In this document: in pieces, positions 1 through 64,000 of the stretch
How the letters are laid out: each line of letters starts with the position of its first letter
Position numbering within the stretch: position 1 is the first letter of the stretch
Origin: Lentisphaerae bacterium GWF2_45_14
Lineage (GTDB): Bacteria > Verrucomicrobiota > Lentisphaeria > Victivallales > GWF2-45-14
Length of the DNA: 64,000 bases
Assembly (NCBI GenBank): GCA_001804785.1
Contig: MHBG01000072.1
Span: 53,002-117,001 of the forward strand
Reading direction: 5' to 3'
Notes under the pieces: generated by a model
What the model was told of the DNA's origin: nothing
Databases searched by the model: none
Seen by the model: only the letters and a program-made list of their open reading frames with translations
Program-made: the position numbers and the translations under genes

Positions 1-770
1 GTCAGAATCTGTTTCAACTGGACAGCACGTGGCTTATCGGGATTGGTCTGCTTTATCTGGACGAGCGGCTTCTTGATGTCGAGAGTTCCGCGGTAGACGC
101 GGCCTATGCCAATCCTGCCGACGTAGTCCGAGTAGTCGAGTGTTGCCACCTGCATCATTACGGGGCCTTCGCGATGTTCGGGTTCGGGAATGTATTCGAG
201 TATTGCGTCCATGAGGGGAAGTATTGAATCTCTGGAACCGTTCTCGAGGTCTGCCGTCGCCCATCCGTTGCGTCCGCTGGCGTAGAGAAGCGGAAAGTCG
301 AGCTGTTCTTCGGTCGCGTTGAGCTCAACAAAAAGGTCGAATACTTTCGAATGTACCTCGTGAGCGCGTGCGTCCGGCTTGTCAATCTTGTTTATGATGA
401 CGATTGGTTTGAGGTTGAGCTGAAGCGCCTTGTCAAGTACGAATCGTGTCTGGGGCATGGGGCCTTCGGCGGCGTCAACGAGCAAGAGTACGCCGTCGGC
501 GAGCTTGAGCACGCGTTCTACCTGTCCGCCGAAGTCACTGTGTCCTGGGGTGTCGATGATGTTTATCTTGACGTGCTTGTAGTGTACGCTCATATTTTTC
601 GCGAGGATGGTTATTCCGCGTTCGCGTTCGAGGTCGTTGCTGTCGAGAAAGCAGTCTCTCATCTGCTGGTTGTCCCTGAAAAGCTTGGACTGTTTGATGA
701 TTTCGTCTACGAGTGTGGTTTTGCCATGGTCAACGTGAGCTATTATGGCTATGTTCCTGATTTTACGCAT
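1..770 (-). CDS. typA: Translational GTPase TypA/BipA, N-terminal ~256 aa (gene continues past the window edge)
   Basis: Not in the ORF track, because there is no stop inside the window. My reverse-complement translation from ATG 770..768 reads [25 protein letters not shown]...[18 protein letters not shown]...[13 protein letters not shown]. This gives G1 (AHVDHGKTT), G3 (DTPGH) and G4 (NKID) motifs in TypA/BipA order. The listed + ORF 351..815 is its antisense shadow. Confidence 0.9.
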
Positions 771-921
771 TTGTCTCCATTTCTGATAATTTCAAATTCA
801 AAGCCGATAATATAGCACAGGCGCGCAAATATAGTACCTCTTATTGAAAAAATGTTTTCCGATTGTTTTTTTTGTCCGAAGTCCCTGGGCGAAAAACCCT
901 TGAACTATCGAAATAAATATA

Positions 922-1833
922 TTAGCTGTATGAAAGCATCTTTAGAACCGGGATTTCCGCTTTCTGTCGAATATCCTCAGGGACGCTGATCTCTTCTTCC
1001 ATATTCTCAAGCGAAAGCATCAGCTTTGCAAGCGTTGTTTTTTTCATGTTCGGACAGACTGCCTCTTCGCAAAGCGCTATGAATTTTTTATCCGGGTTTT
1101 CCTTCTCCAGGCGATGAAGAAGCCCTGTCTCTGTCCCCACGATGATTTCTTTATACGGCATCAGTCGAGCGAATTCAAGCATGCCCCCGGTACTCAGGAC
1201 AGCATCGGCAAGGGCGCTTACGTCGGGAGAGGATTCAGGGTGAACAATCAGGGCTGCGGACGGATATTCACTCCTCTTTTTTATGATCATTTCAGGTATA
1301 AAGCGGACATGTGTCGGACAGAAGCCCGGATATAATATCATCTTGCGTCCTGACTGTTTTTCTGACCATGCACCGAGATTCGCATCCGGCACAAAAATAA
1401 TTTCTGACTCACGCGGTATTTTGGAGGCTATTTTTGCCGCGTTCGCGGACGTGCAGCAGATATCGCACTCCGCTTTAATCTCGGCAGTACTGTTTACATA
1501 GCACATCACCATAGCCGCGGGATGCGCCGCTTTGAGCTCTCTCAGAGACTTGATGTCTATCATATCCGCCATCGGACATCCGGCGTCGGCGACGGGAAGA
1601 AGTACGGTTTTAGACGGTGAAAGAATTTTTGCGGTCTCGGCCATGAAACTCACTCCGCAAAAAACGATAACATCTTCCTTAACATTTTTTGCTTTGATGC
1701 TCAATTCCAGTGAGTCACCTGTAAAGTCGGCGATATCTTGAATCTCGGGCCGCTGGTAATTATGCGCCAATATAATGGCGTTTCTTTTTTTACGGAGTAT
1801 CCCAATTTTTTCAATCATATCAAAATCAGACAT
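922..1833 (-). CDS. nadA: Quinolinate synthase A
   Basis: 303-aa ORF with ATG at 1833. The N-terminus ...LRKKRNAIILAHNYQRPEIQDIADFTGDSLELS... and the later FCGVSFMAETAKIL and TGGMLEF segments are typical NadA. It lies 14 nt downstream of nifS, an arrangement known from the Bacillus nifS-nad operon. Confidence 0.9.
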   Translation of the reverse strand: MSDFDMIEKIGILRKKRNAIILAHNYQRPEIQDIADFTGDSLELSIKAKNVKEDVIVFCGVSFMAETAKILSPSKTVLLPVADAGCPMADMIDIKSLRELKAAHPAAMVMCYVNSTAEIKAECDICCTSANAAKIASKIPRESEIIFVPDANLGAWSEKQSGRKMILYPGFCPTHVRFIPEMIIKKRSEYPSAALIVHPESSPDVSALADAVLSTGGMLEFARLMPYKEIIVGTETGLLHRLEKENPDKKFIALCEEAVCPNMKKTTLAKLMLSLENMEEEISVPEDIRQKAEIPVLKMLSYS

Positions 1834-1847
1834 TTCAAAACCTTTCT

Positions 1848-3005
1848 TTAAAAACGGGAAAAAATTGATCTCATATTCTTCATCACCTCCGGCAGGACAC
1901 TTAAAAAATAATCGACATCCGATTCAGTGGTAAATCTTCCCATGCTTATACGGAGCGCTCCGATGGCTTGAACGGGGTTCCGTCCGATTGCCAGCAGGAC
2001 ATGTGACGATTTCTTTTTTGAGGAACATGCGGAACCAGTCGAGACGGCAATCCCCATTGCGTCCAGTGTCGTCAGCAGATTCGGCGCCTGTCCCTCAAAG
2101 TCCCGGAACCCGATGTTGACGTTGTTAGGTATCCTGATGTTGCGGTGTCCGTTGAGGTATGCGGTGGGCATCTGTTCGAGAATAGTATCTATGATCTTAT
2201 CCCTTAATGAGATGAGGCGATTCATCTCAGGGAACATTTCTGCAATGCTGAGTTTTGCGGCTTTGGCGAATCCGACTATGCCTGGAACGTTTTCCGTGCC
2301 GGAGCGAATCCCCGACTCCTGTCCGCCGCCGTGCTGCCATGCGGAGATATTTACTCCGCGCCTGACATATAGCGCCCCGACTCCCTTGGGGCCGTAGATT
2401 TTATGGGCATTTATCGTAGCCATGTCGATATTTGATTTTTTTACATCGAAAGGAATTTTACCAAATGACTGACAGGCGTCAGTATGGAAATATATATCTC
2501 TTTCTCTGCATATTTTCCCGATTGCCTCGACAGGTTCAATAACGCCTATTTCGTTGTTCGCGTGCATTATTGAAACAAGAATGGTGTCCGGCTTTATGCT
2601 GTCGTTAAGTTGCCCGGTATTAATGAGTCCTTCGGAATCTACTGGCAGGTATGTGACGTCGAATCCCTGCTCCTTCAACCATGTACATGAGTTTGTAACA
2701 CATTCATGCTCTATTTGCGAGATTATGATGTGTTTCCCCTTTTTCCTGTTAGCGAATGCGCATCCCTTTGTCGCTAAATTATTCGATTCTGTTCCGCTTG
2801 ATGTGAAGATGATTTCATCTGGTTCCGCGTTCAGGCATGACGCGATATCGGCACGGGCTTTTTCGAGCGCTTCATGAGCTTTTTTCCCATTTGAGTGCAG
2901 GCTTGAGGGATTGCCGGCCTCATCTCTGAAGTAGGGCATCATTTCGATGATAACGCGCTCATCCATCGCAGTGCTTGCCGCGTTGTCCAGATAAATATTT
3001 CGCAT
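1848..3005 (-). CDS. nifS: Cysteine desulfurase (NifS/IscS-type class V aminotransferase)
   Basis: 385 aa. Motifs: FTSSGTESNNLA, HTDACQSFGKIP, the PLP-lysine context ATINAHKIYGPKGVGALY, and the active-site loop STGSACSS near the C-terminus. Confidence 0.85.
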   Translation of the reverse strand: MRNIYLDNAASTAMDERVIIEMMPYFRDEAGNPSSLHSNGKKAHEALEKARADIASCLNAEPDEIIFTSSGTESNNLATKGCAFANRKKGKHIIISQIEHECVTNSCTWLKEQGFDVTYLPVDSEGLINTGQLNDSIKPDTILVSIMHANNEIGVIEPVEAIGKICRERDIYFHTDACQSFGKIPFDVKKSNIDMATINAHKIYGPKGVGALYVRRGVNISAWQHGGGQESGIRSGTENVPGIVGFAKAAKLSIAEMFPEMNRLISLRDKIIDTILEQMPTAYLNGHRNIRIPNNVNIGFRDFEGQAPNLLTTLDAMGIAVSTGSACSSKKKSSHVLLAIGRNPVQAIGALRISMGRFTTESDVDYFLSVLPEVMKNMRSIFSRF

Positions 3006-3023
3006 TTTTTCTCCGGGGCTTTA

Positions 3024-3995
3024 TCAATCCAATGATTCAATAAGTCTCTTATCTTTTTCGGGGCTTCTTCCGCCTAAAGTAAGATAGCCTCCTATGAGCA
3101 TTCCGTTAGCCCCTGCATGGAAGGCCAGCCCCTGATAATCCTCAAGGGCGCTTTCCCGTCCGGCCGCGATTTTTATTATTCTGCCGGGATTCACCAGCCT
3201 GAACACCGCTATCGTGTTGAGTATTTCTCTGATACTTAAAGTATCGCTTTTCGCGGCTGTTCCTTCTATCTTTCTCAATATGTTCAGAGGTATTATGTCG
3301 ACATTGATATCATTGAGCGCCAATGCCATTTCCACCCTTTCTCGCGGTCCTTCGCCGAGCCCTATTATCCCGCCGCAGCACGCCTTCATTCCGGCCTTTT
3401 TGACTGCCCTGACGGTAAGGATTCTTCTTGCCGCGGAATGCGTCGTACATACCTTATGAAAATAAGAAGGGGCCGTCTCTATATTATGATTTACCGCCGA
3501 AACTCCCGCGTTTTTCAACATCTTCGCTGTTTCATCGCTTAATATTCCGGGCGAAACATGAAGTTCCAGGCCCGTTTCCTGAATTACTTTCGTGACTGTA
3601 TCCAGTATCCGCAGAAACTCTTCGTCGGGTTTTTCATAGCCGCGTCCGCTGAGGACTAGGCAGAACGACTCGGCGCCGTCGGACTTTGCTTTTCTGGCAT
3701 CGTTCAGTATATCATCAGCACTTTTTAACGGATAGGTTTTGATACCTGTGGGATTATGTGCGGACTGTGCGCAGAATGAACAGTTTTCGGAACATGCGCC
3801 CGACTTCGCGTTCGTAATTCCGCATGTCATAAAAGATTCTTTGCAATATTTTCTACGCACCTTGTCGGCAAGCGAATATAAGTCCATCAGGTAAGGCGCT
3901 CCAGTCTCTATCAGCGCAAGCGCTTCCTTTTCCTCAAGCTTTTCTCCATCAAGAACTTTATATGCGTTTAAAATTGTCCTGCTGCTGAATTCCAT
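3024..3995 (-). CDS. bioB: Biotin synthase-like radical SAM enzyme (BioB family, non-canonical auxiliary-cluster residues)
   Basis: Radical SAM triad GACSENCSFCAQS. Collinear by eye with E. coli BioB: ARKAKxxGxxxFC, NAGVSAVNHNIETAPSYF ~ YNHNLDTSPEFY, KACCGGIIGLGE ~ KVCSGGIVGLGE, IAAGRE ~ LSAGRE. The track start 4001 is TTG, so I use ATG 3995 (MEFSSR...). Confidence 0.65.
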   Translation of the reverse strand: MEFSSRTILNAYKVLDGEKLEEKEALALIETGAPYLMDLYSLADKVRRKYCKESFMTCGITNAKSGACSENCSFCAQSAHNPTGIKTYPLKSADDILNDARKAKSDGAESFCLVLSGRGYEKPDEEFLRILDTVTKVIQETGLELHVSPGILSDETAKMLKNAGVSAVNHNIETAPSYFHKVCTTHSAARRILTVRAVKKAGMKACCGGIIGLGEGPRERVEMALALNDINVDIIPLNILRKIEGTAAKSDTLSIREILNTIAVFRLVNPGRIIKIAAGRESALEDYQGLAFHAGANGMLIGGYLTLGGRSPEKDKRLIESLD

Positions 3996-4002
3996 AATCA
4001 AA

Positions 4003-5073
4003 TCACTCTGCTTTCATTATCTTGTCAATAACCCCACCGCCGACAACGATATCACCGTTATAGAATACCGCTGACTGCCCGGGCGCTGCCGCTGACTGAG
4101 GAGAATCGAATGTTATTTTTACTTTGCCATCCGGCATGTTTTCGAGGACGCCTGCGGCATCTTTCGATGAAGAACGTATTTTCACGGAAAGGTTTAGCGG
4201 CGTACTGAGTCCTTCAATTGCAATCCAGTTAAGGTCCGCTATGGAGATGGATGAAGATAATGTTTCCTCTTTCGTTCCGGCCGTAACTGTATTTTTTTCG
4301 GCGTCCGTGCTTATGACATAAAGCGGAACGGGATTAGATATCCCTAGTCCTTTTCGCTGGCCTGGCGTGTAGTTCCATGTTCCGCTGTGATGTCCCAGAG
4401 CTTTTCCGTCTTTATCGATTATGACGCCCTGTCTCGGTTGAATGCCGAGGAGTTCGGTATGGTCGCCGCAATAGAAATCCTGGCTTTCCTGTATGTCGGC
4501 GGCGGGGAAATTATTTTCGCCCGCGATTTTTCTGACTTCGTCCTTTGTCATATTTCCTAGCGGAAAGATTGTCCCGGCAAGCTGCTGTTGGCTAAGCCGA
4601 TATAGAAAATACGACTGATCTTTTTTTAAATCTTTACCACGGCGCAGCACTTGACGGGCATCGCGGCTTATTCTCGCATAGTGGCCTGTTGCAAAGGTAT
4701 CGAATGAGAGTCCTGACTGTCTGGCCTTTGAAAGCAGCAACCCGAACTTCATGGAGTGATTACATTTTACGCAGGGGTTCGGGGTCCGGCCCGCACTGTA
4801 TTCGTTCTTGAAATAGGAAAGAACTGTCTCCTTGTATTCCTTCGAACAGTCAAAAACATGGAACGGGATTCCGATGCGGTGGCAGAATTCTTGCGCCGAC
4901 AGAACGTCCTCTTTCTCCCCGGGCCCATAGCATGCGTGCTTGCGGACGGGTATAGAATCATCACCGTCCCATAACGCCATCGTGATTCCGATTACATCGT
5001 GTCCTTCTTTTTTGAGGAGCCATGCCGCGACGGACGAGTCAACGCCCCCGCTCATGCCGACCGCTACCTTCAT
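4003..5073 (-). CDS. mnmA: tRNA-specific 2-thiouridylase
   Basis: PP-loop MKVAVGMSGGVDSSVAAWLLK, then NPCVKCN and FATGHYAR motifs. Start moved from 5178 to ATG 5073, which overlaps the upstream stop as ATGA. The 35-aa N-terminal extension in the track has no family counterpart. Confidence 0.9.
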   Translation of the reverse strand: MKVAVGMSGGVDSSVAAWLLKKEGHDVIGITMALWDGDDSIPVRKHACYGPGEKEDVLSAQEFCHRIGIPFHVFDCSKEYKETVLSYFKNEYSAGRTPNPCVKCNHSMKFGLLLSKARQSGLSFDTFATGHYARISRDARQVLRRGKDLKKDQSYFLYRLSQQQLAGTIFPLGNMTKDEVRKIAGENNFPAADIQESQDFYCGDHTELLGIQPRQGVIIDKDGKALGHHSGTWNYTPGQRKGLGISNPVPLYVISTDAEKNTVTAGTKEETLSSSISIADLNWIAIEGLSTPLNLSVKIRSSSKDAAGVLENMPDGKVKITFDSPQSAAAPGQSAVFYNGDIVVGGGVIDKIMKAE

Positions 5074-5891
5074 TGGTTTTTCCCTTCGACCCTGATATTT
5101 TCGTTTAAACTGCCTCTTCGGTAACCATTCATATCCAGCGAGACCCACGTAAATCCGAGTTCTTTCAAATACTGGCATATCTGGATTCGGATTCTTTCAT
5201 CACAAATTCGAGGTATTTCTTCGGGCGGGACTTCGATACGTGCTGTTTCTCCGTGGTGTCTGACTCTGAGTTCCCTGAATCCCAACTCTCTGATGAATGA
5301 CTCCGCAAGGCGCACGGCATCAAGCTTTTCAGCTGTTATTGCGTTTCCGTAAGGTATGCGGCTTGCCAGGCACGGATTCGGTACCGCGTCCCACGTCTCA
5401 AGGCCTATTTCCTTCGAGTATTTTCGGACATCTTCCTTTGTGAAGCCGGCATCCAGTAAAGGGCTGATTATGCCTGATTCAGCGGCTGCCTTACGTCCCG
5501 GACGATAGTCGCTCAGATCGTCGTAATTAGTGCCGTCGAAAATTGTTTTTACGCATCGCTCCGCCGCCATTTTGAGGACTTTGGAGAAGAGTTCCTTTTT
5601 GCAGTGATAACAGCGGTCCGGGTTGTTCGCGATAAAGGATGGGTTTGAAAGTTCGGAAGTCTCGATGATAAGGTGCTCAACATTCAATCCTTTTGCGAAA
5701 AGTCTCGCGTTTTCCAATTCGGATTTTGTATAACTTTCTGAGACGGCAGTTACGGCGGTAATATTTGACGGCCCGGCGAAAACTGCGCACATTTTCAGAA
5801 GGAAGGCTGAATCTGTCCCGCCTGAAAAGAGTACGATTGTTCTACCGCTCCTTATGATTATTGAGCTGAGTTTTTCAATCTTTTTATCCAT
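5070..5891 (-). CDS. LarE-family PP-loop ATP pyrophosphatase / sulfur transferase (three-cysteine type)
   Basis: 273 aa. PP-loop VLFSGGTDSAFLLK. Collinear with Lactobacillus LarE (FSGGIDSTLVLK ... DYRPG ... SRFPYG ... VRVRxH ... ARIE ... GFRSG). It carries DRCYHCKK (CxxC) plus NPCLASRIPYG. Confidence 0.7.
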   Translation of the reverse strand: MDKKIEKLSSIIIRSGRTIVLFSGGTDSAFLLKMCAVFAGPSNITAVTAVSESYTKSELENARLFAKGLNVEHLIIETSELSNPSFIANNPDRCYHCKKELFSKVLKMAAERCVKTIFDGTNYDDLSDYRPGRKAAAESGIISPLLDAGFTKEDVRKYSKEIGLETWDAVPNPCLASRIPYGNAITAEKLDAVRLAESFIRELGFRELRVRHHGETARIEVPPEEIPRICDERIRIQICQYLKELGFTWVSLDMNGYRRGSLNENIRVEGKNQ

Positions 5892-6510
5892 GTTGAGCGG
5901 TTCCTTTTCTCAATGCCCATGAAAGAGCTATGTCGGCCTCTTTCGCGGCGGCGATATTTACCCTTGGCGCGAATGGAGGCAAGGCGGCGGATGCCTCGGA
6001 AACGCCGTCCCCGATAAGGAAAAATTTGTCATGTATCTTTTTTATCGTGATATTGTCGCTGTCTCCGCACCCGGCGATTCCGCTTGCGGAGATATAAAGT
6101 TTGCCCGAATTCATGTAAGCCTCAGTCAACATCTTTTTATTTTCGGCCCTGTCGAATGCCTCAATCACGATATCGCAGTCGGCAAAGGCACCTGATACAT
6201 TTGCATTGGTAACGCGTTCATTGAAAGTTTCGAGTTCCAGGTCAGGATCTATTCTTGAGAGGTTAACGCGAAGCGCATCCACCTTCCAGTGTCCGACCTG
6301 ATCGTAAAAATAGAACTGCCGGTTCAGATTTGAATACGAGACTTTGTCAAAATCGTATATTTTCAGTTTTCTGAAACCGCTTCTTACCAGAAATGCAGCG
6401 CAGTTCGACCCGAGTCCGCCCGCTCCGGCGATACCGGTTTTGATCTTGCCCAATTTTTCAAATGCCTCTTTCCCTAAACACGCAAGGAGTTCCTCTCTGA
6501 AGTTATTCAT
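5884..6510 (-). CDS. thiF: ThiF/MoeB-family sulfur-carrier adenylyltransferase (E1-like)
   Basis: Nucleotide-binding motif GIAGAGGLGSNCAAFLVRSG followed by DFDKVSYSNLNRQ. Start moved to ATG 6510 (MNNFREELL), giving TGATG coupling with the thiS stop. The 3' end overlaps the next start by 8 nt. Confidence 0.8.
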   Translation of the reverse strand: MNNFREELLACLGKEAFEKLGKIKTGIAGAGGLGSNCAAFLVRSGFRKLKIYDFDKVSYSNLNRQFYFYDQVGHWKVDALRVNLSRIDPDLELETFNERVTNANVSGAFADCDIVIEAFDRAENKKMLTEAYMNSGKLYISASGIAGCGDSDNITIKKIHDKFFLIGDGVSEASAALPPFAPRVNIAAAKEADIALSWALRKGTAQHG

Positions 6511-6713
6511 CACCCGCCACCTACGAAAGAAACAATCACTATGCTGTCGGAATCCCTGAGAAGAGTGTTTTCCCAAACTTCGCCTCCCAGTATTTCACCA
6601 TTATGTTCGACTACTATTTTTTCGGGATTGAGTTCCTTGAGTCTAACGAATTCGCTTATTGAAATCGCTGTCCCGTCCAGTTCGATCATTTGGCCATTTA
6701 GATTTATTTTCAT
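6510..6713 (-). CDS. thiS: ThiS-type beta-grasp sulfur-carrier protein (C-terminal Gly-Gly)
   Basis: 67 aa from ATG 6713 (MKINLNGQMIELDG...), ending ...IVIVSFVGGG-stop. ATGA overlap with the upstream PLP-enzyme stop. Size, the NG...E pattern and the GG terminus are typical of ThiS/MoaD-like carriers. Confidence 0.75.
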   Translation of the reverse strand: MKINLNGQMIELDGTAISISEFVRLKELNPEKIVVEHNGEILGGEVWENTLLRDSDSIVIVSFVGGG

Positions 6714-7873
6714 CCTTTCGCGCTCCCGCAAAGGTCATCCAATAAATCTGTTACATCTTCGAGTCCCGGTGAAAGTCTGATAAGATTATCCGTAATTCCG
6801 GCCTTCAACCTTTCCTCTGCTGGCATGGCGGCATGGGACATTTTTGCCGGATAGGAAAGTATCGACTCCACCCCGCCGAGGCTTACCGCCACCGACCATA
6901 TTTTGACGTTCTTCATTATTCTTGAGGCGCGTTCCAGTGAATCCGTCTCAATCGAAAGTACGGCTCCAAACCCATCCGCCTGATCCGCCATTATGTTGTG
7001 ACCCGGATGATTCGGCAGTCCAGGGTAATAGACCTTTGAAACCCATTTCTGCTCTCTGAGCCTGAACGCCAGTTGTGACGCACTTTCCTGCTGTGCTTTT
7101 ATCCTCGCGCCAAGAGTTTTTATTCCTCTCATCAGCAGCCATGAATCGTTAGGTCCGAGCACCGCTCCGCAGGTATTCTGAACCGTGTAAACTTCATGTC
7201 CAAGCTCTTCTGTGGCAGTTATTACCGCTCCGGCTATCAGGTCGCTGTGTCCGCCGAGAAATTTTGTGGCGCTGTGCACGACGATATCGACGCCCAAGTC
7301 CAGAGGGCGGAAGAGATACGGCGACATAAAAGTATTGTCGATGATGCTTATGAGCTTGTGACTTCGGGCAATTTTTACAGCGCCTTCGACGTCTGTTATT
7401 TTTAGCAGGGGATTGGACGGGGTTTCCAGAAAGAGTACTTTTGTTTCCGGCAATATAGCTTTTTCGATATTCTGGAGATTGGTGGTGTCGACAAAAGTGT
7501 GCTTAATTCCGTATTTCACCAGAAACTTTGTAACAAGCCTGTAAGTGCCCCCGTAAATGTCCTGCGCTATCACCAGATGGTCGCCTTGCTTGAGAACCGC
7601 CATGAGAGCGGAACTGATGGCGGCCATTCCGGAAGCGAAAGCATAACCATTCGTGCCGTTTTCTAGCGCGGCGAGAGTATCCTCAAGCGCTTTTCTGGTA
7701 GGATTGCCGGAGCGGGAATAATCAAACGGCTGACGTTTGTCAACATCGTCCTGCGCGTAAGTCGATGCGTTAAAAATCGGAACGCTCAAAGCACCTGTTG
7801 AAGGATCTTTAGCGCCCGCTTCATGTAGAATCCGTGTATCGTAATTAAATCGTTTTCCGGGTTTGCTTTTCAT
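6710..7873 (-). CDS. Cys/Met-metabolism PLP enzyme (cystathionine gamma-synthase / beta-lyase / gamma-lyase family)
   Basis: 387 aa. Motifs YSRSGNPTR, DIYGGTYRL, VHSATKFLGGHSDLIAG (PLP-Lys) and RLSPGLED. ATGA overlaps at both ends. Confidence 0.85.
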   Translation of the reverse strand: MKSKPGKRFNYDTRILHEAGAKDPSTGALSVPIFNASTYAQDDVDKRQPFDYSRSGNPTRKALEDTLAALENGTNGYAFASGMAAISSALMAVLKQGDHLVIAQDIYGGTYRLVTKFLVKYGIKHTFVDTTNLQNIEKAILPETKVLFLETPSNPLLKITDVEGAVKIARSHKLISIIDNTFMSPYLFRPLDLGVDIVVHSATKFLGGHSDLIAGAVITATEELGHEVYTVQNTCGAVLGPNDSWLLMRGIKTLGARIKAQQESASQLAFRLREQKWVSKVYYPGLPNHPGHNIMADQADGFGAVLSIETDSLERASRIMKNVKIWSVAVSLGGVESILSYPAKMSHAAMPAEERLKAGITDNLIRLSPGLEDVTDLLDDLCGSAKG

Positions 7874-9009
7874 TTTTCCATTGCCTGTTTTAAGTCATTG
7901 ATGAGATCGTTTACGTCTTCTATTCCTATGGAAATCCTTAACAAGTCATCGGTAATCCCGATTCTGTTTCTGAGTTCCTCGGGGATATCGCTGTGGGTCT
8001 GTTTTGCCGGGTAGGTGATGAGCGTTTCAATGCCTCCCAGACTCTCCGCGAAACTGATTACTTTCACGTTGTTTATGATTTTTTCAACGAGAGATTTATC
8101 TTTGACAGAGAAGGAAAGCATCGCGCCTGGCCCGGCCGACTGGATTTTATGAATATCCGCATGCGGGTGAGATTCAAGCCCCGGATAGTAAACCCTTGCG
8201 ACCTGCCTCCTGGCAGAGAGCCACCTTGCGACTTTTTGCGCGTTTTCCTGTGAGCGCTGCATCCTGACGGAAAGAGTCTTCATCCCGCGAAGGATGAGCC
8301 AGCTGTCAAAGGGAGAAAGTACAGCGCCTGTAGCATTCTGGATAAAAGCAAGCCGTGCGCAAAGCTCGGAGCCGTTTGCTGCCAGAAGCCCCGCGAGAGT
8401 ATCATTGTGACCGCCGAGGAACTTTGTCCCGCTGTGCGCGACGATGTCGGCGCCAAGTAGAAGCGGCTGCTGCAGAAGCGGTGTCATAAGGGTATTGTCA
8501 ACAATGCAGAGAATATTGTTTTTATGCGCGAATGCTGATATTTTTCGGATGTCGGATATCTTGAGAAGGGGATTAGTCGGACTCTCTATGAAAACCGCTT
8601 TCGTTTTGTCCTTTATGAATGCTTTTTCAAGATTCTTGAAACATGTGGTGTCAACAAAACTCGCCGAAAGCCCGAACTGGCTGAAGACCTTGTCCAGAAG
8701 CCTGTATGTCCCCCCGTAAAGGTCGTCAGAGAAAATTATATGGTCACCGCTTTTGAAGAGCATAAAGACGGCTGTTATCGCGGCAAGGCCAGTCGAGAAC
8801 GCAAAACCTTTTTCGCCGCTTTCAAGAGCTGCGATGCTTTCCTCAAGTACCTTCCTCGTCGGATTGGATGATCTCGAATAGTCGAATCCCGTGGACTCTC
8901 CCAGGGCCGGATGGCGGAAGGTCGAAGTCTGGTAAATAGGGGTGCTTACCGCACCCGTGACGGGATCGCCGCAAAGTCCGGCATGCGCTATAGCGGTATC
9001 TAATTTCAT
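7870..9009 (-). CDS. Cys/Met-metabolism PLP enzyme, second paralog (cystathionine beta-lyase/gamma-synthase family)
   Basis: 379 aa. Motifs [36 protein letters not shown] and RISIGIED. Same family as 6710..7873, arranged like a metI-metC pair. Confidence 0.85.
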
Positions 9010-9938
9010 TTTAAATCACTTTCATCAAAGAGCCACGTGCTTAAGTATCTTTCCCCGTTATCAGGCAGGAGCACCACGATTAGTTTCCCTGCATTTTCTT
9101 TGCGGTTCGCGACCTGGAGCGCTGCCCACAGAGCGGCGCCTGACGAGATTCCGACAAGGATGCCTTCTTGCCTGGCCAATTCACGCGAGGTCGTTCCCGC
9201 GTCTTCTTCCTTGACCGGGATTATTTCATCCACGATGTCTTTATTGTAAACATCAGGGACAAAGCCGGCGCCGATTCCCTGTATTCTGTGAGAGCCGGGC
9301 GCGCCGCCTGAAAGTACCGGGGATTTTTCGGGTTCCACCGCAATAACCTGTACCGAGCTTTTTCTTGCCTTAAGAACTTCGCCGACACCGGTAACTGTGC
9401 CCCCCGTACCCACTCCGGCTATGAATATGTCCACTTGCCCATCTGTGTCTTTCCAGATTTCTTCAGCAGTCGTCTTCCTGTGGATCTCTGGATTGGCAGG
9501 GTTGTTGAACTGCTGCGGTATGAAGGAGCCGGGAATTTCCTTTGCAAGCTCTTCAGCCTTGAGAATAGCGCCCTTCATGCCCTTCACGCCTTCGGTCAAA
9601 ACCAATTCCGCGCCGAATGCCTTCAGAAGCTTGCGCCGTTCGATACTCATTGTCTCGGGCATGGTCAGGATGAGTCTGTACCCCTTGACCGCAGCGATAT
9701 AAGCCAGTCCTATGCCTGTGTTGCCGCTGGTCGGCTCTATTATAACTGAATCTTTCTTCAGTATCCCTCTTTTCTCAGCGTCGTCAATCATGGCGAAGCC
9801 AATCCTGTCTTTGACGCTTGAGAGCGGATTGAAGTATTCCAGCTTAACTGCCACTGTCGCCGGACTCTTATTCAGTTTATTGATTTTGACGAGCGGAGTG
9901 TTCCCTATAAGTTCCGTGATGTCTTTTGCTATTTTCAT
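9006..9938 (-). CDS. cysK: Cysteine synthase A (O-acetylserine sulfhydrylase) family
   Basis: Motifs [19 protein letters not shown] (PLP-Lys) and [12 protein letters not shown]. The track start 9947 is GTG. ATG 9938 ([17 protein letters not shown]) is preceded by GAGGTGA at about 5 nt. Confidence 0.85.
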
Positions 9939-9956
9939 GATACTCACCTCATTATT

Positions 9957-10400
9957 TTATATCGAATATGATATGCTTCCGTTTTCCATTTTATTCTTGT
10001 AGTCGTCTATTATCTTCTGGAGCGTTACGGCCTCGAGCACCTTGTATATCTCGCTCTGAAGCATCGACCATATATCCCTGGTGGGACAGAGGGCGAGGCG
10101 CTCACAGACGGATGAATTATTTACACACTCGACGGGACAGATGTCCCCTTCCAGCACTTCGACTATCTGCCGGACGGTGATTTCCGACGGCTTCTTGGCC
10201 AGAGTGTAGCCGCCGTGCGCGCCCCTTGACGCATTAATCAGCTTCGCCGCCTTCAGAGGTATGACCAGTTTGCTTAAGTATTTTTCTGACAGTGCCTGTC
10301 TTTCGGCGATATCTTTCAGGAAGACAGCACCTTTTTCATAGGCCAACGCAAGTTCGAACATTAACCTCAATCCATACCTGCTTCTTGTCGAAAGTTTCAT
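9957..10400 (-). CDS. Rrf2-family transcriptional regulator (CymR/IscR-like)
   Basis: 147 aa. MKLSTRSRYGLRLMFELA... winged-helix N-terminus typical of Rrf2. Cys residues at CPVECVNNSSVCERLALC. First gene of the sulfur operon. Confidence 0.85.
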   Translation of the reverse strand: MKLSTRSRYGLRLMFELALAYEKGAVFLKDIAERQALSEKYLSKLVIPLKAAKLINASRGAHGGYTLAKKPSEITVRQIVEVLEGDICPVECVNNSSVCERLALCPTRDIWSMLQSEIYKVLEAVTLQKIIDDYKNKMENGSISYSI

Positions 10401-10442
10401 GATAACTCCTTAATTGATACCAAAACACTCTCTTTAGTTATA

Positions 10443-10470
10443 ATTATATTCACGGACGGAATAAATGCAA
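10443..10470 (-). promoter_or_regulatory. Candidate sigma70-type promoter of the Rrf2-cysK...nadA operon
   Basis: The minus strand reads TTGCAT-N16-TATAAT (plus-strand atgcaa 10465..10470 and attata 10443..10448), about 40 nt upstream of the Rrf2 ATG. Confidence 0.45.
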
Positions 10471-10601
10471 CTATTTCTCTCCTTTTTTATCTTTTTTATC
10501 CATCCTGTCCCTCCTGTATATCTTGAAGGCTTGAAATGCCGGGGAACGAAATTATCTTAGAATGCCTACCGAAAAGATTGACAATTAAATTGGTTGTAGA
10601 G

Positions 10602-11375
10602 ATGAAAGAACTTAAAATAGCAGACAGGGTTTTTAGCAGCCGCCTTTTTCTGGGCAGTGGTAAATTCAGTTCCACTTCAGTTTTTCGTAAAGCCATCGCG
10701 GCCAGCGGAACTCAGTTGGTAACAGTCTCGTTGACACGAGTCGACTTGAACTCGCGGGAGACCGACAATATCCTTAGCGCTATTGACAGTGACGAGGTCC
10801 AGATTATGCTCAATACCTCAGGCGCAAGAAATGCCGATGAGGCATGCAGAATCGCTCAGTTCGGACGCGCCGCGGGATATAACTGGATAAAACTAGAGAT
10901 TCATCCCGACCCGACTTATCTCCTTCCGGACCCTATCGAGACTCTTATTGCCGCGGAAAAACTTGTCAAGGCGGGCTTTATAGTACTGCCGTACATCAAT
11001 GCCGATCCGGCTCTTGCCCAAAGACTTGAAGAGGTCGGCGTTCATACCGTGATGCCCCTCGGCGCACCTATCGGGTCGAACCAGGGACTTCAGACTGCCG
11101 CCATGCTCCGGATTATCATTGAGCAGTCCAATATTCCCGTAATCGTCGATGCCGGGATCGGTCTGCCGTCTCACGCCGCGGCGGCAATCGAAATGGGCGC
11201 CGACGCAGTGCTGGTAAATACGGCAATCGCCGCCGCTGATGACCCCGAAAAAATGGCTTGTGCATTCAAGCTCGCCGTCCAAAGCGCTGAAATGGGACGC
11301 GAGGCAGGACCCGCAGCACGAGGACTCGGTGCCAGCGCGACATCGCCCTTGGCTTCATTTAACGAAATATTTTAA
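10602..11375 (+). CDS. thiG: Thiazole synthase
   Basis: [22 protein letters not shown]... then [32 protein letters not shown] and VDAGIG: canonical ThiG. Start moved from 10536 to ATG 10602 on N-terminal family length. Confidence 0.9.
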
Positions 11376-11392
11376 TCCGAAGAAAATCAATC

Positions 11393-12505
11393 ATGTTCCC
11401 ATACCTTAAGATTAGTGAAGATGTTATACGCGCACGAATTATGAATGTAACTCCGCAATCGGTGGAGGCCGTGCTGAGAAAGAACGGGTGCGGATTCGAC
11501 GATCTTCTTGTTCTGCTTTCTCCCGCGGCGGCAGAATACCTTCCGCTTATGCGCGATAGCGCGGCGGTGTACCGGCGGATGTATTTCGGTAAAACCATTC
11601 AGCTCTACACCCCGCTTTACATCTCAAGCAGCTGCGTTAATGGGTGTACCTACTGCGACTTTAATTACGACAATTCATTGCCGAGAAAAACACTTTCCCT
11701 GTCACAGATTATCGATGAGGCCCGCGCCATTAAATCAATGGGAATCGACTCTCTGCTTATCGTCGCCGGAGAAGATCCGAATACTGTCACCCCTGATTTT
11801 CTGGAGCAGACAGCCGTCGAGATGAAGAAGATGTTTTCCCATCTTTCAATTGAGATAGCGCCTCAGAGCGAGGAAACTTACCGCCGCCTTCATAAGGCCG
11901 GAGTCGACGGATTGACGCTTTTTCAGGAAACATTCAACCGCGGGCGCTATGCGGAACTCCACCCCTTCGGCCCGAAACGCGATTACGACTACAGGCTTGA
12001 GGCTCTGCAACGTGGCGCCGCCGCCGGAATGCGTACCTTAGGCATGGCTTTTCTTCTTGGACTTTACGACTGGCGGATCGAGGCCGCGTCACTGGCGGCC
12101 CAGGCAATCTGGATTAAACGCAAATACTACCGGAGCAAAATCCAGTTTACTTTTCCGCGAATAACCTCGACAAGCTCTGGATTCATCCCGCCGGCTCCTG
12201 TCGGCGATGCGGAACTCGAACAGATGATATTGGCTTTCCGCATTGTTTTTCCCGAATACGATATGACGCTTTCAACCCGTGAGAATAAAGAATTTCGCGA
12301 CCGCGCCGCCATTACGTGTGCAAATAACATGAGCGCCGGTTCACTGGTTTCGCCGGGAGCCTACTGCGAACCAGTCGGAGAACTCGGTCAGTTTTCATTG
12401 AACGATACGCGGACCGTGGAGGAAATGATCCGCGATATGCGCGGACTCGGGCTGGAACCAGTTACAAAATACTGGGACAGCGCAATAATGACCCGAACCG
12501 CATGA
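11393..12505 (+). CDS. thiH: 2-iminoacetate synthase (tyrosine lyase), radical SAM
   Basis: 370 aa. Radical SAM CVNGCTYCDFN, ThiH/HydG-like length, immediately downstream of thiG. Confidence 0.85.
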   Translation: MFPYLKISEDVIRARIMNVTPQSVEAVLRKNGCGFDDLLVLLSPAAAEYLPLMRDSAAVYRRMYFGKTIQLYTPLYISSSCVNGCTYCDFNYDNSLPRKTLSLSQIIDEARAIKSMGIDSLLIVAGEDPNTVTPDFLEQTAVEMKKMFSHLSIEIAPQSEETYRRLHKAGVDGLTLFQETFNRGRYAELHPFGPKRDYDYRLEALQRGAAAGMRTLGMAFLLGLYDWRIEAASLAAQAIWIKRKYYRSKIQFTFPRITSTSSGFIPPAPVGDAELEQMILAFRIVFPEYDMTLSTRENKEFRDRAAITCANNMSAGSLVSPGAYCEPVGELGQFSLNDTRTVEEMIRDMRGLGLEPVTKYWDSAIMTRTA

Positions 12506-12648
12506 TGCCGACCCCATGATTAACCGGGGTAAATATTCATCCGGTGCAGATTTAACACAATCTCTAACTTACCACTAACAGCTTTTGTCAAATAATAGAT
12601 CCCTTGTTCTCTCTTTCCGGCATCTCTAATGTAGTAATAGTATATATA

Positions 12649-12664
12649 TTAATATAGAGCAATA
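12649..12664. repeat. Direct repeat copy 1 (TTAATATAGAGCAATA) in the AT-rich spacer
   Basis: 15/16 identical to 12714..12729. Both lie in the 272-nt AT-rich spacer upstream of the MTHFR-like gene. Confidence 0.6.
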
Positions 12665-12713
12665 TTATGATACCCAAGAGCAGTAATGAGCTAAATATGC
12701 TATTGACTCTAGC

Positions 12714-12729
12714 TTAATATGGAGCAATA
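12714..12729. repeat. Direct repeat copy 2 (TTAATATGGAGCAATA)
   Basis: 15/16 identical to 12649..12664, 65 nt downstream of copy 1 and 49 nt upstream of the GTG at 12778. Confidence 0.6.
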
Positions 12730-12777
12730 ATAGAATATGAAAGCTAAAGTATAGTTTATTGATATACAATAAATCAA

Positions 12778-13575
12778 GTGAAGGCTGCGAAAGTGAATTT
12801 AAACTATAAACGTTACAGACTTGAAGTGAGCCCGCCCAAGCAGGCCGTTAACCATTTATCTGAAAGACTTACCCGTTTTGACGAGAAATATAATAAAGCA
12901 GTTGATGCGGGGCACTGTGTATGTGTAACAGATAATGCCATGGGCAATCTTGCATTTCAGGGGCACGAACTGATTCAGGAATTAAAGCTGCCGGTGCGTT
13001 TCGGACAAGTGATGATCCATTTGAATACTTTTCATACACTCTCTGACCTGCATTGGATCCTTGACTCATGCGGGGAACTTGGGATAAAAGAAATACTCGT
13101 GGTTTCCGGTGATGGATCGGTGCGACTCCCTAAACTCAAACCCTCTGAGATCGACTGCGATTCCGCATCGGTCACCTCCGTGGAGCTGTTGGGATATATT
13201 AGAAAAATATATGGCAGTGCATTTATTCTCGGCGCGGCCTTTAACCAGTATGAACCGGAGGCGCATGAGATTCTCAAATTCAGGCGCAAAATAGAAGCCG
13301 GAGCTGAATTCATTGTAACTCAGCCGATGGTAGGGCGCAATGAATTGATAGAGAAGGTCATGAGCAAAACAAAAATTCCTTTCATCATAGAGGCATGGAT
13401 GTCCCCGAATATTAAGCTTCTATCGGATTGCATAGGCTATAGCATTGCCAGCGAGGATACTTTTGATCCTATGGCGTGTCTCGAATCTCTTCGTAACGCT
13501 TACCCAGCCAATGGATTTTATCTGGCGCTGCTCGACTTCAAAACGCAGTTCAATAACTTTCAGATAAAGGCATAA
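12778..13575 (+). CDS. Methylenetetrahydrofolate reductase-fold protein (MetF-like)
   Basis: 265 aa with a GTG start (uncertain; a second GTG is at 12793). By-eye collinearity with E. coli MetF: EVSPPK~EFFPPR, VCVTDNAMG~VSVTYGA, IHLN~PHLT, ILVVSGDG~IVALRGD, AAFNQYEPEA~AAYPEVHPEA, KIEAGAEFIVTQP~KVDAGANRAITQ. Confidence 0.7.
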   Translation: MKAAKVNLNYKRYRLEVSPPKQAVNHLSERLTRFDEKYNKAVDAGHCVCVTDNAMGNLAFQGHELIQELKLPVRFGQVMIHLNTFHTLSDLHWILDSCGELGIKEILVVSGDGSVRLPKLKPSEIDCDSASVTSVELLGYIRKIYGSAFILGAAFNQYEPEAHEILKFRRKIEAGAEFIVTQPMVGRNELIEKVMSKTKIPFIIEAWMSPNIKLLSDCIGYSIASEDTFDPMACLESLRNAYPANGFYLALLDFKTQFNNFQIKA

Positions 13576-13576
13576 A

Positions 13577-14368
13577 ATGAAAATAGTTGTCTGCATCAAA
13601 CAAGTTCCCGGTGTTTCAAGTGTCAAAATAGACCCTGAAACAAAGCGGCTGATAAGGGATGGGGTCATTTCTGTGATTAATCCTTTCGACTACTATGCGC
13701 TGGAGGAAGCGCTCCGCCTGCGCGAGCTGCATGGCGGAAGTGTTACGGTCCTCAGTATGGGGCCGCAAAAGGCAGAACAGTCTATCCGAGAAGCTCTTGC
13801 CTTCGGAGCTGATAATGCGGTGCTGCTCTGTGATAAGCATTTTGCCGGGTCTGATACATGGGGTACAAGCTATGTGTTGGCGCTGGCTGTCAGAAAAATT
13901 GGGGATGTTGACTTGGTGCTCTGCGGCAAACAAGCTATTGATGGCGATACCGCGCAGGTGGGGCCTGGAATAGCGGCACACATGAAGGATTGGCCTCACG
14001 CCGCTGGCGTTTCCGCTATAAACGGAATTGAAGACCATATGTTGAGTGTGAATCGTATGATTGATGGCGGTTACGATGAGTGTCTGTTAACGCTTCCTGC
14101 CGTCTTGTCAGTGATTAAAGAGATAAACGAACCACGAGTCGCAAGATTGAAAGGTTGGCTCAAGGCAGAACATTCTTTGATCGATATCTGGGATGCCGAC
14201 CAGATAGGGGCCGATGTAAATCTCCTTGGATTGAATGGATCACCGACGCGTGTGGTTAAAACGACGCCTCCGAAAAGCAGAGACAGAAAAACAACATTCT
14301 TTGATGGAAGCGAAGCTGAGAGTGCCGGAAAACTTCTGTATGAACTGAGAATAATCTCCGCCATTTAA
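13577..14368 (+). CDS. etfB: Electron transfer flavoprotein beta subunit (clostridial/bifurcating-type sequence signature)
   Basis: MKIVVCIKQVPGVSSVKIDPETKRLIRDGV...NPFDYYALEEAL...CGKQAIDGDTAQVGPGIAAH. Near-collinear with Acidaminococcus fermentans EtfB (MNIVVCVKQVPDT...GRQAIDGDTAQVGPEIAEH). Confidence 0.9.
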   Translation: MKIVVCIKQVPGVSSVKIDPETKRLIRDGVISVINPFDYYALEEALRLRELHGGSVTVLSMGPQKAEQSIREALAFGADNAVLLCDKHFAGSDTWGTSYVLALAVRKIGDVDLVLCGKQAIDGDTAQVGPGIAAHMKDWPHAAGVSAINGIEDHMLSVNRMIDGGYDECLLTLPAVLSVIKEINEPRVARLKGWLKAEHSLIDIWDADQIGADVNLLGLNGSPTRVVKTTPPKSRDRKTTFFDGSEAESAGKLLYELRIISAI

Positions 14369-14379
14369 GGAAGAATAAT

Positions 14380-15402
14380 ATGTATATAAGCAATTTTCAG
14401 GAAAGACGGAAATACAATGGGATATGGGTACTTTGCGAACTCCGCGAAGGACAGATAGTTTCGGTTTCGCTTGAGCTTCTGGGAGCAGCCGCGGAGCTGG
14501 CTGCCAAACGGCCTCAGGCTGTGACCGCGATAGTTCTCTGTGATAAATTCAATGATGGCATTTTGCAGGCTTTATGGGCGTGCGGTGCCGACAGAGTCAT
14601 TGCCGTTGAGGATTCTTCGTTGAAATATTTCAATGATGAAGACCAGGCCGCAGTATTGAAACGGCTCATTGAAAAATATTCGCCCGAAATACTTCTCGCC
14701 GGAGCGACTGCCGTCGGTCGGTCCTTGATTCCGAGAGTCGCCGTAATGTGTCATTGCGGACTTACCGCCGATTGTACCAGACTTGATATCGAAAATGAAA
14801 CGGGCGCGCTGCTTCAGACACGTCCGGCGTTCGGCGGTAATTTGATGGCTACAATACGGTCGGATTCTTTTCTTCCGCAGATCGCCACGGTCAGGCCGGG
14901 AGTAATGAACGCCGTAGAACCTCAGACCGGAAGAGTAGGCATACTGATAAAAGAAAAAATGCTTTTATCGGAACATATGGGACTGAAAAAAGTAATCGGG
15001 GAATTGAGAAGCGAAGGCCTCTCAAATTACTTCGGAAGCGCATCCTTCATAGTCGCCGGCGGTCGCGGGATGAAGGGGCCGGAAGGGTTCAAGCTTCTGG
15101 AACGTTTTGCATCGAAAATCGGAGGCGTGCTGGGTGCGACACGCGCAGCAGTGGATGCAGGATGGGCACCATATGGAATACAGATAGGACAGACCGGCAA
15201 AACAGTTCAACCTAGGATTTATTTGGCATGCGGTATTTCCGGTCAGGTTCAGCACCTCGTAGGAATGCAGTCAAGCGATATGATCATCGCGATAAATCAT
15301 GATCGGGAGGCCCCAATCATGAGTATAGCGGATATTGCCATAGTAGGAGATGTTTTTTCTGTAATATCCAGTTTGCTCGATGCACTGACTCCGGTCGCTT
15401 AA
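14380..15402 (+). CDS. etfA: Electron transfer flavoprotein alpha subunit
   Basis: 340 aa. Motifs GLTADCTRLDIENETGALLQTRPAFGGNLMATI, VRPGV, AGGRGM, ATRAAVDAGW, QIGQTGKTVQPRIYLACGISGQVQHLVGM and AINHDREAPI. Confidence 0.9.
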   Translation: MYISNFQERRKYNGIWVLCELREGQIVSVSLELLGAAAELAAKRPQAVTAIVLCDKFNDGILQALWACGADRVIAVEDSSLKYFNDEDQAAVLKRLIEKYSPEILLAGATAVGRSLIPRVAVMCHCGLTADCTRLDIENETGALLQTRPAFGGNLMATIRSDSFLPQIATVRPGVMNAVEPQTGRVGILIKEKMLLSEHMGLKKVIGELRSEGLSNYFGSASFIVAGGRGMKGPEGFKLLERFASKIGGVLGATRAAVDAGWAPYGIQIGQTGKTVQPRIYLACGISGQVQHLVGMQSSDMIIAINHDREAPIMSIADIAIVGDVFSVISSLLDALTPVA

Positions 15403-15427
15403 ACAACAACCTTAATGGAGAATTAAT

Positions 15428-16309
15428 ATGCACTATCAGGATTTGACAATTATCGGCGAACGTATAAATCCGGGGTTCGCAAGCTCCAAAGCACTTTTTG
15501 ACAACAGTGATATTGACGGAATCTGTAAACTAGCGACGGAACAAGTCCAAAAGGGTGCGAAACACCTCAATATCAATATCGGCGCAAGAGCCATGACCGA
15601 TTCGGAATTTATGAAAGAAATTATCCTGAGAGTGCAGGATACAGTCAATGTTCCATTATCCTTTGATTTTCCTAACATGGAAGTACAGGAGCTTTGCCTG
15701 AAGATTTACGACCACCAAAAGGCATGCGGGCAGAAACCGGTAATAAATTCGATTAGTGAGCTTCGCTGGGAAATGACTGAACTCCTAAAAATCAGGCCGT
15801 GCAGAGTTTTGCTGATGGCCTCTGAACGCAGTGAGAACGGTGAAAAAATCGCCAATAAAACAGCCGATGAAGTTTTGGAAACAGCACGGCGCATGGTTAA
15901 AAAACTTACCGGATCCCACGGACTTTCAAACGATGATATTTTTATTGATGTTTCTGTCGGGCCTGTTGCTGTTGATATGGAAGGGCTGACCCGCATGGCG
16001 ATACAAGCCATCCGCAAAATAGGGTCATGCCCTGACATGAAGGGAGTACACATGTCTGTCGGGCTTTCAAATATCAGTATTATGGTACCGCCAAAAGCTC
16101 TTGACGGAAGCCCTCTTAAAGTTTTACTTGAGTCGGCGTTCCTGACAAATACGGTGCCCCATGGTCTTGATACTATAATTGGGACAGCGGGGAGAAACTA
16201 TCAATTTCTGGATAGCGACAATTTTGTATTACAGGGCTTCAATGAGGCCATGCAGTTGGATGATGTCGAATCAATTATGCGGATACAGCAGCTTTATAAG
16301 GAGGCATAA
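15428..16309 (+). CDS. Pterin-binding domain protein (methyl-H4folate methyltransferase, MeTr/AcsE/MetH-pterin-like)
   Basis: 293 aa. The hallmark LTIIGERINPGF start, then LNINIG, VINSIS, FIDVSVGP and VGLSN, collinear with Moorella MeTr (LIIGERING...LDLNVG...INSTN...IDPL...LGLSN). Confidence 0.75.
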   Translation: MHYQDLTIIGERINPGFASSKALFDNSDIDGICKLATEQVQKGAKHLNINIGARAMTDSEFMKEIILRVQDTVNVPLSFDFPNMEVQELCLKIYDHQKACGQKPVINSISELRWEMTELLKIRPCRVLLMASERSENGEKIANKTADEVLETARRMVKKLTGSHGLSNDDIFIDVSVGPVAVDMEGLTRMAIQAIRKIGSCPDMKGVHMSVGLSNISIMVPPKALDGSPLKVLLESAFLTNTVPHGLDTIIGTAGRNYQFLDSDNFVLQGFNEAMQLDDVESIMRIQQLYKEA

Positions 16310-17464
16310 ATGAAAGCGGAGAGCGAGATATTGGAAGTTAAGAGTTTTTTCGATGGAAAGAAACTCCATGATAAAGGGCCATATACTATTTTAGTTTCAA
16401 ATGGCAGATATCATTCCATCCTCAAAGGTACAGCTGATGAAAATTTCTTAAACCTCATGGACGCTTTCCGGCACGGGAAAGTTGTCAGGAAACTGGGGAA
16501 TTTTATAATGCCTTCGATGGTCGAGTCGCATTGCCATATCTTTCTCGACGGCGATGAACTGGACGCGCAAAAGCGTTCGGCCTATCTGAAATCGCCGCGT
16601 GAAAAATTAGTGGAAACCGCATGGCGAAACATAGAAAAATATCGTGCGAAAGGAATAAGGACAATAAGGGATGCCGGAGATATTCATGGAATCAACAACG
16701 GACTAAGGGACATTCTTAAGAATTCAGATATGACTGTTATAAGCGCAGGGAGGGGCATTCGAAAGAAAAAGCGTTACGGAAGTTTCATGGCGCACGAAGT
16801 CGAGGATAGTTGCGACATTAGAGATGCTATAAAAAAAATAGCGGAAACCGCCGATACCGTAAAGATAATATTGACCGGAATAATCGATTTTGAAAATGGT
16901 ACAGTAAAAGATCCATTCCAATTTGACGCGGATGAAATGCGCCTGATAGTCGAAATATCACATTCTCTGGGACTTAAGACGTTCGTGCATTGCAGCGGAA
17001 AAGACGGACTCAGGATTGCCGTCGAATCAGGAGTCGATTCCATCGAGCACGGCTTTTTCATGAGTGAAGACATACTTGAACAGATGGCTTTGAAAAAAAT
17101 AGCATGGTCACCGACTTTCATTCCTGTCCATTTCCAATATGCTTTTCCGGAATACTGCGGATGGAATCCAGCAACGGTCGATAAACTCAACGCCATACTT
17201 GAAAACCACAGCATTCATCTGTGCAAAGCCCATAAGATGGGTATATCGATACTTGCCGGCTCCGACGGCGGTAGTTATGGAGTAAAGCACGGAGAGGGAC
17301 TTTTTGAAGAACTGGCTTTGATGCGTAAAGCGGGATTGCCGCATGATGCCGTCTTGAACGCCGCCACCCTTGCGCCGAGGGAACACTTTGGCTTGGCCTC
17401 AAACGCAATATCAATAGGCAATAAAGCTGATTATATTTGCCTTGAAAAATTCCCTCTGGCTTGA
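16310..17464 (+). CDS. Metal-dependent amidohydrolase (COG1228-like)
   Basis: 384 aa. HxH in PSMVESHCHIFLDG, later FVHCSG, IEHGFF and LAGSDGG metal/active-site positions. The start abuts the upstream stop (TAAATG). Confidence 0.75.
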   Translation: MKAESEILEVKSFFDGKKLHDKGPYTILVSNGRYHSILKGTADENFLNLMDAFRHGKVVRKLGNFIMPSMVESHCHIFLDGDELDAQKRSAYLKSPREKLVETAWRNIEKYRAKGIRTIRDAGDIHGINNGLRDILKNSDMTVISAGRGIRKKKRYGSFMAHEVEDSCDIRDAIKKIAETADTVKIILTGIIDFENGTVKDPFQFDADEMRLIVEISHSLGLKTFVHCSGKDGLRIAVESGVDSIEHGFFMSEDILEQMALKKIAWSPTFIPVHFQYAFPEYCGWNPATVDKLNAILENHSIHLCKAHKMGISILAGSDGGSYGVKHGEGLFEELALMRKAGLPHDAVLNAATLAPREHFGLASNAISIGNKADYICLEKFPLA

Positions 17465-17498
17465 AGTTATTCATATATTCGGTTACTATATTTGTCCA

Positions 17499-18551
17499 AT
17501 GTGTATGGAGGATTTTTTGAAGAGCAGAGCGTTTATGATGGCAGTAATGGCAGCTGCAATGTTCGGGATGTCCATCCCGTTTTCAAAAACCTTGCTCTCA
17601 GACCTGCCGTTGACTCAGCTTGCAGGCCTCCTGTATCTTGGTGCGGGTATTTTTCTTCTTCCTTTTATAATCTGCAGAAAACGAACTGGGAATATAGTTT
17701 TTCCACGGGATTCCCGCAATCGACTTAATCTATTGGCTGCTATTTTCTTCGGTGGAATTATTGGGCCTATTTTGCTTCTGATCGGCTTGAAATGTTCGCT
17801 GTCGGCTTCTGTCTCAATGTGGCTGAATCTTGAATCCGTTGCCACTGCAGTGATTGCGTTTTTCCTTTTCCGTGAACATATGGGCAAGTGGACATGGATT
17901 GGCAATATCGGAGTTGTCATGTCCGGAATCCTGCTTAGTTTTAACGGGGGCTGGTCCGGCTGGATTGGCCTGCTTTGTATAAGCGGCGCGGCAATAGCAT
18001 GGGGCTTGGACAATAATTTTACTGCCGTGATTGACAGCATCAGCCCGGAGGCGAGCACATTCTGGAAAGGGGTGATTGCCGGTTCGATAAATTTAATTAT
18101 CGGAATTTCCTTTTTTACATGGCATATTTCTTCTGCTTGGTTCTGGGCTTTGTTACTGGGCGGGTTGTCTTATGGATTTAGTATCACTCTTTATATACGG
18201 GCGGCACAAGGATTAGGGGCTGTCCGGGCGCAGATGATATTTGCGTCGTCTCCATTTTTCGGCGTAGCCTTTTCGCTGATTTGGCTCAGGGAAGAGATAA
18301 GTGTAATTCAGATTTTTGCCGGAATAATTCTGGCGGCGGCAGTTGCGTTGATATTCGCCGATCGGCATGAGCATGTTCATTTACATGATGTGTTAAGCCA
18401 TGAACATGAACATATTCATAATGACAAGCATCACGGTCATGAACATCCAGTCATGCCGGATGGTTTTCACTCACACCCTCATGTCCATGAAGCACTCAGC
18501 CACACTCATCCCCACTGGCCTGATCTGCACCACCGTCACCATAATGCATAA
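17499..18551 (+). CDS. EamA/DMT-family transporter with a histidine-rich C-terminal tail
   Basis: About 10 predicted TM segments with two EamA-like halves. The last ~60 aa are HEHVHLHDVLSHEHEHIHNDKHHGHEHPVMPDGFHSHPHVHEALSHTHPHWPDLHHRHHNA. The start is uncertain: the track's 17442 overlaps the amidohydrolase, and ATGs at 17499 and 17505 are more plausible. Confidence 0.75.
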   Translation: MCMEDFLKSRAFMMAVMAAAMFGMSIPFSKTLLSDLPLTQLAGLLYLGAGIFLLPFIICRKRTGNIVFPRDSRNRLNLLAAIFFGGIIGPILLLIGLKCSLSASVSMWLNLESVATAVIAFFLFREHMGKWTWIGNIGVVMSGILLSFNGGWSGWIGLLCISGAAIAWGLDNNFTAVIDSISPEASTFWKGVIAGSINLIIGISFFTWHISSAWFWALLLGGLSYGFSITLYIRAAQGLGAVRAQMIFASSPFFGVAFSLIWLREEISVIQIFAGIILAAAVALIFADRHEHVHLHDVLSHEHEHIHNDKHHGHEHPVMPDGFHSHPHVHEALSHTHPHWPDLHHRHHNA

Positions 18552-18693
18552 ATCTAATTTTCAGTCATTATTATGCGTGTTCCAAGAGCGGTCTTTTTCA
18601 AAGAGTCGTCTGTAACAAAATCCGCTTGTTGATGGTTTTTCGCTTTAAGATTCGCAATCTTTTTAAAAAGCCGTGAATAAATGAATCAGCAGA

Positions 18694-19980
18694 TTACGCA
18701 ATAATACTAGAAAGGAACTCAATAGAAGCCTCCGCGGCCGCGTCAATCTCATCTTTTGTATGCGCGGCAGAAACAAAATTCAGTTCGAATTGTGATGGCG
18801 AAATATAAAACCCTCTTTGCAGCATAAAGTTAAAATATTCAGCAAAAAGGCCAGTATCGCAGGTCTTTACATCTTCAAGGTTTTTTAATGGTTTTTTGCC
18901 GCTGAAAAACAGTGTGAAAACTCCTCCATATACGGCACCGTGAGCCCCAATTCTGTGATCCCGTGCAAATTTATTGACCTTCATTGCGAAGCGTTCAGCG
19001 AGCTCCGCCATTTGGGGATAAGGATTAGTTTTGCGGAGTATTTCAAGCGTGGCAATGCCCGCAGCTAAGGCGACTGGATTTCCACTCAGAGTTCCCGCCT
19101 GATACACGTTGCCGAGAGGAGCAAGCATCTTCATGATTTTACGTCCTCCGGCTATCGCGCCAATGGGCATACCGCCCCCAATTATCTTGCCGAAAACACT
19201 GATATCCGGAAGTATTCCCGCAATCGAAGCATAGCTGCCTGCATGGAAACGGAATCCGGTAATAACTTCATCGAAAATGAGGCACGACCCATACTCAGAA
19301 CACAGTTCGCGCAGCGTTTCCAGAAAGCCTTTTCCCGGTAACACCAAACCCATATTCCCTGCGACGGGTTCAACGATCACCGCCGCTATTTTATCCCCAT
19401 TTTTCTTAAACGCGTTTCTGACTTCATTCGCCTTGTTGTAAGGAACTGTAATAACTTCAGATATTACGTTCGGGGTGACGCCTGCTGAAGACGGAATGGA
19501 GTTTGTCAACAAACCGCTGCCAGCGGATGAAAGCAGGCAATCCGCATGTCCATGATAAGAACCGCCAAATTTAAGGATATGGGTTCTTCCGGTAAACGCA
19601 CGCGCCAGGCGCAGGGCAGTCATGACCGCCTCTGTCCCTGAATTAACCATTCTGACCATATCAGCATAAGGGATCATTTTGCAAAAAAGTTCGGCCATCT
19701 CAACTTCGAGACGATTGCAGGCCCCGAAGCTCAATCCCTTCAGGGATGCCGCACGGACGGCTCTTACAACATCAGGATGAGCGTGGCCAAGTACCAGCGG
19801 GCCCCATGATCCGCAGAAATCAATATATTCCTTGCCGTCGGCATCATAAATTTTTGCCCCTTTCCCAGATTCGATATAAACGGGGTTGGAGCCGACGGAT
19901 TTAAATGAACGCACGGGACTGTTGACTCCCCCGGGGATATGTTTGACTGCGCGTTTGAAAAGTTTCTCGGAAATTTTCAT
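18694..19980 (-). CDS. hemL: Glutamate-1-semialdehyde 2,1-aminomutase
   Basis: 428 aa. Motifs HIPGGVNSPVRSF, DFCGSWGPLVLGH, FDEVITGFR and the FGKIIGGGMPIGA PLP-Lys context. Confidence 0.92.
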   Translation of the reverse strand: MKISEKLFKRAVKHIPGGVNSPVRSFKSVGSNPVYIESGKGAKIYDADGKEYIDFCGSWGPLVLGHAHPDVVRAVRAASLKGLSFGACNRLEVEMAELFCKMIPYADMVRMVNSGTEAVMTALRLARAFTGRTHILKFGGSYHGHADCLLSSAGSGLLTNSIPSSAGVTPNVISEVITVPYNKANEVRNAFKKNGDKIAAVIVEPVAGNMGLVLPGKGFLETLRELCSEYGSCLIFDEVITGFRFHAGSYASIAGILPDISVFGKIIGGGMPIGAIAGGRKIMKMLAPLGNVYQAGTLSGNPVALAAGIATLEILRKTNPYPQMAELAERFAMKVNKFARDHRIGAHGAVYGGVFTLFFSGKKPLKNLEDVKTCDTGLFAEYFNFMLQRGFYISPSQFELNFVSAAHTKDEIDAAAEASIEFLSSIIA

Positions 19981-19984
19981 CTAT

Positions 19985-20986
19985 TCAATCTTTCAAGAGT
20001 TGGTTATATTGATTGGCCCAGTATGAAATGATCAGATCGGCTCCCGCCCGGTCAATAGCCGCTGTCGATTCTCTTACCATCAGCCTCAGGTCACCCCATC
20101 CATTTTGGGCGGACGCGATAAGCATGGAGTATTCACCGCTGACGTTATAGGCGGCAATCGGCAAAAGAGATTCTGAGCGTATAGTACTGATAATATCCAG
20201 ATAAAAAAGAGATGGCTTGACCATGAGCATATCAGCACCTTCCACTTCATCAAAAAAAGATTCTCTTATGGCTGCTCGCGGGTTCTGGTAGTCGGCCTGA
20301 TATCCCTTGCGGTCCCCGGCTGATGGAGAGGACGCCGCCGCTTCCCGGAACGGACCATAAAAACTCGAAGCAAATTTTGTTGAATAGCTCAACAACAAGG
20401 TATCTGTAAATCCAGAGGAATCCAATGCCCCGCGGATTGCGGACACCTGCCCGTCCATCATTGCGCTTGGAGCTACGCAATCGGCTCCGGCCTCAACGTG
20501 ACTCAGCGCCATTTTTGCCAATAGCTCCAGACTTGGATCATTTTCCACAATACCTTTTTCATTCAATAAGCCGCAGTGACCATGAGATGTGTACTCGCAC
20601 ACGCATATATCAGTGAAAACCATGAGCTCGGAAGAAAAGGTGCCTTTAAGTTTGCGTACCGCCGTTTGAACAATGCCATCCGGGCAACAGGCGTAGGAAG
20701 CATCGGGTGACTTGTGTTCCACGGGCGGGACACCGAAAAGCATCACCGCTTTTATTCCCATATTTTTTACTTCGAGCACCGCATCGACAAGCTTGTCAAC
20801 TGAATAGCGGAATTGTCCGGGCATCGCATCAATAGGCTGTTTTATATTTTCGCCCTCGACAACAAAGACCGGCCAGATGAACTTTTCGGGTCCGGGCATT
20901 GGATTTGCCAGCATGCTGCGTATTGTTTCGGAGGCACGAAGACGGCGGAGCCGTAAATCAGGAAATGAACCGGTCTTTTTATTCAC
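19985..20986 (-). CDS. hemB: Porphobilinogen synthase (ALA dehydratase)
   Basis: 333 aa with a GTG start. Motifs RLRRLR, the Zn-type cysteine cluster DICVCEYTSHGHCG, APSAMMDGQV, MVKPSLFYLDI and YNVSGEY. Confidence 0.92.
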   Translation of the reverse strand: MNKKTGSFPDLRLRRLRASETIRSMLANPMPGPEKFIWPVFVVEGENIKQPIDAMPGQFRYSVDKLVDAVLEVKNMGIKAVMLFGVPPVEHKSPDASYACCPDGIVQTAVRKLKGTFSSELMVFTDICVCEYTSHGHCGLLNEKGIVENDPSLELLAKMALSHVEAGADCVAPSAMMDGQVSAIRGALDSSGFTDTLLLSYSTKFASSFYGPFREAAASSPSAGDRKGYQADYQNPRAAIRESFFDEVEGADMLMVKPSLFYLDIISTIRSESLLPIAAYNVSGEYSMLIASAQNGWGDLRLMVRESTAAIDRAGADLIISYWANQYNQLLKD

Positions 20987-20995
20987 AAATTTCCC

Positions 20996-23131
20996 TCAGT
21001 TTAATATTTCAAGAATTTTACAGTTGATTTTCCAGGAAGCAAGCGTTGAAACCATAGACGAAACAGTAGCTTCAGAACTTATCAGCGGATTGAAATGCTC
21101 ATTTTTATTTCCAAGTGATTTAAATGTCGGTTCGCCTATCGACATTGCCGCCTTTCCCCGCAGAGCTTCAATGGTAAAGGATTTTATAAAGGCATCAACG
21201 CCTGAGGGACTGGTAAAGAGGGCCGCATCAAAATCGGGAAGAGTGCTGTAATTCAGAGGACTATTGTTGTAAAAATGAAATTCCTCCAGCGCCGGAAAAG
21301 CATCTCTCATCTTGTTAGTGGCCCGGGATAAAGCCTTGTCTGAACACAATTTAATCATTCGCTCTCCGGCTTTTAAGCGTTTTTTTAATGCGACAATAAG
21401 TCCTTCAGTTCCAAAGTTTTCCTCTGTACAAATGGCCGGATATATATGTTTTTCGCTGAAAACCGCCGCCGTCCCGAGGCCGCAGATTGCGATTTGGGGG
21501 AGCTTTCGGATATCTGTAGACGTTTTTTCCATTAGTTCTATCAGGAGTACGGCGCATGATGGAGATGGAACAATCAGCCAGTCGACATTCAGAATGTATT
21601 CCAAATGCGACTGGGCATCGGGGGCGAGACTCAATTCTATCATAGGCAAAAATATTGCTTCGGCACCAAACATTTCAATACTTTGCGCCGCTTCTCCGAA
21701 CAAACGGCGACTTCCCGTAAACAATATCTTCATGCCGCCCAAGGCACCGTAACTGGAATAAAGGAAACGGCTGTCAGCGTTTTTCCCGGCTATGATAATA
21801 CCGGGACAGGAATTATTCTTCACGGTCGGATTTTCGGCGATATCATCAAGGGTGCCGCATGCAATGATTGGCGATGGCGAGCCTGCGTTATACACGACCG
21901 CGACCGGAAGGCTTCCCGGACAACCGTCTTTCTTGAGAGCAACAGAAATTTCATTTATATCAGTCGCCCCCATAAAATAGACCTGCGGAAAGCTTTTTCG
22001 TTCGTCTTCTGAAAACCATTCGATGTCTCCTGTCCCCGATTTTCTGGGAGTCGCCACTGTAAATCCCCTTGAAAGTCCCCGCCGAGTGAGGAGAAGACCT
22101 GTGGATGTAGTCGCGGCGCTCAAGCTTGTAACACCGGGAAGCACTTTGAAAGGGAATTCAAGGTCGTCCATTATGCTGAGTTCTTCGGCAAGTCTGCCGA
22201 AGATGCCGGGGTCGCCGCCCTTCAGCCTGACAACGGATTTCCCTTTACGGGCATAAGCGGCAATAAGGGTACAGATTTCCTCCTGCGAATGTGAATGTGC
22301 CCCTTTTCTTTTTCCTGCAAATAAACGTTCAGCCGTTTGCGGCGTATATTCAAGGAGTTCCGCAGGACACAATGCATCATAAAGGCAGACATCGCACGAC
22401 TTGAGCGCATTTACCACAGCGACGGTAGCATTATTCGCAGAACCTGAACCAGCTCCTGCGAAGATAACTGGTTTGACGAAAAGTTTTCTTATGAGGTTGA
22501 ATATCCTGTCGCCTTTTCTAAACGTTACGGCGAGGTAACCCTGACCTTCCGGCGGAGTCAGTTCTTCAAGCGGAATAAATTCTGTAATCCTATGTGACAA
22601 ATTAATCCTGTTCAGACCCGCCGCAGCCATAATAAGTAAATCATATTTGCCTTCGTCAAGCTGGGCTATGCGCTGTTCGATATCGCCTCTTATCGAAAGT
22701 ATGTTGCCTTCAGGAAAGCGCTGGCGGCAGTATTCCTCTCTACGCGCACTGCTGATTCCGATTCGTGGCTTTCGTGGTATTTCTCCATCGCTTTGGGGAA
22801 GAATGACGGCGTCTCGTGGGTCTTCTCGCCAGGGCAGTCGGAAAAAGTCAAGCCCTTCTCTAAGCTGTTCAGGCATGTCTTTGGCGCTATGAACGGCACA
22901 GTCGATCTCTCCTGCCGTTATGGTATCGTCCAGGTCTCTGGTAAAGAAATCCGGCGGAGTCTCACGGATATCAGTGATTTTATCCCTGTCGCCGGGCGAG
23001 GATATCTGTATAGTTTTGAAGTTTAATGAAGGGAGAAGCTTTCGCAGCCTATTCAATGCGTTTTCTGTCTGCGCGAGAGAAAGCCTGCTTGGTCTGGTGC
23101 CCGTCAATAAAACCTTTGATAAATTTTTCAT
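20996..23131 (-). CDS. Tri-domain fusion: HemC-like (domains 1-2 only) :: uroporphyrinogen-III C-methyltransferase (CobA/SUMT) :: uroporphyrinogen-III synthase (HemD)
   Basis: One uninterrupted ORF. N-terminal ~225 aa: TRPSRLSLAQTE...ISSPGDRD...IDCAVHSAKDMP...REDPRDA...SSARREEY...IRGDIEQRIAQLDEGKYDLLIMAAAGLNRI...PPEGQGYLAV (HemC). Middle: VIFAGAGSGS...CLYDAL...VVRLKGGDPGIFGRLAEE...VLPGVTS (SUMT). C-terminal ~250 aa are HemD-like. The track start 23152 is TTG; the first ATG is 23131. Confidence 0.85.
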   Translation of the reverse strand: MKNLSKVLLTGTRPSRLSLAQTENALNRLRKLLPSLNFKTIQISSPGDRDKITDIRETPPDFFTRDLDDTITAGEIDCAVHSAKDMPEQLREGLDFFRLPWREDPRDAVILPQSDGEIPRKPRIGISSARREEYCRQRFPEGNILSIRGDIEQRIAQLDEGKYDLLIMAAAGLNRINLSHRITEFIPLEELTPPEGQGYLAVTFRKGDRIFNLIRKLFVKPVIFAGAGSGSANNATVAVVNALKSCDVCLYDALCPAELLEYTPQTAERLFAGKRKGAHSHSQEEICTLIAAYARKGKSVVRLKGGDPGIFGRLAEELSIMDDLEFPFKVLPGVTSLSAATTSTGLLLTRRGLSRGFTVATPRKSGTGDIEWFSEDERKSFPQVYFMGATDINEISVALKKDGCPGSLPVAVVYNAGSPSPIIACGTLDDIAENPTVKNNSCPGIIIAGKNADSRFLYSSYGALGGMKILFTGSRRLFGEAAQSIEMFGAEAIFLPMIELSLAPDAQSHLEYILNVDWLIVPSPSCAVLLIELMEKTSTDIRKLPQIAICGLGTAAVFSEKHIYPAICTEENFGTEGLIVALKKRLKAGERMIKLCSDKALSRATNKMRDAFPALEEFHFYNNSPLNYSTLPDFDAALFTSPSGVDAFIKSFTIEALRGKAAMSIGEPTFKSLGNKNEHFNPLISSEATVSSMVSTLASWKINCKILEILN

Positions 23132-24548
23132 AAGTATCTCTATGTTCGTCAATAATCTTTTCAGCTTTTGCGAATACCTGCACCATATCGCAGGTATTGC
23201 GGCTATGCCAGTGCTTCAGATCTTCGATGTTTGTAAATTTTACGTCCTTGCGGAGTTCTGCCAGATTTTTAGATATATTTCTGGGCATGCCCAGATCGAT
23301 TACTTCCGCTCCCGGCTTGAAATATTTATCGAGAATTCCGCATATGGTCGGTTTGTCAAGGGAAAGCGCAGTGATCAGAATATCTGTCTCCGGAAGTACC
23401 CTGCCCAAATCATCAAGGCTGAGAATGTTGACATCCGGATCTTTGTCCGTCGGGCGTTTTGAATGATAAACCCATGTGATTCTGGATTTTTTTTCAAGAA
23501 ATATGTTTTTTATGTTCTTGCCGACAACACCCGTTCCTATTATGGTAATGCGGCGATTGCGGAAATCAGGCATTTTTGATGCTATAAAGTTCATTGCGAT
23601 ATCTTCGATCTCAATTTCTTTAAGCAGATCTGAAGTTTCATTTCGTATATGCTTTGTCACGTGAAGCACATTGTTTTGCAAGACATGAAAAACCGGGCCC
23701 GCCCAGTTCTTTTTCTGTGCATAAACGCAGGCATTTTTAAACTGCGCCGTTATGTTATTTTCTCCGGGGGTTTGAGAGTAAAGGCCTGAAGTGCAAAGGC
23801 AGAGATGCTTAAAAGCGTCGTAGGCGGTTTTTATGTAGTACTCTTCTTTTGCCAGGGAATCAAATCTCAGAATCGTTGTAAGGATGTCGATAAGCGGCGA
23901 ACTGTTTCGGGCGGCGGCGATGAATTCTATCCGGTTGCATGTATTCAAAAGGACGAAACCCTGAATTCCCCATATATTCATAATCATTTCGCCGGCATGG
24001 TCGAATCGCAAGCCCGAAAGGTGCAAAGACTCACGCATTTTCAGGGGCAGAATCCTCTGGTCGGTCCCAATCACTATAAGTTCCGTATTTTCTACTGATT
24101 CGATATGCCTGGCCAAGTTTTCTTTTATGAGTTTTGTTTTACGGCATGCTGTGCCCTGACTTGAAACAGAAATGGTGATTTCCTTGTGTCGGATGCTCGC
24201 GGGAGTGATGAAAGAACCCTTTTGCCAACCCTTGTCGACGGCGCAGGCCAGTATTTTTGCATTTTCCGCAAGCATAATGATTTTGTTATTAAGGGCATGG
24301 TCATCTGTCGCCGCGTACACGAGGAACATTCCGTCGAGATCGGAATCCCTGAAGGGGCGTTCATTGAGAGTAAGAAGACTGCTGTCGGCAAGCTCCCTTA
24401 TGCGTGCCGACGGCTCTGTCGCGACAACGGTCACTTCGGCAGCAAAGTCCAGAAGTTTCAGAACCTTCCTCAACGCCACTTTGCCGCCGCCGAGCACCAA
24501 GCATTTTTTTCCGTTCAGCAATAAGTTGACGGGGTAAGCTGTAATCAT
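23049..24548 (-). CDS. Fusion: siroheme-synthase N-domain (precorrin-2 dehydrogenase/ferrochelatase, SirC/CysG-N/Met8-like) :: glutamyl-tRNA reductase (HemA)
   Basis: aa 1-150: NGKKCLVLGGGKVALRKVLKLLDFAAEVTVVA...LVYAATDDHALNNKI (CysG-N Rossmann). From about aa 155: LIVIGTDQRILPLKMRE...LLNTCNRIEFI (HemA active-site Cys motif) and IIGTGVVGKN (NADPH site). Confidence 0.85.
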   Translation of the reverse strand: MITAYPVNLLLNGKKCLVLGGGKVALRKVLKLLDFAAEVTVVATEPSARIRELADSSLLTLNERPFRDSDLDGMFLVYAATDDHALNNKIIMLAENAKILACAVDKGWQKGSFITPASIRHKEITISVSSQGTACRKTKLIKENLARHIESVENTELIVIGTDQRILPLKMRESLHLSGLRFDHAGEMIMNIWGIQGFVLLNTCNRIEFIAAARNSSPLIDILTTILRFDSLAKEEYYIKTAYDAFKHLCLCTSGLYSQTPGENNITAQFKNACVYAQKKNWAGPVFHVLQNNVLHVTKHIRNETSDLLKEIEIEDIAMNFIASKMPDFRNRRITIIGTGVVGKNIKNIFLEKKSRITWVYHSKRPTDKDPDVNILSLDDLGRVLPETDILITALSLDKPTICGILDKYFKPGAEVIDLGMPRNISKNLAELRKDVKFTNIEDLKHWHSRNTCDMVQVFAKAEKIIDEHRDTYEKFIKGFIDGHQTKQAFSRADRKRIE

Positions 24549-24568
24549 TTAAATTTGAACTTTATTTT

Positions 24569-24826
24569 TCACTCAGAAGCAAAAGAAGGTTGAGTTTTGG
24601 TATTCACGGGACTTATTTCTTCCATTGATTTCCCGAATTTTATTCTGTTCCACCCGCGTTCATGTAGATAATATAGGAACATTTTTGTGAATAACTCGAA
24701 AACCCCGATGGAAACCGCGATGCTGATTTTTCCACTGATAATCCACGATAGGATAATAGTGTCCAATGTCCCGATCAGTCGCCAGGAAATTGCTTTCAAT
24801 ATGCTCCGTAATTGTTTTTCTTTCAT
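24569..24826 (-). CDS. Small DUF2061-like membrane protein
   Basis: 85 aa. KAISWRLIGTLDTIILSWIISG... resembles the DUF2061 signature I recall as often adjacent or fused to sulfate-activation genes. Two predicted TM helices. Confidence 0.55.
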   Translation of the reverse strand: MKEKQLRSILKAISWRLIGTLDTIILSWIISGKISIAVSIGVFELFTKMFLYYLHERGWNRIKFGKSMEEISPVNTKTQPSFASE

Positions 24827-24886
24827 AAGCTGTTCCGTAAATATTAAATTAAATCAAGTTTATTTTTATAATCCGGACAATAGTCC

Positions 24887-26500
24887 TTAAATATCAAATT
24901 TATAAAAGTTATTTATGTTATTTGCCCCAATACTCAAAACATAATCTAAAAATGTCTCAGGACGGCCGCTCAGCTTTAAATAACTGGCGACAAGTTCTTT
25001 AATAAATGCTTGCAAATGCTCCGCACGTATATGAAAATCATCTTTTGTGACTGCCAGCCTGCTTTTTTCCGCTTCCTGACATCCACCGGTGAAAACCCTG
25101 AAACACGCTTCAGATTGACCATCTATGTTACGCTTCATCCCTTCAAAGCCAAGAGGCGCCGCGACATGTCCAGCACATGAGTTTGGACAGCCGGATATTC
25201 TTATCGAATCAATTATCTGTAATTTATCCTGTGTGGAAACATTCGAAAATCCCTCAAAAAATACGTCAAGACTGCGCGATAACTCGGACGCAAATTTTGC
25301 GGAGTCAAGGATTCCTATTTTGCATACCTCGGCGCCGATGCATGAAACTATCTTGCAACGCAATGACGCATGCAGGAAAATGGAAAGATTTCCGCTTCGC
25401 AATTCCTCATAAATATACGGCAGAGCCGTCCTGTGAACTCGCGGAAGTAAAATATCCTGAGAACGCAGCAGTCTGATGACGCCCCCTGAGTATTTGGCCG
25501 CCAAATCCGAAAACGGAATCAAATGCCGTGTTTCAATATTTCCGCCCGGCACAACGATTTTTAATGAATAAATATCTTTCACTCCGGTCGCGTGTGCGCA
25601 ATGCTCAAGCCATTTGGCATATAGCGTATCTTTTTGTGTCTTTTCTTCAAATATGGGAACATTAGATATTTTTTCATCAATATCGAAGACCTTTTCTCCG
25701 TTGTCTACATTCGATTTTTCAAAATACTGGAGGAACATCTCCACGAATTTCTGTTCGCCAAGTCTGTTCAATACAAAGCGAAGCCTGGCCTCGCTGCGTT
25801 TTTCTCTGTTCCCATGGTCATTGAACAGTTCAATTCCGGCCGCGGCGCATCTGAATATTTCCCGCTCCGGAAGCGCTGAAAATATCTTAACGCCTTTTCT
25901 GCTTTCACGGCCCAGCCCACCTCCTGCATATACGTCAAACGCCTTTTTATTTCCAAGTTTGACTGCATTGAATGAAAGATCCTGGAACAGTGACGCATTG
26001 TTCTTATTTGTCCCCGGGAAAAATCCGATTTTAATTTTGCGCGGCAACCCGAATGCGTGATCATAGCCAAGAATGAATCTGTTCAGCGCGAATGCATGGG
26101 GGCGCACATCAAAAACAGCATCAGGCGAAATATCTGAGTATTCATCCACCATTATGTTCCTGAATGTGTCTCCTCCTCCCCCGCGAAACGGAAATCCCTT
26201 CTTCACGGACTGAATAACTGCCGGATAGATATTTTTAAGCTGAACATCATGCATCTGGATATCCTGTCTTGTCGTTATATGGGCATTATGAATATCGTTA
26301 TCTTGGCATATTTCAGCCAATCTCGACAGTCCGGGGGCATGAATATCTCCGCCGGTTACCCTGACCCTTATCATGAACAAAGCATTTTTCTGTTCGTATA
26401 TGCCAAGGGGGGCGCTGACTTTTTTGAAATCCGCGGGCGTTATAGAATTCTGCGTCAATGATTCTATTTTTTCTCTGAGCAATTGATAATCAGTATCCAT
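24887..26500 (-). CDS. Assimilatory sulfite reductase hemoprotein (siroheme/[4Fe-4S], nitrite/sulfite reductase family)
   Basis: 537 aa. Cluster/siroheme cysteine motifs VSCIGAEVCKIG (C-x5-C) and SGCPNSCAGH (C-x3-C). Located between the cysN and siroheme genes. Confidence 0.8.
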   Translation of the reverse strand: MDTDYQLLREKIESLTQNSITPADFKKVSAPLGIYEQKNALFMIRVRVTGGDIHAPGLSRLAEICQDNDIHNAHITTRQDIQMHDVQLKNIYPAVIQSVKKGFPFRGGGGDTFRNIMVDEYSDISPDAVFDVRPHAFALNRFILGYDHAFGLPRKIKIGFFPGTNKNNASLFQDLSFNAVKLGNKKAFDVYAGGGLGRESRKGVKIFSALPEREIFRCAAAGIELFNDHGNREKRSEARLRFVLNRLGEQKFVEMFLQYFEKSNVDNGEKVFDIDEKISNVPIFEEKTQKDTLYAKWLEHCAHATGVKDIYSLKIVVPGGNIETRHLIPFSDLAAKYSGGVIRLLRSQDILLPRVHRTALPYIYEELRSGNLSIFLHASLRCKIVSCIGAEVCKIGILDSAKFASELSRSLDVFFEGFSNVSTQDKLQIIDSIRISGCPNSCAGHVAAPLGFEGMKRNIDGQSEACFRVFTGGCQEAEKSRLAVTKDDFHIRAEHLQAFIKELVASYLKLSGRPETFLDYVLSIGANNINNFYKFDI

Positions 26501-26542
26501 TTATCTTTCTCCGTGTTAAAATGCTTCCCAATCCTGTTCTTT

Positions 26543-28342
26543 TTATATGCAATATTCGGGTATTATCTTTTCTCTGTTAAGGACTTTTTTTATCTCGTCT
26601 AAGGCAGCCTTCAGGTCATAGTCTTCCAGAAGATTAAGTCCAGCTTCATAATCCGGCAAATTTGATCCTATATTAATTACGAGCAGTTCACTGGGCGTAT
26701 TCAGCTGCTTGATATATTCGATATCATAGCGGTCAAGATCATCAATCGCGGAAATGAAAATCAGTCCCGCGTCTGTCATGATTCTGGCAAGTTCGCCCAG
26801 CCTTCTGATATGTTCATCTCTGTTCCATGCGACTTTTTCCAAGTCGACGTCAAGTCCCTTCATAAAAGTGTTCAGTCCGAGATAATAAACATTCAGGTGC
26901 ATATTGAAAAGGGAATACTCCAGTTGTTTTGCAAGTTCATGCTTGCCGCTTTCCTTTTCTCCGGTAATGAGCACGAATTTCCCGCGGTGGTGATATCTCG
27001 AGGCTCGTGACTGAGGAGTAATTAATCCGTGATTCCAAAAGAACTCTCTCTGGGTAATGTGCTGATTGATTACGGATATGCTTTCAGTGTCTTTCTCGAA
27101 AATAATCCCCCCGCCGGAAATCTCATGATTATCGACGATGACAAAACGTCCGGTAGCTTCAATCTCTTTTATGTTATCAAACACCACCGGTCTAGACGTC
27201 TCGATTATGCATTCTCCTATGTCATATCTGTCCAACTGCTGTTTGCCTCTTACGGTACTCAGGTCAGATGCGTCAAAAACATTTATGACTTCCGCCAGTT
27301 CGACCGATTCCCTGGCAGATCCCAGCTTGAACTTATAGCGCTTTCCTTTTATCATCGGGGATTTGCCGAGCCAGAAAATATTGACCCTCAGTCGGGTTCC
27401 GGTTTCCGGCATCTTTTCCCCTTTGCGGCACATCAGTTCCCCTGCCTTGATGTATATCTGAGAAACAAGAGTGAAGCCGGTCGCATATCCGGCGCCGGTC
27501 TCGTGTTGTTCCGGATGGTTGAATACTTCTATTGATTTAATAGTTCCCTCTTTACCTGAAGGCAGAAATATGACGTCATCACCATTTTTGATGCAGCCAG
27601 TCTCTATTGTCCCGGCAATAATCCGCCGGTCATCCCCGTTCGCGGTAAATTTATAGATATCCTGAACCGGCATCCTGAATGCCTTACTTACGGGTTGAGT
27701 CGGCAGCAGAAAACTATCAAGCTGTTCCAGTAACGTAGGCCCTTCATACCAGTCAAAATGCTTGGATGGGGAAACAATATTATCACCATCTCTTCCGCTT
27801 ACGGGAATGTAGCTTATTGCGGTAACCCCGATATTGCCAAGGAAGCCGGAGAATTCCTCGATGATTTTTTCATATACATTACGATCGTAGTTGACCAGAT
27901 CGAATTTGTTGATTAATACCGCCACCTGCGGTACACCAAGCATTGAAAGCATATACCCATGACGCTTGGAATTCTCCTGAATACCTTCATTGGCGTCAAT
28001 CACCAGCAGGGCCGCATCGGCCTTTGCTGCTCCGGTAACCATATTCTTCAGAAACTCAATATGGCCGGGGGCGTCAATTATTATATAATTACGTTTTGCG
28101 GTTTTGAAAAAGCACCTGGCCATATCAATGGTTATACCCTGACTCTGTTCATTTTTGAGCGCATCAAGAAGAAATGCATATTCAAAAGGTTTTGAATTTT
28201 TGCGGCATGACTCCTGGATCTGTTTCAGCTTTCCTTTCGGAAGGGCGCCGGTCTCCGCCAGCATCCGTCCGATTATGGTGCTTTTCCCGTGGTCAACATG
28301 GCCCACTATTACTACTTTTAAGTTATCTTTTTGCTGATTCAT
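26543..28342 (-). CDS. cysN: Sulfate adenylyltransferase subunit 1 (CysN GTPase) fused to a degenerate APS-kinase-like domain
   Basis: 599 aa. Motifs [17 protein letters not shown] and NKFD (GTPase). The C-terminal ~170 aa are CysC-like but have [12 protein letters not shown] in place of GLSGSGKST, and no LDGD motif ([11 protein letters not shown]). Confidence 0.9.
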
Positions 28343-28357
28343 AGTATTATCCTTAAA

Positions 28358-29251
28358 TTACATATAGCCTTCGCGCCGGAGAGTCTCCAAGCCGCCGCCG
28401 TCATCCTTGTCCTGAGCCCGGCCCGAACGTTCGGCAATGTTGGCAAACTTTCCCGTCTTCAACTCATTTATAATATCTCTTACATTTTTGGCATTTGATT
28501 CAACCGGACTTGTGCAGGGATAGCACCCCAAAGAACGATATCTTTTACCCTTGCCGTTATCAAAATACAACGGTATCACCGGAATCGATTCCTTTTCTAT
28601 ATATTCCCATATGTCAAGCTCTGTCCAATCAAGAAGAGGATGAATCCGCAGATGCGTTCCGGAAGCGAAATCGGTATTGAACTGATTCCATAATTCCGGC
28701 GGTTGGTCATCCACATTCCAGTCGCTCTGTTTATCACGGGGAGAAAAATATCTTTCTTTGGAACGGCTTCCTTCTTCATCCGCTCTGACCCCGACAATCA
28801 CTCCGGTATATGGTTCGGTGCCTGAATCCTCTTCGAAGCCCCCTGAATCATGATTCAGGCGATATCTGGTCCATTCGCCGGAAAGCGTATGTTTCAGAGC
28901 TTCACTTTTCAGGTGACGGCAGCAGGTAAGCCTATCTGTTTTGCCAGCAGGATAAGTCTGTTTCTCTTCCAGCGCCTTTGCGTTTCTGCCGACAAGCAGG
29001 TTGAGTTTCCATTCCATGGCCGTTCTATTCCTGAACTCAATCATTTCGGGAATTTTATATTCTGTGTCTATGTGCATCAGCGGAAAGGGGACATGACCCA
29101 AAAATGCTTTTCTCGCCAACCATAAAAGCACCGTGCTGTCCTTTCCTATCGACCAAAGCATGACCAGATTTTTAAATTCGCGGTAAGATTCCCTCAGTAT
29201 ATAAACACTGAAAGCCTCAAGCCTTTCCAGATGATTCATTTCCTTATACAT
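28358..29251 (-). CDS. cysD: Sulfate adenylyltransferase subunit 2
   Basis: 297 aa. Motifs [28 protein letters not shown] (PP-loop), [11 protein letters not shown] and [10 protein letters not shown]. Confidence 0.92.
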
Positions 29252-29263
29252 TGCGACACCTTC

Positions 29264-30025
29264 TCAATATGTTGTTGCGTTAAGTTTCGAAATTCGCTCT
29301 AGTCGTCCGTTTACCAGATGCAGTCCGCATTCCTTATGTTCCGGGCTTTCCCACCACCAGCGCCCGGAACGAGGATGCTCTCCGGGTTTTACGGCCCGTG
29401 TGCAACATGCACATCCGATACTGGCAAATCCTTTGTCATGCAGAGGATTATACGGTACTTTCTTCTCTGCAATATATTTCAATACGTCCTCATTGGACCA
29501 ATCAGCGACAGGATTAATCTTAATTATTTGATTCCCCTCATCCCACTCGATTAATTCATGTGCCCCTCTTGCCATTGATTGTTCGCGGCGCAGTCCGCAA
29601 ATCCAGGCGGATAATCCCATCAGAGCACGTTGCAGCGGTTTGACTTTTCGCTGCATGCAGCAGTACCTGCGTTTATCCTCGTCCTCATAAAAAGAATTCA
29701 TCCCAAAGTCCCTGCTCATATTCTCAATATCATCTGAAGCAGGAAAATATACGGATACCTTTACTCTATAGTACTTTTCGGTCTTTTCAATAAGGTCGTA
29801 GGTTTCATTGAACAGCCGGCCGGTATCAATCGTAAAAATTGGAATATCCAGATTACCTTTGCTGATCATATCCGTTATTACCTGGTCCTCCAGTCCGAAC
29901 GAAGACGCAAATGCCAGTTTGCCTCTGAAATAGTCTGCCGCAAGCCGAAGAATCTCCTCGGGAGGCAGGTTCTTAAAAGACCGCAATAATTCCGCCGCTT
30001 TTTCTTTTTTGCTTATCTGTTTCAT
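29264..30025 (-). CDS. cysH: Adenylylsulfate (APS) reductase, thioredoxin-dependent, Fe-S type
   Basis: 253 aa. Motifs RRYCCMQRKVKPL and SIGCACCTRAV (the CC...CxxC cluster ligands of APS reductases), plus the catalytic KECGLH. Confidence 0.88.
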   Translation of the reverse strand: MKQISKKEKAAELLRSFKNLPPEEILRLAADYFRGKLAFASSFGLEDQVITDMISKGNLDIPIFTIDTGRLFNETYDLIEKTEKYYRVKVSVYFPASDDIENMSRDFGMNSFYEDEDKRRYCCMQRKVKPLQRALMGLSAWICGLRREQSMARGAHELIEWDEGNQIIKINPVADWSNEDVLKYIAEKKVPYNPLHDKGFASIGCACCTRAVKPGEHPRSGRWWWESPEHKECGLHLVNGRLERISKLNATTY

Positions 30026-30065
30026 AATATTCCGCCGTTAAAGTAAAAATTTAAAAATGCATACA

Positions 30066-30089
30066 CTACCAATTAACTCCCATTGGTAG
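30066..30089. promoter_or_regulatory. Perfect 8-bp inverted repeat (CTACCAAT-N8-ATTGGTAG), candidate operator or 5'-leader hairpin of the cysH operon
   Basis: Arms at 30066..30073 and 30082..30089. It starts 3 nt downstream (minus-strand sense) of the predicted -10 hexamer. Confidence 0.4.
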
Positions 30090-30091
30090 CA

Positions 30092-30119
30092 ATTATATAT
30101 GTTTTTATCATGATGTCAA
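30092..30119 (-). promoter_or_regulatory. Consensus sigma70-type promoter for the cysH...hemL operon
   Basis: The minus strand reads TTGACA-N16-TATAAT (plus-strand tgtcaa 30114..30119 and attata 30092..30097), about 65 nt upstream of the cysH ATG (30025). Confidence 0.5.
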
Positions 30120-30423
30120 TGATTACTCCAAAAAAAAATGATTTTTTCACTTCCGGCTCAGTTTGAAAACCCAGCGAACTTTTATTTCGGCGAATTCCGG
30201 AATTTCAGACTTGGCGGCGACAATTTTTCGGGTCGGGAATAAAAATCAGGCTCAGAAAAAATAAGGACAATTTACTGTGGTGACTAATATTTTTTAGTTT
30301 GTTTCTTTTTGTCCTGTTGACAAAAGTCATATTCGGCTGTAGTTTGATTCACAGGGGGAAGTTTTTTATGACAACTGTTTTAAAATCGGTTCTTCATAAG
30401 AATATACGGAAAGATGTCTTTTG

Positions 30424-30654
30424 ATGGACATGGACAAAACACAGAAAATAAAGAATCCTATCAGGTTCAAGACCATTCCCAAGGTCTGCTCGTGGTACAA
30501 GAAAATGTACGAGCTCAATTTATGGGAGGTCGATGGCGACAAGAGGACCGGTGTCTCTCACGGAATGTGTCCGGAATGCCATAAAAAGCATGTTGCTCAG
30601 TATAAGGCCGACGTGGAAGCCTCAGGGGAAAAAAAAGGTGCCAGCGAAGACTAG
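30424..30654 (+). CDS. Small Cys-containing hypothetical protein (SHGMCPEC motif)
   Basis: 76 aa from ATG 30424 (the track's 30421 is TTG). Contains ...KVCSWYKK...SHGMCPECHKKH..., resembling small (D/S)HGICxxC zinc-ribbon-like proteins or domains of anaerobes, but with only 3 Cys. Confidence 0.35.
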   Translation: MDMDKTQKIKNPIRFKTIPKVCSWYKKMYELNLWEVDGDKRTGVSHGMCPECHKKHVAQYKADVEASGEKKGASED

Positions 30655-30702
30655 GAGCATATCCGCGCCGTCTTCAATACGTCGATGCGCTGCAAATAGC
30701 TC

Positions 30703-32049
30703 TTATTTCATTATTTTTTTGATATTAGCCGGAATCTGAGTGTTATCCATTTCCTGATTAAAAAGTTCCGCTCCAACACCCACTGCGGAAGTTTTCACTT
30801 TTGCCATTGAATGGTTTGGCAGCGTCCATTTATAGCCGCCTTTTTCGTCGGCCATTTTTGAACAGACATAGATCAGCGGATTTTTATTGCCATACATTTT
30901 TTTCACTTCTTCAGGGCGCTTGTCTTCTACTTTGTTGTCCATGTAGATGTTATACGCCTGACGAACGGATGTCATCTCAGAATCGTTTAAATCTTTCAAG
31001 TCGAAAAATTCTTCCAATTTTTTGAGTACGTCCTCAAAGGATTTTTTCTCTTTCTTATATTTTTCCAATACTGCATGCATAGTCAACTTTGAGCACTTCT
31101 GAGAATTGACAGAGTCAGGCAGTTTAGAAATATTGTCCGAGAGCTGAAGACCGCCGGTTTCATGGTCGGCAGTGACCACAATCAACGTATCTGAGGGATT
31201 TTTTTGATAGAACTCATAAGCTGTTTTTACCGCATTATCAAAATCCACAAGTTCCTTCGCCCCTGATGCCAAGTCATTATTATGACCGGACCAGTCAATT
31301 TTAGCGCCTTCCAGCATTATAAAAAATCCTTTTTCATTGTCGAGTATTTCAATCGCCTTTCCCAGAATATCCTTGAGTCTGACACCATCATTATTCTTTT
31401 CGTCAATCGCAAGAGGCATACTCGTTATGAGAAATGATTTGCCCTTTTCTGAAACGTTCAGGTCTTTGAAATCGCGGATGATCTTGTATCCTTTTTCAGC
31501 AAGGGCCCTGGTTGAATCATTTTCCTGCTTATCGGTCAAAATTTTATTTCCCGCAAAAAAATCAAATTCTGATTGCGGCATGAAAGAAGCTGTTTCAGAA
31601 TACCTTTTCCTTGCGTCGGCATGCGCGTAAAATGCCGCCGGAGTTGCTCCGTTGATATGATCGCTCGTAATGATACCAATCTTCATACCTTTATCTTTGG
31701 CGTATTCGGCAATGGACTGGAGATGTTTCCCGTCAGGCAGTATTCCCAGCATTCCATTTTTTGTCTTGAACCCGCACGCTATCGCGGTTCCGCCTGCGGC
31801 AGAATCGGTCACACCTGAAAGAGAATCGGTAACCGTAAGTCCCGAATATGGAAACTTTTCCATCACGAGTCCTTTTCCCGATGCATTCAGATACTTTTCA
31901 GTGGCCTTTCTCTGGTTTACGCCCATGCCGTCGCCAATCATCAGGAAGATGTATTTTGCGGATTCTGCGCTGAGCGCCGATACCATAAATGCGAGAAAGC
32001 AAACGAGCAGCCCTTTTAACAAAGATTTTTTGAGTAATGAAATTTCCAT
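30703..32049 (-). CDS. Alkaline phosphatase (PhoA family), secreted
   Basis: 448 aa. N-terminal signal-like MEISLLKKSLLKGLLVCFLAFMVSALSA. Active-site region GDGMG...VTDSAAGGTAIACG (D-S-A signature) and TADHETGG. Confidence 0.85.
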   Translation of the reverse strand: MEISLLKKSLLKGLLVCFLAFMVSALSAESAKYIFLMIGDGMGVNQRKATEKYLNASGKGLVMEKFPYSGLTVTDSLSGVTDSAAGGTAIACGFKTKNGMLGILPDGKHLQSIAEYAKDKGMKIGIITSDHINGATPAAFYAHADARKRYSETASFMPQSEFDFFAGNKILTDKQENDSTRALAEKGYKIIRDFKDLNVSEKGKSFLITSMPLAIDEKNNDGVRLKDILGKAIEILDNEKGFFIMLEGAKIDWSGHNNDLASGAKELVDFDNAVKTAYEFYQKNPSDTLIVVTADHETGGLQLSDNISKLPDSVNSQKCSKLTMHAVLEKYKKEKKSFEDVLKKLEEFFDLKDLNDSEMTSVRQAYNIYMDNKVEDKRPEEVKKMYGNKNPLIYVCSKMADEKGGYKWTLPNHSMAKVKTSAVGVGAELFNQEMDNTQIPANIKKIMK

Positions 32050-32277
32050 TCTTTATATCTCCTGACTGTGATTATAACTTTCAGAGTACCTAGTCTTGTT
32101 TGGAACGATAGAGCAAATCCGGACGTAGAATATCGGTTTTTTCTCCGGATTTCAAATTTAAAATCTATTTCCCTCCGATAATGGCTCAAGTCGGAGAAAT
32201 ACGCCTCGCCTCACTGAGTACATAGTCCGCCCGTCAAATCAACGAGCCTGATATTCACACCAGCGGGCGCGGGAAAT

Positions 32278-33876
32278 CTACTTTTTGCTGCTTTTACAGT
32301 GGTCTTCGTATTCCGCCAGCGTGCCGGGATAGTCAATTATTCTGCCGTTTTCTATCTCAATAATTCTTGTGGCGAGACTGCTTATGAATTCACGGTCATG
32401 ACTTACGAATATTACCGTGGTGTCGACGAAGCTCAACGCATAGTTGAGAGCTTCTATCGATTCCAGGTCAAGATGGTTTGTCGGTTCGTCAAGAACAAGA
32501 ACGTTGCCGCCTTCAAGCATCATCTTTGCGATAACCAGACGGGCCTTTTCTCCGCCGGAAAGCACTTTTACGGGTTTGTTGACTTCCGAGCCGCTGAAGA
32601 GCATTTTGCCCATATAGGAGCGCAGCTCCATTTCGGAAAGCCCCTCGCGCGGACCGAAGTGGGCGAGCCAGTCAATGGCTCTGTCGTCAGTATTCAGAAT
32701 TTCCGACGAATCCTGTGGGAAATAGCTTATTTTCACCGTATTGCCGTGGATAATTTTGCCGTTGCACGGTTCAATCTCCTTTATAAGGATCCTGAGAAGT
32801 GTCGTTTTCCCAATCCCATTGGTGCCGAGTATGGCTACTTTCTCGTCATTCTGGAAGACCATTGACAGATCGCTGAAAAGAGTCCGGTCATAGATCTTGC
32901 TGACGGCTTCGGTTTCGATAACCTTTTCACCCAGGCGAAGTGGAGAGTTGAAACGGATGAAGGGCGAAACCCTGGAACTCGGCTTTACCTCCTGGAGCTG
33001 CATCTTATCCAGTTCCTTCTGCCGAGAGGTGGCCTGTCTCGCTTTTGAGGCATTGGCGCTAAAACGGTTTATGAAGTCCTTGAGATCTTCCATGCGCTTC
33101 TCTATCTTCTTATTTTCCTTCTTCTGAGATTCAAGGTAAATTGCGCTGGCGGTCATGAAATCGTCATAATTTCCGGAGAAAAGGCGTATCTCGTGATAAT
33201 CCAGGTCAGCTATATCCGAGCAGACCTGATTCAGAAAATAGCGGTTGTGCGATATAGCAATAACAATGCCCTTGTGATTTCTGAGAAACTGGCAAAGCCA
33301 GTCTATGCTGTGCATGTCAAGATGGTTTGTCGGCTCGTCAAGCAGAAGTATGTCGGGATTATCGAAGAGAACCTGGGCCAGCAACACCCGGAGCTTGAAC
33401 CCGCCGGTGAGGCTTGCCATGGGGACGCGGTGTTTGTCCTCCGGCAGCCCGAGTCCGACAAGGAGTTTCGCCGCATCGGCTTCCATTGTGTAGCCTCCGG
33501 CCTCCGAGTAAAGGGCCTCGATATCATTGGCTCTCTCCTCCTCTTCGGGAGTCAGATCGGTCTGCGAGTAAAGGTATTCTCTGTCGGCATGAAGCTTCCA
33601 GAGTTTTTCATCTCCCATGCAGACGGTATTCAGAATTGTTTCATGCTCATACTGGTAGTGATCCTGCTTGAGGAACCCGAGGCGGCACCCCTTGTCTATA
33701 GAAATCTCTCCGGTAAACGGAGCCAGCTGACCGGCGAGGATCTTCATGAAAGTCGATTTCCCTGACCCGTTGGCGCCGATGAGACCATAACGGCACCCCG
33801 GCCTGAACTTTACGGAAACATTCTCGAACAGTATCTGCTGTCCGAACCGCATTGCTATATTTACTGCTGCTATCAT
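32278..33876 (-). CDS. ybiT: ABC-F family ATPase (YbiT-like, tandem ABC domains, no TMD)
   Basis: 532 aa. The N-terminus [41 protein letters not shown] closely parallels E. coli YbiT ([41 protein letters not shown]). Two Walker A sites ([18 protein letters not shown]) and two LSGG signatures. Confidence 0.85.
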   Translation of the reverse strand: [532 protein letters not shown]

Positions 33877-34171
33877 TTTGATAAAACTATTCTTTAAATT
33901 TGTTAAAATGGAACCTGTAAACTAGTTCACTATTTCCAAGTTTCAAATCAATTGAAATGAAAAACAACTAAAGCCCTGCAAAACAGGGGATTAGGATGCC
34001 CCGTCAAGGCTTGTCATTGCGGCCATGAACCCGATAAAGTAAGATAAAGGGGCGGACGTGGGCTTGAAAACAAAAATAAGAGCATTTTATTTACAGGATT
34101 GTTTTTTTTGGGGGCTTCCTGAAAGTCAGTTGGGAAAAGATGAGGAAATTTTGGTTTAATGAAAAATAGTC

Positions 34172-36553
34172 ATGAATAAATTTATTGACAGGATAAAATC
34201 ACACCCTAACACAATTGTTTTGGTGTTTTTTGCCATATTTCTCGCAACGCAGTTTTACAGTATTTATTTCAGGTATTCCGAAATGTCAGGGCCAATGCAG
34301 AACGGAGTATCATACTATACTTCTCTTGCCAATTATTTCGAAGATCACGGTTATTTTGACAAAGCGAAAGTTCATGAAGACGCCGAGGAGTACTGGAATA
34401 ATCCGCGTGCAAGACTGGCTGTCTTTCATTTTTATTCTTTTCATGGCGCTTCTCCCATGTATGTTGCGGGAAAGTTGGCCGCTCTTCTGGGGCTTTCAGC
34501 CCGTAATGCTGTGGCATTGCTTCATTATTTCGGAATTGCACTGGCGGGCCTTGCTGTATTTTTAATTATCAGGCCGGAGGGAAAGTTCCCCTTAAATGTT
34601 GTGGTAGCATTTGTTCTTTTTGCTTGCTACTCGGGGAATATATGTTATCGCGGATTTGTTGATCCATCTCCTCAATTTTTTTCCACAGTTTTATGGATGC
34701 TGAGCGTATGGGTTTTCCTTTATTCTAAAAGGTGGTACATATATGGCCTGCTCCTAGTACCTTTGCTACTCTTTTCCCACGTTTCGGGACTCTACGGGAT
34801 ATTGGTCATTGGAGCGGTTCTTCTTTTACTCGGCGCTGTTGAGACTGTATCAAGGGTAAAATTCGGAGAATTGCCTGAGGACAAAAAGGGAATTAAGAAT
34901 GGTATAAGACTCTTGTCCCGTGTTTCAAAGTCGGCGTATAGCAGTAATCGGTCTTCGTTTTTTAATAAATTGGTCATATTGGCAGTATTGGCAGGAAGCA
35001 TGTATTGCGGATATAAAGCTGTCTTTTCCTCAGGTAAAAACTTTCCTGTCTTTCTTGAGAATCATATGTTTTCCGGACTTTGTGATAAGAACGCAGTCGC
35101 CGGTAGAATGAATAGTTCCATAAGGGAGGCGCGCGAGCTTCTATTAAAAAATGTTTCAGAACCGGAGGTACTTCAAGCATCCGAGGGAAATAGGATAGTG
35201 TCATCGTCCACCGTGGCCAAGGGGTTGGTATTTCTTTTTAATTATACAGACTTCAAACTTTATTTCTTAGGATGGCTTCTGCCCTTGACACTCGGCAGTA
35301 TATTTATCTGCGCGCGGAGGAAAAAATATAAATATCTGGCATTGTTTTTTGTTACTTTTTGCGGCTGTATTCTAGCGGCATTGCTCCAGGATGCATTAGG
35401 ATACAGGACCTTTCAGCATCTGGAAATAAGCCTTTTGTTCATTTATATCTTTGGGCTTCAAGAATGCATTGTCTTTTTGTGGGAGCATCGCAAGTCATTT
35501 TGGATTAAAAGCGAACGATACGTAAGAATGAAGACAGTTGGTTCTGTCGTTATGCTTGCCTTCGGCGCACTGTTTATTTTTTACCTCTCATTCATTCAGA
35601 TATCTAATGATTTCTGCAGCAGGTTTTACGCAAGGCGGGCATGGGATTTTACCGCGATCAATTCCTATCTTAATTTACCGGAGAATAAGGTGTGTCCTGT
35701 CTTTTATATGGGCCCGTCTATATTTTCAAGGAGCATTTTGTCTCTCGACGGTTTGTGGAATAGAAAGTTTTATGTCCCTGAAATGCTTGCATGCGCACCC
35801 GCGAAAAAGAGTGACTCATTTCTAAAGGACTTCATTTTTTTGGCTGAAAATGCAAAAAACTATAAAACTTCCAGTGAACCGCATTCTTTTGGAAGATATG
35901 GCATTGGAGTAATTTCTCCGAGAAATGGGGTCATTGTATTGAATACCGGCGCTTTCACGCCCGGTGAATATATTTTCTCCCTGAATGATTCGGGAATTAG
36001 TCCTAAAGAGATAAATCAGCTTAAGATTTATGCGAAGATAAATGGACGGAAGTATTGTGTTTCAGAAAAGGAATGGGATCAAATCCCAGATACTGTAATG
36101 TCGCCATGGAAACTTCCTTCCGTTGTTACCCCCCATCATTTTATGGCCGGCCTTTGTATTTCCAAGGTTAAACCTAATTACTGGGGAATAAGAAAAACGT
36201 TTACCTATCGCACAAATTTGAAGATATCCGGGGATACCGAAGAGATTATGATAGGCAACGACGGGTCGAATATATATTTTGTCGGAAAGATCGAAATATC
36301 GCGCAATTCCAACTCTCTGTTTTTGCTGGACCTTGATGCTGACAGTTCTGAACATATAAATTCGTCGGCATCTCTGCTGCGGGATAATAGAATCGAACCT
36401 TTGCTCTGGGCTATTAAGAAGAACTTTAACAGGCTGACAAATACCTTCGGCGTATTTGCGAACAAATATTTTGTGCTTGACGCTAATTTTGGTGATTTGA
36501 AAGCCTTTAAATTATATCAGAAGCAGCAGGATGGGACTGAAAAGTCAATGTAG
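34172..36553 (+). CDS. Large polytopic membrane protein, function unknown (possibly GT-C-like) with a ~300-aa soluble C-terminal region
   Basis: 793 aa. At least 12 hydrophobic segments in the first ~480 aa, then a hydrophilic C-terminal part. I recognise no diagnostic motif. The reading frame is long and uninterrupted. Confidence 0.6.
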   Translation: MNKFIDRIKSHPNTIVLVFFAIFLATQFYSIYFRYSEMSGPMQNGVSYYTSLANYFEDHGYFDKAKVHEDAEEYWNNPRARLAVFHFYSFHGASPMYVAGKLAALLGLSARNAVALLHYFGIALAGLAVFLIIRPEGKFPLNVVVAFVLFACYSGNICYRGFVDPSPQFFSTVLWMLSVWVFLYSKRWYIYGLLLVPLLLFSHVSGLYGILVIGAVLLLLGAVETVSRVKFGELPEDKKGIKNGIRLLSRVSKSAYSSNRSSFFNKLVILAVLAGSMYCGYKAVFSSGKNFPVFLENHMFSGLCDKNAVAGRMNSSIREARELLLKNVSEPEVLQASEGNRIVSSSTVAKGLVFLFNYTDFKLYFLGWLLPLTLGSIFICARRKKYKYLALFFVTFCGCILAALLQDALGYRTFQHLEISLLFIYIFGLQECIVFLWEHRKSFWIKSERYVRMKTVGSVVMLAFGALFIFYLSFIQISNDFCSRFYARRAWDFTAINSYLNLPENKVCPVFYMGPSIFSRSILSLDGLWNRKFYVPEMLACAPAKKSDSFLKDFIFLAENAKNYKTSSEPHSFGRYGIGVISPRNGVIVLNTGAFTPGEYIFSLNDSGISPKEINQLKIYAKINGRKYCVSEKEWDQIPDTVMSPWKLPSVVTPHHFMAGLCISKVKPNYWGIRKTFTYRTNLKISGDTEEIMIGNDGSNIYFVGKIEISRNSNSLFLLDLDADSSEHINSSASLLRDNRIEPLLWAIKKNFNRLTNTFGVFANKYFVLDANFGDLKAFKLYQKQQDGTEKSM

Positions 36554-36638
36554 AATTCCTCAGCTGACCCGTTGAGAGTCAATATACCTCATTTTATAGA
36601 GCGACGCATTTCAATTTAAAAGAAAAAACATTTGGGCA

Positions 36639-36667
36639 TTGACAAAAATGTATCGTTACATTATAAT
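36639..36667 (+). promoter_or_regulatory. Consensus sigma70 promoter (TTGACA-N17-TATAAT) of the first LacI locus
   Basis: TTGACA at 36639..36644, 17-nt spacer, TATAAT at 36662..36667, 34 nt upstream of ATG 36701 (RBS AGAGAGG). Confidence 0.55.
36648..36661. promoter_or_regulatory. LacI-type operator candidate inside the promoter spacer (ATGTATCGTTACAT)
   Basis: 12/14 palindrome with a central CG, resembling TGnnAnCGnTnnCA LacI/CcpA-family operators. It lies between the -35 and -10 hexamers. Confidence 0.4.
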
Positions 36668-36700
36668 AACCGGTGTAATGATTCATTAAGAGAGGCGTGA

Positions 36701-37720
36701 ATGCTTAGTTCAAGGCGTATAAAAGAAAATGTAACCCTTTCTGACGTGGCGATGCTTGCCGATGTTTCAGTTTCCGCGGTTTCCAAGGCGCTGCTGGGCG
36801 GCGGTGGTAGGACGACTAAGGTTAGCGAGAAGACTGCTGCAAAAATAAGGGCTGCCGCTGCCAGGCTGGGCTACAGTCCGAATTCCGCGGCGCGTCAGTT
36901 AAAGACGGGAAAGAGCAGAATGATTGGTGCTCTCATTCATGCGACTGCACCGATGGTTTTTTATGATCTTTTTGCGAGGGTACAGAAAAGCCTTGCCCAG
37001 ATGGGATATTGTTTTGTTGTTGCACAGTCCGAGGGGAATTCTGAACTTCTGGAGCGCAATCTCAATGAATTCCGTTCAAGAAATGCCGACGTCATAATAA
37101 GCGCGTTTCACGAATACCCCGGACAGGGGCGTTTGAGGGAAATATATTCCATGTTCGACAATGTCCTTTACATCGGTAAGCCGGAACTTGATAATGCTTC
37201 TTATGTCGAAGCCGATATAAAAAACGGAATTGTCCAGCTAGTGGACTATCTTGTCGCTAAAGGTGCAAAACGTATTGCTATTGACATTACCGACCGTTTT
37301 TACAGGGGAGTAAAGGAACGTATTGCCGGATATACCGAAGGCCTTGCGAAGAACAATATTTCATTTGATGAAAAGATGATGATGGAATATGATGGAGACC
37401 TCAATTCCGTTTCCTCAGTGATTGAAAAAATCCAGACGCTCAAGCCGGATGCAATAATAGCCAACAATGATCTAAGGGCACTTCGAATCATCAAAAATAT
37501 GAAGTCATTGAATATAAACGTTCCGGATGATGTAAGAGTGACGGGCTTTGACAATATGGAGTTTGCTGCCTCCGTCAGTCCTTCCCTTACAACCATGGAT
37601 TTGCGAAACGACAAGCTTGCAGACAATATTATTGAGATGATTAAAAAGTTTCTTTCCGAAGGGCAGTTTCCTGAATGTGCAATTATAAAACCTGAACTTA
37701 TAACTGGAGAATCAGCATGA
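36701..37720 (+). CDS. LacI-family transcriptional regulator
   Basis: 339 aa. N-terminal HTH TLSDVAMLADVSVSAVSKAL...SEKTAAKIRAAAARLGYSPNSAARQL, then a periplasmic-binding-fold domain. Confidence 0.88.
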   Translation: MLSSRRIKENVTLSDVAMLADVSVSAVSKALLGGGGRTTKVSEKTAAKIRAAAARLGYSPNSAARQLKTGKSRMIGALIHATAPMVFYDLFARVQKSLAQMGYCFVVAQSEGNSELLERNLNEFRSRNADVIISAFHEYPGQGRLREIYSMFDNVLYIGKPELDNASYVEADIKNGIVQLVDYLVAKGAKRIAIDITDRFYRGVKERIAGYTEGLAKNNISFDEKMMMEYDGDLNSVSSVIEKIQTLKPDAIIANNDLRALRIIKNMKSLNINVPDDVRVTGFDNMEFAASVSPSLTTMDLRNDKLADNIIEMIKKFLSEGQFPECAIIKPELITGESA

Positions 37721-38439
37721 AATTCAGAGTAAAATGTTTTACTCTTATCGAGTTGCTTTTGGTTATTACAATAATAGCAATCCTTGCTTCAGTCCTCCTC
37801 CCGGCCCTTTCAAAGGCCAGGGATAAAAGTAAGCAGATTTGCTGTATAGGCAATTTAAAAAACTGGACAACCGCCGAACAGATGTATTTAGGTGATTTCA
37901 ACGCCTGCTTTTCTCCGGTGAGGGATAGGCAATACGCCACTGAAAAATTATGGTTTGACAGTATTGCCGGCTATATAGCATTGGAGGATAATGACAATCC
38001 GGGATATTTGCGCAACAGAGAAAGTAAAGATCATCGCTACATTCACCGCTGTCCGTCAAAAAGGGATTATCCGACAGCATGGGTTCAGCCTGATTATGGA
38101 GTAAATGCCTGCCTGGGGCCGTATTACAACGCGGACGGGACTCTTAATCTTACGCCAGTTGCCATTTCTTCTTCGCGGGTTCTTAATCCCGCTAAAACAA
38201 TGCTTTATATAGACTGTCTGGAAGGTTCTTCCGGCCTTCTTCCTGCATGGTATTCAACGAATCCCTTCAGTTCCAATCCAACATGTTTTACTGCCTATAG
38301 ACATGGAAACGGCGCGAATGTCGCATTTGTGGATGGAAATATAAAATGGATGAAAGCTCCGTCCTATGATATCGGACTGGACATAGCAATTGATAAATAT
38401 AAGTATAAATGGAGCTATTTATGGGACGACCGGCCATAG
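37717..38439 (+). CDS. Pseudopilin-like protein: prepilin-type N-terminal methylation-domain helix plus DUF1559-like C-terminus with HX9DG
   Basis: MKFRVKCFTLIELLLVITIIAILASVLLPALSKAR... and, near the C-terminus, YRHGNGANVAFVDGNIKW (H-x9-DG). ATGA overlap with the lacI stop. Confidence 0.85.
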   Translation: MKFRVKCFTLIELLLVITIIAILASVLLPALSKARDKSKQICCIGNLKNWTTAEQMYLGDFNACFSPVRDRQYATEKLWFDSIAGYIALEDNDNPGYLRNRESKDHRYIHRCPSKRDYPTAWVQPDYGVNACLGPYYNADGTLNLTPVAISSSRVLNPAKTMLYIDCLEGSSGLLPAWYSTNPFSSNPTCFTAYRHGNGANVAFVDGNIKWMKAPSYDIGLDIAIDKYKYKWSYLWDDRP

Positions 38440-38468
38440 TGATTAAACAAAAATGGGAGATATATACA

Positions 38469-40634
38469 ATGAAAAAAGTTATGAAGATGGCTGTGCTTTT
38501 GGGTATAGTGTTGCTGCAGGCGTGTTATCCAGCAGCAAAAAACTGCGTTGTTAAAGAGGAACCCGATAAAAAGTCCATGGATCTGTGGAACTTTACGGGA
38601 ATGAACTGGAGCCTGTGGAACCGCAATACAAGGGAACAGATACTGAGCGATTCCGAGATGGAAAAACGTGCTGATTATCTTAAAGGACTTGGCGTCAACA
38701 CCGTCTTTATCAACGGACTGCATTTCCGTTTATCTTTCCTTGACAGGAATAAGCGGACATTGGAACAGCTAAAAAGAGTTACAGCCATTTGTCATGCCAG
38801 GGGGATGAAGGTCATAGAGCACCTTGACCTAACAATCCCGTTATACCTTGGGACATCTGATATGCTGAAACATCCGGAATGGCTTCAGATTGACGCACGT
38901 TACGGATCAACCGTTGCTAGATGGTATTGTTTCAATAATCCCGACTTCCAAAAGTGGAGTATCAATTATCTTAAAGATCTGCTCAGAAAAACGGATGTCG
39001 ACGGTTTCAGCCTTGATGAAGTGGGGTACTCGATAAGCAGGATAAAAGAGGAGATTTTTTGCGGATGCGGGTACTGCCGGAAGAAGTTGAAGGAGGATAC
39101 GAGGGTTCTATTATCTGAGAATTCAAACTCTCTGTTTTGGAACAATTATGATGATTCCGCGTGGCGTAGGTACGTAAAGTGGCGCATTACTTCCAAAAGG
39201 GACTACATGATAAAAGTTTCAGATGAACTGCGGAAAATCAGGCCCGATATCTTTTTTACCGGATACAACACTAATTTTGCGAACGTCTATGCGCGGGATC
39301 ATGGCGGCTGCATGTGGGAAGATTCTAAAGTCCCCAATATGTTTACAGGAATCGAAATATGGGTAAGGCTTTCAACTACCGCGTCTTTTCCCTTTATAAT
39401 GGCGGATTTGAAACTGCGCTCAGCGATTGCGGACCACTGGAACCGTCCATCCTGGATAATTGTCACGCCTGAAGATGATGAAACATTCATATTCACATGG
39501 GCAATGACACGAATGGCAAAGCAGCGTCCATGGATAAATAAGACGCTTATTCCTGAAGGACAAATGAAAAAATGTCTGGCTGCACCGCCATTCATGAATG
39601 ATGAAAACTGCAGGATACTGACAGACATCGGGGTCTTGTTTTCTACGCAGGCAAGAGACGCATACAAAGATTCTTCGGCGCACGGCTTTCCTGTAACGGG
39701 TTGGCTGGAGTTCCTGATAATGAATAATATTCAGGCGGATGCGCTGATGGATGATGATTTGAATCCGGAAATCCTGTCGAAGTATCGTCTCCTGATTCTT
39801 CCGAATTCATCAGCTTTAAGTGAAAAACAAATTGCTGCCTTGATTTCATTTATCGAAAAAGGGGGCAGCGTTATATGTTCGCTGGAAACAGGCGGCCTCA
39901 ATGAAAATGGCGAATCGCGTGGCAGTAATTTATTTTTAAATCATTACGGGTTGAAGAATATTAAGATGAACAAAGGCGGGATAAAGCTTTTCCCATCACC
40001 ATGGTATGACGAGAAGGATTTCAGCGTGACACTGAATGACCGTTTTGCCGTTCCCGAGATAGACGGGAAGGATTTTAAAGTGCTGGCGGAACTTGAATCC
40101 CAAGGTAAACGCTATCCCGGAATAATGATTAAAAAGATAGGGAAAGGCAATCTCCTCTATAGTGGAGTCGAGCTTGGCAACTTGTATTTTATGAATGAAA
40201 TTCTGAAAGGCGGAAAAATCCCTGTTTGGCATGGCGAAAAGTATGCCCCCTTCCTGATGAAAATATTGACGACGGCTTATGACGGGCGCTTTTTATCTGC
40301 TCCGGTAAAGGTGCCCGATGGACTTATATACTATATATATAAAGACAGTTCGAATGGTTCTCTTATAATCCAGACACTTAACACAGCAGGTAGAAAAAAT
40401 CTGTTTCAGGGAGATGGCCCTCTCAAGGAAAAGATAACATACCCGGCGAATGGAGGCATGGTTGTCGATATCCTGTATCCTGGAAGTGCAAGGCCGTCCG
40501 CAACCGTCGTTCAGGCGGACGGAAACGGGCGGACAGTCGAGTGCAAGAGACTTGATTCTGAATATATACGGCTGGACGTTCCGGGAGAAATATTGAAAAC
40601 ATATTCAATAATAAGAATTGATAAGGGAGAATGA
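38469..40634 (+). CDS. Lipoprotein, putative GH42-like glycoside hydrolase (TIM barrel with Cys cluster plus a class-I-amidotransferase-like middle domain)
   Basis: Start moved to ATG 38469 (RBS GGGAGA). Signal plus lipobox MKKVMKMAVLLGIVLLQAC. WYCFNNPDF...DGFSLDEVGY...FCGCGYCRKK is reminiscent of the GH42 Zn-cysteine cluster. LLILPNSSALSEKQIAALISFIEKGGSVI resembles the GH42 central domain. The family call is tentative. Confidence 0.5.
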   Translation: MKKVMKMAVLLGIVLLQACYPAAKNCVVKEEPDKKSMDLWNFTGMNWSLWNRNTREQILSDSEMEKRADYLKGLGVNTVFINGLHFRLSFLDRNKRTLEQLKRVTAICHARGMKVIEHLDLTIPLYLGTSDMLKHPEWLQIDARYGSTVARWYCFNNPDFQKWSINYLKDLLRKTDVDGFSLDEVGYSISRIKEEIFCGCGYCRKKLKEDTRVLLSENSNSLFWNNYDDSAWRRYVKWRITSKRDYMIKVSDELRKIRPDIFFTGYNTNFANVYARDHGGCMWEDSKVPNMFTGIEIWVRLSTTASFPFIMADLKLRSAIADHWNRPSWIIVTPEDDETFIFTWAMTRMAKQRPWINKTLIPEGQMKKCLAAPPFMNDENCRILTDIGVLFSTQARDAYKDSSAHGFPVTGWLEFLIMNNIQADALMDDDLNPEILSKYRLLILPNSSALSEKQIAALISFIEKGGSVICSLETGGLNENGESRGSNLFLNHYGLKNIKMNKGGIKLFPSPWYDEKDFSVTLNDRFAVPEIDGKDFKVLAELESQGKRYPGIMIKKIGKGNLLYSGVELGNLYFMNEILKGGKIPVWHGEKYAPFLMKILTTAYDGRFLSAPVKVPDGLIYYIYKDSSNGSLIIQTLNTAGRKNLFQGDGPLKEKITYPANGGMVVDILYPGSARPSATVVQADGNGRTVECKRLDSEYIRLDVPGEILKTYSIIRIDKGE

Positions 40635-40639
40635 CAATC

Positions 40640-41926
40640 ATGACAAAATACATCTTATCCGCAGTTTTGGTTTCTTTCACAATATTACTTTGCCAAGGGG
40701 GCGAAGAAAATGGATTCCGCACCAATATCAGTCCGGAATTAAGCGTATATTGGAATTCTGAAATATTTATAAAAAGTGACTCTTTTTCAAGCGCTGCTTT
40801 TGATAAGTGTAAAATCGGAAAAGAATTACTTTCTTCATGGGAAACCATATTCAATGTATATGGAGAATATCCTGAATTCCGCTTTTTCAAAGAGGTCGCC
40901 TGCCGCAAAGATGAAGTCGAATTAAACCTGTGGTGCAGAGCAGAGCCCAAGGAGCCGGGCCCGAAGGGATTTACAACTTATACATTTACTATTCCCGTCT
41001 TTTTTCTCAGGGGATGCCGCTATCGTGCTGTTTCGCATATGCCTTATGCGGCTGCGCCCCATTTTACTGAAGGAATATTTTCAGGAGAAGAAAAATCTGA
41101 TTTTAGATTGTTTAAGCCGGGGCTTTATCTGGAAATCTTCAAAGGAAAACAAAAAATTGCAATTGACCTTCAGCCGTGCGGTTCTACGGAGGAACAAGGA
41201 TACGGAAACGGTTCTCGTAATTACTGGTATATGTATAGAGATGGAGAAAACTATAAGCTGGTTAATGGCGTACAGTATTGGCGGATAGGTGGATCGGATC
41301 ATTTTAAAGTCATCTTACGATCTGGAGATAATACAGATTACTATGACATACATCCTTTTTATGTCTCAAGTGAATATTTCCCTTATAAAATAGTCCATGG
41401 ATTTGATTTCGGCGGGAAAAAGGATAAGGGCGCAGCGTCATTTATGGAGCCATGCGGCCTTGATGAATTTGATTCTAAGAAAGGATTTGGATGGCTTGGC
41501 AACGGGGATAAGAATCTGCTTCTTGTTTATGAAAACGAGTCAAATTCACCTAGGGGAACGGCAATCGAGGGGAATGGCGAATCTGTTTTTCGCCTGGATG
41601 CCCGTGCCGGTTTATATCTTTTGAATGTTCAGAGTGGCAGCTTTAAAAAGGATTTAAAAGGATTCAACATATCCATAAATGAGAAAACATCCGTATTTCC
41701 TTCGACAATGCGTGGCGAATTCCTGTTAAAAACCATTCCCGTATTTGTCAAAGAAAATGGACTCGATGTCAAGTTTCAGGGACCGGCATGGCGATTGACG
41801 GCACTTTCTCTTCAGGCCGTAATATTGACCTATGAGGATTTTATGATATCCCGTTCATGGTATCTTGTTCCCGCGTCAGTCCCGCCATGCGCGAAGTTCG
41901 AAAATCTTGAGGAATCTGGTAAATAG
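40640..41926 (+). CDS. Secreted/lipoprotein-like hypothetical protein
   Basis: About 428 aa. The N-terminus MTKYILSAVLVSFTILLCQGG is signal-like. No recognisable catalytic motif. ATG 40640 has better RBS spacing (AAGGGAGA) than 40631. Confidence 0.5.
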   Translation: MTKYILSAVLVSFTILLCQGGEENGFRTNISPELSVYWNSEIFIKSDSFSSAAFDKCKIGKELLSSWETIFNVYGEYPEFRFFKEVACRKDEVELNLWCRAEPKEPGPKGFTTYTFTIPVFFLRGCRYRAVSHMPYAAAPHFTEGIFSGEEKSDFRLFKPGLYLEIFKGKQKIAIDLQPCGSTEEQGYGNGSRNYWYMYRDGENYKLVNGVQYWRIGGSDHFKVILRSGDNTDYYDIHPFYVSSEYFPYKIVHGFDFGGKKDKGAASFMEPCGLDEFDSKKGFGWLGNGDKNLLLVYENESNSPRGTAIEGNGESVFRLDARAGLYLLNVQSGSFKKDLKGFNISINEKTSVFPSTMRGEFLLKTIPVFVKENGLDVKFQGPAWRLTALSLQAVILTYEDFMISRSWYLVPASVPPCAKFENLEESGK

Positions 41927-41929
41927 CCG

Positions 41930-42133
41930 ATGACGGGCGGGGGCGGTCAGGGTAGTTCTCTCAGTCGGACATCGTCGAACCATGCAGTGCCGGAGGCGCT
42001 GGAATTTCAAAAAGGCGAAACTGTAGAATGGATTGTCGCTGAAGGCGGAGAAATTGTTCTTGCCCGTCCGGAAATACCGTCGCGCACAATGGTAAAAAAA
42101 ACGAAAGCCGCTTTGAAAGTGGAGAAATCGTAA
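41930..42133 (+). pseudogene. AbrB/SpoVT-like antitoxin-type fragment (possible gene remnant)
   Basis: 67-aa ORF. ...AVPEALEFQKGETVEWIVAEGGEIVLARPE... looks like the second half of a SpoVT/AbrB swapped-hairpin domain, but the N-terminal part (MTGGGGQGSSLSRTSS) is low-complexity. There is no toxin partner. Confidence 0.25.
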
Positions 42134-42213
42134 GTGAATTTTATCGGATTTTTGAAAAGGGCCGCGCCAGCGTAAAACATGATGGCGTCTGGGAAAAAGC
42201 GAAGCGATTTGCA

Positions 42214-43512
42214 ATGGCGAATCTTCTGAATATTGGCAGGCATACTGTGACGGGAGCGATTGTTGCCGCAGGGGGGCAGTTCCTTGACTGGAATGCGACT
42301 TACAGGCTCTTTTCACGCAATCGGATCGATACATCTAACATGTTCGATGTCAACATTAAAGAGATAGAGGCCACACTTAAGACAAAAGAATCGTTTCGTA
42401 TTCTGATTGATGACACTTTATGTAAAAAATCCGGGAGAAATATGCCGGGAGTCACTTTGCACAGAGACCCGCTGGGGCCGAAATATCGTCCGAATTTTGT
42501 AATGTCGCAGCGCTTCATTCAGTTTTCCGCCGTTCTTGATGAAGCGGGCGGATCGGTTCGCGGCATTCCTGTTGGTTTTTATCATACGCCAAGTCCGCAA
42601 AAACCACCCCGAAAAGCAACACCGGAAACGCTTGAGCAGTATAAAGTTATGCAACAGCAAATGCGTCTGCCCAAGAAGGCCTCCGAACATATCTGCGCAA
42701 TTCGTAACAAGGTCAATCCTGTCAGGAATCTGCTTGTTGTAGGAGACGGGGGTTACACGAACAAAACCGTACTACGCAATCTGCCGAAAAAGACCTCGTT
42801 CATCGGCAGAATCCGAAAAGATGCGAAGCTTTTCAGCATGCCGGATATAAACGCAAGTATCGGCCGCAAAAGGCTTTACGGACAAGCCGTGCCGACACCT
42901 GAACAAATGCGCAAAGACGATGCCATCGAGTGGAAACAGGTTTCCGGATTTGTGAGCGGCAAAATGCGGGACTTCCAAATCAAGACAATCCACGATTTGA
43001 GATCAAAAATATCTGCAGGGATAAATCTCAAGGTGGTCATCGTCCGACCCGTGGGCTACCGGCTGACCCAAAAAAGCAAACTGCTGTATAGAGAAGCCGC
43101 TTATCTGATATCTACCGATGAGAAGCTCGAAGGAGAGGAAATATTACGCAACTTTCTGGCCCGCTGGCAGATAGAAATCAATTTCAGAGATGAAAAAAAT
43201 ATCCTGGGCATTGACGAACCGCAAGTTCGAAATATAAATTCGGTGGAAAATCTTCCGGCTTTCATGGTCGCGACATACGGTATGCTCATGCTCGCCGGGC
43301 ATCATGTTTTCAAACGACATGGCGAAATGCCGCCTCTTCCGAAATGGAGAAACTCGAAAAAAGTCGTCAGACATTCAATTTCGCAATACATCGCGTCGGC
43401 TCGAAACGAACTCATGAATAAAACACAGTTCGCATCTGCATGTCCCGATGACACAAAGCCATTTTTATTCAATTCGCCGCTCAAATCCATGCTGAATTTT
43501 GCCACCCGGTGA
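42214..43512 (+). mobile_element. IS4/IS701-like DDE transposase gene (IS termini not identified; possibly 5'-truncated)
   Basis: 432 aa. Motifs GRHTVTGAIVAAGGQFLDWNATYRLFSRNR, LIDDTLCKKSG, LLVVGDGGY and the C-terminal RWQIEINFRDEKN (Y/W-x-x-R-W-x-IE-x-x-F-x-x-x-K block of IS4-superfamily transposases). Confidence 0.8.
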
Positions 43513-43570
43513 ACTAAAATTTATGCAACAGTGCTTGATTCCTAATTCCCTAATGGGCTAAACTACAGAC

Positions 43571-43592
43571 GGCCTCCCCCCGGGGGGAGGCC
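43571..43592. repeat. Perfect 22-nt GC-rich palindrome GGCCTCCCCCCGGGGGGAGGCC
   Basis: Self-complementary over its whole length (9-bp stem, 4-nt loop). No adjacent T/A run on either strand. Lies 59 nt after the transposase stop. Confidence 0.6.
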
Positions 43593-43770
43593 GTGTTGCG
43601 GATCTCCGGGAATATAACCAGTGACTGAAGAAGTATAAGAAGTATTTTGTAAGACTTATTGCACCCCGCCCCTTTTGTCAGACTAAATGCACTTGGATTC
43701 CTGGAGGGGGGTGCGTTTACTTTTTCAATTTTCACAAGAGGCATTTTTACAAAGAAAATATAATTGGATA

Positions 43771-43799
43771 TTGACAGAGGAAGTATTTTGATGTAGAAT
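43771..43799 (+). promoter_or_regulatory. Sigma70-type promoter (TTGACA-N17-TAGAAT) of the second LacI locus
   Basis: TTGACA at 43771..43776, 17-nt spacer, TAGAAT at 43794..43799, 30 nt upstream of ATG 43829. Confidence 0.5.
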
Positions 43800-43800
43800 A

Positions 43801-43816
43801 GGTTTGTCGTCAAACC
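43801..43816. promoter_or_regulatory. LacI-type operator candidate GGTTTGTCGTCAAACC
   Basis: 14/16 palindrome with a central CG, starting 2 nt after the -10 hexamer (around the predicted transcription start). Confidence 0.45.
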
Positions 43817-43828
43817 AAAAAGGTATTT

Positions 43829-44842
43829 ATGGCTCCTACGATAAAAAATGTCGCTAAAAAAGCCGGGGTGTCTGAAACTACCGTCTCTCTTGCCTTCAGG
43901 GAAAAATCGCGGATCAGCAAGAAGACAAGGGATAAAGTGATAAATGCTGCCTCAGAAATCGGCTATATGCCTAATCTTGCGGCAAAGAATTTGCGGAGCG
44001 GGGCACCGAAGACCATAGGGTTTATAGTAAATGACATTACCAATCCATTTTATAGTCTCATGATGCGTGAGGCTGAAGATATAGCGCTCCAGCATGGTTA
44101 CAGCGTAATCTTCGCCGGCAGCAATTGGTCCGAAGAAAAGGAAAGGCATTTGTTTGAGCAGATGGTGCAGATGCGGGTCAATGGATTAATCGTGTGTCTA
44201 TGTGAAAAATCCGCGGAATCTGTCGGAATGCTTGATCGTTTCAAGATTCCCTATATCGCCGTTGATTCATATCCTGACTGGTACAAGGGTGCGTATGTCG
44301 CTAACGATTTCAGACAGGCGGGTACGATGGCTGCTATGCATCTTTTTCAGCAAGGTTGCCGCAATCCGGCATATTTTACTGCCGGAAAAGAGATGAAAGA
44401 ACTCAGTGCGTTTATGAAAATGGAACGCTATTTCGCTGAATATTTCAGAATTAATAAAGTGGACTTCGGAAGAAGCAATGTCATTGAAGCAGGCCTGAGT
44501 ATCCGTAACGGACATGAGGCTTTTGATAGAGAGTTCCAAAGAGGGAAAAGATTTGACGGGATTTTCTGCGTAAATGATTTATGCGCGATGGGCGTAATGG
44601 AAGCCGCATCCGAATCAGGCGTGGTTCCAGGCAGAGACCTTGCCATAGTGGGCATTGACGATACCGAAGTATCCGCTTTTTCCCGTGTTTCACTGAGCTC
44701 CATCCGACAGCCTTACAGCCAGATTGCCAAGATTGCAATGGAATCATTGCTAGAATCTGCCGATTCAGGGGTCTGCCCGGACATCAGGGTAGAACTGCCG
44801 GCGGAGTTTATTGTCAGAAATTCATCAAAACTTTTTAAATAA
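43829..44842 (+). CDS. LacI-family transcriptional regulator
   Basis: 337 aa. HTH TIKNVAKKAGVSETTVSLAF...SKKTRDKVINAASEIGYMPNLAAKNLR. Confidence 0.88.
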   Translation: MAPTIKNVAKKAGVSETTVSLAFREKSRISKKTRDKVINAASEIGYMPNLAAKNLRSGAPKTIGFIVNDITNPFYSLMMREAEDIALQHGYSVIFAGSNWSEEKERHLFEQMVQMRVNGLIVCLCEKSAESVGMLDRFKIPYIAVDSYPDWYKGAYVANDFRQAGTMAAMHLFQQGCRNPAYFTAGKEMKELSAFMKMERYFAEYFRINKVDFGRSNVIEAGLSIRNGHEAFDREFQRGKRFDGIFCVNDLCAMGVMEAASESGVVPGRDLAIVGIDDTEVSAFSRVSLSSIRQPYSQIAKIAMESLLESADSGVCPDIRVELPAEFIVRNSSKLFK

Positions 44843-44856
44843 AAGGATAGTTTATC

Positions 44857-46011
44857 ATGTCTCAAAACTGTGTTATTTCGACAGAGGAATTCAAAGAGCG
44901 TATTGTCCGGACCAGAAAATCCATGCAGTCGGCAGGCCTTGAACTGCTCCTGGTTTTTTCGACAGAGAGCGAACCTGCGGGGGTAAGATATTTTTCCGAC
45001 TACTGGCCGAGCTTTGAAAGTTCCGGAGTCCTCATCCCCCTGGAGGGCGAGCCCCTTCTGCTTATCGGCCCGGAGAGCATGACATTCGCGAAAGGGCGCT
45101 CAAAAATAGAAAATATTATAAGGATGAAGGACTTCCGCGAATCGTCAATGCCGGACTATCCGGGAAACAAACTGATTGAGTGGAAAGAACTTCTGAGCCG
45201 CTTTTCGGCAAAAAAGATCGGGATAGCAGGGTGGCAGATGATTCCACAGTCCATCTATAAAAATATCGCAGCCGTACTCGGTGAAGAAAATATGTCGGAC
45301 GCCGATGAAGTCGTAAGAAAAGTTACTATGAAAAAGAGTCCGGCGGAATTGAATTGCCTGAGAGAGGCCGCGAAAATCTCAGAATTGGGATTCAAGGCCA
45401 TTCTTGAAAATATCAGGCCTGGCATGACTGAAGCCCAGCTTGCAGGAATCGCCGCAGGAGCGATGTTGGCTAATGGCGCGGAAGCAACTGGTTACCCCAT
45501 ATGGTGTTGCAGCGGACCAAACTCCACGCAGGCAATCAGCCGTCCGACGCTTCGCAAAGTGCAGGAAGGCGAAATAATCCATTTCAGCATTGGGGCAAAA
45601 GTCTCCGGTTACAGTGCCAGTATCGGCCGACCAGTCGTTCTCGGCCAATGTCCTCCTGATACTCTCAAGTTTATGCAGACCGGACTGGATGCCATGAATA
45701 TGACTATTGATCTCATGCGCGGCGGAACCCCTGCTTCCGATGTGGCGAAAAAAGTTCACGGATATATTGCCGGCAAGGGTTACGGCCACACAATTCTATA
45801 TGGCCCGGCGCATGGCTGCGGGCAGATGGAATGCGAATTCCCGTTCCTTGAGACATCATCGACTTTTACTCTTGAAGAGAATATGGTTTTCATGGTCGAT
45901 GTGTTTCTCGCGGAAGAAAATATGGGTTTTCGCTGGGAGGACGGCGTTATAATAAGGAATGGAAAAGCCGAAGAACTCTCAAGTTATAAAAGGGAGATAA
46001 ATATAATATGA
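44857..46011 (+). CDS. M24-fold hydrolase (creatinase/prolidase-like) lacking the canonical metal-binding aspartates
   Basis: 384 aa. Creatinase_N-like N-domain plus pita-bread domain: KSPAELNCLREAAKISE..., GEIIHFSIGAKVSGYSASIGRP (canonical GDxxxxDxGxxxxGYxSDxTRT), HGCGQMECEFP and RWEDGVII. Confidence 0.75.
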   Translation: MSQNCVISTEEFKERIVRTRKSMQSAGLELLLVFSTESEPAGVRYFSDYWPSFESSGVLIPLEGEPLLLIGPESMTFAKGRSKIENIIRMKDFRESSMPDYPGNKLIEWKELLSRFSAKKIGIAGWQMIPQSIYKNIAAVLGEENMSDADEVVRKVTMKKSPAELNCLREAAKISELGFKAILENIRPGMTEAQLAGIAAGAMLANGAEATGYPIWCCSGPNSTQAISRPTLRKVQEGEIIHFSIGAKVSGYSASIGRPVVLGQCPPDTLKFMQTGLDAMNMTIDLMRGGTPASDVAKKVHGYIAGKGYGHTILYGPAHGCGQMECEFPFLETSSTFTLEENMVFMVDVFLAEENMGFRWEDGVIIRNGKAEELSSYKREINII

Positions 46012-46796
46012 TTATAGATATACATGGTCATATCGGCAATATAAATTTAGCCCCTTTTTGGCAGGCGGACGCCGCAAGACTTGAGGAATATCTGGAAAAG
46101 GCCGGAGTTGACAGACTTTGCGTATCATCCGCAAAATCAATAATGTATGACGTAAGAGAAGGGAACAAAGATCTTGCCGAGGCACTGGATGAAAGTGAAA
46201 GGCTACTTGGATATGTAACCGTAAACCCGCTTTTTCCCGAAAGTCTCGAAGATCTCAAATATCTTGAAAATCCTAAATTCATAGGAGTAAAAGTCCATCC
46301 GGACTATCACGGATATGATGTCGGCTCCAGAGATACTCAGAAGTTTATGGACAAAGTAGCGTCTAAAACCAAACTCATGCTTTTTCATGTATCATGCATG
46401 CCAGGAACAGGATTCGCCGATGCCGAAACCGTGGCAAGGTTTGCGTCTGAACATCCGGACAATGATTTTGTAATGGCACATCTGGCCGGCATTTTCCAGA
46501 ACGGTCTTTATCCGTATTTTCCCAATTTAAAAGGGCTTGAAATAGTCAGCAAATTTGCCTGTGAAAATATTTATGTTGACACAGCCCATTACCTTATGTA
46601 TGTCTATCCAGGCGTCATGGAAAAGATGGTGGAACTTATTGGGGCAGAGCACATTGTTCTCGGTACCGACTGCCCACTTCAAGGGCCTCTGCAGATGCGT
46701 TTTGCTATCGAAACAGTTAAGGCACTGGATATTCCGGAAGCTGATAAAGAAAAAATCCTCTGCGGAAATGCGCAAAAACTATTGAGGTTTTCATGA
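46008..46796 (+). CDS. Amidohydrolase_2-family metal-dependent hydrolase
   Basis: 262 aa. MIIDIHGHIG (DxHxH), VKVHPDYHG, FVMAHLAG, YVDTAH and GTDCP. ATGA overlap with the upstream gene. Confidence 0.75.
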   Translation: MIIDIHGHIGNINLAPFWQADAARLEEYLEKAGVDRLCVSSAKSIMYDVREGNKDLAEALDESERLLGYVTVNPLFPESLEDLKYLENPKFIGVKVHPDYHGYDVGSRDTQKFMDKVASKTKLMLFHVSCMPGTGFADAETVARFASEHPDNDFVMAHLAGIFQNGLYPYFPNLKGLEIVSKFACENIYVDTAHYLMYVYPGVMEKMVELIGAEHIVLGTDCPLQGPLQMRFAIETVKALDIPEADKEKILCGNAQKLLRFS

Positions 46797-47167
46797 TGGT
46801 ACAGGAAGGAAATTTCACATGGGTCGTTCCTGACGGTTGGCTGCCACCCGAAGGCGGTGAAGGGGACTTGATCAATCATGAGTCATTAATGATTATGAAC
46901 ACAGGCGCGGAGCAGGCAAATCTAGTCATTGATATTTACTTTGACGACCGTCCTCCCGTTAAAGGGCTTGCTCAAATAGTTGAAGCGGAAAGAATTAAAG
47001 CCATACGTCTTGATAAACCAGAGGAACTTGGTTTCAGGATTCCGCATGCCACGCAGTACGCGTTGAGAATAAGAAGCAATGTGAAAGTTATTGTACAGTA
47101 CGGACGCATGGACGTGCGCCAGTCGAACCTTGCTTATTACGGAACAATGGCATACCCTGTAAATTAA
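46793..47167 (+). CDS. ASRT-family protein (Anabaena sensory rhodopsin transducer-like, ~125 aa all-beta)
   Basis: 124 aa. W..PDGWLPPEG...INHESLMIMNTGAEQANLVIDIYFDDRPPV...IVEAERIKAIRLD...IPHATQYALRIRSNVKVIVQYGRMDVRQSNLAYYGTMAYP parallels ASRT (W..AEGYIPPYG...ISHETVCILNAGDEDAHVEITIYYSDKEPVG...VPARRTKHVRFN...IPHDTDFASVIQSNVPIVVQHTRLDSRQ...STIAY) as I recall it. Confidence 0.7.
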   Translation: MMVQEGNFTWVVPDGWLPPEGGEGDLINHESLMIMNTGAEQANLVIDIYFDDRPPVKGLAQIVEAERIKAIRLDKPEELGFRIPHATQYALRIRSNVKVIVQYGRMDVRQSNLAYYGTMAYPVN

Positions 47168-47192
47168 ATCAAAAATAAAAGGACTTGAAAAA

Positions 47193-48017
47193 ATGGCAAA
47201 GTTGAAAGACAAATTCTGGCTCTGGGGACAAAACGTCGGTATTCATCATGCGTGTGGAAACGGTCAGTACAATTTGCCCGGAGTGAACCAGATGGACTCC
47301 GCGGAAGGCTGCAAGTTTTTTGGGATTCCGAACTGTTGCAGGGTGGCGATGGGCAGCGGGCCATTTCCGCCGTTTGACGCGGAAGCGGAGAAGCTTAAAG
47401 ACTGCAAGCAGGTTGTATGGTCGGCGGTCGGAGCAGGAGGCCTTACCCAGCATAATGACGACAAGAGCGACTTGGATGAAGTTCTGCGTCAGGCTGCGAT
47501 ACACCCTAATGTCACGGGTGCCGTCCTTGATGATTTTTTCAAGTCGGTGGAAGGGTTCAAGACCAGCGGCACAGTCGCCAGGCATACGGTAGACAGTATC
47601 GCTTCCATGCGTAAAAAACTGCATAATTTCCCCAAGAGGAAACTCGATTTGTGGATGGTATGGTATTCCTATCAGTTGGATTATGACGTCGCCGATTATA
47701 TCTCTTTATGCGATGTGGTTACCTTGTGGACGTGGAAAGGTTCAGATCTCACAATTCTTGACGAAAACATCAGGAAATTTATAGCAAAAACCCCTCAAAA
47801 AAGGCGTCTTGCGGGTTGCTATATGTGGAACTATGGCGAGCAAAAACCTCTGTCGAATAAAGAAATGCAGGATCAGCTGGATTGTTATTATAGCTGGATC
47901 AAAAAGGGAGATATCGAAGGAATTGTGTTGTGTTCCAACTGTATCGCCGATATCGATTTGGAAGCCGTAGATATCACGCAACGATGGCTAGAGAAGGTTG
48001 GGGAAGAAGAAGTATAG
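47193..48017 (+). CDS. Uncharacterised cytoplasmic protein, tandem paralog A (274 aa)
   Basis: MAKLKDKFWLWGQN...CCRVAMGSGPFPPFD...[12 protein letters not shown]...[16 protein letters not shown]...[17 protein letters not shown]... No signal peptide and no family I recognise. RBS AAAGGA. Confidence 0.7.
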   Translation: MAKLKDKFWLWGQNVGIHHACGNGQYNLPGVNQMDSAEGCKFFGIPNCCRVAMGSGPFPPFDAEAEKLKDCKQVVWSAVGAGGLTQHNDDKSDLDEVLRQAAIHPNVTGAVLDDFFKSVEGFKTSGTVARHTVDSIASMRKKLHNFPKRKLDLWMVWYSYQLDYDVADYISLCDVVTLWTWKGSDLTILDENIRKFIAKTPQKRRLAGCYMWNYGEQKPLSNKEMQDQLDCYYSWIKKGDIEGIVLCSNCIADIDLEAVDITQRWLEKVGEEEV

Positions 48018-48122
48018 ATTTAATATAGATGCAGCTTGATTTGGCGGGCTCGACACGACTCAAGCCGACATGGCCTGTTGCAGGTACATGGGGTATAACG
48101 AATAAAAAAAGGAAAGTAGAAA

Positions 48123-48947
48123 ATGACAAAATTAAAAGACAACTTCTGGCTCTGGGGACAAAATCCGGGAAGCCACCATGTGAATTCAATGGGCGACAAT
48201 TCCTACAAACTTCCAGGTAAAAACTTAATGGGGTCAAAGGAAGGATGCGAATGCCTGGGAATAGATAAATGCTGCAGAGTGGCGATGGCGGCAGGCCCCT
48301 TCCCTCCTTTTGACGAAGAGGCTGAAAAGATCAAGGATTTAAAGGAAGTTGTATGGTCGGCAATCGGCGCGGGTAGCGTTAAGCATCATAATGACGACAA
48401 AAGCGATCTTGATGAAGTTCTCAAGATGGCGCAAATTTATCCGAACGTATCAGGGGCTGTTCTCGACGACTTTTTCTCCTCGCTTGAGTTTGCGGACAAG
48501 AAGCTTGCCCGACATTCGATTGAAAGCATAAAAAACATGCGCGACCGCCTACATGGATTCAGCAAGCGAAAACTTGATCTATGGATGGTGTGGTATACTT
48601 ATCAGCTCGACTACAAGGTCAGAGATTATATTGACTTGTGCGACGTGATAACCATGTGGACATGGAAAGGATGCGACCTGCCGAATCTTGACAAAAACAT
48701 GGAAAAATTCTTGGCGCAAGCTCCTGAAAAAAGACGCTTAGCCGGATGCTATATGTGGAACTACGGCGAACAAAAGCCATTGACGGTCGATGACATGAAA
48801 TTTCAGTGCGAAAAGTATTACAACTGGATACAAAAAGGCTGGATAGAGGGGATTGTTTTTTGTTCAAATTGTATTTGCGATATCGGTCTTGACACTGTAG
48901 AGTGGACAAGGAACTGGATTGCTGAAATAGGCGATGAGAAAGTATAG
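48123..48947 (+). CDS. Uncharacterised cytoplasmic protein, tandem paralog B (274 aa)
   Basis: Same length as paralog A, about 60-65% identical by eye and collinear throughout ([14 protein letters not shown]...[15 protein letters not shown]...[12 protein letters not shown]...[16 protein letters not shown]...[17 protein letters not shown]). Confidence 0.7.
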
Positions 48948-48973
48948 CAAGGAAAAGAGAGGCGGGCCGGAGC

Positions 48974-49705
48974 ATGGTTATTAAAAGGCGAATGTACTTC
49001 ACGCTCATTGAACTGCTCGTAGTAATAGCTATAATCGCAATTCTGGCGAGCATGCTCCTGCCTGCCCTGAGGAGAGCCAAGGTGGCCGCAAATAGAACTG
49101 TCTGCATGAACAGTATGAAACAAATAGGTCTTGGCCTGAGAAATTATGTGACCGACTATAATGAGTGGTGGCCTTACCGCGAACACGCAACTGTACAGCC
49201 GCTGTTTTACTGGGCTCTTCAGCTTACGGAAGGCGGATATCTGAAACAAGGAGTAAATGATTACGATTTTTCAGTGAAATGCCCTACCCGCAAGAGGATA
49301 AACTCAAATGTATGGATAAACTCATGCACAGATTATGTGATAAATGCCGCGTGTTCAGACAAGGGATGGGGGAATATGGGAGGCGGCTTGAGTGAAGGCA
49401 GAAATGGTATGCTTGGTTGCAAAGACAGCGTAATAAACAGTCCCGCGAAATTCGGAATACTTGGAGAGCGCGACGATGTTTACGCTTCGTCTATGACTTA
49501 CGTTAGAGATTACAGAGACTTTTGTACTGACAGCATAGCCCCGACAGCTGGTAGTACAGGAATCAGCTTGGATTCTCACGGTGAAACATCCAACTACCTT
49601 TTTGCCGATAACCACGCCGAGCCTATTACATGGAAAAATTTAAATATGGGCCGCCTTACGATACGAGACGGTCTCTATGACAGTTATACCATACTAAATC
49701 GCTGA
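48974..49705 (+). CDS. Pseudopilin-like protein (prepilin-type N-terminal helix, DUF1559-like, HX9DN variant)
   Basis: [36 protein letters not shown]... The C-terminal [21 protein letters not shown] is H-x9-DN. Confidence 0.85.
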
Positions 49706-49779
49706 CCGGCTAAAGTGCCGAAAGTCCGATTACAAAAACTTTTTAAGACGTCAAAACAGATTAAGAAAAGGAGTCATTA

Positions 49780-52700
49780 GTGAGAACAGGGAAAACAATC
49801 AGCCGAACAATGAGATTTACAATGGCCATTTTGGCGGCGCTGGCCCTGACCGGATGCGGCACAGAAAAAAAACAATGCGCCGACACGGGCACCTCACTTT
49901 CAAACAAAGAATATTATAGACTGATAGCGGAAAGCAAAAAGGGCAATAGCTCAGAAGAAAACGTTATCGTCAACGGCGGTTTTGAAAATTATGACGCTGC
50001 GCTCGGCAAATTCGAAGGATGGAACGATTTGAAAAAACAAGTATCTTCCTCCGGTGATGCAGCAAGCGGGGCAAGGTCTGCAAAAATTGAACTTTCAGAA
50101 AAACCGAAATGGGGACCTACATTTGTCAGAGGGCAAACAAGCTATTCTGTAGACCTTAAACCCGGAAGCTATTTGTTCAGCTGCGTTTGCAAAGGCAAAA
50201 ATCTTACAGACCTGAAAATCAACTTGCTCCTTGCCGACGGCAAAATCGCAAAAGGGACACAAGTAATCAGTCTCCGAGAAAAAGACATGAAGGATTGGAA
50301 GCCATTTCAAGCACTTTTGAAAACGCCGGAGGATACCGGAGTAAAGGGGTTAGCCCTGGAATTTCTGGGAGAGCGTGGTGCAGAGTGCGAGGCATTTATA
50401 GACGACGTAAAATTAGTCAGAAAAACCGGTTCATCCAACGTAATGTTCAATTCAAGTTTTGAGATTTGCACCGTTCCCGAATGTCCCGACCGCTGGACCT
50501 CAGAGTCGGCCCAATTACTCTATCCGGAAAAATACAATACCTCCATAGTGTCAAACACAGCTAAGACTGGCTCAAACTCCATAAAGATGAGCTGGCACGG
50601 ACCTTATGATAAAAACCTTGCCATGTATAGCCGACTCATGTCGGGATTTTGCTCAGGGGTAGATGAGGGAGCCCAATACACTGTCTCGCTATGGATGAAA
50701 ACCGACAATCCTCCTGTAAAAATGAACCTGTGGATGAATTATGTGAACCGCAAAACATTTACAATCGACTCAAAGGAATGGAAAGAATACACATTTAGCT
50801 CCACATGGCGCCAGCCTTGGCGCAATACGGTTTTTGCATTTATCCTGCTTTTCTTTGAAGGCAAAGACGGAGAAATGATTGACGCCAATGTTTGGGTTGA
50901 CGACGTTATGGCGGAGCCGGGAGAAAAGGCGACCAGCTGGAAGCCGGCTCTGGAGGATGAATTGTACATGGACAAAATGTTTCCGAAGCCAGGGACTGAG
51001 GTCGAAAAATCTGTTCAAATAGCGAATCGGCCTGAACTTGCCACCGAAAAGGTGAAGTCCGGAAGCATTGCGACAGACGGAAAACTGGATGAAAAAGTAT
51101 GGTCCGGTAAAAATACAGCGGAATGTATTACTCCCTTCAAAAACACGGCGGTCAGCAATCCGACTTCCTGCAGAATAGCTTACGATGACGACTATCTTTA
51201 TGTTGCTCTGGACGCCAAACGCAAAACGCCCAAGGGTCCGGCAAAGGATTCAGACAGCCCCTTTTCCGGAGACTGGATTGAGTTTTTCCTTGACCCGAAC
51301 AGTTCCGACTGCGCGTATTATCAATTCGTAATCAACAGCAAAGGGAATATTTTCACGACCCAATGCCGCTTTGATCCCATCGCCTTTGAAACTCCCGGTT
51401 CAAGTGGTTATACTCTCATCTCTTGGAAGCCAAAATTCGACTATGCCGTAAGTGAAGGCAAGAACGGATGGCAGGCGGAATTGAAGATTCCATTGAATCT
51501 TTTCGGTTCCGAACTGCGTGAAGGCAAGCCTTTCAACGTTAACTTTTATAGAGTCATATCAGAGACAGGGGAGGCAAACGCCTGGAGCAAGACCCAAAAG
51601 GGATTTCACGATATGCCCCTTTTTGGAAGACTCAACGGCTTTAAATCTGAAAAAGAGTTTGCCTCGCTGGACTTTTCGGATATTACGTTTCTACCATCGG
51701 CTGACGGAAAAACGGTTGTCGGAAAATTGTCTCTAAAAAACAAGCTCGTGGTAAATTCACTGACAGCCGAGCTCGTAGAAAATAACAATAAAGCCGATCC
51801 GCTGAAAGTTTATGAAGAAAATGGAATATACAATATAGCCATCCCTTTCTCTCCGCGCGAGGCCCTAAACAAGACCATCCGGCTTAGCGCTAAGACAAAA
51901 GGAGAAAGTGTTCAAGCCTTTGCCTCCGTAAATATTTCCAGATTACTGGTTTTCGGCGTAAATTCGGCTGTTTTTCAAGGCGAGAAAAATTTCCCGTGCC
52001 TGGTTAGCGTAAATCTTCCTGAAAAAGAGAGAAAACAAGCTGTTTTAAAATTTACCGTTGCTGAACGCAAAAGCGGAAAGAAAGTTATTGAAACGGAATT
52101 GCCCATAAAATCTGCCCGGGACGTTTACAGTGTTCCCTTCTCAAAACTGCCTGACGGATGGCACAATTTGACTGCGTCTTTGCAGATGCACGGAAAGACA
52201 ATTGCCGAAGAGACAAGATGGACCTATCTGGGAGAACGTAAAAAGGACAACGTGCGTGTGTGTGTGGAGAACATGCGGATTGAACGCAACGGAAAGCCTT
52301 TTTTTATGCTGGGAACCTGGAATATATTGAAAGATCCCAAAGTCAATTTCAAACAGCTTTCCAAATATAAAGATTTCGGAGTCAATACGATAACTATTTC
52401 TTTGCTGAATTATCGCTCCAAGTACGAGGACTTTGATTTCGACTTAATATTTGATGAAGCGGAAAAGGCCGGACTTTTAGTGATACCTGATTTCACCTAT
52501 CTTATGGTATACGGCGAAAAAATGCACAAATATTCCAGGGATAAGATATTTGACATTATCAAATCTTTTGTCAAAAAATACAAGGACCGCCCCAGTCTTC
52601 TTATGTATCACGGGATGGATGAATGGGTTGCCGGCCGCCAGAGAAGCCTGCCGTTCTGCTCAGACGAAGACCTTGAAAAAGTTTACTGGCTTGTGAGAGA

Positions 52701-53370
52701 AAACGACCCCTATCATCCTTTCTTCTTCAACTTGGGTCCACGGACATGGGCATGGGGCGACTTGAGGTTCACCGACATTTTCAGCTATGATTGTTATATC
52801 GCGTCACCAGCCCCCTATGAGACCAATATGGAGCGCTTCGATTACTACGCCAGTGAAGGAGAGAAGTGCGCCGTTGACAATCTGAAACCTATGTTCAACG
52901 TAATTCAGTTCAGTTGTGGAACGGAAATATTTCAGACACGCCTGATGCGCTACAACGAACAACGCTGCCTGGCTTATGTCACCATTCTCAACGGCAGCAA
53001 GGGAATCCTATTCTATACAGGGCTCAGCTGGTGCGAGCCGAAAAATAAACAGCTTCCCTCCATATCTGAAGAGCTTAACCAGCTGGCGCCCGTCCTACTC
53101 GGTTACGAAAGGGAGGAAAGAATTGAAACAGGAACAAAGGATGTACTGGCGAAGTATTTACTTTTCAAGGGAGCTTTCTGGATTATATGCGCTAACGCAG
53201 GAGCCAAGGAAGTCCATGGAGTGGAGATGGATCTGAATGGAATCCTGCAGGGGAGCCATAAGGCGAAAGCGGTTTTCAATGGCTGTGAGAAAAGTATTGA
53301 AAACGGAAAACTGAAGCTCGACTTTGAGCCTTATGAATGTTTCGTCTACAAGGTCGACGTACAATATTAG
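49780..53370 (+). CDS. 1196-aa multidomain lipoprotein: two CBM4/9-type modules, a CBM9-like module, and a C-terminal TIM-barrel-like putative glycoside hydrolase region
   Basis: GTG start 6 nt after AAGGAG. Lipobox ILAALALTGC. NGGFE-type CBM starts (VIVNGGFENYD..., NVMFNSSFEICT...). CBM9-like block KLDEKVWSGKN...AYDDDYLYVALDA...FFLDPN...YYQFVINSKGN...AELKIPL. C-terminal NGKPFFMLGTWN...GVNTITISL... Confidence 0.7.
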   Translation: MRTGKTISRTMRFTMAILAALALTGCGTEKKQCADTGTSLSNKEYYRLIAESKKGNSSEENVIVNGGFENYDAALGKFEGWNDLKKQVSSSGDAASGARSAKIELSEKPKWGPTFVRGQTSYSVDLKPGSYLFSCVCKGKNLTDLKINLLLADGKIAKGTQVISLREKDMKDWKPFQALLKTPEDTGVKGLALEFLGERGAECEAFIDDVKLVRKTGSSNVMFNSSFEICTVPECPDRWTSESAQLLYPEKYNTSIVSNTAKTGSNSIKMSWHGPYDKNLAMYSRLMSGFCSGVDEGAQYTVSLWMKTDNPPVKMNLWMNYVNRKTFTIDSKEWKEYTFSSTWRQPWRNTVFAFILLFFEGKDGEMIDANVWVDDVMAEPGEKATSWKPALEDELYMDKMFPKPGTEVEKSVQIANRPELATEKVKSGSIATDGKLDEKVWSGKNTAECITPFKNTAVSNPTSCRIAYDDDYLYVALDAKRKTPKGPAKDSDSPFSGDWIEFFLDPNSSDCAYYQFVINSKGNIFTTQCRFDPIAFETPGSSGYTLISWKPKFDYAVSEGKNGWQAELKIPLNLFGSELREGKPFNVNFYRVISETGEANAWSKTQKGFHDMPLFGRLNGFKSEKEFASLDFSDITFLPSADGKTVVGKLSLKNKLVVNSLTAELVENNNKADPLKVYEENGIYNIAIPFSPREALNKTIRLSAKTKGESVQAFASVNISRLLVFGVNSAVFQGEKNFPCLVSVNLPEKERKQAVLKFTVAERKSGKKVIETELPIKSARDVYSVPFSKLPDGWHNLTASLQMHGKTIAEETRWTYLGERKKDNVRVCVENMRIERNGKPFFMLGTWNILKDPKVNFKQLSKYKDFGVNTITISLLNYRSKYEDFDFDLIFDEAEKAGLLVIPDFTYLMVYGEKMHKYSRDKIFDIIKSFVKKYKDRPSLLMYHGMDEWVAGRQRSLPFCSDEDLEKVYWLVRENDPYHPFFFNLGPRTWAWGDLRFTDIFSYDCYIASPAPYETNMERFDYYASEGEKCAVDNLKPMFNVIQFSCGTEIFQTRLMRYNEQRCLAYVTILNGSKGILFYTGLSWCEPKNKQLPSISEELNQLAPVLLGYEREERIETGTKDVLAKYLLFKGAFWIICANAGAKEVHGVEMDLNGILQGSHKAKAVFNGCEKSIENGKLKLDFEPYECFVYKVDVQY

Positions 53371-53420
53371 CAAATCGGCGCTGAGAAGATATAATAGTAA
53401 AAGGAAAGGAAGACTGGAGC

Positions 53421-54155
53421 ATGGCTACTGAAAAACGAATACGCTTCACGCTCATTGAATTGCTTGTGGTAATTTCGATTATCGCAATTCTGGCGAGCAT
53501 GCTCCTCCCTGCCCTGAGGAATGCGAGAGAAATGGGCAAAACCACTGTTTGCGTGAACAATTTCAAGCAAGTAGGTATGGCATTATACTCGTATGCCGGA
53601 GATTCCAACTCTTTTCTGCCAATCACTGAAGTAGGAAATTCCGGCATGACTGAAAATGGATGGGGATCCACGTTGATGAACACCTGGGCGCAAAAACTAG
53701 CAAAGGCCGGAGCTATAAAAACGTATGCAATTGGCGAAAGCAGCATACTCGTATGCCCTTCTTTATTCCCGTTTGGAAAGTTCTATAGTCATTACTACAT
53801 TTACGGTTATCGCTATCCTGCTACGGAGCACTGGAGACTAGGCAACGAATATAACATTAACCCGTGGTATCCCAAACGCAGCCCGACAAAAACGGCCCTT
53901 GCCGGAGATTCCGGCTGTAAATACACGGCTACGTCGGTTTTCGGACAGGCATATTACTACATGCCGTCCTGCTCTTCAGGGGCTGAGCCTATGAATGGTT
54001 TTATTCATACCCGGCATCAGAACAAAGCGGCTTTTATTTTTGCCGACGGACATGCTGAGACCGTGGGTTTTAAGCAATTCGTTCCTTTCACAGACCCCGA
54101 CTCGCTTCTTATAAACCACTACTATGACCAGAATGGGAATTGGATAGAATTATAG
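53421..54155 (+). CDS. Pseudopilin-like protein (prepilin-type N-terminal helix, DUF1559-like, HX9DG)
   Basis: [36 protein letters not shown]... The C-terminal [20 protein letters not shown] is H-x9-DG. Confidence 0.85.
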
Positions 54156-54223
54156 TGATTATCGAAGTCCGCACGAAAGCGAAGCTTGTAAGATAAAAAT
54201 ATTAAATAATAGAAGGAGTTAGA

Positions 54224-56614
54224 ATGTTGAACAAGACGATTATGTGCATTGCGTTTCTGGCGGCGGCATTAATACTGGACTCCTGCCAAACCCCTGCTTG
54301 CCACGGAAAGACGACGGCGAAAAAGCAACTGACGCTTACATCAAACGGCAAAACCGACTATCGGCTGGTTATTGCGGAATCTTGTCCCGAGCCGGAAAGA
54401 CTGGCTGCCACGCAGCTTCATGAATATCTCAAGAAACTAACCGGTGTCGATTTCCCCATCCTCAAAGAGAACCAGGTTCAGCCCGGCGGAAAAAACATCT
54501 TTATCGGCAATACGGCGGCGGCACGCGGCGCCGGTTATGATTCGACAACCTTCGACAAGGAAGAATGGCTGATAAAAACACTTCCTGACGGCGATGTAAT
54601 AATTGCCGGAGGACAGCCGAGGGGAACTCTTTACGGCACATTCGAGTTCCTTGAAAAGTTCGGCGATGTCGTATGGACTGACGAATATTCCGAATATGTC
54701 CCCATGGAAAAAGAATTTTCCATTCCGATTATCGACATTCGGGATAAACCCTGTTTCTGGCTGAGATCATTTGTTGGCGGCAGACCCGTTGACATGGAGA
54801 AATTCAAAATGTTTCACCTTCGGAATAAATATAATTACGCCTACATGGCGCCTGAGACGGGATCTAACGAAAAATACGGATCGCCCGGCATGTGCCACAC
54901 TTTTTACGCTTACTCTAAAGATTGGCCGCGGGATAAACCCGAGTATTTCTCACTGAATGACGACGGCCAGCGACTGCGGGCAAATGACGGCGGAGGCCCC
55001 GGTCAAATCTGCTTGATGAACAAGGACGTCAGAGATTTGATTTACAAGCGGCTCCTCAAGTATATCAAAACTGACCGCTCGGCATGCACCAAGTCCGGCG
55101 TGCCTTTTCCGCGCCTGTATGTGATAGAACAGAACGACAACATGCATTTCTGCAAATGTCCCGAATGCAAAGCTCTAGCCGAAAAGGAAGGCTCGTTTTC
55201 GGGCCCCATGCTAGATTTTATAAACGATCTCGCGGACAGAATCAAGAAAGATTATCCGGACATCTATCTTTCCTGCATCGCCTACACAAAACTGGCCGTA
55301 AGACCGCCAAAAACCATAAGGCCGCGCGACAATGTTTTGATTCGTGTTTGCGATTTGGGCGCGGAGTTTGGCGAGGGCGAGTCTGAATCGCTCCGGAAAG
55401 TTAGCGATCCTCAAAACGTGAACTTCAAGGAAATAGTCGAGTCATGGGGTAAAATCTCAAAACACATGGGTATATGGGAATACTGGGTGTTATACAATAA
55501 ACCGTTTGCCGTTCCGTACTCCGTTATCGGCAACCTTGAGGATGATTTTCGCTTCTACAAGAAAAACCATGTTGAGACAATGCTCGTTGAAAGCGAATAC
55601 ACTGAACAGACCAGTTTTTTCGCGCTTAAGCGTTGGCTGGGACTCAAACTGATGCAGAATCCGGATCTTTCCGTAAAACCGCTTGTCGAGAAATTCATGA
55701 AAGCTTACTACGGCAAGGCCGCCGGGACTATGAGCGACTACCTGGACTACCTGGAAAAACGGCAGAATGAGAACCCGGAGGAACGATACGGTAAAATGTC
55801 ACCCTATCAGTATAAGTACCTTGATCTTGATTTTTTCGTGACTGCCAACAGTTTACTCGACAAGGCGGGAGTCCAGGCTCGCGACGACAAGGATGCATCA
55901 ATCCATATCCGGCATGAGCGGGTCCCCGTGGATTCGGCGATGCTCTCTCTCTGGAAAAAACTTGAAAAAGATTCCAACGCGAAACTTCCCTTTTCCAGGA
56001 AAGAAATATTGGCTCGCTACGAGACAAATGGACTGGAGCAGATAGCGCGATTTGTCCCGAACAGCGGTCTGGGCAAAGACAAGTTATGCATCTCGAAGGA
56101 CGAATTCAACAATCGGATAACTGCACTTAAACTTGATCTCCAGCCTCCGGAACATATCAAAAATCCGGCGATGCTGGAAGATATTTTTTGGGCAGAAATG
56201 AGAGAATTACCACATTTAGGCTCAACGATAACTGATGATAAGGATGCATGCGGCGGCAAGGCACTGAAGCTCGTCAATGTTAAAAAAATCGAAAACTTTT
56301 TCGGCGGCCCACTAGAGGTTTACGTATACAACACAACACTTAAGAAGCGAGTTCTCAGCGCCAATATACAGCGAAGCGAAATCATCGCAGACGGAAAATA
56401 TCACTGGTACGATCTCGGCAAGGTATCAATAACCCCCGGATCGATACTGATGCTCCACAGAACATCACATCTGCAGACACCTCTGGATAAGGCTGTCAAT
56501 CCAAACCCTGAATGGAATCTACAGCTTTCGCTAAAGTTTAGCGGCCCAGCTTACATTACGGGATCGAAGGAAGAAGACGCAATCTGGCTGGACCGGATAG
56601 TGTTGACCAAATAG
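54224..56614 (+). CDS. DUF4838-like lipoprotein (glycan-active, GH20/GH67-N-like architecture)
   Basis: 796 aa. Signal plus Cys (AAALILDSC). KTDYRLVIAESCPEPERLAATQLHEYLKKLTGVDFPI is the typical DUF4838 N-terminal block. The C-terminal part is beta-rich. Confidence 0.65.
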   Translation: MLNKTIMCIAFLAAALILDSCQTPACHGKTTAKKQLTLTSNGKTDYRLVIAESCPEPERLAATQLHEYLKKLTGVDFPILKENQVQPGGKNIFIGNTAAARGAGYDSTTFDKEEWLIKTLPDGDVIIAGGQPRGTLYGTFEFLEKFGDVVWTDEYSEYVPMEKEFSIPIIDIRDKPCFWLRSFVGGRPVDMEKFKMFHLRNKYNYAYMAPETGSNEKYGSPGMCHTFYAYSKDWPRDKPEYFSLNDDGQRLRANDGGGPGQICLMNKDVRDLIYKRLLKYIKTDRSACTKSGVPFPRLYVIEQNDNMHFCKCPECKALAEKEGSFSGPMLDFINDLADRIKKDYPDIYLSCIAYTKLAVRPPKTIRPRDNVLIRVCDLGAEFGEGESESLRKVSDPQNVNFKEIVESWGKISKHMGIWEYWVLYNKPFAVPYSVIGNLEDDFRFYKKNHVETMLVESEYTEQTSFFALKRWLGLKLMQNPDLSVKPLVEKFMKAYYGKAAGTMSDYLDYLEKRQNENPEERYGKMSPYQYKYLDLDFFVTANSLLDKAGVQARDDKDASIHIRHERVPVDSAMLSLWKKLEKDSNAKLPFSRKEILARYETNGLEQIARFVPNSGLGKDKLCISKDEFNNRITALKLDLQPPEHIKNPAMLEDIFWAEMRELPHLGSTITDDKDACGGKALKLVNVKKIENFFGGPLEVYVYNTTLKKRVLSANIQRSEIIADGKYHWYDLGKVSITPGSILMLHRTSHLQTPLDKAVNPNPEWNLQLSLKFSGPAYITGSKEEDAIWLDRIVLTK

Positions 56615-56623
56615 TCGCGGCCG

Positions 56624-58000
56624 CTATCGCAGCGTATCCGCTTCGCTTATGCTGCGCTGTCCTCTTGATCTTTTCAACTCGGCTTCTATTATTACAGGCT
56701 CAGGTTCGCCGACCTGGGCCATCCTATTTTTGAGGCGTTTACGCATGACGTTCTTTACTTCGATATAGCCTTCATGGCTAATCTCGTTTGACTGCTGCCA
56801 CGGATCGGCCTTGTTGTCATAAAGGAAAGCTTCATGAAAAACCCAGTCACCCTTCAAGTTTTCGCCGCTGTCGCCTTTGCGTTCTATGGCGTATGTCCAA
56901 CGGTGAGTCCTTACCACACGTCCGAGAGTAAGACCGTCACAATATTCGGCGAGAATTTCTCCCGGCCATTCTTCTTTCACTTTTGAATCACGGCAGATAA
57001 GCGGCATGAAAGAGCGCCCCTGCATGGATTCGGGAATACGAATGCCGCAGGCATCAAGAAGTGTCGGCGCCACATCTACAAGACTTATCATCTCCTGAAT
57101 TCGTCCGCCTCCGTCAAAACCAGGACCGCATAAGGCCATTGGAATTCGTATGGATGAGTCGTGGGGGGAACGTTTGTATTCGCTGTTGCGGGTTTTGAAG
57201 TGGCATCCGTGGTCGGTGGTGAAAAGTATTATTGTATTTTCAAGCTGTCCGGTACTGCGGAGAGCGTCACGTATCCTTCCCAGGCATTCATCAAGTCGCT
57301 TTACCATACCGTAGTAACCTGGCAGGTGACGGGCCGAGGTCCCCCCGAGCGCCTGCAAATCGGGAGGAGTCCAGCATTCGGATGCGTACTTTTCCTCACT
57401 ACCCTCTGGTGCCGGATAGTCGTCGCGGGTATTCTGAAAGTGTGGCTCCAGGCATGAAGACATCAGGAAGAATGGTTTGTCCTTTTTTTCAGCCAAATAA
57501 CGAATAACGGCATCGGCATAGCCGTCGGAGCGGTATCCGGGCAATTCCACTCTATTTCCGTCATTGTCGCAAAGCCATGCGCTATAGGCATCAGAGTCTG
57601 TCTCTACGGAGTTCATTCCAAGCCAGGAATCATAACCTTTACGGAATTCTTTCGGTACACGCTTATCTTCTAACTTAGTCCGCGCCATGTGCCATTTGCC
57701 GATGTAGGCCGTTGTATATCCTGCTTCCTGAAAATAATGGCCTAAAGTTTTTTCGTCTTCTTCAAGGGCCCCGTTGTTGTTATAGGCCTCGAGAGTTGAA
57801 GCATATTTGCCGGTCTGGAGCGACATTCTGGCTGGCACGCATACCGGCTGGCACGTAAAAGAATTGAAGCAGTGGGTTCCATTCACAGCCATACGGTCGA
57901 AGTTTGGAGTAAGCCTCATTGGGTTACCGTGGACTCCGGTGGTATCAAAGCGCTGCTGATCGGTGAAAAAAATAAGAACATTCGGCTTTTTCGTTTTCAT
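56624..58000 (-). CDS. Cys-type sulfatase without a signal peptide
   Basis: 458 aa. MKTKKPNVLIFFTDQQRFD begins directly at the catalytic core. Formylglycine motif CQPVCVPARMSLQTGKY (C-x-P-x-R). Also GKWH and TTDHG. Confidence 0.88.
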   Translation of the reverse strand: MKTKKPNVLIFFTDQQRFDTTGVHGNPMRLTPNFDRMAVNGTHCFNSFTCQPVCVPARMSLQTGKYASTLEAYNNNGALEEDEKTLGHYFQEAGYTTAYIGKWHMARTKLEDKRVPKEFRKGYDSWLGMNSVETDSDAYSAWLCDNDGNRVELPGYRSDGYADAVIRYLAEKKDKPFFLMSSCLEPHFQNTRDDYPAPEGSEEKYASECWTPPDLQALGGTSARHLPGYYGMVKRLDECLGRIRDALRSTGQLENTIILFTTDHGCHFKTRNSEYKRSPHDSSIRIPMALCGPGFDGGGRIQEMISLVDVAPTLLDACGIRIPESMQGRSFMPLICRDSKVKEEWPGEILAEYCDGLTLGRVVRTHRWTYAIERKGDSGENLKGDWVFHEAFLYDNKADPWQQSNEISHEGYIEVKNVMRKRLKNRMAQVGEPEPVIIEAELKRSRGQRSISEADTLR

Positions 58001-59358
58001 TTTTTACTTTCCTTTTTTAAATTGTTAATTGTTTTAAACTGTTCTTCCTCAAATTTATGGGCTTTGGCATTTTCTTCCTCGGGAGAGCATATTTTTCTGA
58101 GTTCTTTCTCCAGTGCCGCCGCGTTGTCCGGATTTGAATAAATCAGATTTTTCAATTCGTTTGGGTCCTCTGCAAGATTGAACAACTGATTTTCAGCTTC
58201 CATGTTGAATATGAGTTTCCATTTACCCTTGCGCACCATAAATGCGCCGCTCCTTGTTCCATGTCCATGATATTCCGAGAAGACAACCCGCTCCCCGTCG
58301 TATTCGGGGATTTGATTCAAAGGAATGCCTGTACATTCCGAAGGCTGCTCTATGCCAAAGGAAGCAAATATGAATGAGGTAAGGTCAAGCAATTCTGTAG
58401 GGGTTCTGACAATATGATTGCGTTTAAAATCAGGACCCGCGGCAATCATCGGAATGCGGACAGAATCCTCATAAAGAGAGCATTTCCACCACATGCCGAA
58501 TTTACCGAGCATTTCGCCGTGGTCGGAAGTATAGACGATATTCGTATTCCCAAGAAGAGCACTTTCTTCAAGGGTAGTGATTATACGGCCAAGCATTCTG
58601 TCTACGAAACTTACACATCCATAATAACCGCGCCTGAGGCCTTTCATCTGATTTTCGCTGAAAAGATCAGTTCTGAAGTGCTTACGCAGGTCTTTCGCAT
58701 AAGGGTGCGCGGACGATTCAAAGTCGGTTCCAAACTTGTGCAGGTCTTCCCTTTCTGAATATCGATCCCATAGATCCTTCGGGCAGAAATGCGGAAAATG
58801 TGGATTTACAATGTTAACACAAAGTACCCACGGAGATGTCAAACACAGCTTCCCGTTTTTGAGCATTTCTACGGCCTTATCCACACATTCAACGTCACTT
58901 GAACACTCTTCTTTATATCCGAAGCCGTCGGCTCTTTTTTCGGCTCCATAGCGTATGGAAAGGGGACGCCGACAATGATCTGTATCGCCTGGCTCTTTGC
59001 GTTCGCCGGGGTTTATCATGGCCGAAAACCCCAACTGGGAAGCTGGAGCATAAGCGTCTGTTTTTCCTATGTGGACAGAGTATATACCGTTGTCTTTCAA
59101 GATTTTCCCATAGCTCGGAAACTCTTTTCTCAGGTTCACATTACAATTGCTGTATGCCTGTATCTGATGTACCCTTCTTCCTGAAATAAAGGCCGAACGG
59201 CTTGGCAGACAAAGCGGAGAAGGACAGTAAGTATTCTGATACAACGTGCCTATATCCGCCAATTTCTGCATATTCGGGGTATGAATAAATTCATGCCCGT
59301 ACGGGGACGAATAGAAGGGGTTATGTTCGTCAGACATTAATATCACAAGATTATTCAT
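57997..59358 (-). CDS. Cys-type sulfatase without a signal peptide
   Basis: 453 aa. MNNLVILMSDEHNPF... Motif PSPLCLPSRSAFISGR (C-x-P-x-R). Also YTSDHGEMLG. ATGA overlap with the downstream sulfatase. Confidence 0.88.
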   Translation of the reverse strand: MNNLVILMSDEHNPFYSSPYGHEFIHTPNMQKLADIGTLYQNTYCPSPLCLPSRSAFISGRRVHQIQAYSNCNVNLRKEFPSYGKILKDNGIYSVHIGKTDAYAPASQLGFSAMINPGERKEPGDTDHCRRPLSIRYGAEKRADGFGYKEECSSDVECVDKAVEMLKNGKLCLTSPWVLCVNIVNPHFPHFCPKDLWDRYSEREDLHKFGTDFESSAHPYAKDLRKHFRTDLFSENQMKGLRRGYYGCVSFVDRMLGRIITTLEESALLGNTNIVYTSDHGEMLGKFGMWWKCSLYEDSVRIPMIAAGPDFKRNHIVRTPTELLDLTSFIFASFGIEQPSECTGIPLNQIPEYDGERVVFSEYHGHGTRSGAFMVRKGKWKLIFNMEAENQLFNLAEDPNELKNLIYSNPDNAAALEKELRKICSPEEENAKAHKFEEEQFKTINNLKKESKK

Positions 59359-59361
59359 AAC

Positions 59362-60072
59362 TCATTCTCCTGTTATAAAGCTTGATAGTGATTTTGAAAT
59401 TTGCAGAGCTGATTTTTCCACAAACTTCCGGTATGTATTTTTTTCGTCGTCGCTTATGCTACCGTCTATCTTGCTGATGCCGACAACTCCGGCGAAACTA
59501 CCATCACACCCGTAAAAGACAGGCGACAGAAATCTGATTCCTTTTCCGGGTTCTGTGCCGACATAAAATCTTTCCTTTCTTATCCTTTTCGACACTTTGC
59601 TTTCGCCGGTATCGCCAACATCCTGAAAGGCATGCGAGACAATATTGAAGCCATTTATGGGAGAAGTGTTTTTTGAATTTAGCGGTATATAATGATATGA
59701 GGACGGCATTTCATATTTTGCCCTGAAAACAAATCCGTCCTTCAAAAATTCGGCAAAGGCTGCGGATTCTTCAGAAAGCAAGGCCAACCGTTCGACAAAG
59801 GGAGCGACTGTTTCAGATATATTGATCCCGCCTGAAAGCCTCTTCGCCGCATTGATAAAATTGATTCCGGCAGAATAATGACCCGTCGAACTTCTTGACA
59901 CCCATCCGGCGTCATTCATTGCCCTAAGCAGCCTGGAAAGGGTGGGTGAAGGCAGACCGGCAAGAAACTCCTGAAGCTTTCCGAAAGGTAACCCGGAAGG
60001 ATTCCTTGATAAAAGGTCAAGCATTTCAAGACCTCTCCACAAACCTATTAGATGCCTTCCGTCTTCTGCCAT
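59362..60072 (-). CDS. IclR-family transcriptional regulator
   Basis: 236 aa. N-terminal winged HTH (GLEMLDLLSRNPSGLPFGKLQEFLAGLPSPTLSRLLRAMNDAGWV) plus a C-terminal effector-binding domain. 3 nt upstream of the sulfatase pair. Confidence 0.8.
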   Translation of the reverse strand: MAEDGRHLIGLWRGLEMLDLLSRNPSGLPFGKLQEFLAGLPSPTLSRLLRAMNDAGWVSRSSTGHYSAGINFINAAKRLSGGINISETVAPFVERLALLSEESAAFAEFLKDGFVFRAKYEMPSSYHYIPLNSKNTSPINGFNIVSHAFQDVGDTGESKVSKRIRKERFYVGTEPGKGIRFLSPVFYGCDGSFAGVVGISKIDGSISDDEKNTYRKFVEKSALQISKSLSSFITGE

Positions 60073-60185
60073 TTTAATTACTTTTTAGTTATTAAGTAAT
60101 GTTAATATAACTGATATGTACAAAAAAAGCAAGCCATTGAGGAAATAAAGCTAAAGTGGTCCCTAAAGTTGGAGCGATTGAATAA

Positions 60186-60263
60186 CTGAAGAAGAACTAC
60201 GACAGCAAGTTCAAAAGCCGCGTGGCGCTGACGGCATTGAGGGGATTATATCACAACGGATGA
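60186..60263 (+). pseudogene. Possible IS3-family OrfA (HTH) N-terminal remnant
   Basis: Translating 60186..60263 gives LKKNYDSKFKSRVALTALRGLYHNG-stop. xYSxEFKxxVALEALRG is the typical start of IS3-type OrfA proteins. There is no start codon, and the frame ends about 20 aa in. Confidence 0.3.
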
Positions 60264-60412
60264 GACCTATTTCGGCGCTTGTAATCCGTGCTCGAATGCT
60301 ATATGATTATGCGGAGCTTTGTAAAAGTACTCCAGCTTAGAGGCTAAGCGAATCTTGAAATAATCATCATAACGGTTTATCTTCAGCTATATAAAAAGGA
60401 GGGGGGTACCGA

Positions 60413-60811
60413 ATGAAATCCCTTATTGGCGTTATTGTTGTTATTCTGGCGGGGGCATTTTTCCTATATATCGGCGTCTTTGAAAATCCTGGTCGCAGGA
60501 ACTTTAACTCAAAAGGGGATATGGAAAAATGGATTGACCGGAGACACAATCATGGGCATTTGAAGGGCCAGTTTACAATGGGCGGCACCAGTGTACTTGT
60601 ATATATTGACCCGCCCGATTCGACTCCCCAGATGGGACGTGTTTCCATATTCAAATCAGGTGATGAAGGAAAATGGTATCTTGTTCTTGCGGCCGACCGT
60701 CCCGAAAGGAAGCTTTTTTTTGACACCAAGAACGACACAGTAACGGTCTACGATAAAACAACAATGAAAAAAATAATCATCGTTCCCAGCCCCTTCTTCA
60801 CCTCGTTTTAG
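60413..60811 (+). CDS. Small membrane-anchored hypothetical protein
   Basis: 132 aa. Strong RBS (AAAAGGAGGGGGG, 7 nt before the ATG) and an N-terminal TM helix LIGVIVVILAGAFFLYIGVF. Confidence 0.55.
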   Translation: MKSLIGVIVVILAGAFFLYIGVFENPGRRNFNSKGDMEKWIDRRHNHGHLKGQFTMGGTSVLVYIDPPDSTPQMGRVSIFKSGDEGKWYLVLAADRPERKLFFDTKNDTVTVYDKTTMKKIIIVPSPFFTSF

Positions 60812-61237
60812 GAAGAACGGCGCGATTCTATTTCAAGGCTGACCGCCCTGAGAATAGGGCGGTTGAAAGAAGGAATATCGACGATTTTCAAGGTTTCTTC
60901 GTGCGTAAACCAGCCCATGCGTTCACCCTCGTGCAGAACAAGTTTCTGTGAAGAATCGTAGAACTCGATAAAAACAGATCGCTTTATTTCGCGCGGCGGA
61001 TCTTTATGGCAGTATTCCTCTTCAAGCAGAAAGCCGGGGTTCGCTATCTCGTATTCGAGTTCCTCATATATTTCCCTTTTCAATGCCTCAAGCGGGCTTT
61101 CGCCACTTTCAATACCTCCACCAAAAAATCCCCACACCCCGGGAAAAACAGGAGCGTCTGCGGTACGTTTCTGAAGGAGCATTCGTTCATTTTCGTCATA
61201 GAGGATAAGTATCGCTACTTCCCTGCGAGGCAATTTG

Positions 61238-61257
<20 letters not shown>
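60808..61257 (-). CDS. NUDIX hydrolase
   Basis: 149 aa. Nudix box GGGIESGESPLEALKREIYEELEYE. Confidence 0.85.
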
Positions 61258-63324
<2,067 letters not shown>

Positions 63325-63423
63325 TTATTTCCTCGATTAAAAAATATTATGCGTTTTCATTTAAATAGCAAAAAGACTTACCATAGTCAGGAATCACGAA
63401 AATACAAATATGGGAAAGCTCTT

Positions 63424-63975
63424 TCAGCGCGTACCCTTGAGAAGCTCGTTCACTGATACGCCGTTTATAAAAAGGTCTTCTATGACGGCGGTACCGTTCA
63501 ATATTCTGACGCTTACCCATGACGGGGAGGCGTCCTTGCTACGTCTGGCATTATAACGTCTTTCGGCCTCCGGTGCTTTTTCCTCGTTCATATAATACCT
63601 GTCGAAGCCGATTTGGACACGGATTTCGCCTCCGTCCGCCCATTTGCAGCGTGTCTTATAATAATTGGAAGTTGCCGGCTTTTCCTTTGATGCTTTTGAA
63701 AAATACGCAAAACCGTCTTTGTCGTTTTCGACAACGAGAAAAACGCTCTCCCCATACGAAAAAAGATGTCCGGTATTTTTCACAGAATCATTCTCTATGC
63801 TGAGGGTTACATATTTGCCGCGGAATGGATCGCTCGGGTCGACCGGCGCGGTTTTGAACCTAAAAACTTCGCCATTGCCAAGAACCGTCTCATACTTATA
63901 TATCATAGAGGACGGTACAGCAAACTGCGCGAGCGTGGCAAGGATGAAAAGAGCTATGAGTAACCGCTTTTTCAT
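63424..63975 (-). CDS. Membrane-anchored GDYXXLXY-domain-like protein
   Basis: 183 aa. N-terminal signal/anchor, then FKTAPVDPSDPFRGKYVTLSI resembling the DPRDLxRGDYVxLxY motif region (the motif is partly degenerate here). Confidence 0.5.
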   Translation of the reverse strand: MKKRLLIALFILATLAQFAVPSSMIYKYETVLGNGEVFRFKTAPVDPSDPFRGKYVTLSIENDSVKNTGHLFSYGESVFLVVENDKDGFAYFSKASKEKPATSNYYKTRCKWADGGEIRVQIGFDRYYMNEEKAPEAERRYNARRSKDASPSWVSVRILNGTAVIEDLFINGVSVNELLKGTR

Positions 63976-64000
63976 GCCTTCTCCTTTTTCAACCGTTTAC

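What the first reader, a model, noticed from the sequence alone, without database searches (positions are those of the whole stretch)
12778..17464. MTHFR-fold protein clustered with bifurcating-type EtfBA, a pterin-binding methyltransferase and an amidohydrolase: candidate undescribed Etf-coupled C1/folate module
Five co-directional genes have gaps of 1, 11, 25 and 0 nt.
- A MetF-like protein keeps the EFFPP-like Glu and the (S/R)GD Asp.
- EtfB carries CGKQAIDGDTAQVGP, the same string as in the electron-bifurcating EtfB of Acidaminococcus and Clostridia, rather than the AMP-binding respiratory type.
- EtfA follows.
- A protein starts with the IIGERIN pterin-binding hallmark of methyl-H4folate methyltransferases.
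- Last is an HxH amidohydrolase.

The characterised MTHFR partner sets I know are MetF alone, MetFV (with or without RnfC2) and MetFV-HdrABC-MvhD. An EtfAB partner has been speculated for some acetogens but, to my knowledge, not demonstrated. Neither MetV, Hdr nor a corrinoid protein is encoded here. The arrangement suggests that methyl groups on H4folate are oxidised or reduced with Etf (NADH/ferredoxin) as redox partner. The amidohydrolase hints at an upstream substrate-releasing step.
Basis: partly seen in the sequence, partly recalled or inferred. Interest (0 to 1): 0.72.

Follow-up and report, generated by a model that had tools for sequence, protein, structure and literature searches.

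The report
Etf-coupled methylene-tetrahydrofolate reductase operon
A very divergent methylene-tetrahydrofolate reductase is almost always encoded next to a bifurcating-type electron-transfer flavoprotein in hundreds of anaerobic species, which points to an undescribed enzyme type that would let the long-debated energy coupling of this C1 step be tested.

Summary
Window 12778-17464 (+) holds five tightly packed genes: an MTHFR-fold protein, EtfB, EtfA, a pterin-binding methyltransferase (PtMT) and a metal-dependent amidohydrolase.

- **MetF-like protein.** It has the MTHFR TIM-barrel fold and keeps the equivalents of E. coli Glu28, Asp120 and Gln183. It belongs to a tight clade far from canonical MetF.
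- **Etf.** Both subunits match the five solved bifurcating Etfs about twice as well as non-bifurcating ones.
- **Synteny.** EtfB directly follows the MetF-like gene in 72 of 74 testable loci from several phyla. The neighbours are often a methyl-THF:corrinoid methyltransferase, formate-THF ligase, FocA, FolD, corrinoid protein and its activase.
- **Replacement.** In other PVC bacteria the same PtMT-amidohydrolase pair follows a MetV-MetF fusion, within corrinoid methyltransferase operons. In the window, MetF-like plus EtfBA takes that position.

Best reading: an Etf-dependent MTHFR serving a methyl-THF module. It probably oxidises methyl-THF from corrinoid-dependent demethylation, possibly by NAD+/ferredoxin confurcation. 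Direction, ferredoxin coupling and flavin content are inferred, not shown. The amidohydrolase role is unknown. None of the papers I could search describes an Etf-type MTHFR.

The parts
12649..12737 (+). Two copies of a 24-nt direct repeat (12649-12672 and 12714-12737), 65 nt apart, in the AT-rich 272-nt gap upstream of the operon. This may be a regulator binding site.
   Evidence: the repeat finder. A sigma-70-like hexamer pair lies at 12703-12731, but such matches are no more frequent here than in shuffled sequence. Function not tested.
12778..13575 (+). MetF-like protein (265 aa), a divergent MTHFR-fold TIM barrel. Proposed catalytic subunit acting on methylene-/methyl-THF.
   Evidence: PF02219, 56.3 bits. 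AF2 model pLDDT 90.7. The top Foldseek hits are all MTHFRs, TM 0.65-0.72. E16, H81, D112, K171 and Q182 align with E. coli E28, H88, D120, K172 and Q183 and are invariant in 70 homologues.
13577..14368 (+). EtfB (263 aa), bifurcating-type small subunit carrying the DGDTAQVGP motif.
   Evidence: PF01012. Best PDB matches are CarD, C. difficile EtfB, T. maritima EtfB, LctB and A. fermentans EtfB at 189-204 bits, against 107 bits or less for non-bifurcating Etfs.
14380..15402 (+). EtfA (340 aa), large subunit with the alpha-FAD domain and no N-terminal ferredoxin domain.
   Evidence: PF01012 plus PF00766. Bifurcating EtfA structures score 221-286 bits, against 146 or less for non-bifurcating ones. 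The alignment starts at CarE residue 66.
15428..16309 (+). Pterin-binding methyltransferase (293 aa), like the MetH folate domain or AcsE. Proposed methyl-corrinoid:THF methyltransferase (MT II).
   Evidence: PF00809. Best PDB matches are the T. thermophilus MetH folate domain and the C. hydrogenoformans MeTr; the D, N, D and SN(I/V)S folate-site positions are aligned. The subfamily sits in corrinoid methyltransferase operons.
16310..17464 (+). Amidohydrolase (384 aa) with a complete binuclear metal site. It is a conserved partner of this PtMT subfamily. Substrate unknown.
   Evidence: PF01979. Nearest structures are the ochratoxin amidohydrolase ADH3 and Arg carboxypeptidases. H74, H76, K185, H227, H247 and D319 are invariant in 9 orthologues. 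It lies directly downstream of the PtMT in all 8 homologous loci checked except L087, where an 89-aa ORF intervenes.
17442..18551 (+). EamA-family transporter with a His-rich C-terminal tail. It overlaps the amidohydrolase 3' end and may be co-transcribed. It is not conserved in the orthologous operons.
   Evidence: PF00892. Absent downstream in L003.

Best explanation
The first three genes encode a three-subunit, Etf-dependent methylene-THF reductase / methyl-THF dehydrogenase.

**Proposed mechanism.** The MetF-like barrel binds the folate, and presumably a flavin. EtfBA supplies the NAD(H) site on EtfB and carries electrons through its two FADs. The complex takes the place that a MetV-MetF fusion holds in related operons.

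**Role of the other genes.** The pterin-binding methyltransferase moves methyl groups between a small corrinoid protein, encoded elsewhere in this genome, and THF.

**Most likely physiological direction.** Oxidation of methyl-THF produced by corrinoid-dependent demethylation. The carbon would continue through FolD and formate-THF ligase to formate, yielding ATP.

**Energetics.** The methylene-/methyl-THF couple (about -200 mV) is too positive to reduce NAD+ (-320 mV) on its own. The bifurcating-type Etf would therefore couple the reaction to oxidation of reduced ferredoxin (confurcation), as lactate dehydrogenase-EtfAB does. Run in reverse, it would be a ferredoxin-reducing bifurcating MTHFR.

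**Shown here:** the families, the fold, the conserved residues, the synteny, the replacement of MetVF and the C1/corrinoid neighbourhood.

**Inferred:** complex formation, flavin in the MetF-like subunit, the direction, and ferredoxin coupling.

**Unknown:** the role of the amidohydrolase.
For: **The first protein is an MTHFR-type enzyme.**
- It passes the Pfam MTHFR cut-off.
- The confident AF2 model matches only MTHFR structures at the top of the Foldseek list.
- The E28, D120 and Q183 equivalents are invariant.

**The Etf is of the bifurcating type.**
- Both subunits score about twice as high against all five solved bifurcating Etfs as against non-bifurcating ones.

**The three genes behave as a unit.**
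- 344 stretches in the GTDB species-representative genomes encode the MetF-like protein.
- EtfB lies directly downstream in 72 of 74 testable loci.
- No acyl-CoA dehydrogenase, LDH/GlcD or FixCX family appears among the 25 commonest families in 100 flanking proteins.
- MetF-like distances track EtfB and EtfA distances (r 0.87 and 0.88, Mantel p 0.001). That is close to EtfA against EtfB (0.94) and above MetF-like against PtMT (0.61).

**The neighbourhood is C1 and corrinoid metabolism (81 loci).**
- PtMT 53, FTHFS 27, FocA 16, corrinoid protein 14, PocR regulator 10, FolD 7, RACo 6, URO-D/MtaA-like methyltransferases 6.

**MetF-like plus EtfBA replaces MetVF.**
- The window-type PtMT-amidohydrolase pair follows a DUF5981(MetV)-MTHFR fusion in 5 of 6 other PVC loci. 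Corrinoid protein, RACo and URO-D genes are nearby in four of the five; L089 shows URO-D genes only.

**It is not simply the only MTHFR of the cell.**
- Two loci also carry a canonical MetF a few kb away, with a MetV-like stretch upstream in L009.

**Precedents (my own knowledge).**
- MetF2 in the chloromethane cmu pathway and MetF with LigM/LigH in Sphingobium oxidise methyl-THF that comes from demethylation.
- Ldh-EtfAB confurcates at an almost identical potential.
Against: - There is no biochemical evidence of any kind.
- Flavin binding by the MetF-like subunit is not established. The canonical TYGAGG and LRGD motifs are changed to TDNAMG and SGDG, and flavin-independent MTHFRs exist in mycobacteria.
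- The 64-kb window has no corrinoid protein, activase, substrate methyltransferase, FolD, FTHFS or FocA.
- In the window the operon sits among cysteine/methionine, sulfate-assimilation and cofactor biosynthesis genes.
- In Atribacterota a homocysteine-biosynthesis gene follows the PtMT. Both points favour an anabolic, methionine-related role.
- In C. thermosuccinogenes the triad has no C1 neighbour at all.
- At least one complex with a bifurcating-type Etf does not bifurcate: the C. propionicum acryloyl-CoA reductase (Sewell et al., PMC5736913, read).
- I could not check whether the host genomes carry CODH/ACS, so a reductive, acetogenic role in some hosts is not excluded.
Confidence: 0.62

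Rival explanations
1. Anabolic reading. The complex is a biosynthetic MTHFR that makes methyl-THF for methionine. The PtMT, a corrinoid protein, RACo and a URO-D-type thiol methyltransferase would together act as a split cobalamin-dependent methionine synthase.
For: - Two Cys/Met PLP enzymes, CysK and the sulfate-assimilation genes flank the operon in the window.
- HcyBio lies directly after the PtMT in two Atribacterota loci.
- MetRS is near the operon in L003 and MetK in L088.
- The PtMT is closest to the folate domain of MetH.
- MtaA-type URO-D enzymes methylate thiols (my own knowledge).
Against: - An NADH-dependent single-subunit MetF is sufficient and exergonic for biosynthesis, so a three-subunit bifurcating-type Etf is hard to justify for a low-flux step.
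- Canonical MetF genes co-occur a few kb away in two loci.
- Up to three URO-D paralogues, sugar ABC transporters and LacI, AraC, PocR or MEDS regulators in the operons resemble catabolic demethylases.
- No S-methyl_trans homocysteine-binding domain appears in the neighbourhoods examined.
- No SAM or B12 riboswitch lies upstream.
Confidence: 0.2
2. The complex is an Etf-dependent MTHFR without energy coupling. EtfBA only supplies an NADH-binding input module, as RnfC2 does in the A. woodii enzyme. The reaction would be a simple NADH:methylene-THF oxidoreduction with no ferredoxin involved.
For: - MetF-like proteins, like MetF of the MetVF types, may lack their own NADH site.
- The C. propionicum acryloyl-CoA reductase has a bifurcating-type Etf but does not reduce ferredoxin (Sewell et al., PMC5736913, read).
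- NCBIfam finds AcrA/AcrB-like similarity, though below the cut-offs.
Against: - Both subunits are closest to Etfs that do bifurcate.
- Apart from the acryloyl-CoA reductase, the characterised complexes with this Etf type bifurcate (my own knowledge).
- Methyl-THF oxidation with NAD+ alone is endergonic.
Confidence: 0.25
3. The MetF-like barrel does not act on methylene-/methyl-THF. It uses another pterin or N-methylene substrate, or serves as a folate-binding rather than a redox protein, and Etf serves a different reaction.
For: - Sequence similarity to canonical MTHFR is very low: 45 bits or less against PDB MTHFRs and far below the NCBIfam equivalog cut-offs.
- The C-terminal third does not align with the Pfam profile.
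- An MTHFR-like protein of unknown function that binds 5-methyl-THF exists (PDB 3IJD).
Against: - The three catalytic and folate-binding residues are invariant.
- It occupies the operon position of MetVF.
- Its neighbours are THF C1 enzymes.
Confidence: 0.08

Closest known systems
MetVF-type methylene-THF reductases of anaerobes: types II-IV of Oppinger et al. 2021 (PMC8760232), or the 2S/3S/6S/X types of Yi et al. 2021 (PMC8515935)
   Same: - An MTHFR-fold catalytic subunit receives or donates electrons through a separate redox module rather than binding NAD(P)H itself.
- It is encoded with C1/THF genes.
- In PVC operons the MetV-MetF fusion and the MetF-like-EtfBA set occupy the same position, upstream of the same PtMT-amidohydrolase pair.
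   Different: - There is no MetV (zinc/FeS) subunit and no Hdr, RnfC2 or NuoEFG.
- The partner is a flavin-only EtfBA.
- The catalytic subunit belongs to a separate, tight clade (55 bits or less to other MTHFRs).
- Neither classification lists an Etf type.
Lactate dehydrogenase-EtfAB (LctBCD, A. woodii; PDB 7QH2), together with the other Etf-based bifurcating complexes Bcd-EtfAB and CarCDE
   Same: - A bifurcating-type EtfBA is encoded next to its dehydrogenase.
- The substrate couple (about -190 to -200 mV) cannot reduce NAD+ alone, so confurcation with reduced ferredoxin would solve the same thermodynamic problem.
   Different: - The partner is an MTHFR TIM barrel, not an acyl-CoA dehydrogenase or a GlcD/FAD-binding-4 oxidase.
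- EtfA lacks the N-terminal ferredoxin domain of LctC and CarE.
- Coupling has not been shown.
Methyl-THF oxidation branches attached to demethylases: the cmu chloromethane pathway (CmuA/CmuB-MetF2-FolD-PurU) and LigM/DesA-MetF-LigH of Sphingobium (my own knowledge)
   Same: - A dedicated MTHFR paralogue is clustered with a methyl-to-THF methyltransferase and with enzymes that carry the carbon on to formate.
- A second, canonical MetF can coexist with it.
   Different: - Those are aerobes with ordinary single-subunit MetF.
- Here the hosts are anaerobes, the MTHFR is Etf-linked, and formate-THF ligase plus FocA replace PurU or LigH.
Three-component corrinoid O-demethylase / methyltransferase systems of anaerobes (MT I, corrinoid protein, MT II, activating enzyme), for example in Acetobacterium, Desulfitobacterium and Moorella (Mtv)
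   Same: The orthologous operons hold URO-D/MtaA-like MT I candidates, a small B12-binding protein, a pterin-binding MT II and a RACo-type activase.
   Different: - In the window only MT II is present.
- The systems carry an additional conserved amidohydrolase and their own MTHFR.
- The hosts are PVC bacteria and other fermenters, not known acetogens.

Membership tests
MTHFR superfamily (PF02219) | Passes the curated Pfam profile cut-off | tested here: met
   56.3 bits against a cut-off of 24. The match covers only profile positions 11-183 of 287.
MTHFR superfamily (PF02219) | MTHFR-type (beta/alpha)8 barrel fold | tested here: met
   AF2 pLDDT 90.7, pTM 0.88. Foldseek ranks 1-32 are all MTHFR or MTHFR-like structures, E down to 3e-13, TM 0.55-0.72.
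MTHFR superfamily (PF02219) | Catalytic Glu and folate-binding Asp and Gln (E. coli E28, D120, Q183) | tested here: met
They are invariant in 70 homologues.
MTHFR superfamily (PF02219) | Bound flavin (FAD or FMN) | tested here: inconclusive
   T51, H81 and K171 align with the FAD-contacting T59, H88 and K172. However, Y60-G-A-G-G and R118 are replaced by D-N-A-M-G and S110. The model is nearer to FAD-dependent structures (TM 0.65-0.72) than to FAD-independent ones (about 0.55). No cofactor modelling was possible.
Canonical MetF (NCBIfam equivalogs TIGR00676 / TIGR00677) | Score above the equivalog cut-off | tested here: not met
   39.5 against 293.7 and 43.7 against 310. In 1.8 billion representatives the family drops from above 200 bits to 55 bits or less for other MTHFRs.
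MetVF-type MTHFR | A MetV (DUF5981 / MTHFR_C) subunit or domain next to MetF | tested here: not met
   No MetV-like sequence in the window. No DUF5981 in the Pfam scans.
Bifurcating (group 2) Etf | EtfB of the second-FAD type rather than the AMP-binding type | tested here: met
   The DGDTAQVGP motif is present. Five bifurcating EtfB structures score 189-204 bits against 107 or less for non-bifurcating ones. The same pattern holds for EtfA, 221-286 against 146 or less.
Bifurcating (group 2) Etf | Demonstrated NADH-dependent ferredoxin reduction coupled to a high-potential acceptor | not testable with these tools
   This needs enzyme assays.
Etf-dehydrogenase complex | Partner oxidoreductase consistently encoded next to etfBA | tested here: met
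   EtfB is adjacent in 72 of 74 loci. Distances are correlated at r 0.87-0.88. No alternative partner family appears among the 25 commonest families in the flanking proteins. Physical association was not tested.
Corrinoid-dependent methyltransferase system (MT I / CoP / MT II / activase) | Pterin-binding MT II | tested here: met
   PF00809, 61.5 bits. Folate-site residues align with those of the MetH folate domain.
Corrinoid-dependent methyltransferase system (MT I / CoP / MT II / activase) | Corrinoid protein, activase and substrate-specific MT I in the same locus | tested here: not met
   Absent from the 64-kb window. Present in part or in full in the orthologous operons L085-L090.

The most novel reading that the evidence does not exclude
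MetF-like-EtfBA is a true flavin-based electron-bifurcating/confurcating MTHFR.

The reaction would be: methylene-THF + 2 NADH + oxidised ferredoxin <-> methyl-THF + 2 NAD+ + reduced ferredoxin.

This is the energy-coupled MTHFR postulated for anaerobic C1 metabolism since about 2010 and never found. It would be spread by horizontal transfer through at least six phyla. Non-acetogenic fermenters would use it to oxidise methyl groups from methylated substrates, possibly methylated sugars, to formate with ATP gain.
Probability: 0.4. Interest if true: 0.88.

Novelty: new variant of a known kind. Interest (0 to 1): 0.78.

Why it matters
**The open question.** How the methylene-THF/methyl-THF step is coupled to energy conservation is unresolved. 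Known MTHFR types either use NADH without coupling, consume reduced ferredoxin, or have an unknown second acceptor (PMC8760232, PMC8515935). EtfAB coupling was proposed for C. ljungdahlii and then judged unlikely there (PMC8515935).

**What this finding adds.** A genetically fixed MetF-like-EtfBA unit gives a concrete enzyme to test. It occurs in hundreds of species, including the cultured Clostridium thermosuccinogenes.

**If it confurcates.** That would explain how anaerobes without an acetyl-CoA synthase can oxidise methyl groups. It would also add a new partner class to the Etf bifurcation family.

**Side result.** A conserved PVC operon came to light: MTHFR, PtMT, amidohydrolase, corrinoid protein, activase and URO-D methyltransferases. 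It may be an anaerobic demethylation system for substrates not yet identified.

Tried and rejected
- **Riboswitch or leader regulation.** There is no Rfam hit in the window, at gathering scores or at E up to 1 upstream of the operon. Seven related loci have none next to the triad.
- **Missing partners in the window.** tblastn for corrinoid protein, RACo, URO-D, DUF1638, MetVF, FTHFS, FolD and FocA found none.
- **Another Etf partner.** No acyl-CoA dehydrogenase, LDH/GlcD or FixCX family appears among the 25 commonest families in 100 flanking proteins.
- **A substrate-specific enzyme conserved beyond the module.** The flanks are heterogeneous. URO-D is the only recurrent family.
- **Sequence search of the MetF-like protein against PDB.** The top hits were spurious matches to designed armadillo-repeat proteins. 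The real MTHFR matches were weak, so I used a profile search and a fold search instead.
- **Identity of the amidohydrolase.** It is not an MtaD, HutI or prolidase equivalog in NCBIfam (best 84.8 bits against a cut-off of 500). Its nearest structures are carboxypeptidase-like amidases. No substrate could be assigned.
- **Literature.** Ten full-text searches and nine papers opened, of which four read closely (PMC8515935, PMC8760232, PMC5736913, PMC13391211), gave no description of an Etf-linked MTHFR. Subscription-only papers are not covered.
- **Not possible here.** Whole-genome checks for CODH/ACS or canonical metF, multimer structure prediction, and docking of FAD into the model.

Full report
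**1. What is in the window**

The region 12778-17464 holds five co-directional ORFs with gaps of 1, 11, 25 and 0 nt. Pfam places them above the gathering scores in MTHFR (PF02219), ETF (PF01012), ETF plus ETF_alpha (PF01012, PF00766), Pterin_bind (PF00809) and Amidohydro_1 (PF01979).

An EamA transporter with a His-rich tail overlaps the last gene.

A 272-nt AT-rich gap precedes the operon. It carries a 24-nt direct repeat and no Rfam element.

**2. The first protein is an MTHFR-fold enzyme, but not a canonical MetF**

- The Pfam match covers only the first two-thirds of the profile.
- NCBIfam MetF equivalogs score about 40 bits against cut-offs near 300.
- Sequence and profile searches of PDB reach only 25-45 bits to MTHFRs.
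- An AlphaFold2 model built on 70 homologues is confident (pLDDT 90.7). Its best Foldseek matches are exclusively MTHFR structures: T. thermophilus, yeast, human, C. thermophilum and E. coli, with TM 0.65-0.72. The flavin-independent mycobacterial enzymes match less well, at about 0.55.
These residues are invariant or nearly so in 70 homologues.
- Some flavin-contacting positions differ: TDNAMG replaces TYGAGG and SGDG replaces LRGD. Flavin binding is therefore plausible but not established.
- An exhaustive HMM search of 1.8 billion representative proteins shows a tight family. About 15 full-length clusters score above 200 bits, and the next group, ordinary MTHFRs, scores 55 bits or less.

**3. 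The Etf is of the bifurcating type**

- EtfB scores 189-204 bits against CarD (6FAH), C. difficile EtfB (5OL2), T. maritima EtfB (7KOE), LctB (7QH2) and A. fermentans EtfB (4KPU). It scores 107 bits or less against human, Paracoccus and Methylophilus Etf.
- EtfA shows the same split, 221-286 bits against 146 or less. It lacks the N-terminal ferredoxin domain of CarE and LctC.

**4. The triad is a conserved unit**

- The MetF-like protein has 772 database relatives.
- A scan of one genome per GTDB species found 344 encoding stretches. The 80 loci retrieved come from Lentisphaeria/Victivallales, Spirochaetales (including Treponema MAGs), Planctomycetota, many Bacillota, Atribacterota and a Deltaproteobacteria MAG.
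- A Clostridium thermosuccinogenes protein (named) carries the same triad at its locus L001.
- In 81 non-redundant loci, EtfB lies immediately downstream on the same strand in 72 of the 74 with enough sequence to tell. EtfA follows.
- Pairwise distances of MetF-like correlate with those of EtfB (r 0.87) and EtfA (r 0.88), Mantel p 0.001. This is almost as strong as EtfA against EtfB (0.94) and stronger than against the neighbouring methyltransferase (0.61).
- None of the known Etf partners (acyl-CoA dehydrogenase, LDH/GlcD, FixCX) appears among the 25 commonest families in 100 flanking proteins.

**5. The neighbourhood is THF C1 and corrinoid methyl-transfer metabolism**

Within 10 kb of the triad, out of 81 loci:

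| Neighbour | Loci |
|---|---|
| Pterin-binding methyl-THF:corrinoid methyltransferase | 53 |
| Formate-THF ligase | 27 |
| FocA formate channel | 16 |
| Small B12-binding corrinoid protein | 14 |
| PocR-AraC regulator | 10 |
| FolD | 7 |
| RACo-type corrinoid activase | 6 |
| URO-D/MtaA-like methyltransferase | 6 |

- The common form of the methyltransferase passes the NCBIfam cut-off, 344 against 259.
- Some spirochaete loci carry the whole series: PtMT, MetF-like, EtfB, EtfA, FTHFS, FolD, FocA, corrinoid protein and RACo, together with a MEDS-domain regulator.

**6. The PtMT-amidohydrolase pair and the replacement argument**

- The window's PtMT belongs to a separate subfamily. It is only 25-32% identical to the common one and is closest to the MetH folate domain.
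- This subfamily is abundant in PVC bacteria.
- In six loci from other organisms the amidohydrolase follows this PtMT, directly in five and after an 89-aa ORF in L087. The amidohydrolase start is often within 0-3 nt of the PtMT stop or overlaps it.
- In five of those six loci the pair is directly preceded by a DUF5981(MetV)-MTHFR fusion. Corrinoid protein, RACo and URO-D genes lie nearby in four of the five; L089 shows URO-D genes only, and DUF1638 appears in two loci.
- In the window, and in the Lentisphaeria and Victivallaceae loci L003 and L011, that upstream position is taken by MetF-like-EtfB-EtfA.
- Replacement of one MTHFR type by another at the same operon position is the strongest contextual argument that MetF-like-EtfBA performs the MTHFR reaction.
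- The amidohydrolase keeps all binuclear-metal ligands: H74, H76, K185, H227, H247 and D319. It most resembles carboxypeptidase-like amidases. Its substrate is unknown.

**7. Direction and mechanism**

Two readings are possible.

*Catabolic.* Methyl groups taken from a substrate by URO-D-type MT I enzymes pass through the corrinoid protein and PtMT to THF. MetF-like-EtfBA oxidises methyl-THF. FolD and FTHFS then yield formate plus ATP, and FocA exports the formate. Four points favour this:
- The operon architecture is that of O-demethylase-type systems, with several MT I paralogues, transporters and catabolic-type regulators.
- Canonical MetF genes co-occur a few kb away in two loci.
- Methyl-THF-oxidising MetF paralogues are known in the cmu and LigM pathways (my own knowledge).
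- Thermodynamics: about -200 mV against -320 mV is the same problem that Ldh-EtfAB solves by confurcation with reduced ferredoxin.

*Anabolic (methionine).* Three points favour this:
- The window's own surroundings are two Cys/Met PLP enzymes, CysK, sulfate assimilation, thiamine and haem/sirohaem genes.
- HcyBio follows the PtMT in Atribacterota.
- MetRS and MetK lie nearby in two loci.

I rate the catabolic, reversible, Etf-coupled reading as the most likely. The direction is not settled. Ferredoxin coupling is an inference from the Etf type only.

**8. Host and wider context**

The rest of the window encodes sulfatases, GH-like and CBM proteins and LacI regulators. The closest homologues come from Lentisphaeria MAGs. 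The host therefore looks like a PVC-type degrader of sulfated glycans, not a known acetogen.

**9. Comparison with what is known**

- The two recent MTHFR classifications list MetF alone, MetVF, MetVF-RnfC2, MetVF-HdrABC-MvhD and a NuoEFG-MetFV candidate. Neither lists an Etf type.
- Yi et al. state that EtfAB coupling had been proposed and judge it unlikely in C. ljungdahlii, because each etfAB set there has its own neighbouring dehydrogenase gene.
- Ten full-text searches found no paper describing a MetF-Etf unit. Subscription-only literature was not searchable.

**10. Verdict**

This is best classed as a new variant of a known kind: a new subunit architecture of MTHFR and a new partner class for bifurcating-type Etf.

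It is of high interest because a long-standing bioenergetic question becomes testable with a defined three-gene unit that is present in a cultured organism.

Noticed in passing
window 12649-12672 and 12714-12737: A 24-nt direct repeat (TTAATATAGAGCAATATTATGATA / TTAATATGGAGCAATAATAGAATA), 65 nt apart, lies in the AT-rich gap upstream of the operon. It may be a regulator site. No PocR/AraC regulator gene is adjacent here, unlike in L003.
   Followed up: partly
window 17442-18551 (+): An EamA-family transporter carries a C-terminal tail of about 60 residues rich in His (HEHEHIH..., HPHVH...). It overlaps the amidohydrolase stop by 23 nt. It is not conserved in the orthologous operons.
   Followed up: partly
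window 20996-24548 (-): Two unusual tetrapyrrole gene fusions. One is a 718-aa HemC + uroporphyrinogen methyltransferase + HemD protein. The other is a 499-aa protein joining a sirohaem-synthase-like NAD_binding_7 domain to glutamyl-tRNA reductase. They sit next to hemB and hemL.
   Followed up: no
window 6710-10400 (-) and 24887-30025 (-): Sulfur-amino-acid context on both sides of the operon: two Cys_Met_Meta_PP enzymes, CysK, an Rrf2 regulator, sulfite reductase, CysN (with a partial APS-kinase domain), CysD and CysH. This may hint at a link to methionine metabolism.
   Followed up: partly
L085-L090 (PVC metagenome and MAG loci): A conserved operon of [DUF5981-MTHFR fusion]-PtMT-amidohydrolase-corrinoid protein-RACo-(DUF1638 or an unknown protein of about 240 aa)-URO-D methyltransferases. 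Sugar ABC transporters or LacI regulators are nearby in some of the loci. It appears uncharacterised and could be an anaerobic demethylation system.
   Followed up: partly
L055 13800-14978 and L076 14024-15196: In Atribacterota a homocysteine-biosynthesis gene (PF01837) directly follows the PtMT of the MetF-like-EtfBA cluster. Two URO-D genes and a multi-component ABC transporter lie upstream.
   Followed up: no
L009 11731-13373 and L076 4992-5903: A canonical MetF is encoded within a few kb of the MetF-like-EtfBA triad in a spirochaete and an Atribacterota genome; in L009 a MetV-like stretch lies just upstream of it. Two MTHFR types therefore coexist in one genome.
   Followed up: partly
L034 and L068: These are the only two loci where the MetF-like gene is not followed by etfBA. 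In L034 it is followed directly by FTHFS and FocA.
   Followed up: no
window 34172-36553, 40631-41926, 47193-49705 (+): Several sizeable ORFs (793, 431, 274, 274 and 243 aa) have no Pfam match. They lie among glycan-degradation genes. A DDE transposase is at 42214-43512.
   Followed up: no

Follow-up and report, generated by a model that had tools for sequence, protein, structure and literature searches.

In the pullulanase secreton of Klebsiella, the lipoprotein PulA is exported by a T2SS with the endopilins PulG-K under maltose/MalT control. Bacteroidota PULs with SusC and SusD form self-contained, regulator-headed cassettes for surface or exported glycan enzymes, and are repeated many times per genome. 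The archaeal bindosome of Sulfolobus is built by the Bas system from sugar-binding proteins that bear class III signal peptides; their genes, which specify pilin-type N-termini, belong to loci for sugar utilisation (PMC4471445). The heads are true ABC solute-binding proteins, encoded beside transporters. The function of the DUF1559/H-X9-DG family of PVC bacteria, for which 68-74 copies per single Planctomycetota genome have been cited, is regarded as unknown. No report of a pilin-enzyme pairing was found in the literature searched.

The 64 kb stretch of DNA analysed here (the window) originates from the groundwater organism Lentisphaerae bacterium GWF2_45_14. A six-frame motif scan of the window reveals exactly three pilin-type N-termini (FTLIELL...), at positions 37717, 48974 and 53421. 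Each of these genes is followed on the same strand by an exported glycan-active protein of 721-1196 aa, at a distance of 29 nt (P1-E1), 74 nt (P2-E2) and 68 nt (P3-E3), with no terminator-like site in any of the three gaps. The pairing noticed in an earlier, sequence-only reading is thus real in the window, and each of the three dyads repeats an operon layout that is conserved in Lentisphaerota. The features of the region are as follows (a slash precedes Phe at + 1).

36701..37720, + strand: LacI-family regulator of module 1 (PF00356 LacI and Peripla_BP_1/3)
37717..38439, + strand: P1, pilin-like, 240 aa; N-terminus MKFRVKC/FTLIELL with Cys at -1; H-X9-DG near the C-terminus
38469..40634, + strand: E1, predicted lipoprotein of 721 aa (LLQAC); GHL10-like TIM barrel and GH42M-like domain
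40631..41926, + strand: exported protein of 431 aa with a signal peptide and no Pfam match
43829..44842, + strand: second LacI-family regulator, heading the gene run that ends with P2-E2-P3-E3
44857..48947, + strand: intervening genes without signal peptides (M24 peptidase, amidohydrolase_2, ASRT-family protein, two 274-aa paralogues)
48974..49705, + strand: P2, pilin-like, 243 aa; N-terminus ...RRMY/FTLIELL with Tyr at -1; H-X9-DN variant
49780..53370, + strand: E2, predicted lipoprotein of 1196 aa (LTGC); CBM4_9 and CBM9 modules
53421..54155, + strand: P3, pilin-like, 244 aa; N-terminus ...KRIR/FTLIELL with Arg at -1; H-X9-DG
54224..56614, + strand: E3, exported protein of 796 aa; DUF4838 (GH163/GH185-type) catalytic domain and GH67N-like N-terminal domain
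56624..60072, - strand: two sulfatases (CxPxR motif, no signal peptides) and an IclR-type regulator, convergent with E3

In module 1, the stop of the LacI gene and the start of P1 share 4 nt. The start of the 431-aa exported protein likewise overlaps the stop of E1 by 4 nt, and this protein probably shares an operon with E1. The top promoter-like site of the region (43771-43799) lies before the second LacI regulator, and the two 274-aa paralogues further downstream are 64% identical to each other. All three dyads had been described as LacI-controlled loci next to sulfatases; LacI genes lie at 36701 and 43829, and the sulfatases adjoin the third dyad only, on the opposite strand and with an IclR-type regulator of their own. 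The window holds no secretion-machine genes, and Pfam families of SusC-like TonB-dependent transporters and SusD-like proteins are absent among its ORFs from 34 to 60 kb.

As in the pullulanase secreton, pilin-type subunits are here genetically linked and probably sugar-co-regulated with large glycan-hydrolysing proteins, lipoproteins bound for the surface in the Klebsiella case. In contrast, the Lentisphaerota operons carry one stand-alone pilin-like gene with no adjoining machine genes, the family has hundreds of paralogues, and the window pilins lack Gly at -1, score far below the GspG cut-off and bear a head fold without a significant match in the PDB. The heads also differ from those of the bindosome, being ~ 200 aa long with neither a solute-binding fold nor an adjacent transporter. 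With Bacteroidota PULs the cassettes share their regulator-headed, self-contained and repeated character, but they have no TonB-dependent transporter and no SusD-like gene, and the place of the conserved non-enzyme partner is taken by a pilin-like protein whose diversification is uncorrelated with that of the enzyme. The loose analogy to SusC/D drawn earlier finds no transporter counterpart in these loci.

The gene order becomes clearer upon comparison with related loci. Among 26 loci retrieved from Lentisphaerota on the basis of pilin similarity, genes that encode a signal peptide and reach 600 aa or more fill 13/32 slots directly downstream of the pilin, 2/30 upstream slots and 9/192 slots of the local background (p = 1.9e-7), and the difference between downstream and upstream slots is itself significant (p = 0.002). 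These are sampled loci rather than whole genomes, with genes from a crude ORF caller. Approached from the enzyme side, 57 loci with a DUF4838 enzyme show a pilin in the upstream slot in 15/57 cases, in the downstream slot in 0/41 and in other slots in 9/324 (p = 3.4e-8). The adjacency therefore exceeds chance from both sides. Given that genes of this size class (600 aa or more) with a signal peptide make up 4.7% of the local background, three out of three in the window would arise with a probability of ~ 1e-4. The same pilin-enzyme order appears in all six publicly annotated contexts (6/6), which rest on independent gene calls. Beyond the window, the source contig carries a fourth pilin gene, behind which Kelch/cadherin-like and rhamnogalacturonase-like proteins are encoded, and the locus of a P3 orthologue (68% identity) has the order regulator, pilin, DUF4838.

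Regulators of the LacI/GntR type (PBP) in related loci lie directly upstream of the pilin in nine out of ten cases, indicating that the unit consists of regulator, pilin and enzyme(s). Pilin-to-enzyme gaps range from -23 to 114 nt across loci, with no terminators. Several enzymes stand behind one pilin in loci L005, L042, L080 and L168; since one pilin often precedes several enzymes, the ratio of the two is not 1:1. The cassettes contain no transporter genes, and a T2SSE-type ATPase is encoded 2 kb from one such module (L170) in a related genome. With high confidence, we formulate the gene-order rule of Lentisphaerota as a pilin-like gene, in most cases behind a sugar-responsive regulator, and then one or more large exported glycan-degrading enzymes.

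This pairing is confined to Lentisphaerota within our samples, with a large-enzyme partner downstream of the pilin in only 1/23 Verrucomicrobiota and 1/29 Planctomycetota cases; the label of a PVC-type module given by the sequence-only reading is therefore too broad. Planctomycetota pilins are followed by a small lipoprotein instead (9/29 versus 3/279). The window proteins resemble the DUF1559/H-X9-DG family of PVC bacteria in the N-terminal pilin motif, the C-terminal H-X9-DG (H-X9-DN in P2) and size. They represent a Lentisphaerota subtype of ~ 240 aa with a residue other than Gly or Ala at -1, as compared to a Planctomycetota median of ~ 308 aa, and the conserved downstream partner of the subtype differs from that of the Planctomycetota genes.

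Profile searches place P1, P2 and P3 among proteins with the N-terminal methylation motif (PF07963/TIGR02532), with TIGR02532 scores above the cut-off. Their assignment to DUF1559/H-X9-DG stands on the motif itself, present as HGNGANVAFVDG in P1 and also in P3, and on database homologues (35-39% identity) that contain PF07596 and are named 'prepilin-type processing-associated H-X9-DG protein'. It is weakened by the variant H-X9-DN in P2 and by scores below cut-off: for PF07596, 22.4 bits (P2) and 21.8 bits (P3) lie just under the Pfam cut-off of 23.3 and P1 gives no match, and for TIGR04294, P1 reaches 16.5 versus 19. The T2SS major pseudopilin GspG (TIGR01710) was considered and rejected, as P1-P3 score 28.4, 26.9 and 33.4 bits against an equivalog cut-off of 88.85, and these scores stem from the N-terminal region only.

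All three proteins display, after the predicted cleavage site, a hydrophobic stretch of ~ 21 residues with Phe1 and interrupted by Glu5. Phe + 1, Glu + 5 and two Cys occur without exception (105/105 homologues), and H199, D209 and H211 are kept in at least 94% of them. The AF2 model of P3 (pLDDT 84) adopts a lollipop form, with a 51-residue helix (11-61) and a beta-rich head whose core is conserved and whose loops are poorly conserved and of low confidence. Foldseek against the PDB returns type IV pilins as best matches, albeit weak ones (E at least 0.1, TM at most 0.36); no significant structural match to the head was obtained, nor any recognisable lectin, CBM or solute-binding fold.

The residue at -1 sets these proteins apart. 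With Cys (P1), Tyr (P2) and Arg (P3), none of the window pilins has the Gly(-1) of a class III signal peptide. Gly occupies this position in 6/105 close homologues and in 4/37 pilin genes of the Lentisphaerota loci, and ~ 85% of the Lentisphaerota homologues have neither Gly nor Ala, as compared to Gly or Ala in 31/31 Planctomycetota and 25/27 Verrucomicrobiota genes. Leaders in Lentisphaerota can be as short as three residues, e.g., MKK/FTLIELL. A canonical Gly is found in 6/17 pilins sampled through their enzymes, a set made up of 16 dyads in which the two genes adjoin and the pilin N-terminus is complete, plus locus L111, with the pilin two genes before the enzyme. Processing by bacterial prepilin peptidases is described as depending absolutely on Gly at -1 (PMC4471445). 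If this requirement holds, the proteins would not be processed, and hence filament assembly would be unexpected.

The exported partners are of glycan-active types. A lipobox, reported earlier for all three, holds for E1 (LLQAC) and E2 (LTGC) under a strict PROSITE-style rule, while E3 (LDSC) fails this rule because of Asp at -2 and passes a relaxed rule only; these calls follow the heuristic [LVI][ASTVI][GAS]C after an n-region and h-region, rather than SignalP. Homologues of E3 have canonical lipoboxes at the equivalent place (LLSAC, ILGC, LCSC), and a lipobox is not general among pilin-partner proteins in the sampled loci. E1, taken as 38469-40634 (longest ORF start 38409), had been called GH42-like, a description that proves weak, as its profile matches are limited to PF08532, the trimerisation domain of GH42 (27.9 bits), and GHL10 (29.4 bits). 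A GH42 beta-galactosidase was rejected for E1 since the catalytic domain is not matched, and a sequence search against the PDB gave no match. For E2, described earlier as CBM-rich and 1196 aa long, the CBM9 region matches PDB 1i82; its GTG start (49780) is preceded by an AAGGAG ribosome-binding site, and public gene callers choose ATG at 49810. E3 matches DUF4838 (PF16126, E = 3e-65, 221 bits). DUF4838 is the catalytic domain of GH163 and GH185 (PMC10570127); membership is defined by the PF16126 domain and catalytic residues as in BT1035 or Sp_0475, and the assignment of E3, which covers the domain only, makes it a putative member. Partner types in related loci include GH123-like, heparinase II/III-like, GH78, DUF4838 + CBM9, beta-helix and GH2 proteins.

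Within DUF4838 dyads, pilin-head similarity is uncorrelated with enzyme similarity (Spearman 0.03, p = 0.73, 190 dyad pairs). E3 and its counterpart in L083 share 73% identity at a pilin-head identity of 22%, and the head of P3 is 66% identical to that of L165 at an enzyme identity of 45%. The uncorrelated histories, together with the presence of several enzymes behind one pilin, point to a generic role of the pilin-like protein. Our preferred reading, held tentatively and at somewhat less than even confidence for layout and mechanism jointly, is that a generic, co-induced subunit of a type IV filament supports enzyme export or display. Each operon starts with a sugar-responsive LacI/GntR-type regulator, followed by one DUF1559/H-X9-DG pilin-like gene and at least one large Sec-exported glycan-degrading enzyme. 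The pilin-like protein would be a subunit of the type IV filament kind, with an alpha-1 helix carrying the invariant Phe1 and Glu5 and a disulfide-stapled beta head with a conserved H...DGH site. Induced along with the enzymes but not specific to any, it would most likely be an inducible subunit in the endopilus or short pilus of a T2SS-like machine, which would push the co-expressed enzymes to the cell surface or hold them there, by analogy to PulG-type pseudopilins and the lipoprotein pullulanase. Several observations count against a filament subunit: the window has no machine genes, Gly/Ala(-1) is missing from the window proteins and most of their Lentisphaerota homologues, GspG scores are far below cut-off and the head has no significant PDB match. 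Moreover, a generic role alone gives no reason for keeping hundreds of divergent paralogues.

The huge diversity of paralogues (60,447 DUF1559/H-X9-DG clusters at 50% identity, E at most 1e-30) would be accommodated if the pilins formed a glycan-capture fibre, on a short type IV filament or at the cell surface, with variable head loops that bind a polysaccharide or its products and bring substrate to the co-expressed enzymes, an arrangement resembling Sulfolobus sugar-binding proteins or lectin-type minor pilins. The sugar-regulated operons, the conserved head core with its variable, low-confidence loops, the Pfam name of PF07596 (SBP_bac_10) and the precedent of sugar-binding proteins that bear a class III signal peptide (PMC4471445) are in line with such a fibre. 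We nonetheless consider it unlikely, if worth keeping in view, as head similarity does not follow enzyme similarity within DUF4838 dyads, no lectin, CBM or solute-binding fold can be recognised in the head and the cassettes lack transporter genes. Rather unlikely, too, is an unprocessed, N-in, C-out inner-membrane protein, left uncut by prepilin peptidase because its leader lacks Gly at -1, whose periplasmic head aids the folding, lipidation, sorting or stability of co-expressed exported proteins. The rarity of Gly(-1) in Lentisphaerota against its prevalence, with Ala, in the other two phyla, the three-residue leaders and the invariant Cys pairs, which indicate an extracytoplasmic head, would fit this accessory role. 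The invariant Phe + 1 and Glu + 5, typical of filament subunits, are hard to square with a plain membrane anchor, and dyads with a canonical Gly do occur.

The sequence-only reading had favored a cognate anchor, presenter or adaptor, each pilin paralogue specifically recognising, anchoring or secreting its own neighbouring enzyme. The tight, directional and conserved gene order, with a pilin of its own for each window enzyme, speaks for such specificity; the predicted co-diversification is, however, absent, two or three enzymes can stand behind one pilin and no pilin-enzyme fusion was found among 102 pilin ORFs, which together make a cognate adaptor improbable. Adjacency by mere chance, arising because DUF1559 genes and secreted CAZymes are both present in many copies, can hardly account for the data. 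Both gene classes are abundant and the loci are samples with crude ORF calls, but the local-background and upstream-slot controls (p = 2e-7, 0.002 and 3e-8) and the agreement of the independently annotated contexts stand against it.

A bolder extension, which we regard as doubtful, is that Lentisphaerota recruited stand-alone pilin-like proteins, matured independently of Gly, as the standard non-enzymatic part of hundreds of small, regulator-headed glycan cassettes. If true, type IV filament subunits would here take the place of SusC/D in a PUL-like architecture, and Gly-independent maturation would imply a prepilin peptidase of new specificity or a new use of pilin-like helices. From the missing Gly(-1) itself, either an unusual enzyme for processing or an unusual mode of action is predicted. 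For DUF1559/H-X9-DG, one of the largest paralogue families of PVC bacteria, the gene-order rule provides a testable context, as it names partners for co-expression and candidate inducers and allows clear predictions for knock-outs. It further suggests that Lentisphaerota, a group whose glycan acquisition is poorly understood, have a PUL-like organisation.

A six-frame motif scan of the window revealed exactly three pilin-type N-termini, P1, P2 and P3. All three genes are followed on the same strand by the gene of a large exported protein (E1, E2 and E3, respectively), which confirms the pairing described in the sequence-only reading. The window DNA is also contained in a 136.8 kb groundwater-metagenome contig (ERZ909592/SRR1658473).

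37717-38439, + strand: P1, pilin-type N-terminus
Downstream of P1, + strand: E1, 721 aa, lipobox LLQAC, GHL10-like and GH42M-like domains
48974-49705, + strand: P2, pilin-type N-terminus
Downstream of P2, + strand: E2, 1196 aa from a GTG start, lipobox LTGC, CBM4_9 and CBM9
53421-54155, + strand: P3, pilin-type N-terminus
Downstream of P3, + strand: E3, 796 aa, DUF4838 (E=3e-65), GH67N-like domain

The mutual identity of P1, P2 and P3 is only 30-34% and stems mostly from the N-terminal helix. In a profile scan, each of them hits the N-terminal methylation motif, and their DUF1559 and H-X9-DG profile scores lie slightly below the curated cut-offs; the H-X9-DG motif can be seen in the sequences themselves, and the family annotations are carried by homologues. 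The three genes share the start context C(T/C)GGAG(A/C)..ATG (37705-37719, 48962-48976, 53409-53423). For E2, an AAGGAG ribosome-binding site (49763-49782) precedes the GTG start at 49780; the alternative ATG chosen by public gene callers, at 49810, has no such site. PDB sequence searches of E1-E3 yielded a single meaningful match, to the CBM9 module of E2. A promoter/terminator scan of 37-56.9 kb found no terminator-like sites in the pilin-enzyme gaps, with promoter and terminator counts in this region the same as in shuffles.

The first module is headed by a LacI gene, the stop of which overlaps P1 by 4 nt. It is flanked by a 793-aa protein with an N-terminal membrane segment (34172-36553) and ends with a 431-aa exported protein; neither protein matched a known family or had homologues in the fetched loci. 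The second run on the + strand comprises LacI, an M24 peptidase, an amidohydrolase_2, an ASRT-family protein, two 274-aa paralogues that lack both a Pfam family and a signal peptide, and P2-E2-P3-E3. A search around the transposase gene lying between the two modules gave no convincing terminal inverted repeats.

40631-41926, + strand: 431-aa exported protein, overlapping E1 by 4 nt
42214-43512: DDE transposase gene (DDE_5 / DDE_Tnp_1)
46793-47167, + strand: ASRT-family (PF07100) protein, before the 274-aa paralogues
47193-48017 and 48123-48947, + strand: tandem 274-aa paralogues, 64% identical to each other
56624-58000 and 57997-59358, - strand: two sulfatases, SGSH_C type, CxPxR motif present
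59362-60072: IclR-type regulator, grouped with the sulfatases

The dyads had been described as lying beside sulfatases. Two sulfatases do adjoin the DUF4838 enzyme gene E3, but only E3, and they form a convergent group on the opposite strand with an IclR-type regulator of their own. Both lack a signal peptide, because the catalytic domain starts right at the N-terminus, and are probably cytoplasmic. GH163 and GH185, the latter a 6-sulfo-GlcNAcase family, both have DUF4838 as their catalytic domain (PMC10570127), which fits a sulfated-glycan context. Positions 1-30000 of the window hold housekeeping genes and no pilin-like genes; among them are thiamine and sulfur-amino-acid genes, MTHFR, ETF genes, a siroheme/haem cluster and genes of assimilatory sulfate reduction (CysN/C-like, two PAPS-reductase-family genes, sulfite reductase).

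The adjacency can be followed from the pilin side in 80 loci from species-representative genomes, fetched with a pilin alignment (26 Lentisphaerota, 23 Verrucomicrobiota, 25 Planctomycetota, 6 others). Genes were called with our own ORF caller; gene and signal-peptide calls are heuristic, the locus samples are biased to P3-like pilins, and taxon labels come from record titles. In Lentisphaerota, a gene of at least 600 aa with a signal peptide lies downstream of the pilin in 13/32 cases and upstream in 2/30, against a local background of 9/192 (p=1.9e-7; downstream versus upstream, p=0.002). The corresponding counts are 1/23, 1/26 and 10/211 for Verrucomicrobiota (p=0.69), and 1/29, 3/29 and 8/279 for Planctomycetota (p=0.59). 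In these samples, pairing with a large enzyme is thus seen in Lentisphaerota only, and the proposed label 'PVC-type' is too broad. When compared with Pfam, ten Lentisphaerota partners comprised two GH123-like and two heparinase II/III-like proteins, a GH78, a DUF4838+CBM9 protein, a beta-helix protein, a CBM-like protein and two proteins with no hit.

A similar picture emerges from the enzyme side, in 80 metagenome loci without taxonomy, retrieved through a DUF4838 alignment and with no regard to pilins. In the slot upstream of the enzyme a pilin is present in 15/57 cases, against 0/41 in the downstream slot and 9/324 in the remaining ones (p=3.4e-8); two further cases were recognised by eye. 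In six contexts, public gene calls and Pfam annotation show the same pattern without exception.

L163: fourth pilin, on the same contig as the window, then Kelch/cadherin-like and rhamnogalacturonase-like proteins
L165: GntR regulator, P3 orthologue, DUF4838
L167: GntR regulator, pilin, GH123
L168: pilin, 1871-aa GH2-like protein, DUF4838
L169: pilin, 1498-aa GH42M/ThuA-like protein
L170: LacI, pilin, 982-aa DUF4838

Chance adjacency is rejected on both enrichment tests and the six annotated contexts. A profile of the pilin-like family hits 60,447 clusters at 50% identity (E<=1e-30) and 244,856 at E<=1e-10. The full-text literature searched contained no report of pilin-enzyme adjacency, and the four papers there that mention DUF1559 all present it as a family without known function or as a putative 'solute-binding' family. 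The regulator is part of the same arrangement. Genes resembling the LacI of the window or the GntR-PBP regulator of L165 number ten among 1590 locus genes, and nine of these have a pilin directly downstream on the same strand (binomial p=1.4e-7), which makes the unit a triad. Taken together, these results show a conserved, directional layout of regulator, pilin and enzyme.

One explanation, put forward in the sequence-only reading, was that each pilin might serve as a cognate adaptor or anchor for its own enzyme. Adjacency would agree with this, but pilin and enzyme do not co-diversify: in an all-against-all comparison of 20 pilin-DUF4838 dyads, the identity of the enzymes shows no correlation with that of the pilin heads (Spearman 0.03, p=0.73). 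In L083, an E3 orthologue (73% identical) stands behind a pilin with a head only 22% identical to that of P3, and in L165 the enzyme that follows a P3 orthologue (head 66% identical) shares only 45% identity with E3. Moreover, two or three enzymes can follow one pilin, and no pilin-enzyme fusions occur among 102 pilin ORFs (mature lengths 200-360 aa). Judged by these comparisons, what is conserved is the position and not the pairing of particular sequences, which counts against an enzyme-specific adaptor. Recombination via the conserved 5' end of the pilin gene was rejected, as synonymous changes occur along the whole DNA alignment and no long run of identity interrupts them.

The pilin itself offers further detail. 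Phe+1, Glu+5, Cys44 and Cys112 are invariant in 105/105 close homologues, with His199 present in 102, Asp209 in 104 and His211 in 99. The AlphaFold2 model is a confident lollipop (pLDDT 84, pTM 0.82) with a helix at 11-61 and a beta-rich head. Foldseek against the PDB gave weak resemblance to type IV pilins (9iuf, 6xxd, 3s0t, 8tj2); whether the whole model or the head alone was searched, no match fell below E=0.1, indicating a head fold with no solved relative. Residue -1 is Gly in 6/105 and Ala in 10/105 close homologues, and Gly in 4/37 Lentisphaerota locus genes, while Gly or Ala occupies it in 31/31 Planctomycetota and 25/27 Verrucomicrobiota genes. In the window pilins it is Cys, Tyr and Arg (37717-37740, 48974-49000, 53421-53447). 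Leaders in the Lentisphaerota loci (L003-L080) often consist of just MKK, MKR or MKGKR. Canonical Gly(-1) is found in 6/17 pilins of the enzyme-sampled set, which takes in one pilin two genes upstream of its enzyme (L111). Since dyads with Gly(-1) exist, its loss is a lineage trait rather than a requirement of the dyad.

Most likely, the pilin-like protein would be a generic type-IV-filament-type subunit, co-induced with the enzymes and supporting their export or surface display via a T2SS-like machine. The closest parallel is offered by the lipoprotein pullulanase and its Pul endopilins. This reading draws on the invariant Glu5 and Phe1, on partners that are exported and sometimes lipidated, and on a gene for a 731-aa T2SSE-family ATPase (L170:1957-4152), 2 kb upstream of the LacI-pilin-DUF4838 module on a 4.3 Mb contig, which places type IV filament machinery in a relative. 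Against it stand the missing Gly(-1), the absence of adjacent machine genes, and the great paralogue diversity, for which it does not account. With Phe+1 and Glu+5 invariant, the missing Gly or Ala implies either that the prepilin peptidase has an unusual specificity or that the protein is not processed, and an unprocessed inner-membrane accessory protein is one rival. A glycan-binding fibre or bindosome-like display is another.

Planctomycetota display a different partner. Lipoproteins shorter than 250 aa lie downstream of the pilin-like gene in 9/29 cases and upstream in 0/29, against a background of 3/279 (p=3e-8), and some are weakly similar to CarboxypepD_reg, Big_1 or DUF6795.

Small lipoproteins after DUF1559 genes:
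L009:7031-7423
L031:11048-11470
L073:11088-11507
L074:11209-11667
L053:7707-8258
L062:7937-8416

The small lipoprotein adds a second partner rule to the pilin-like family, one that is lineage-specific.
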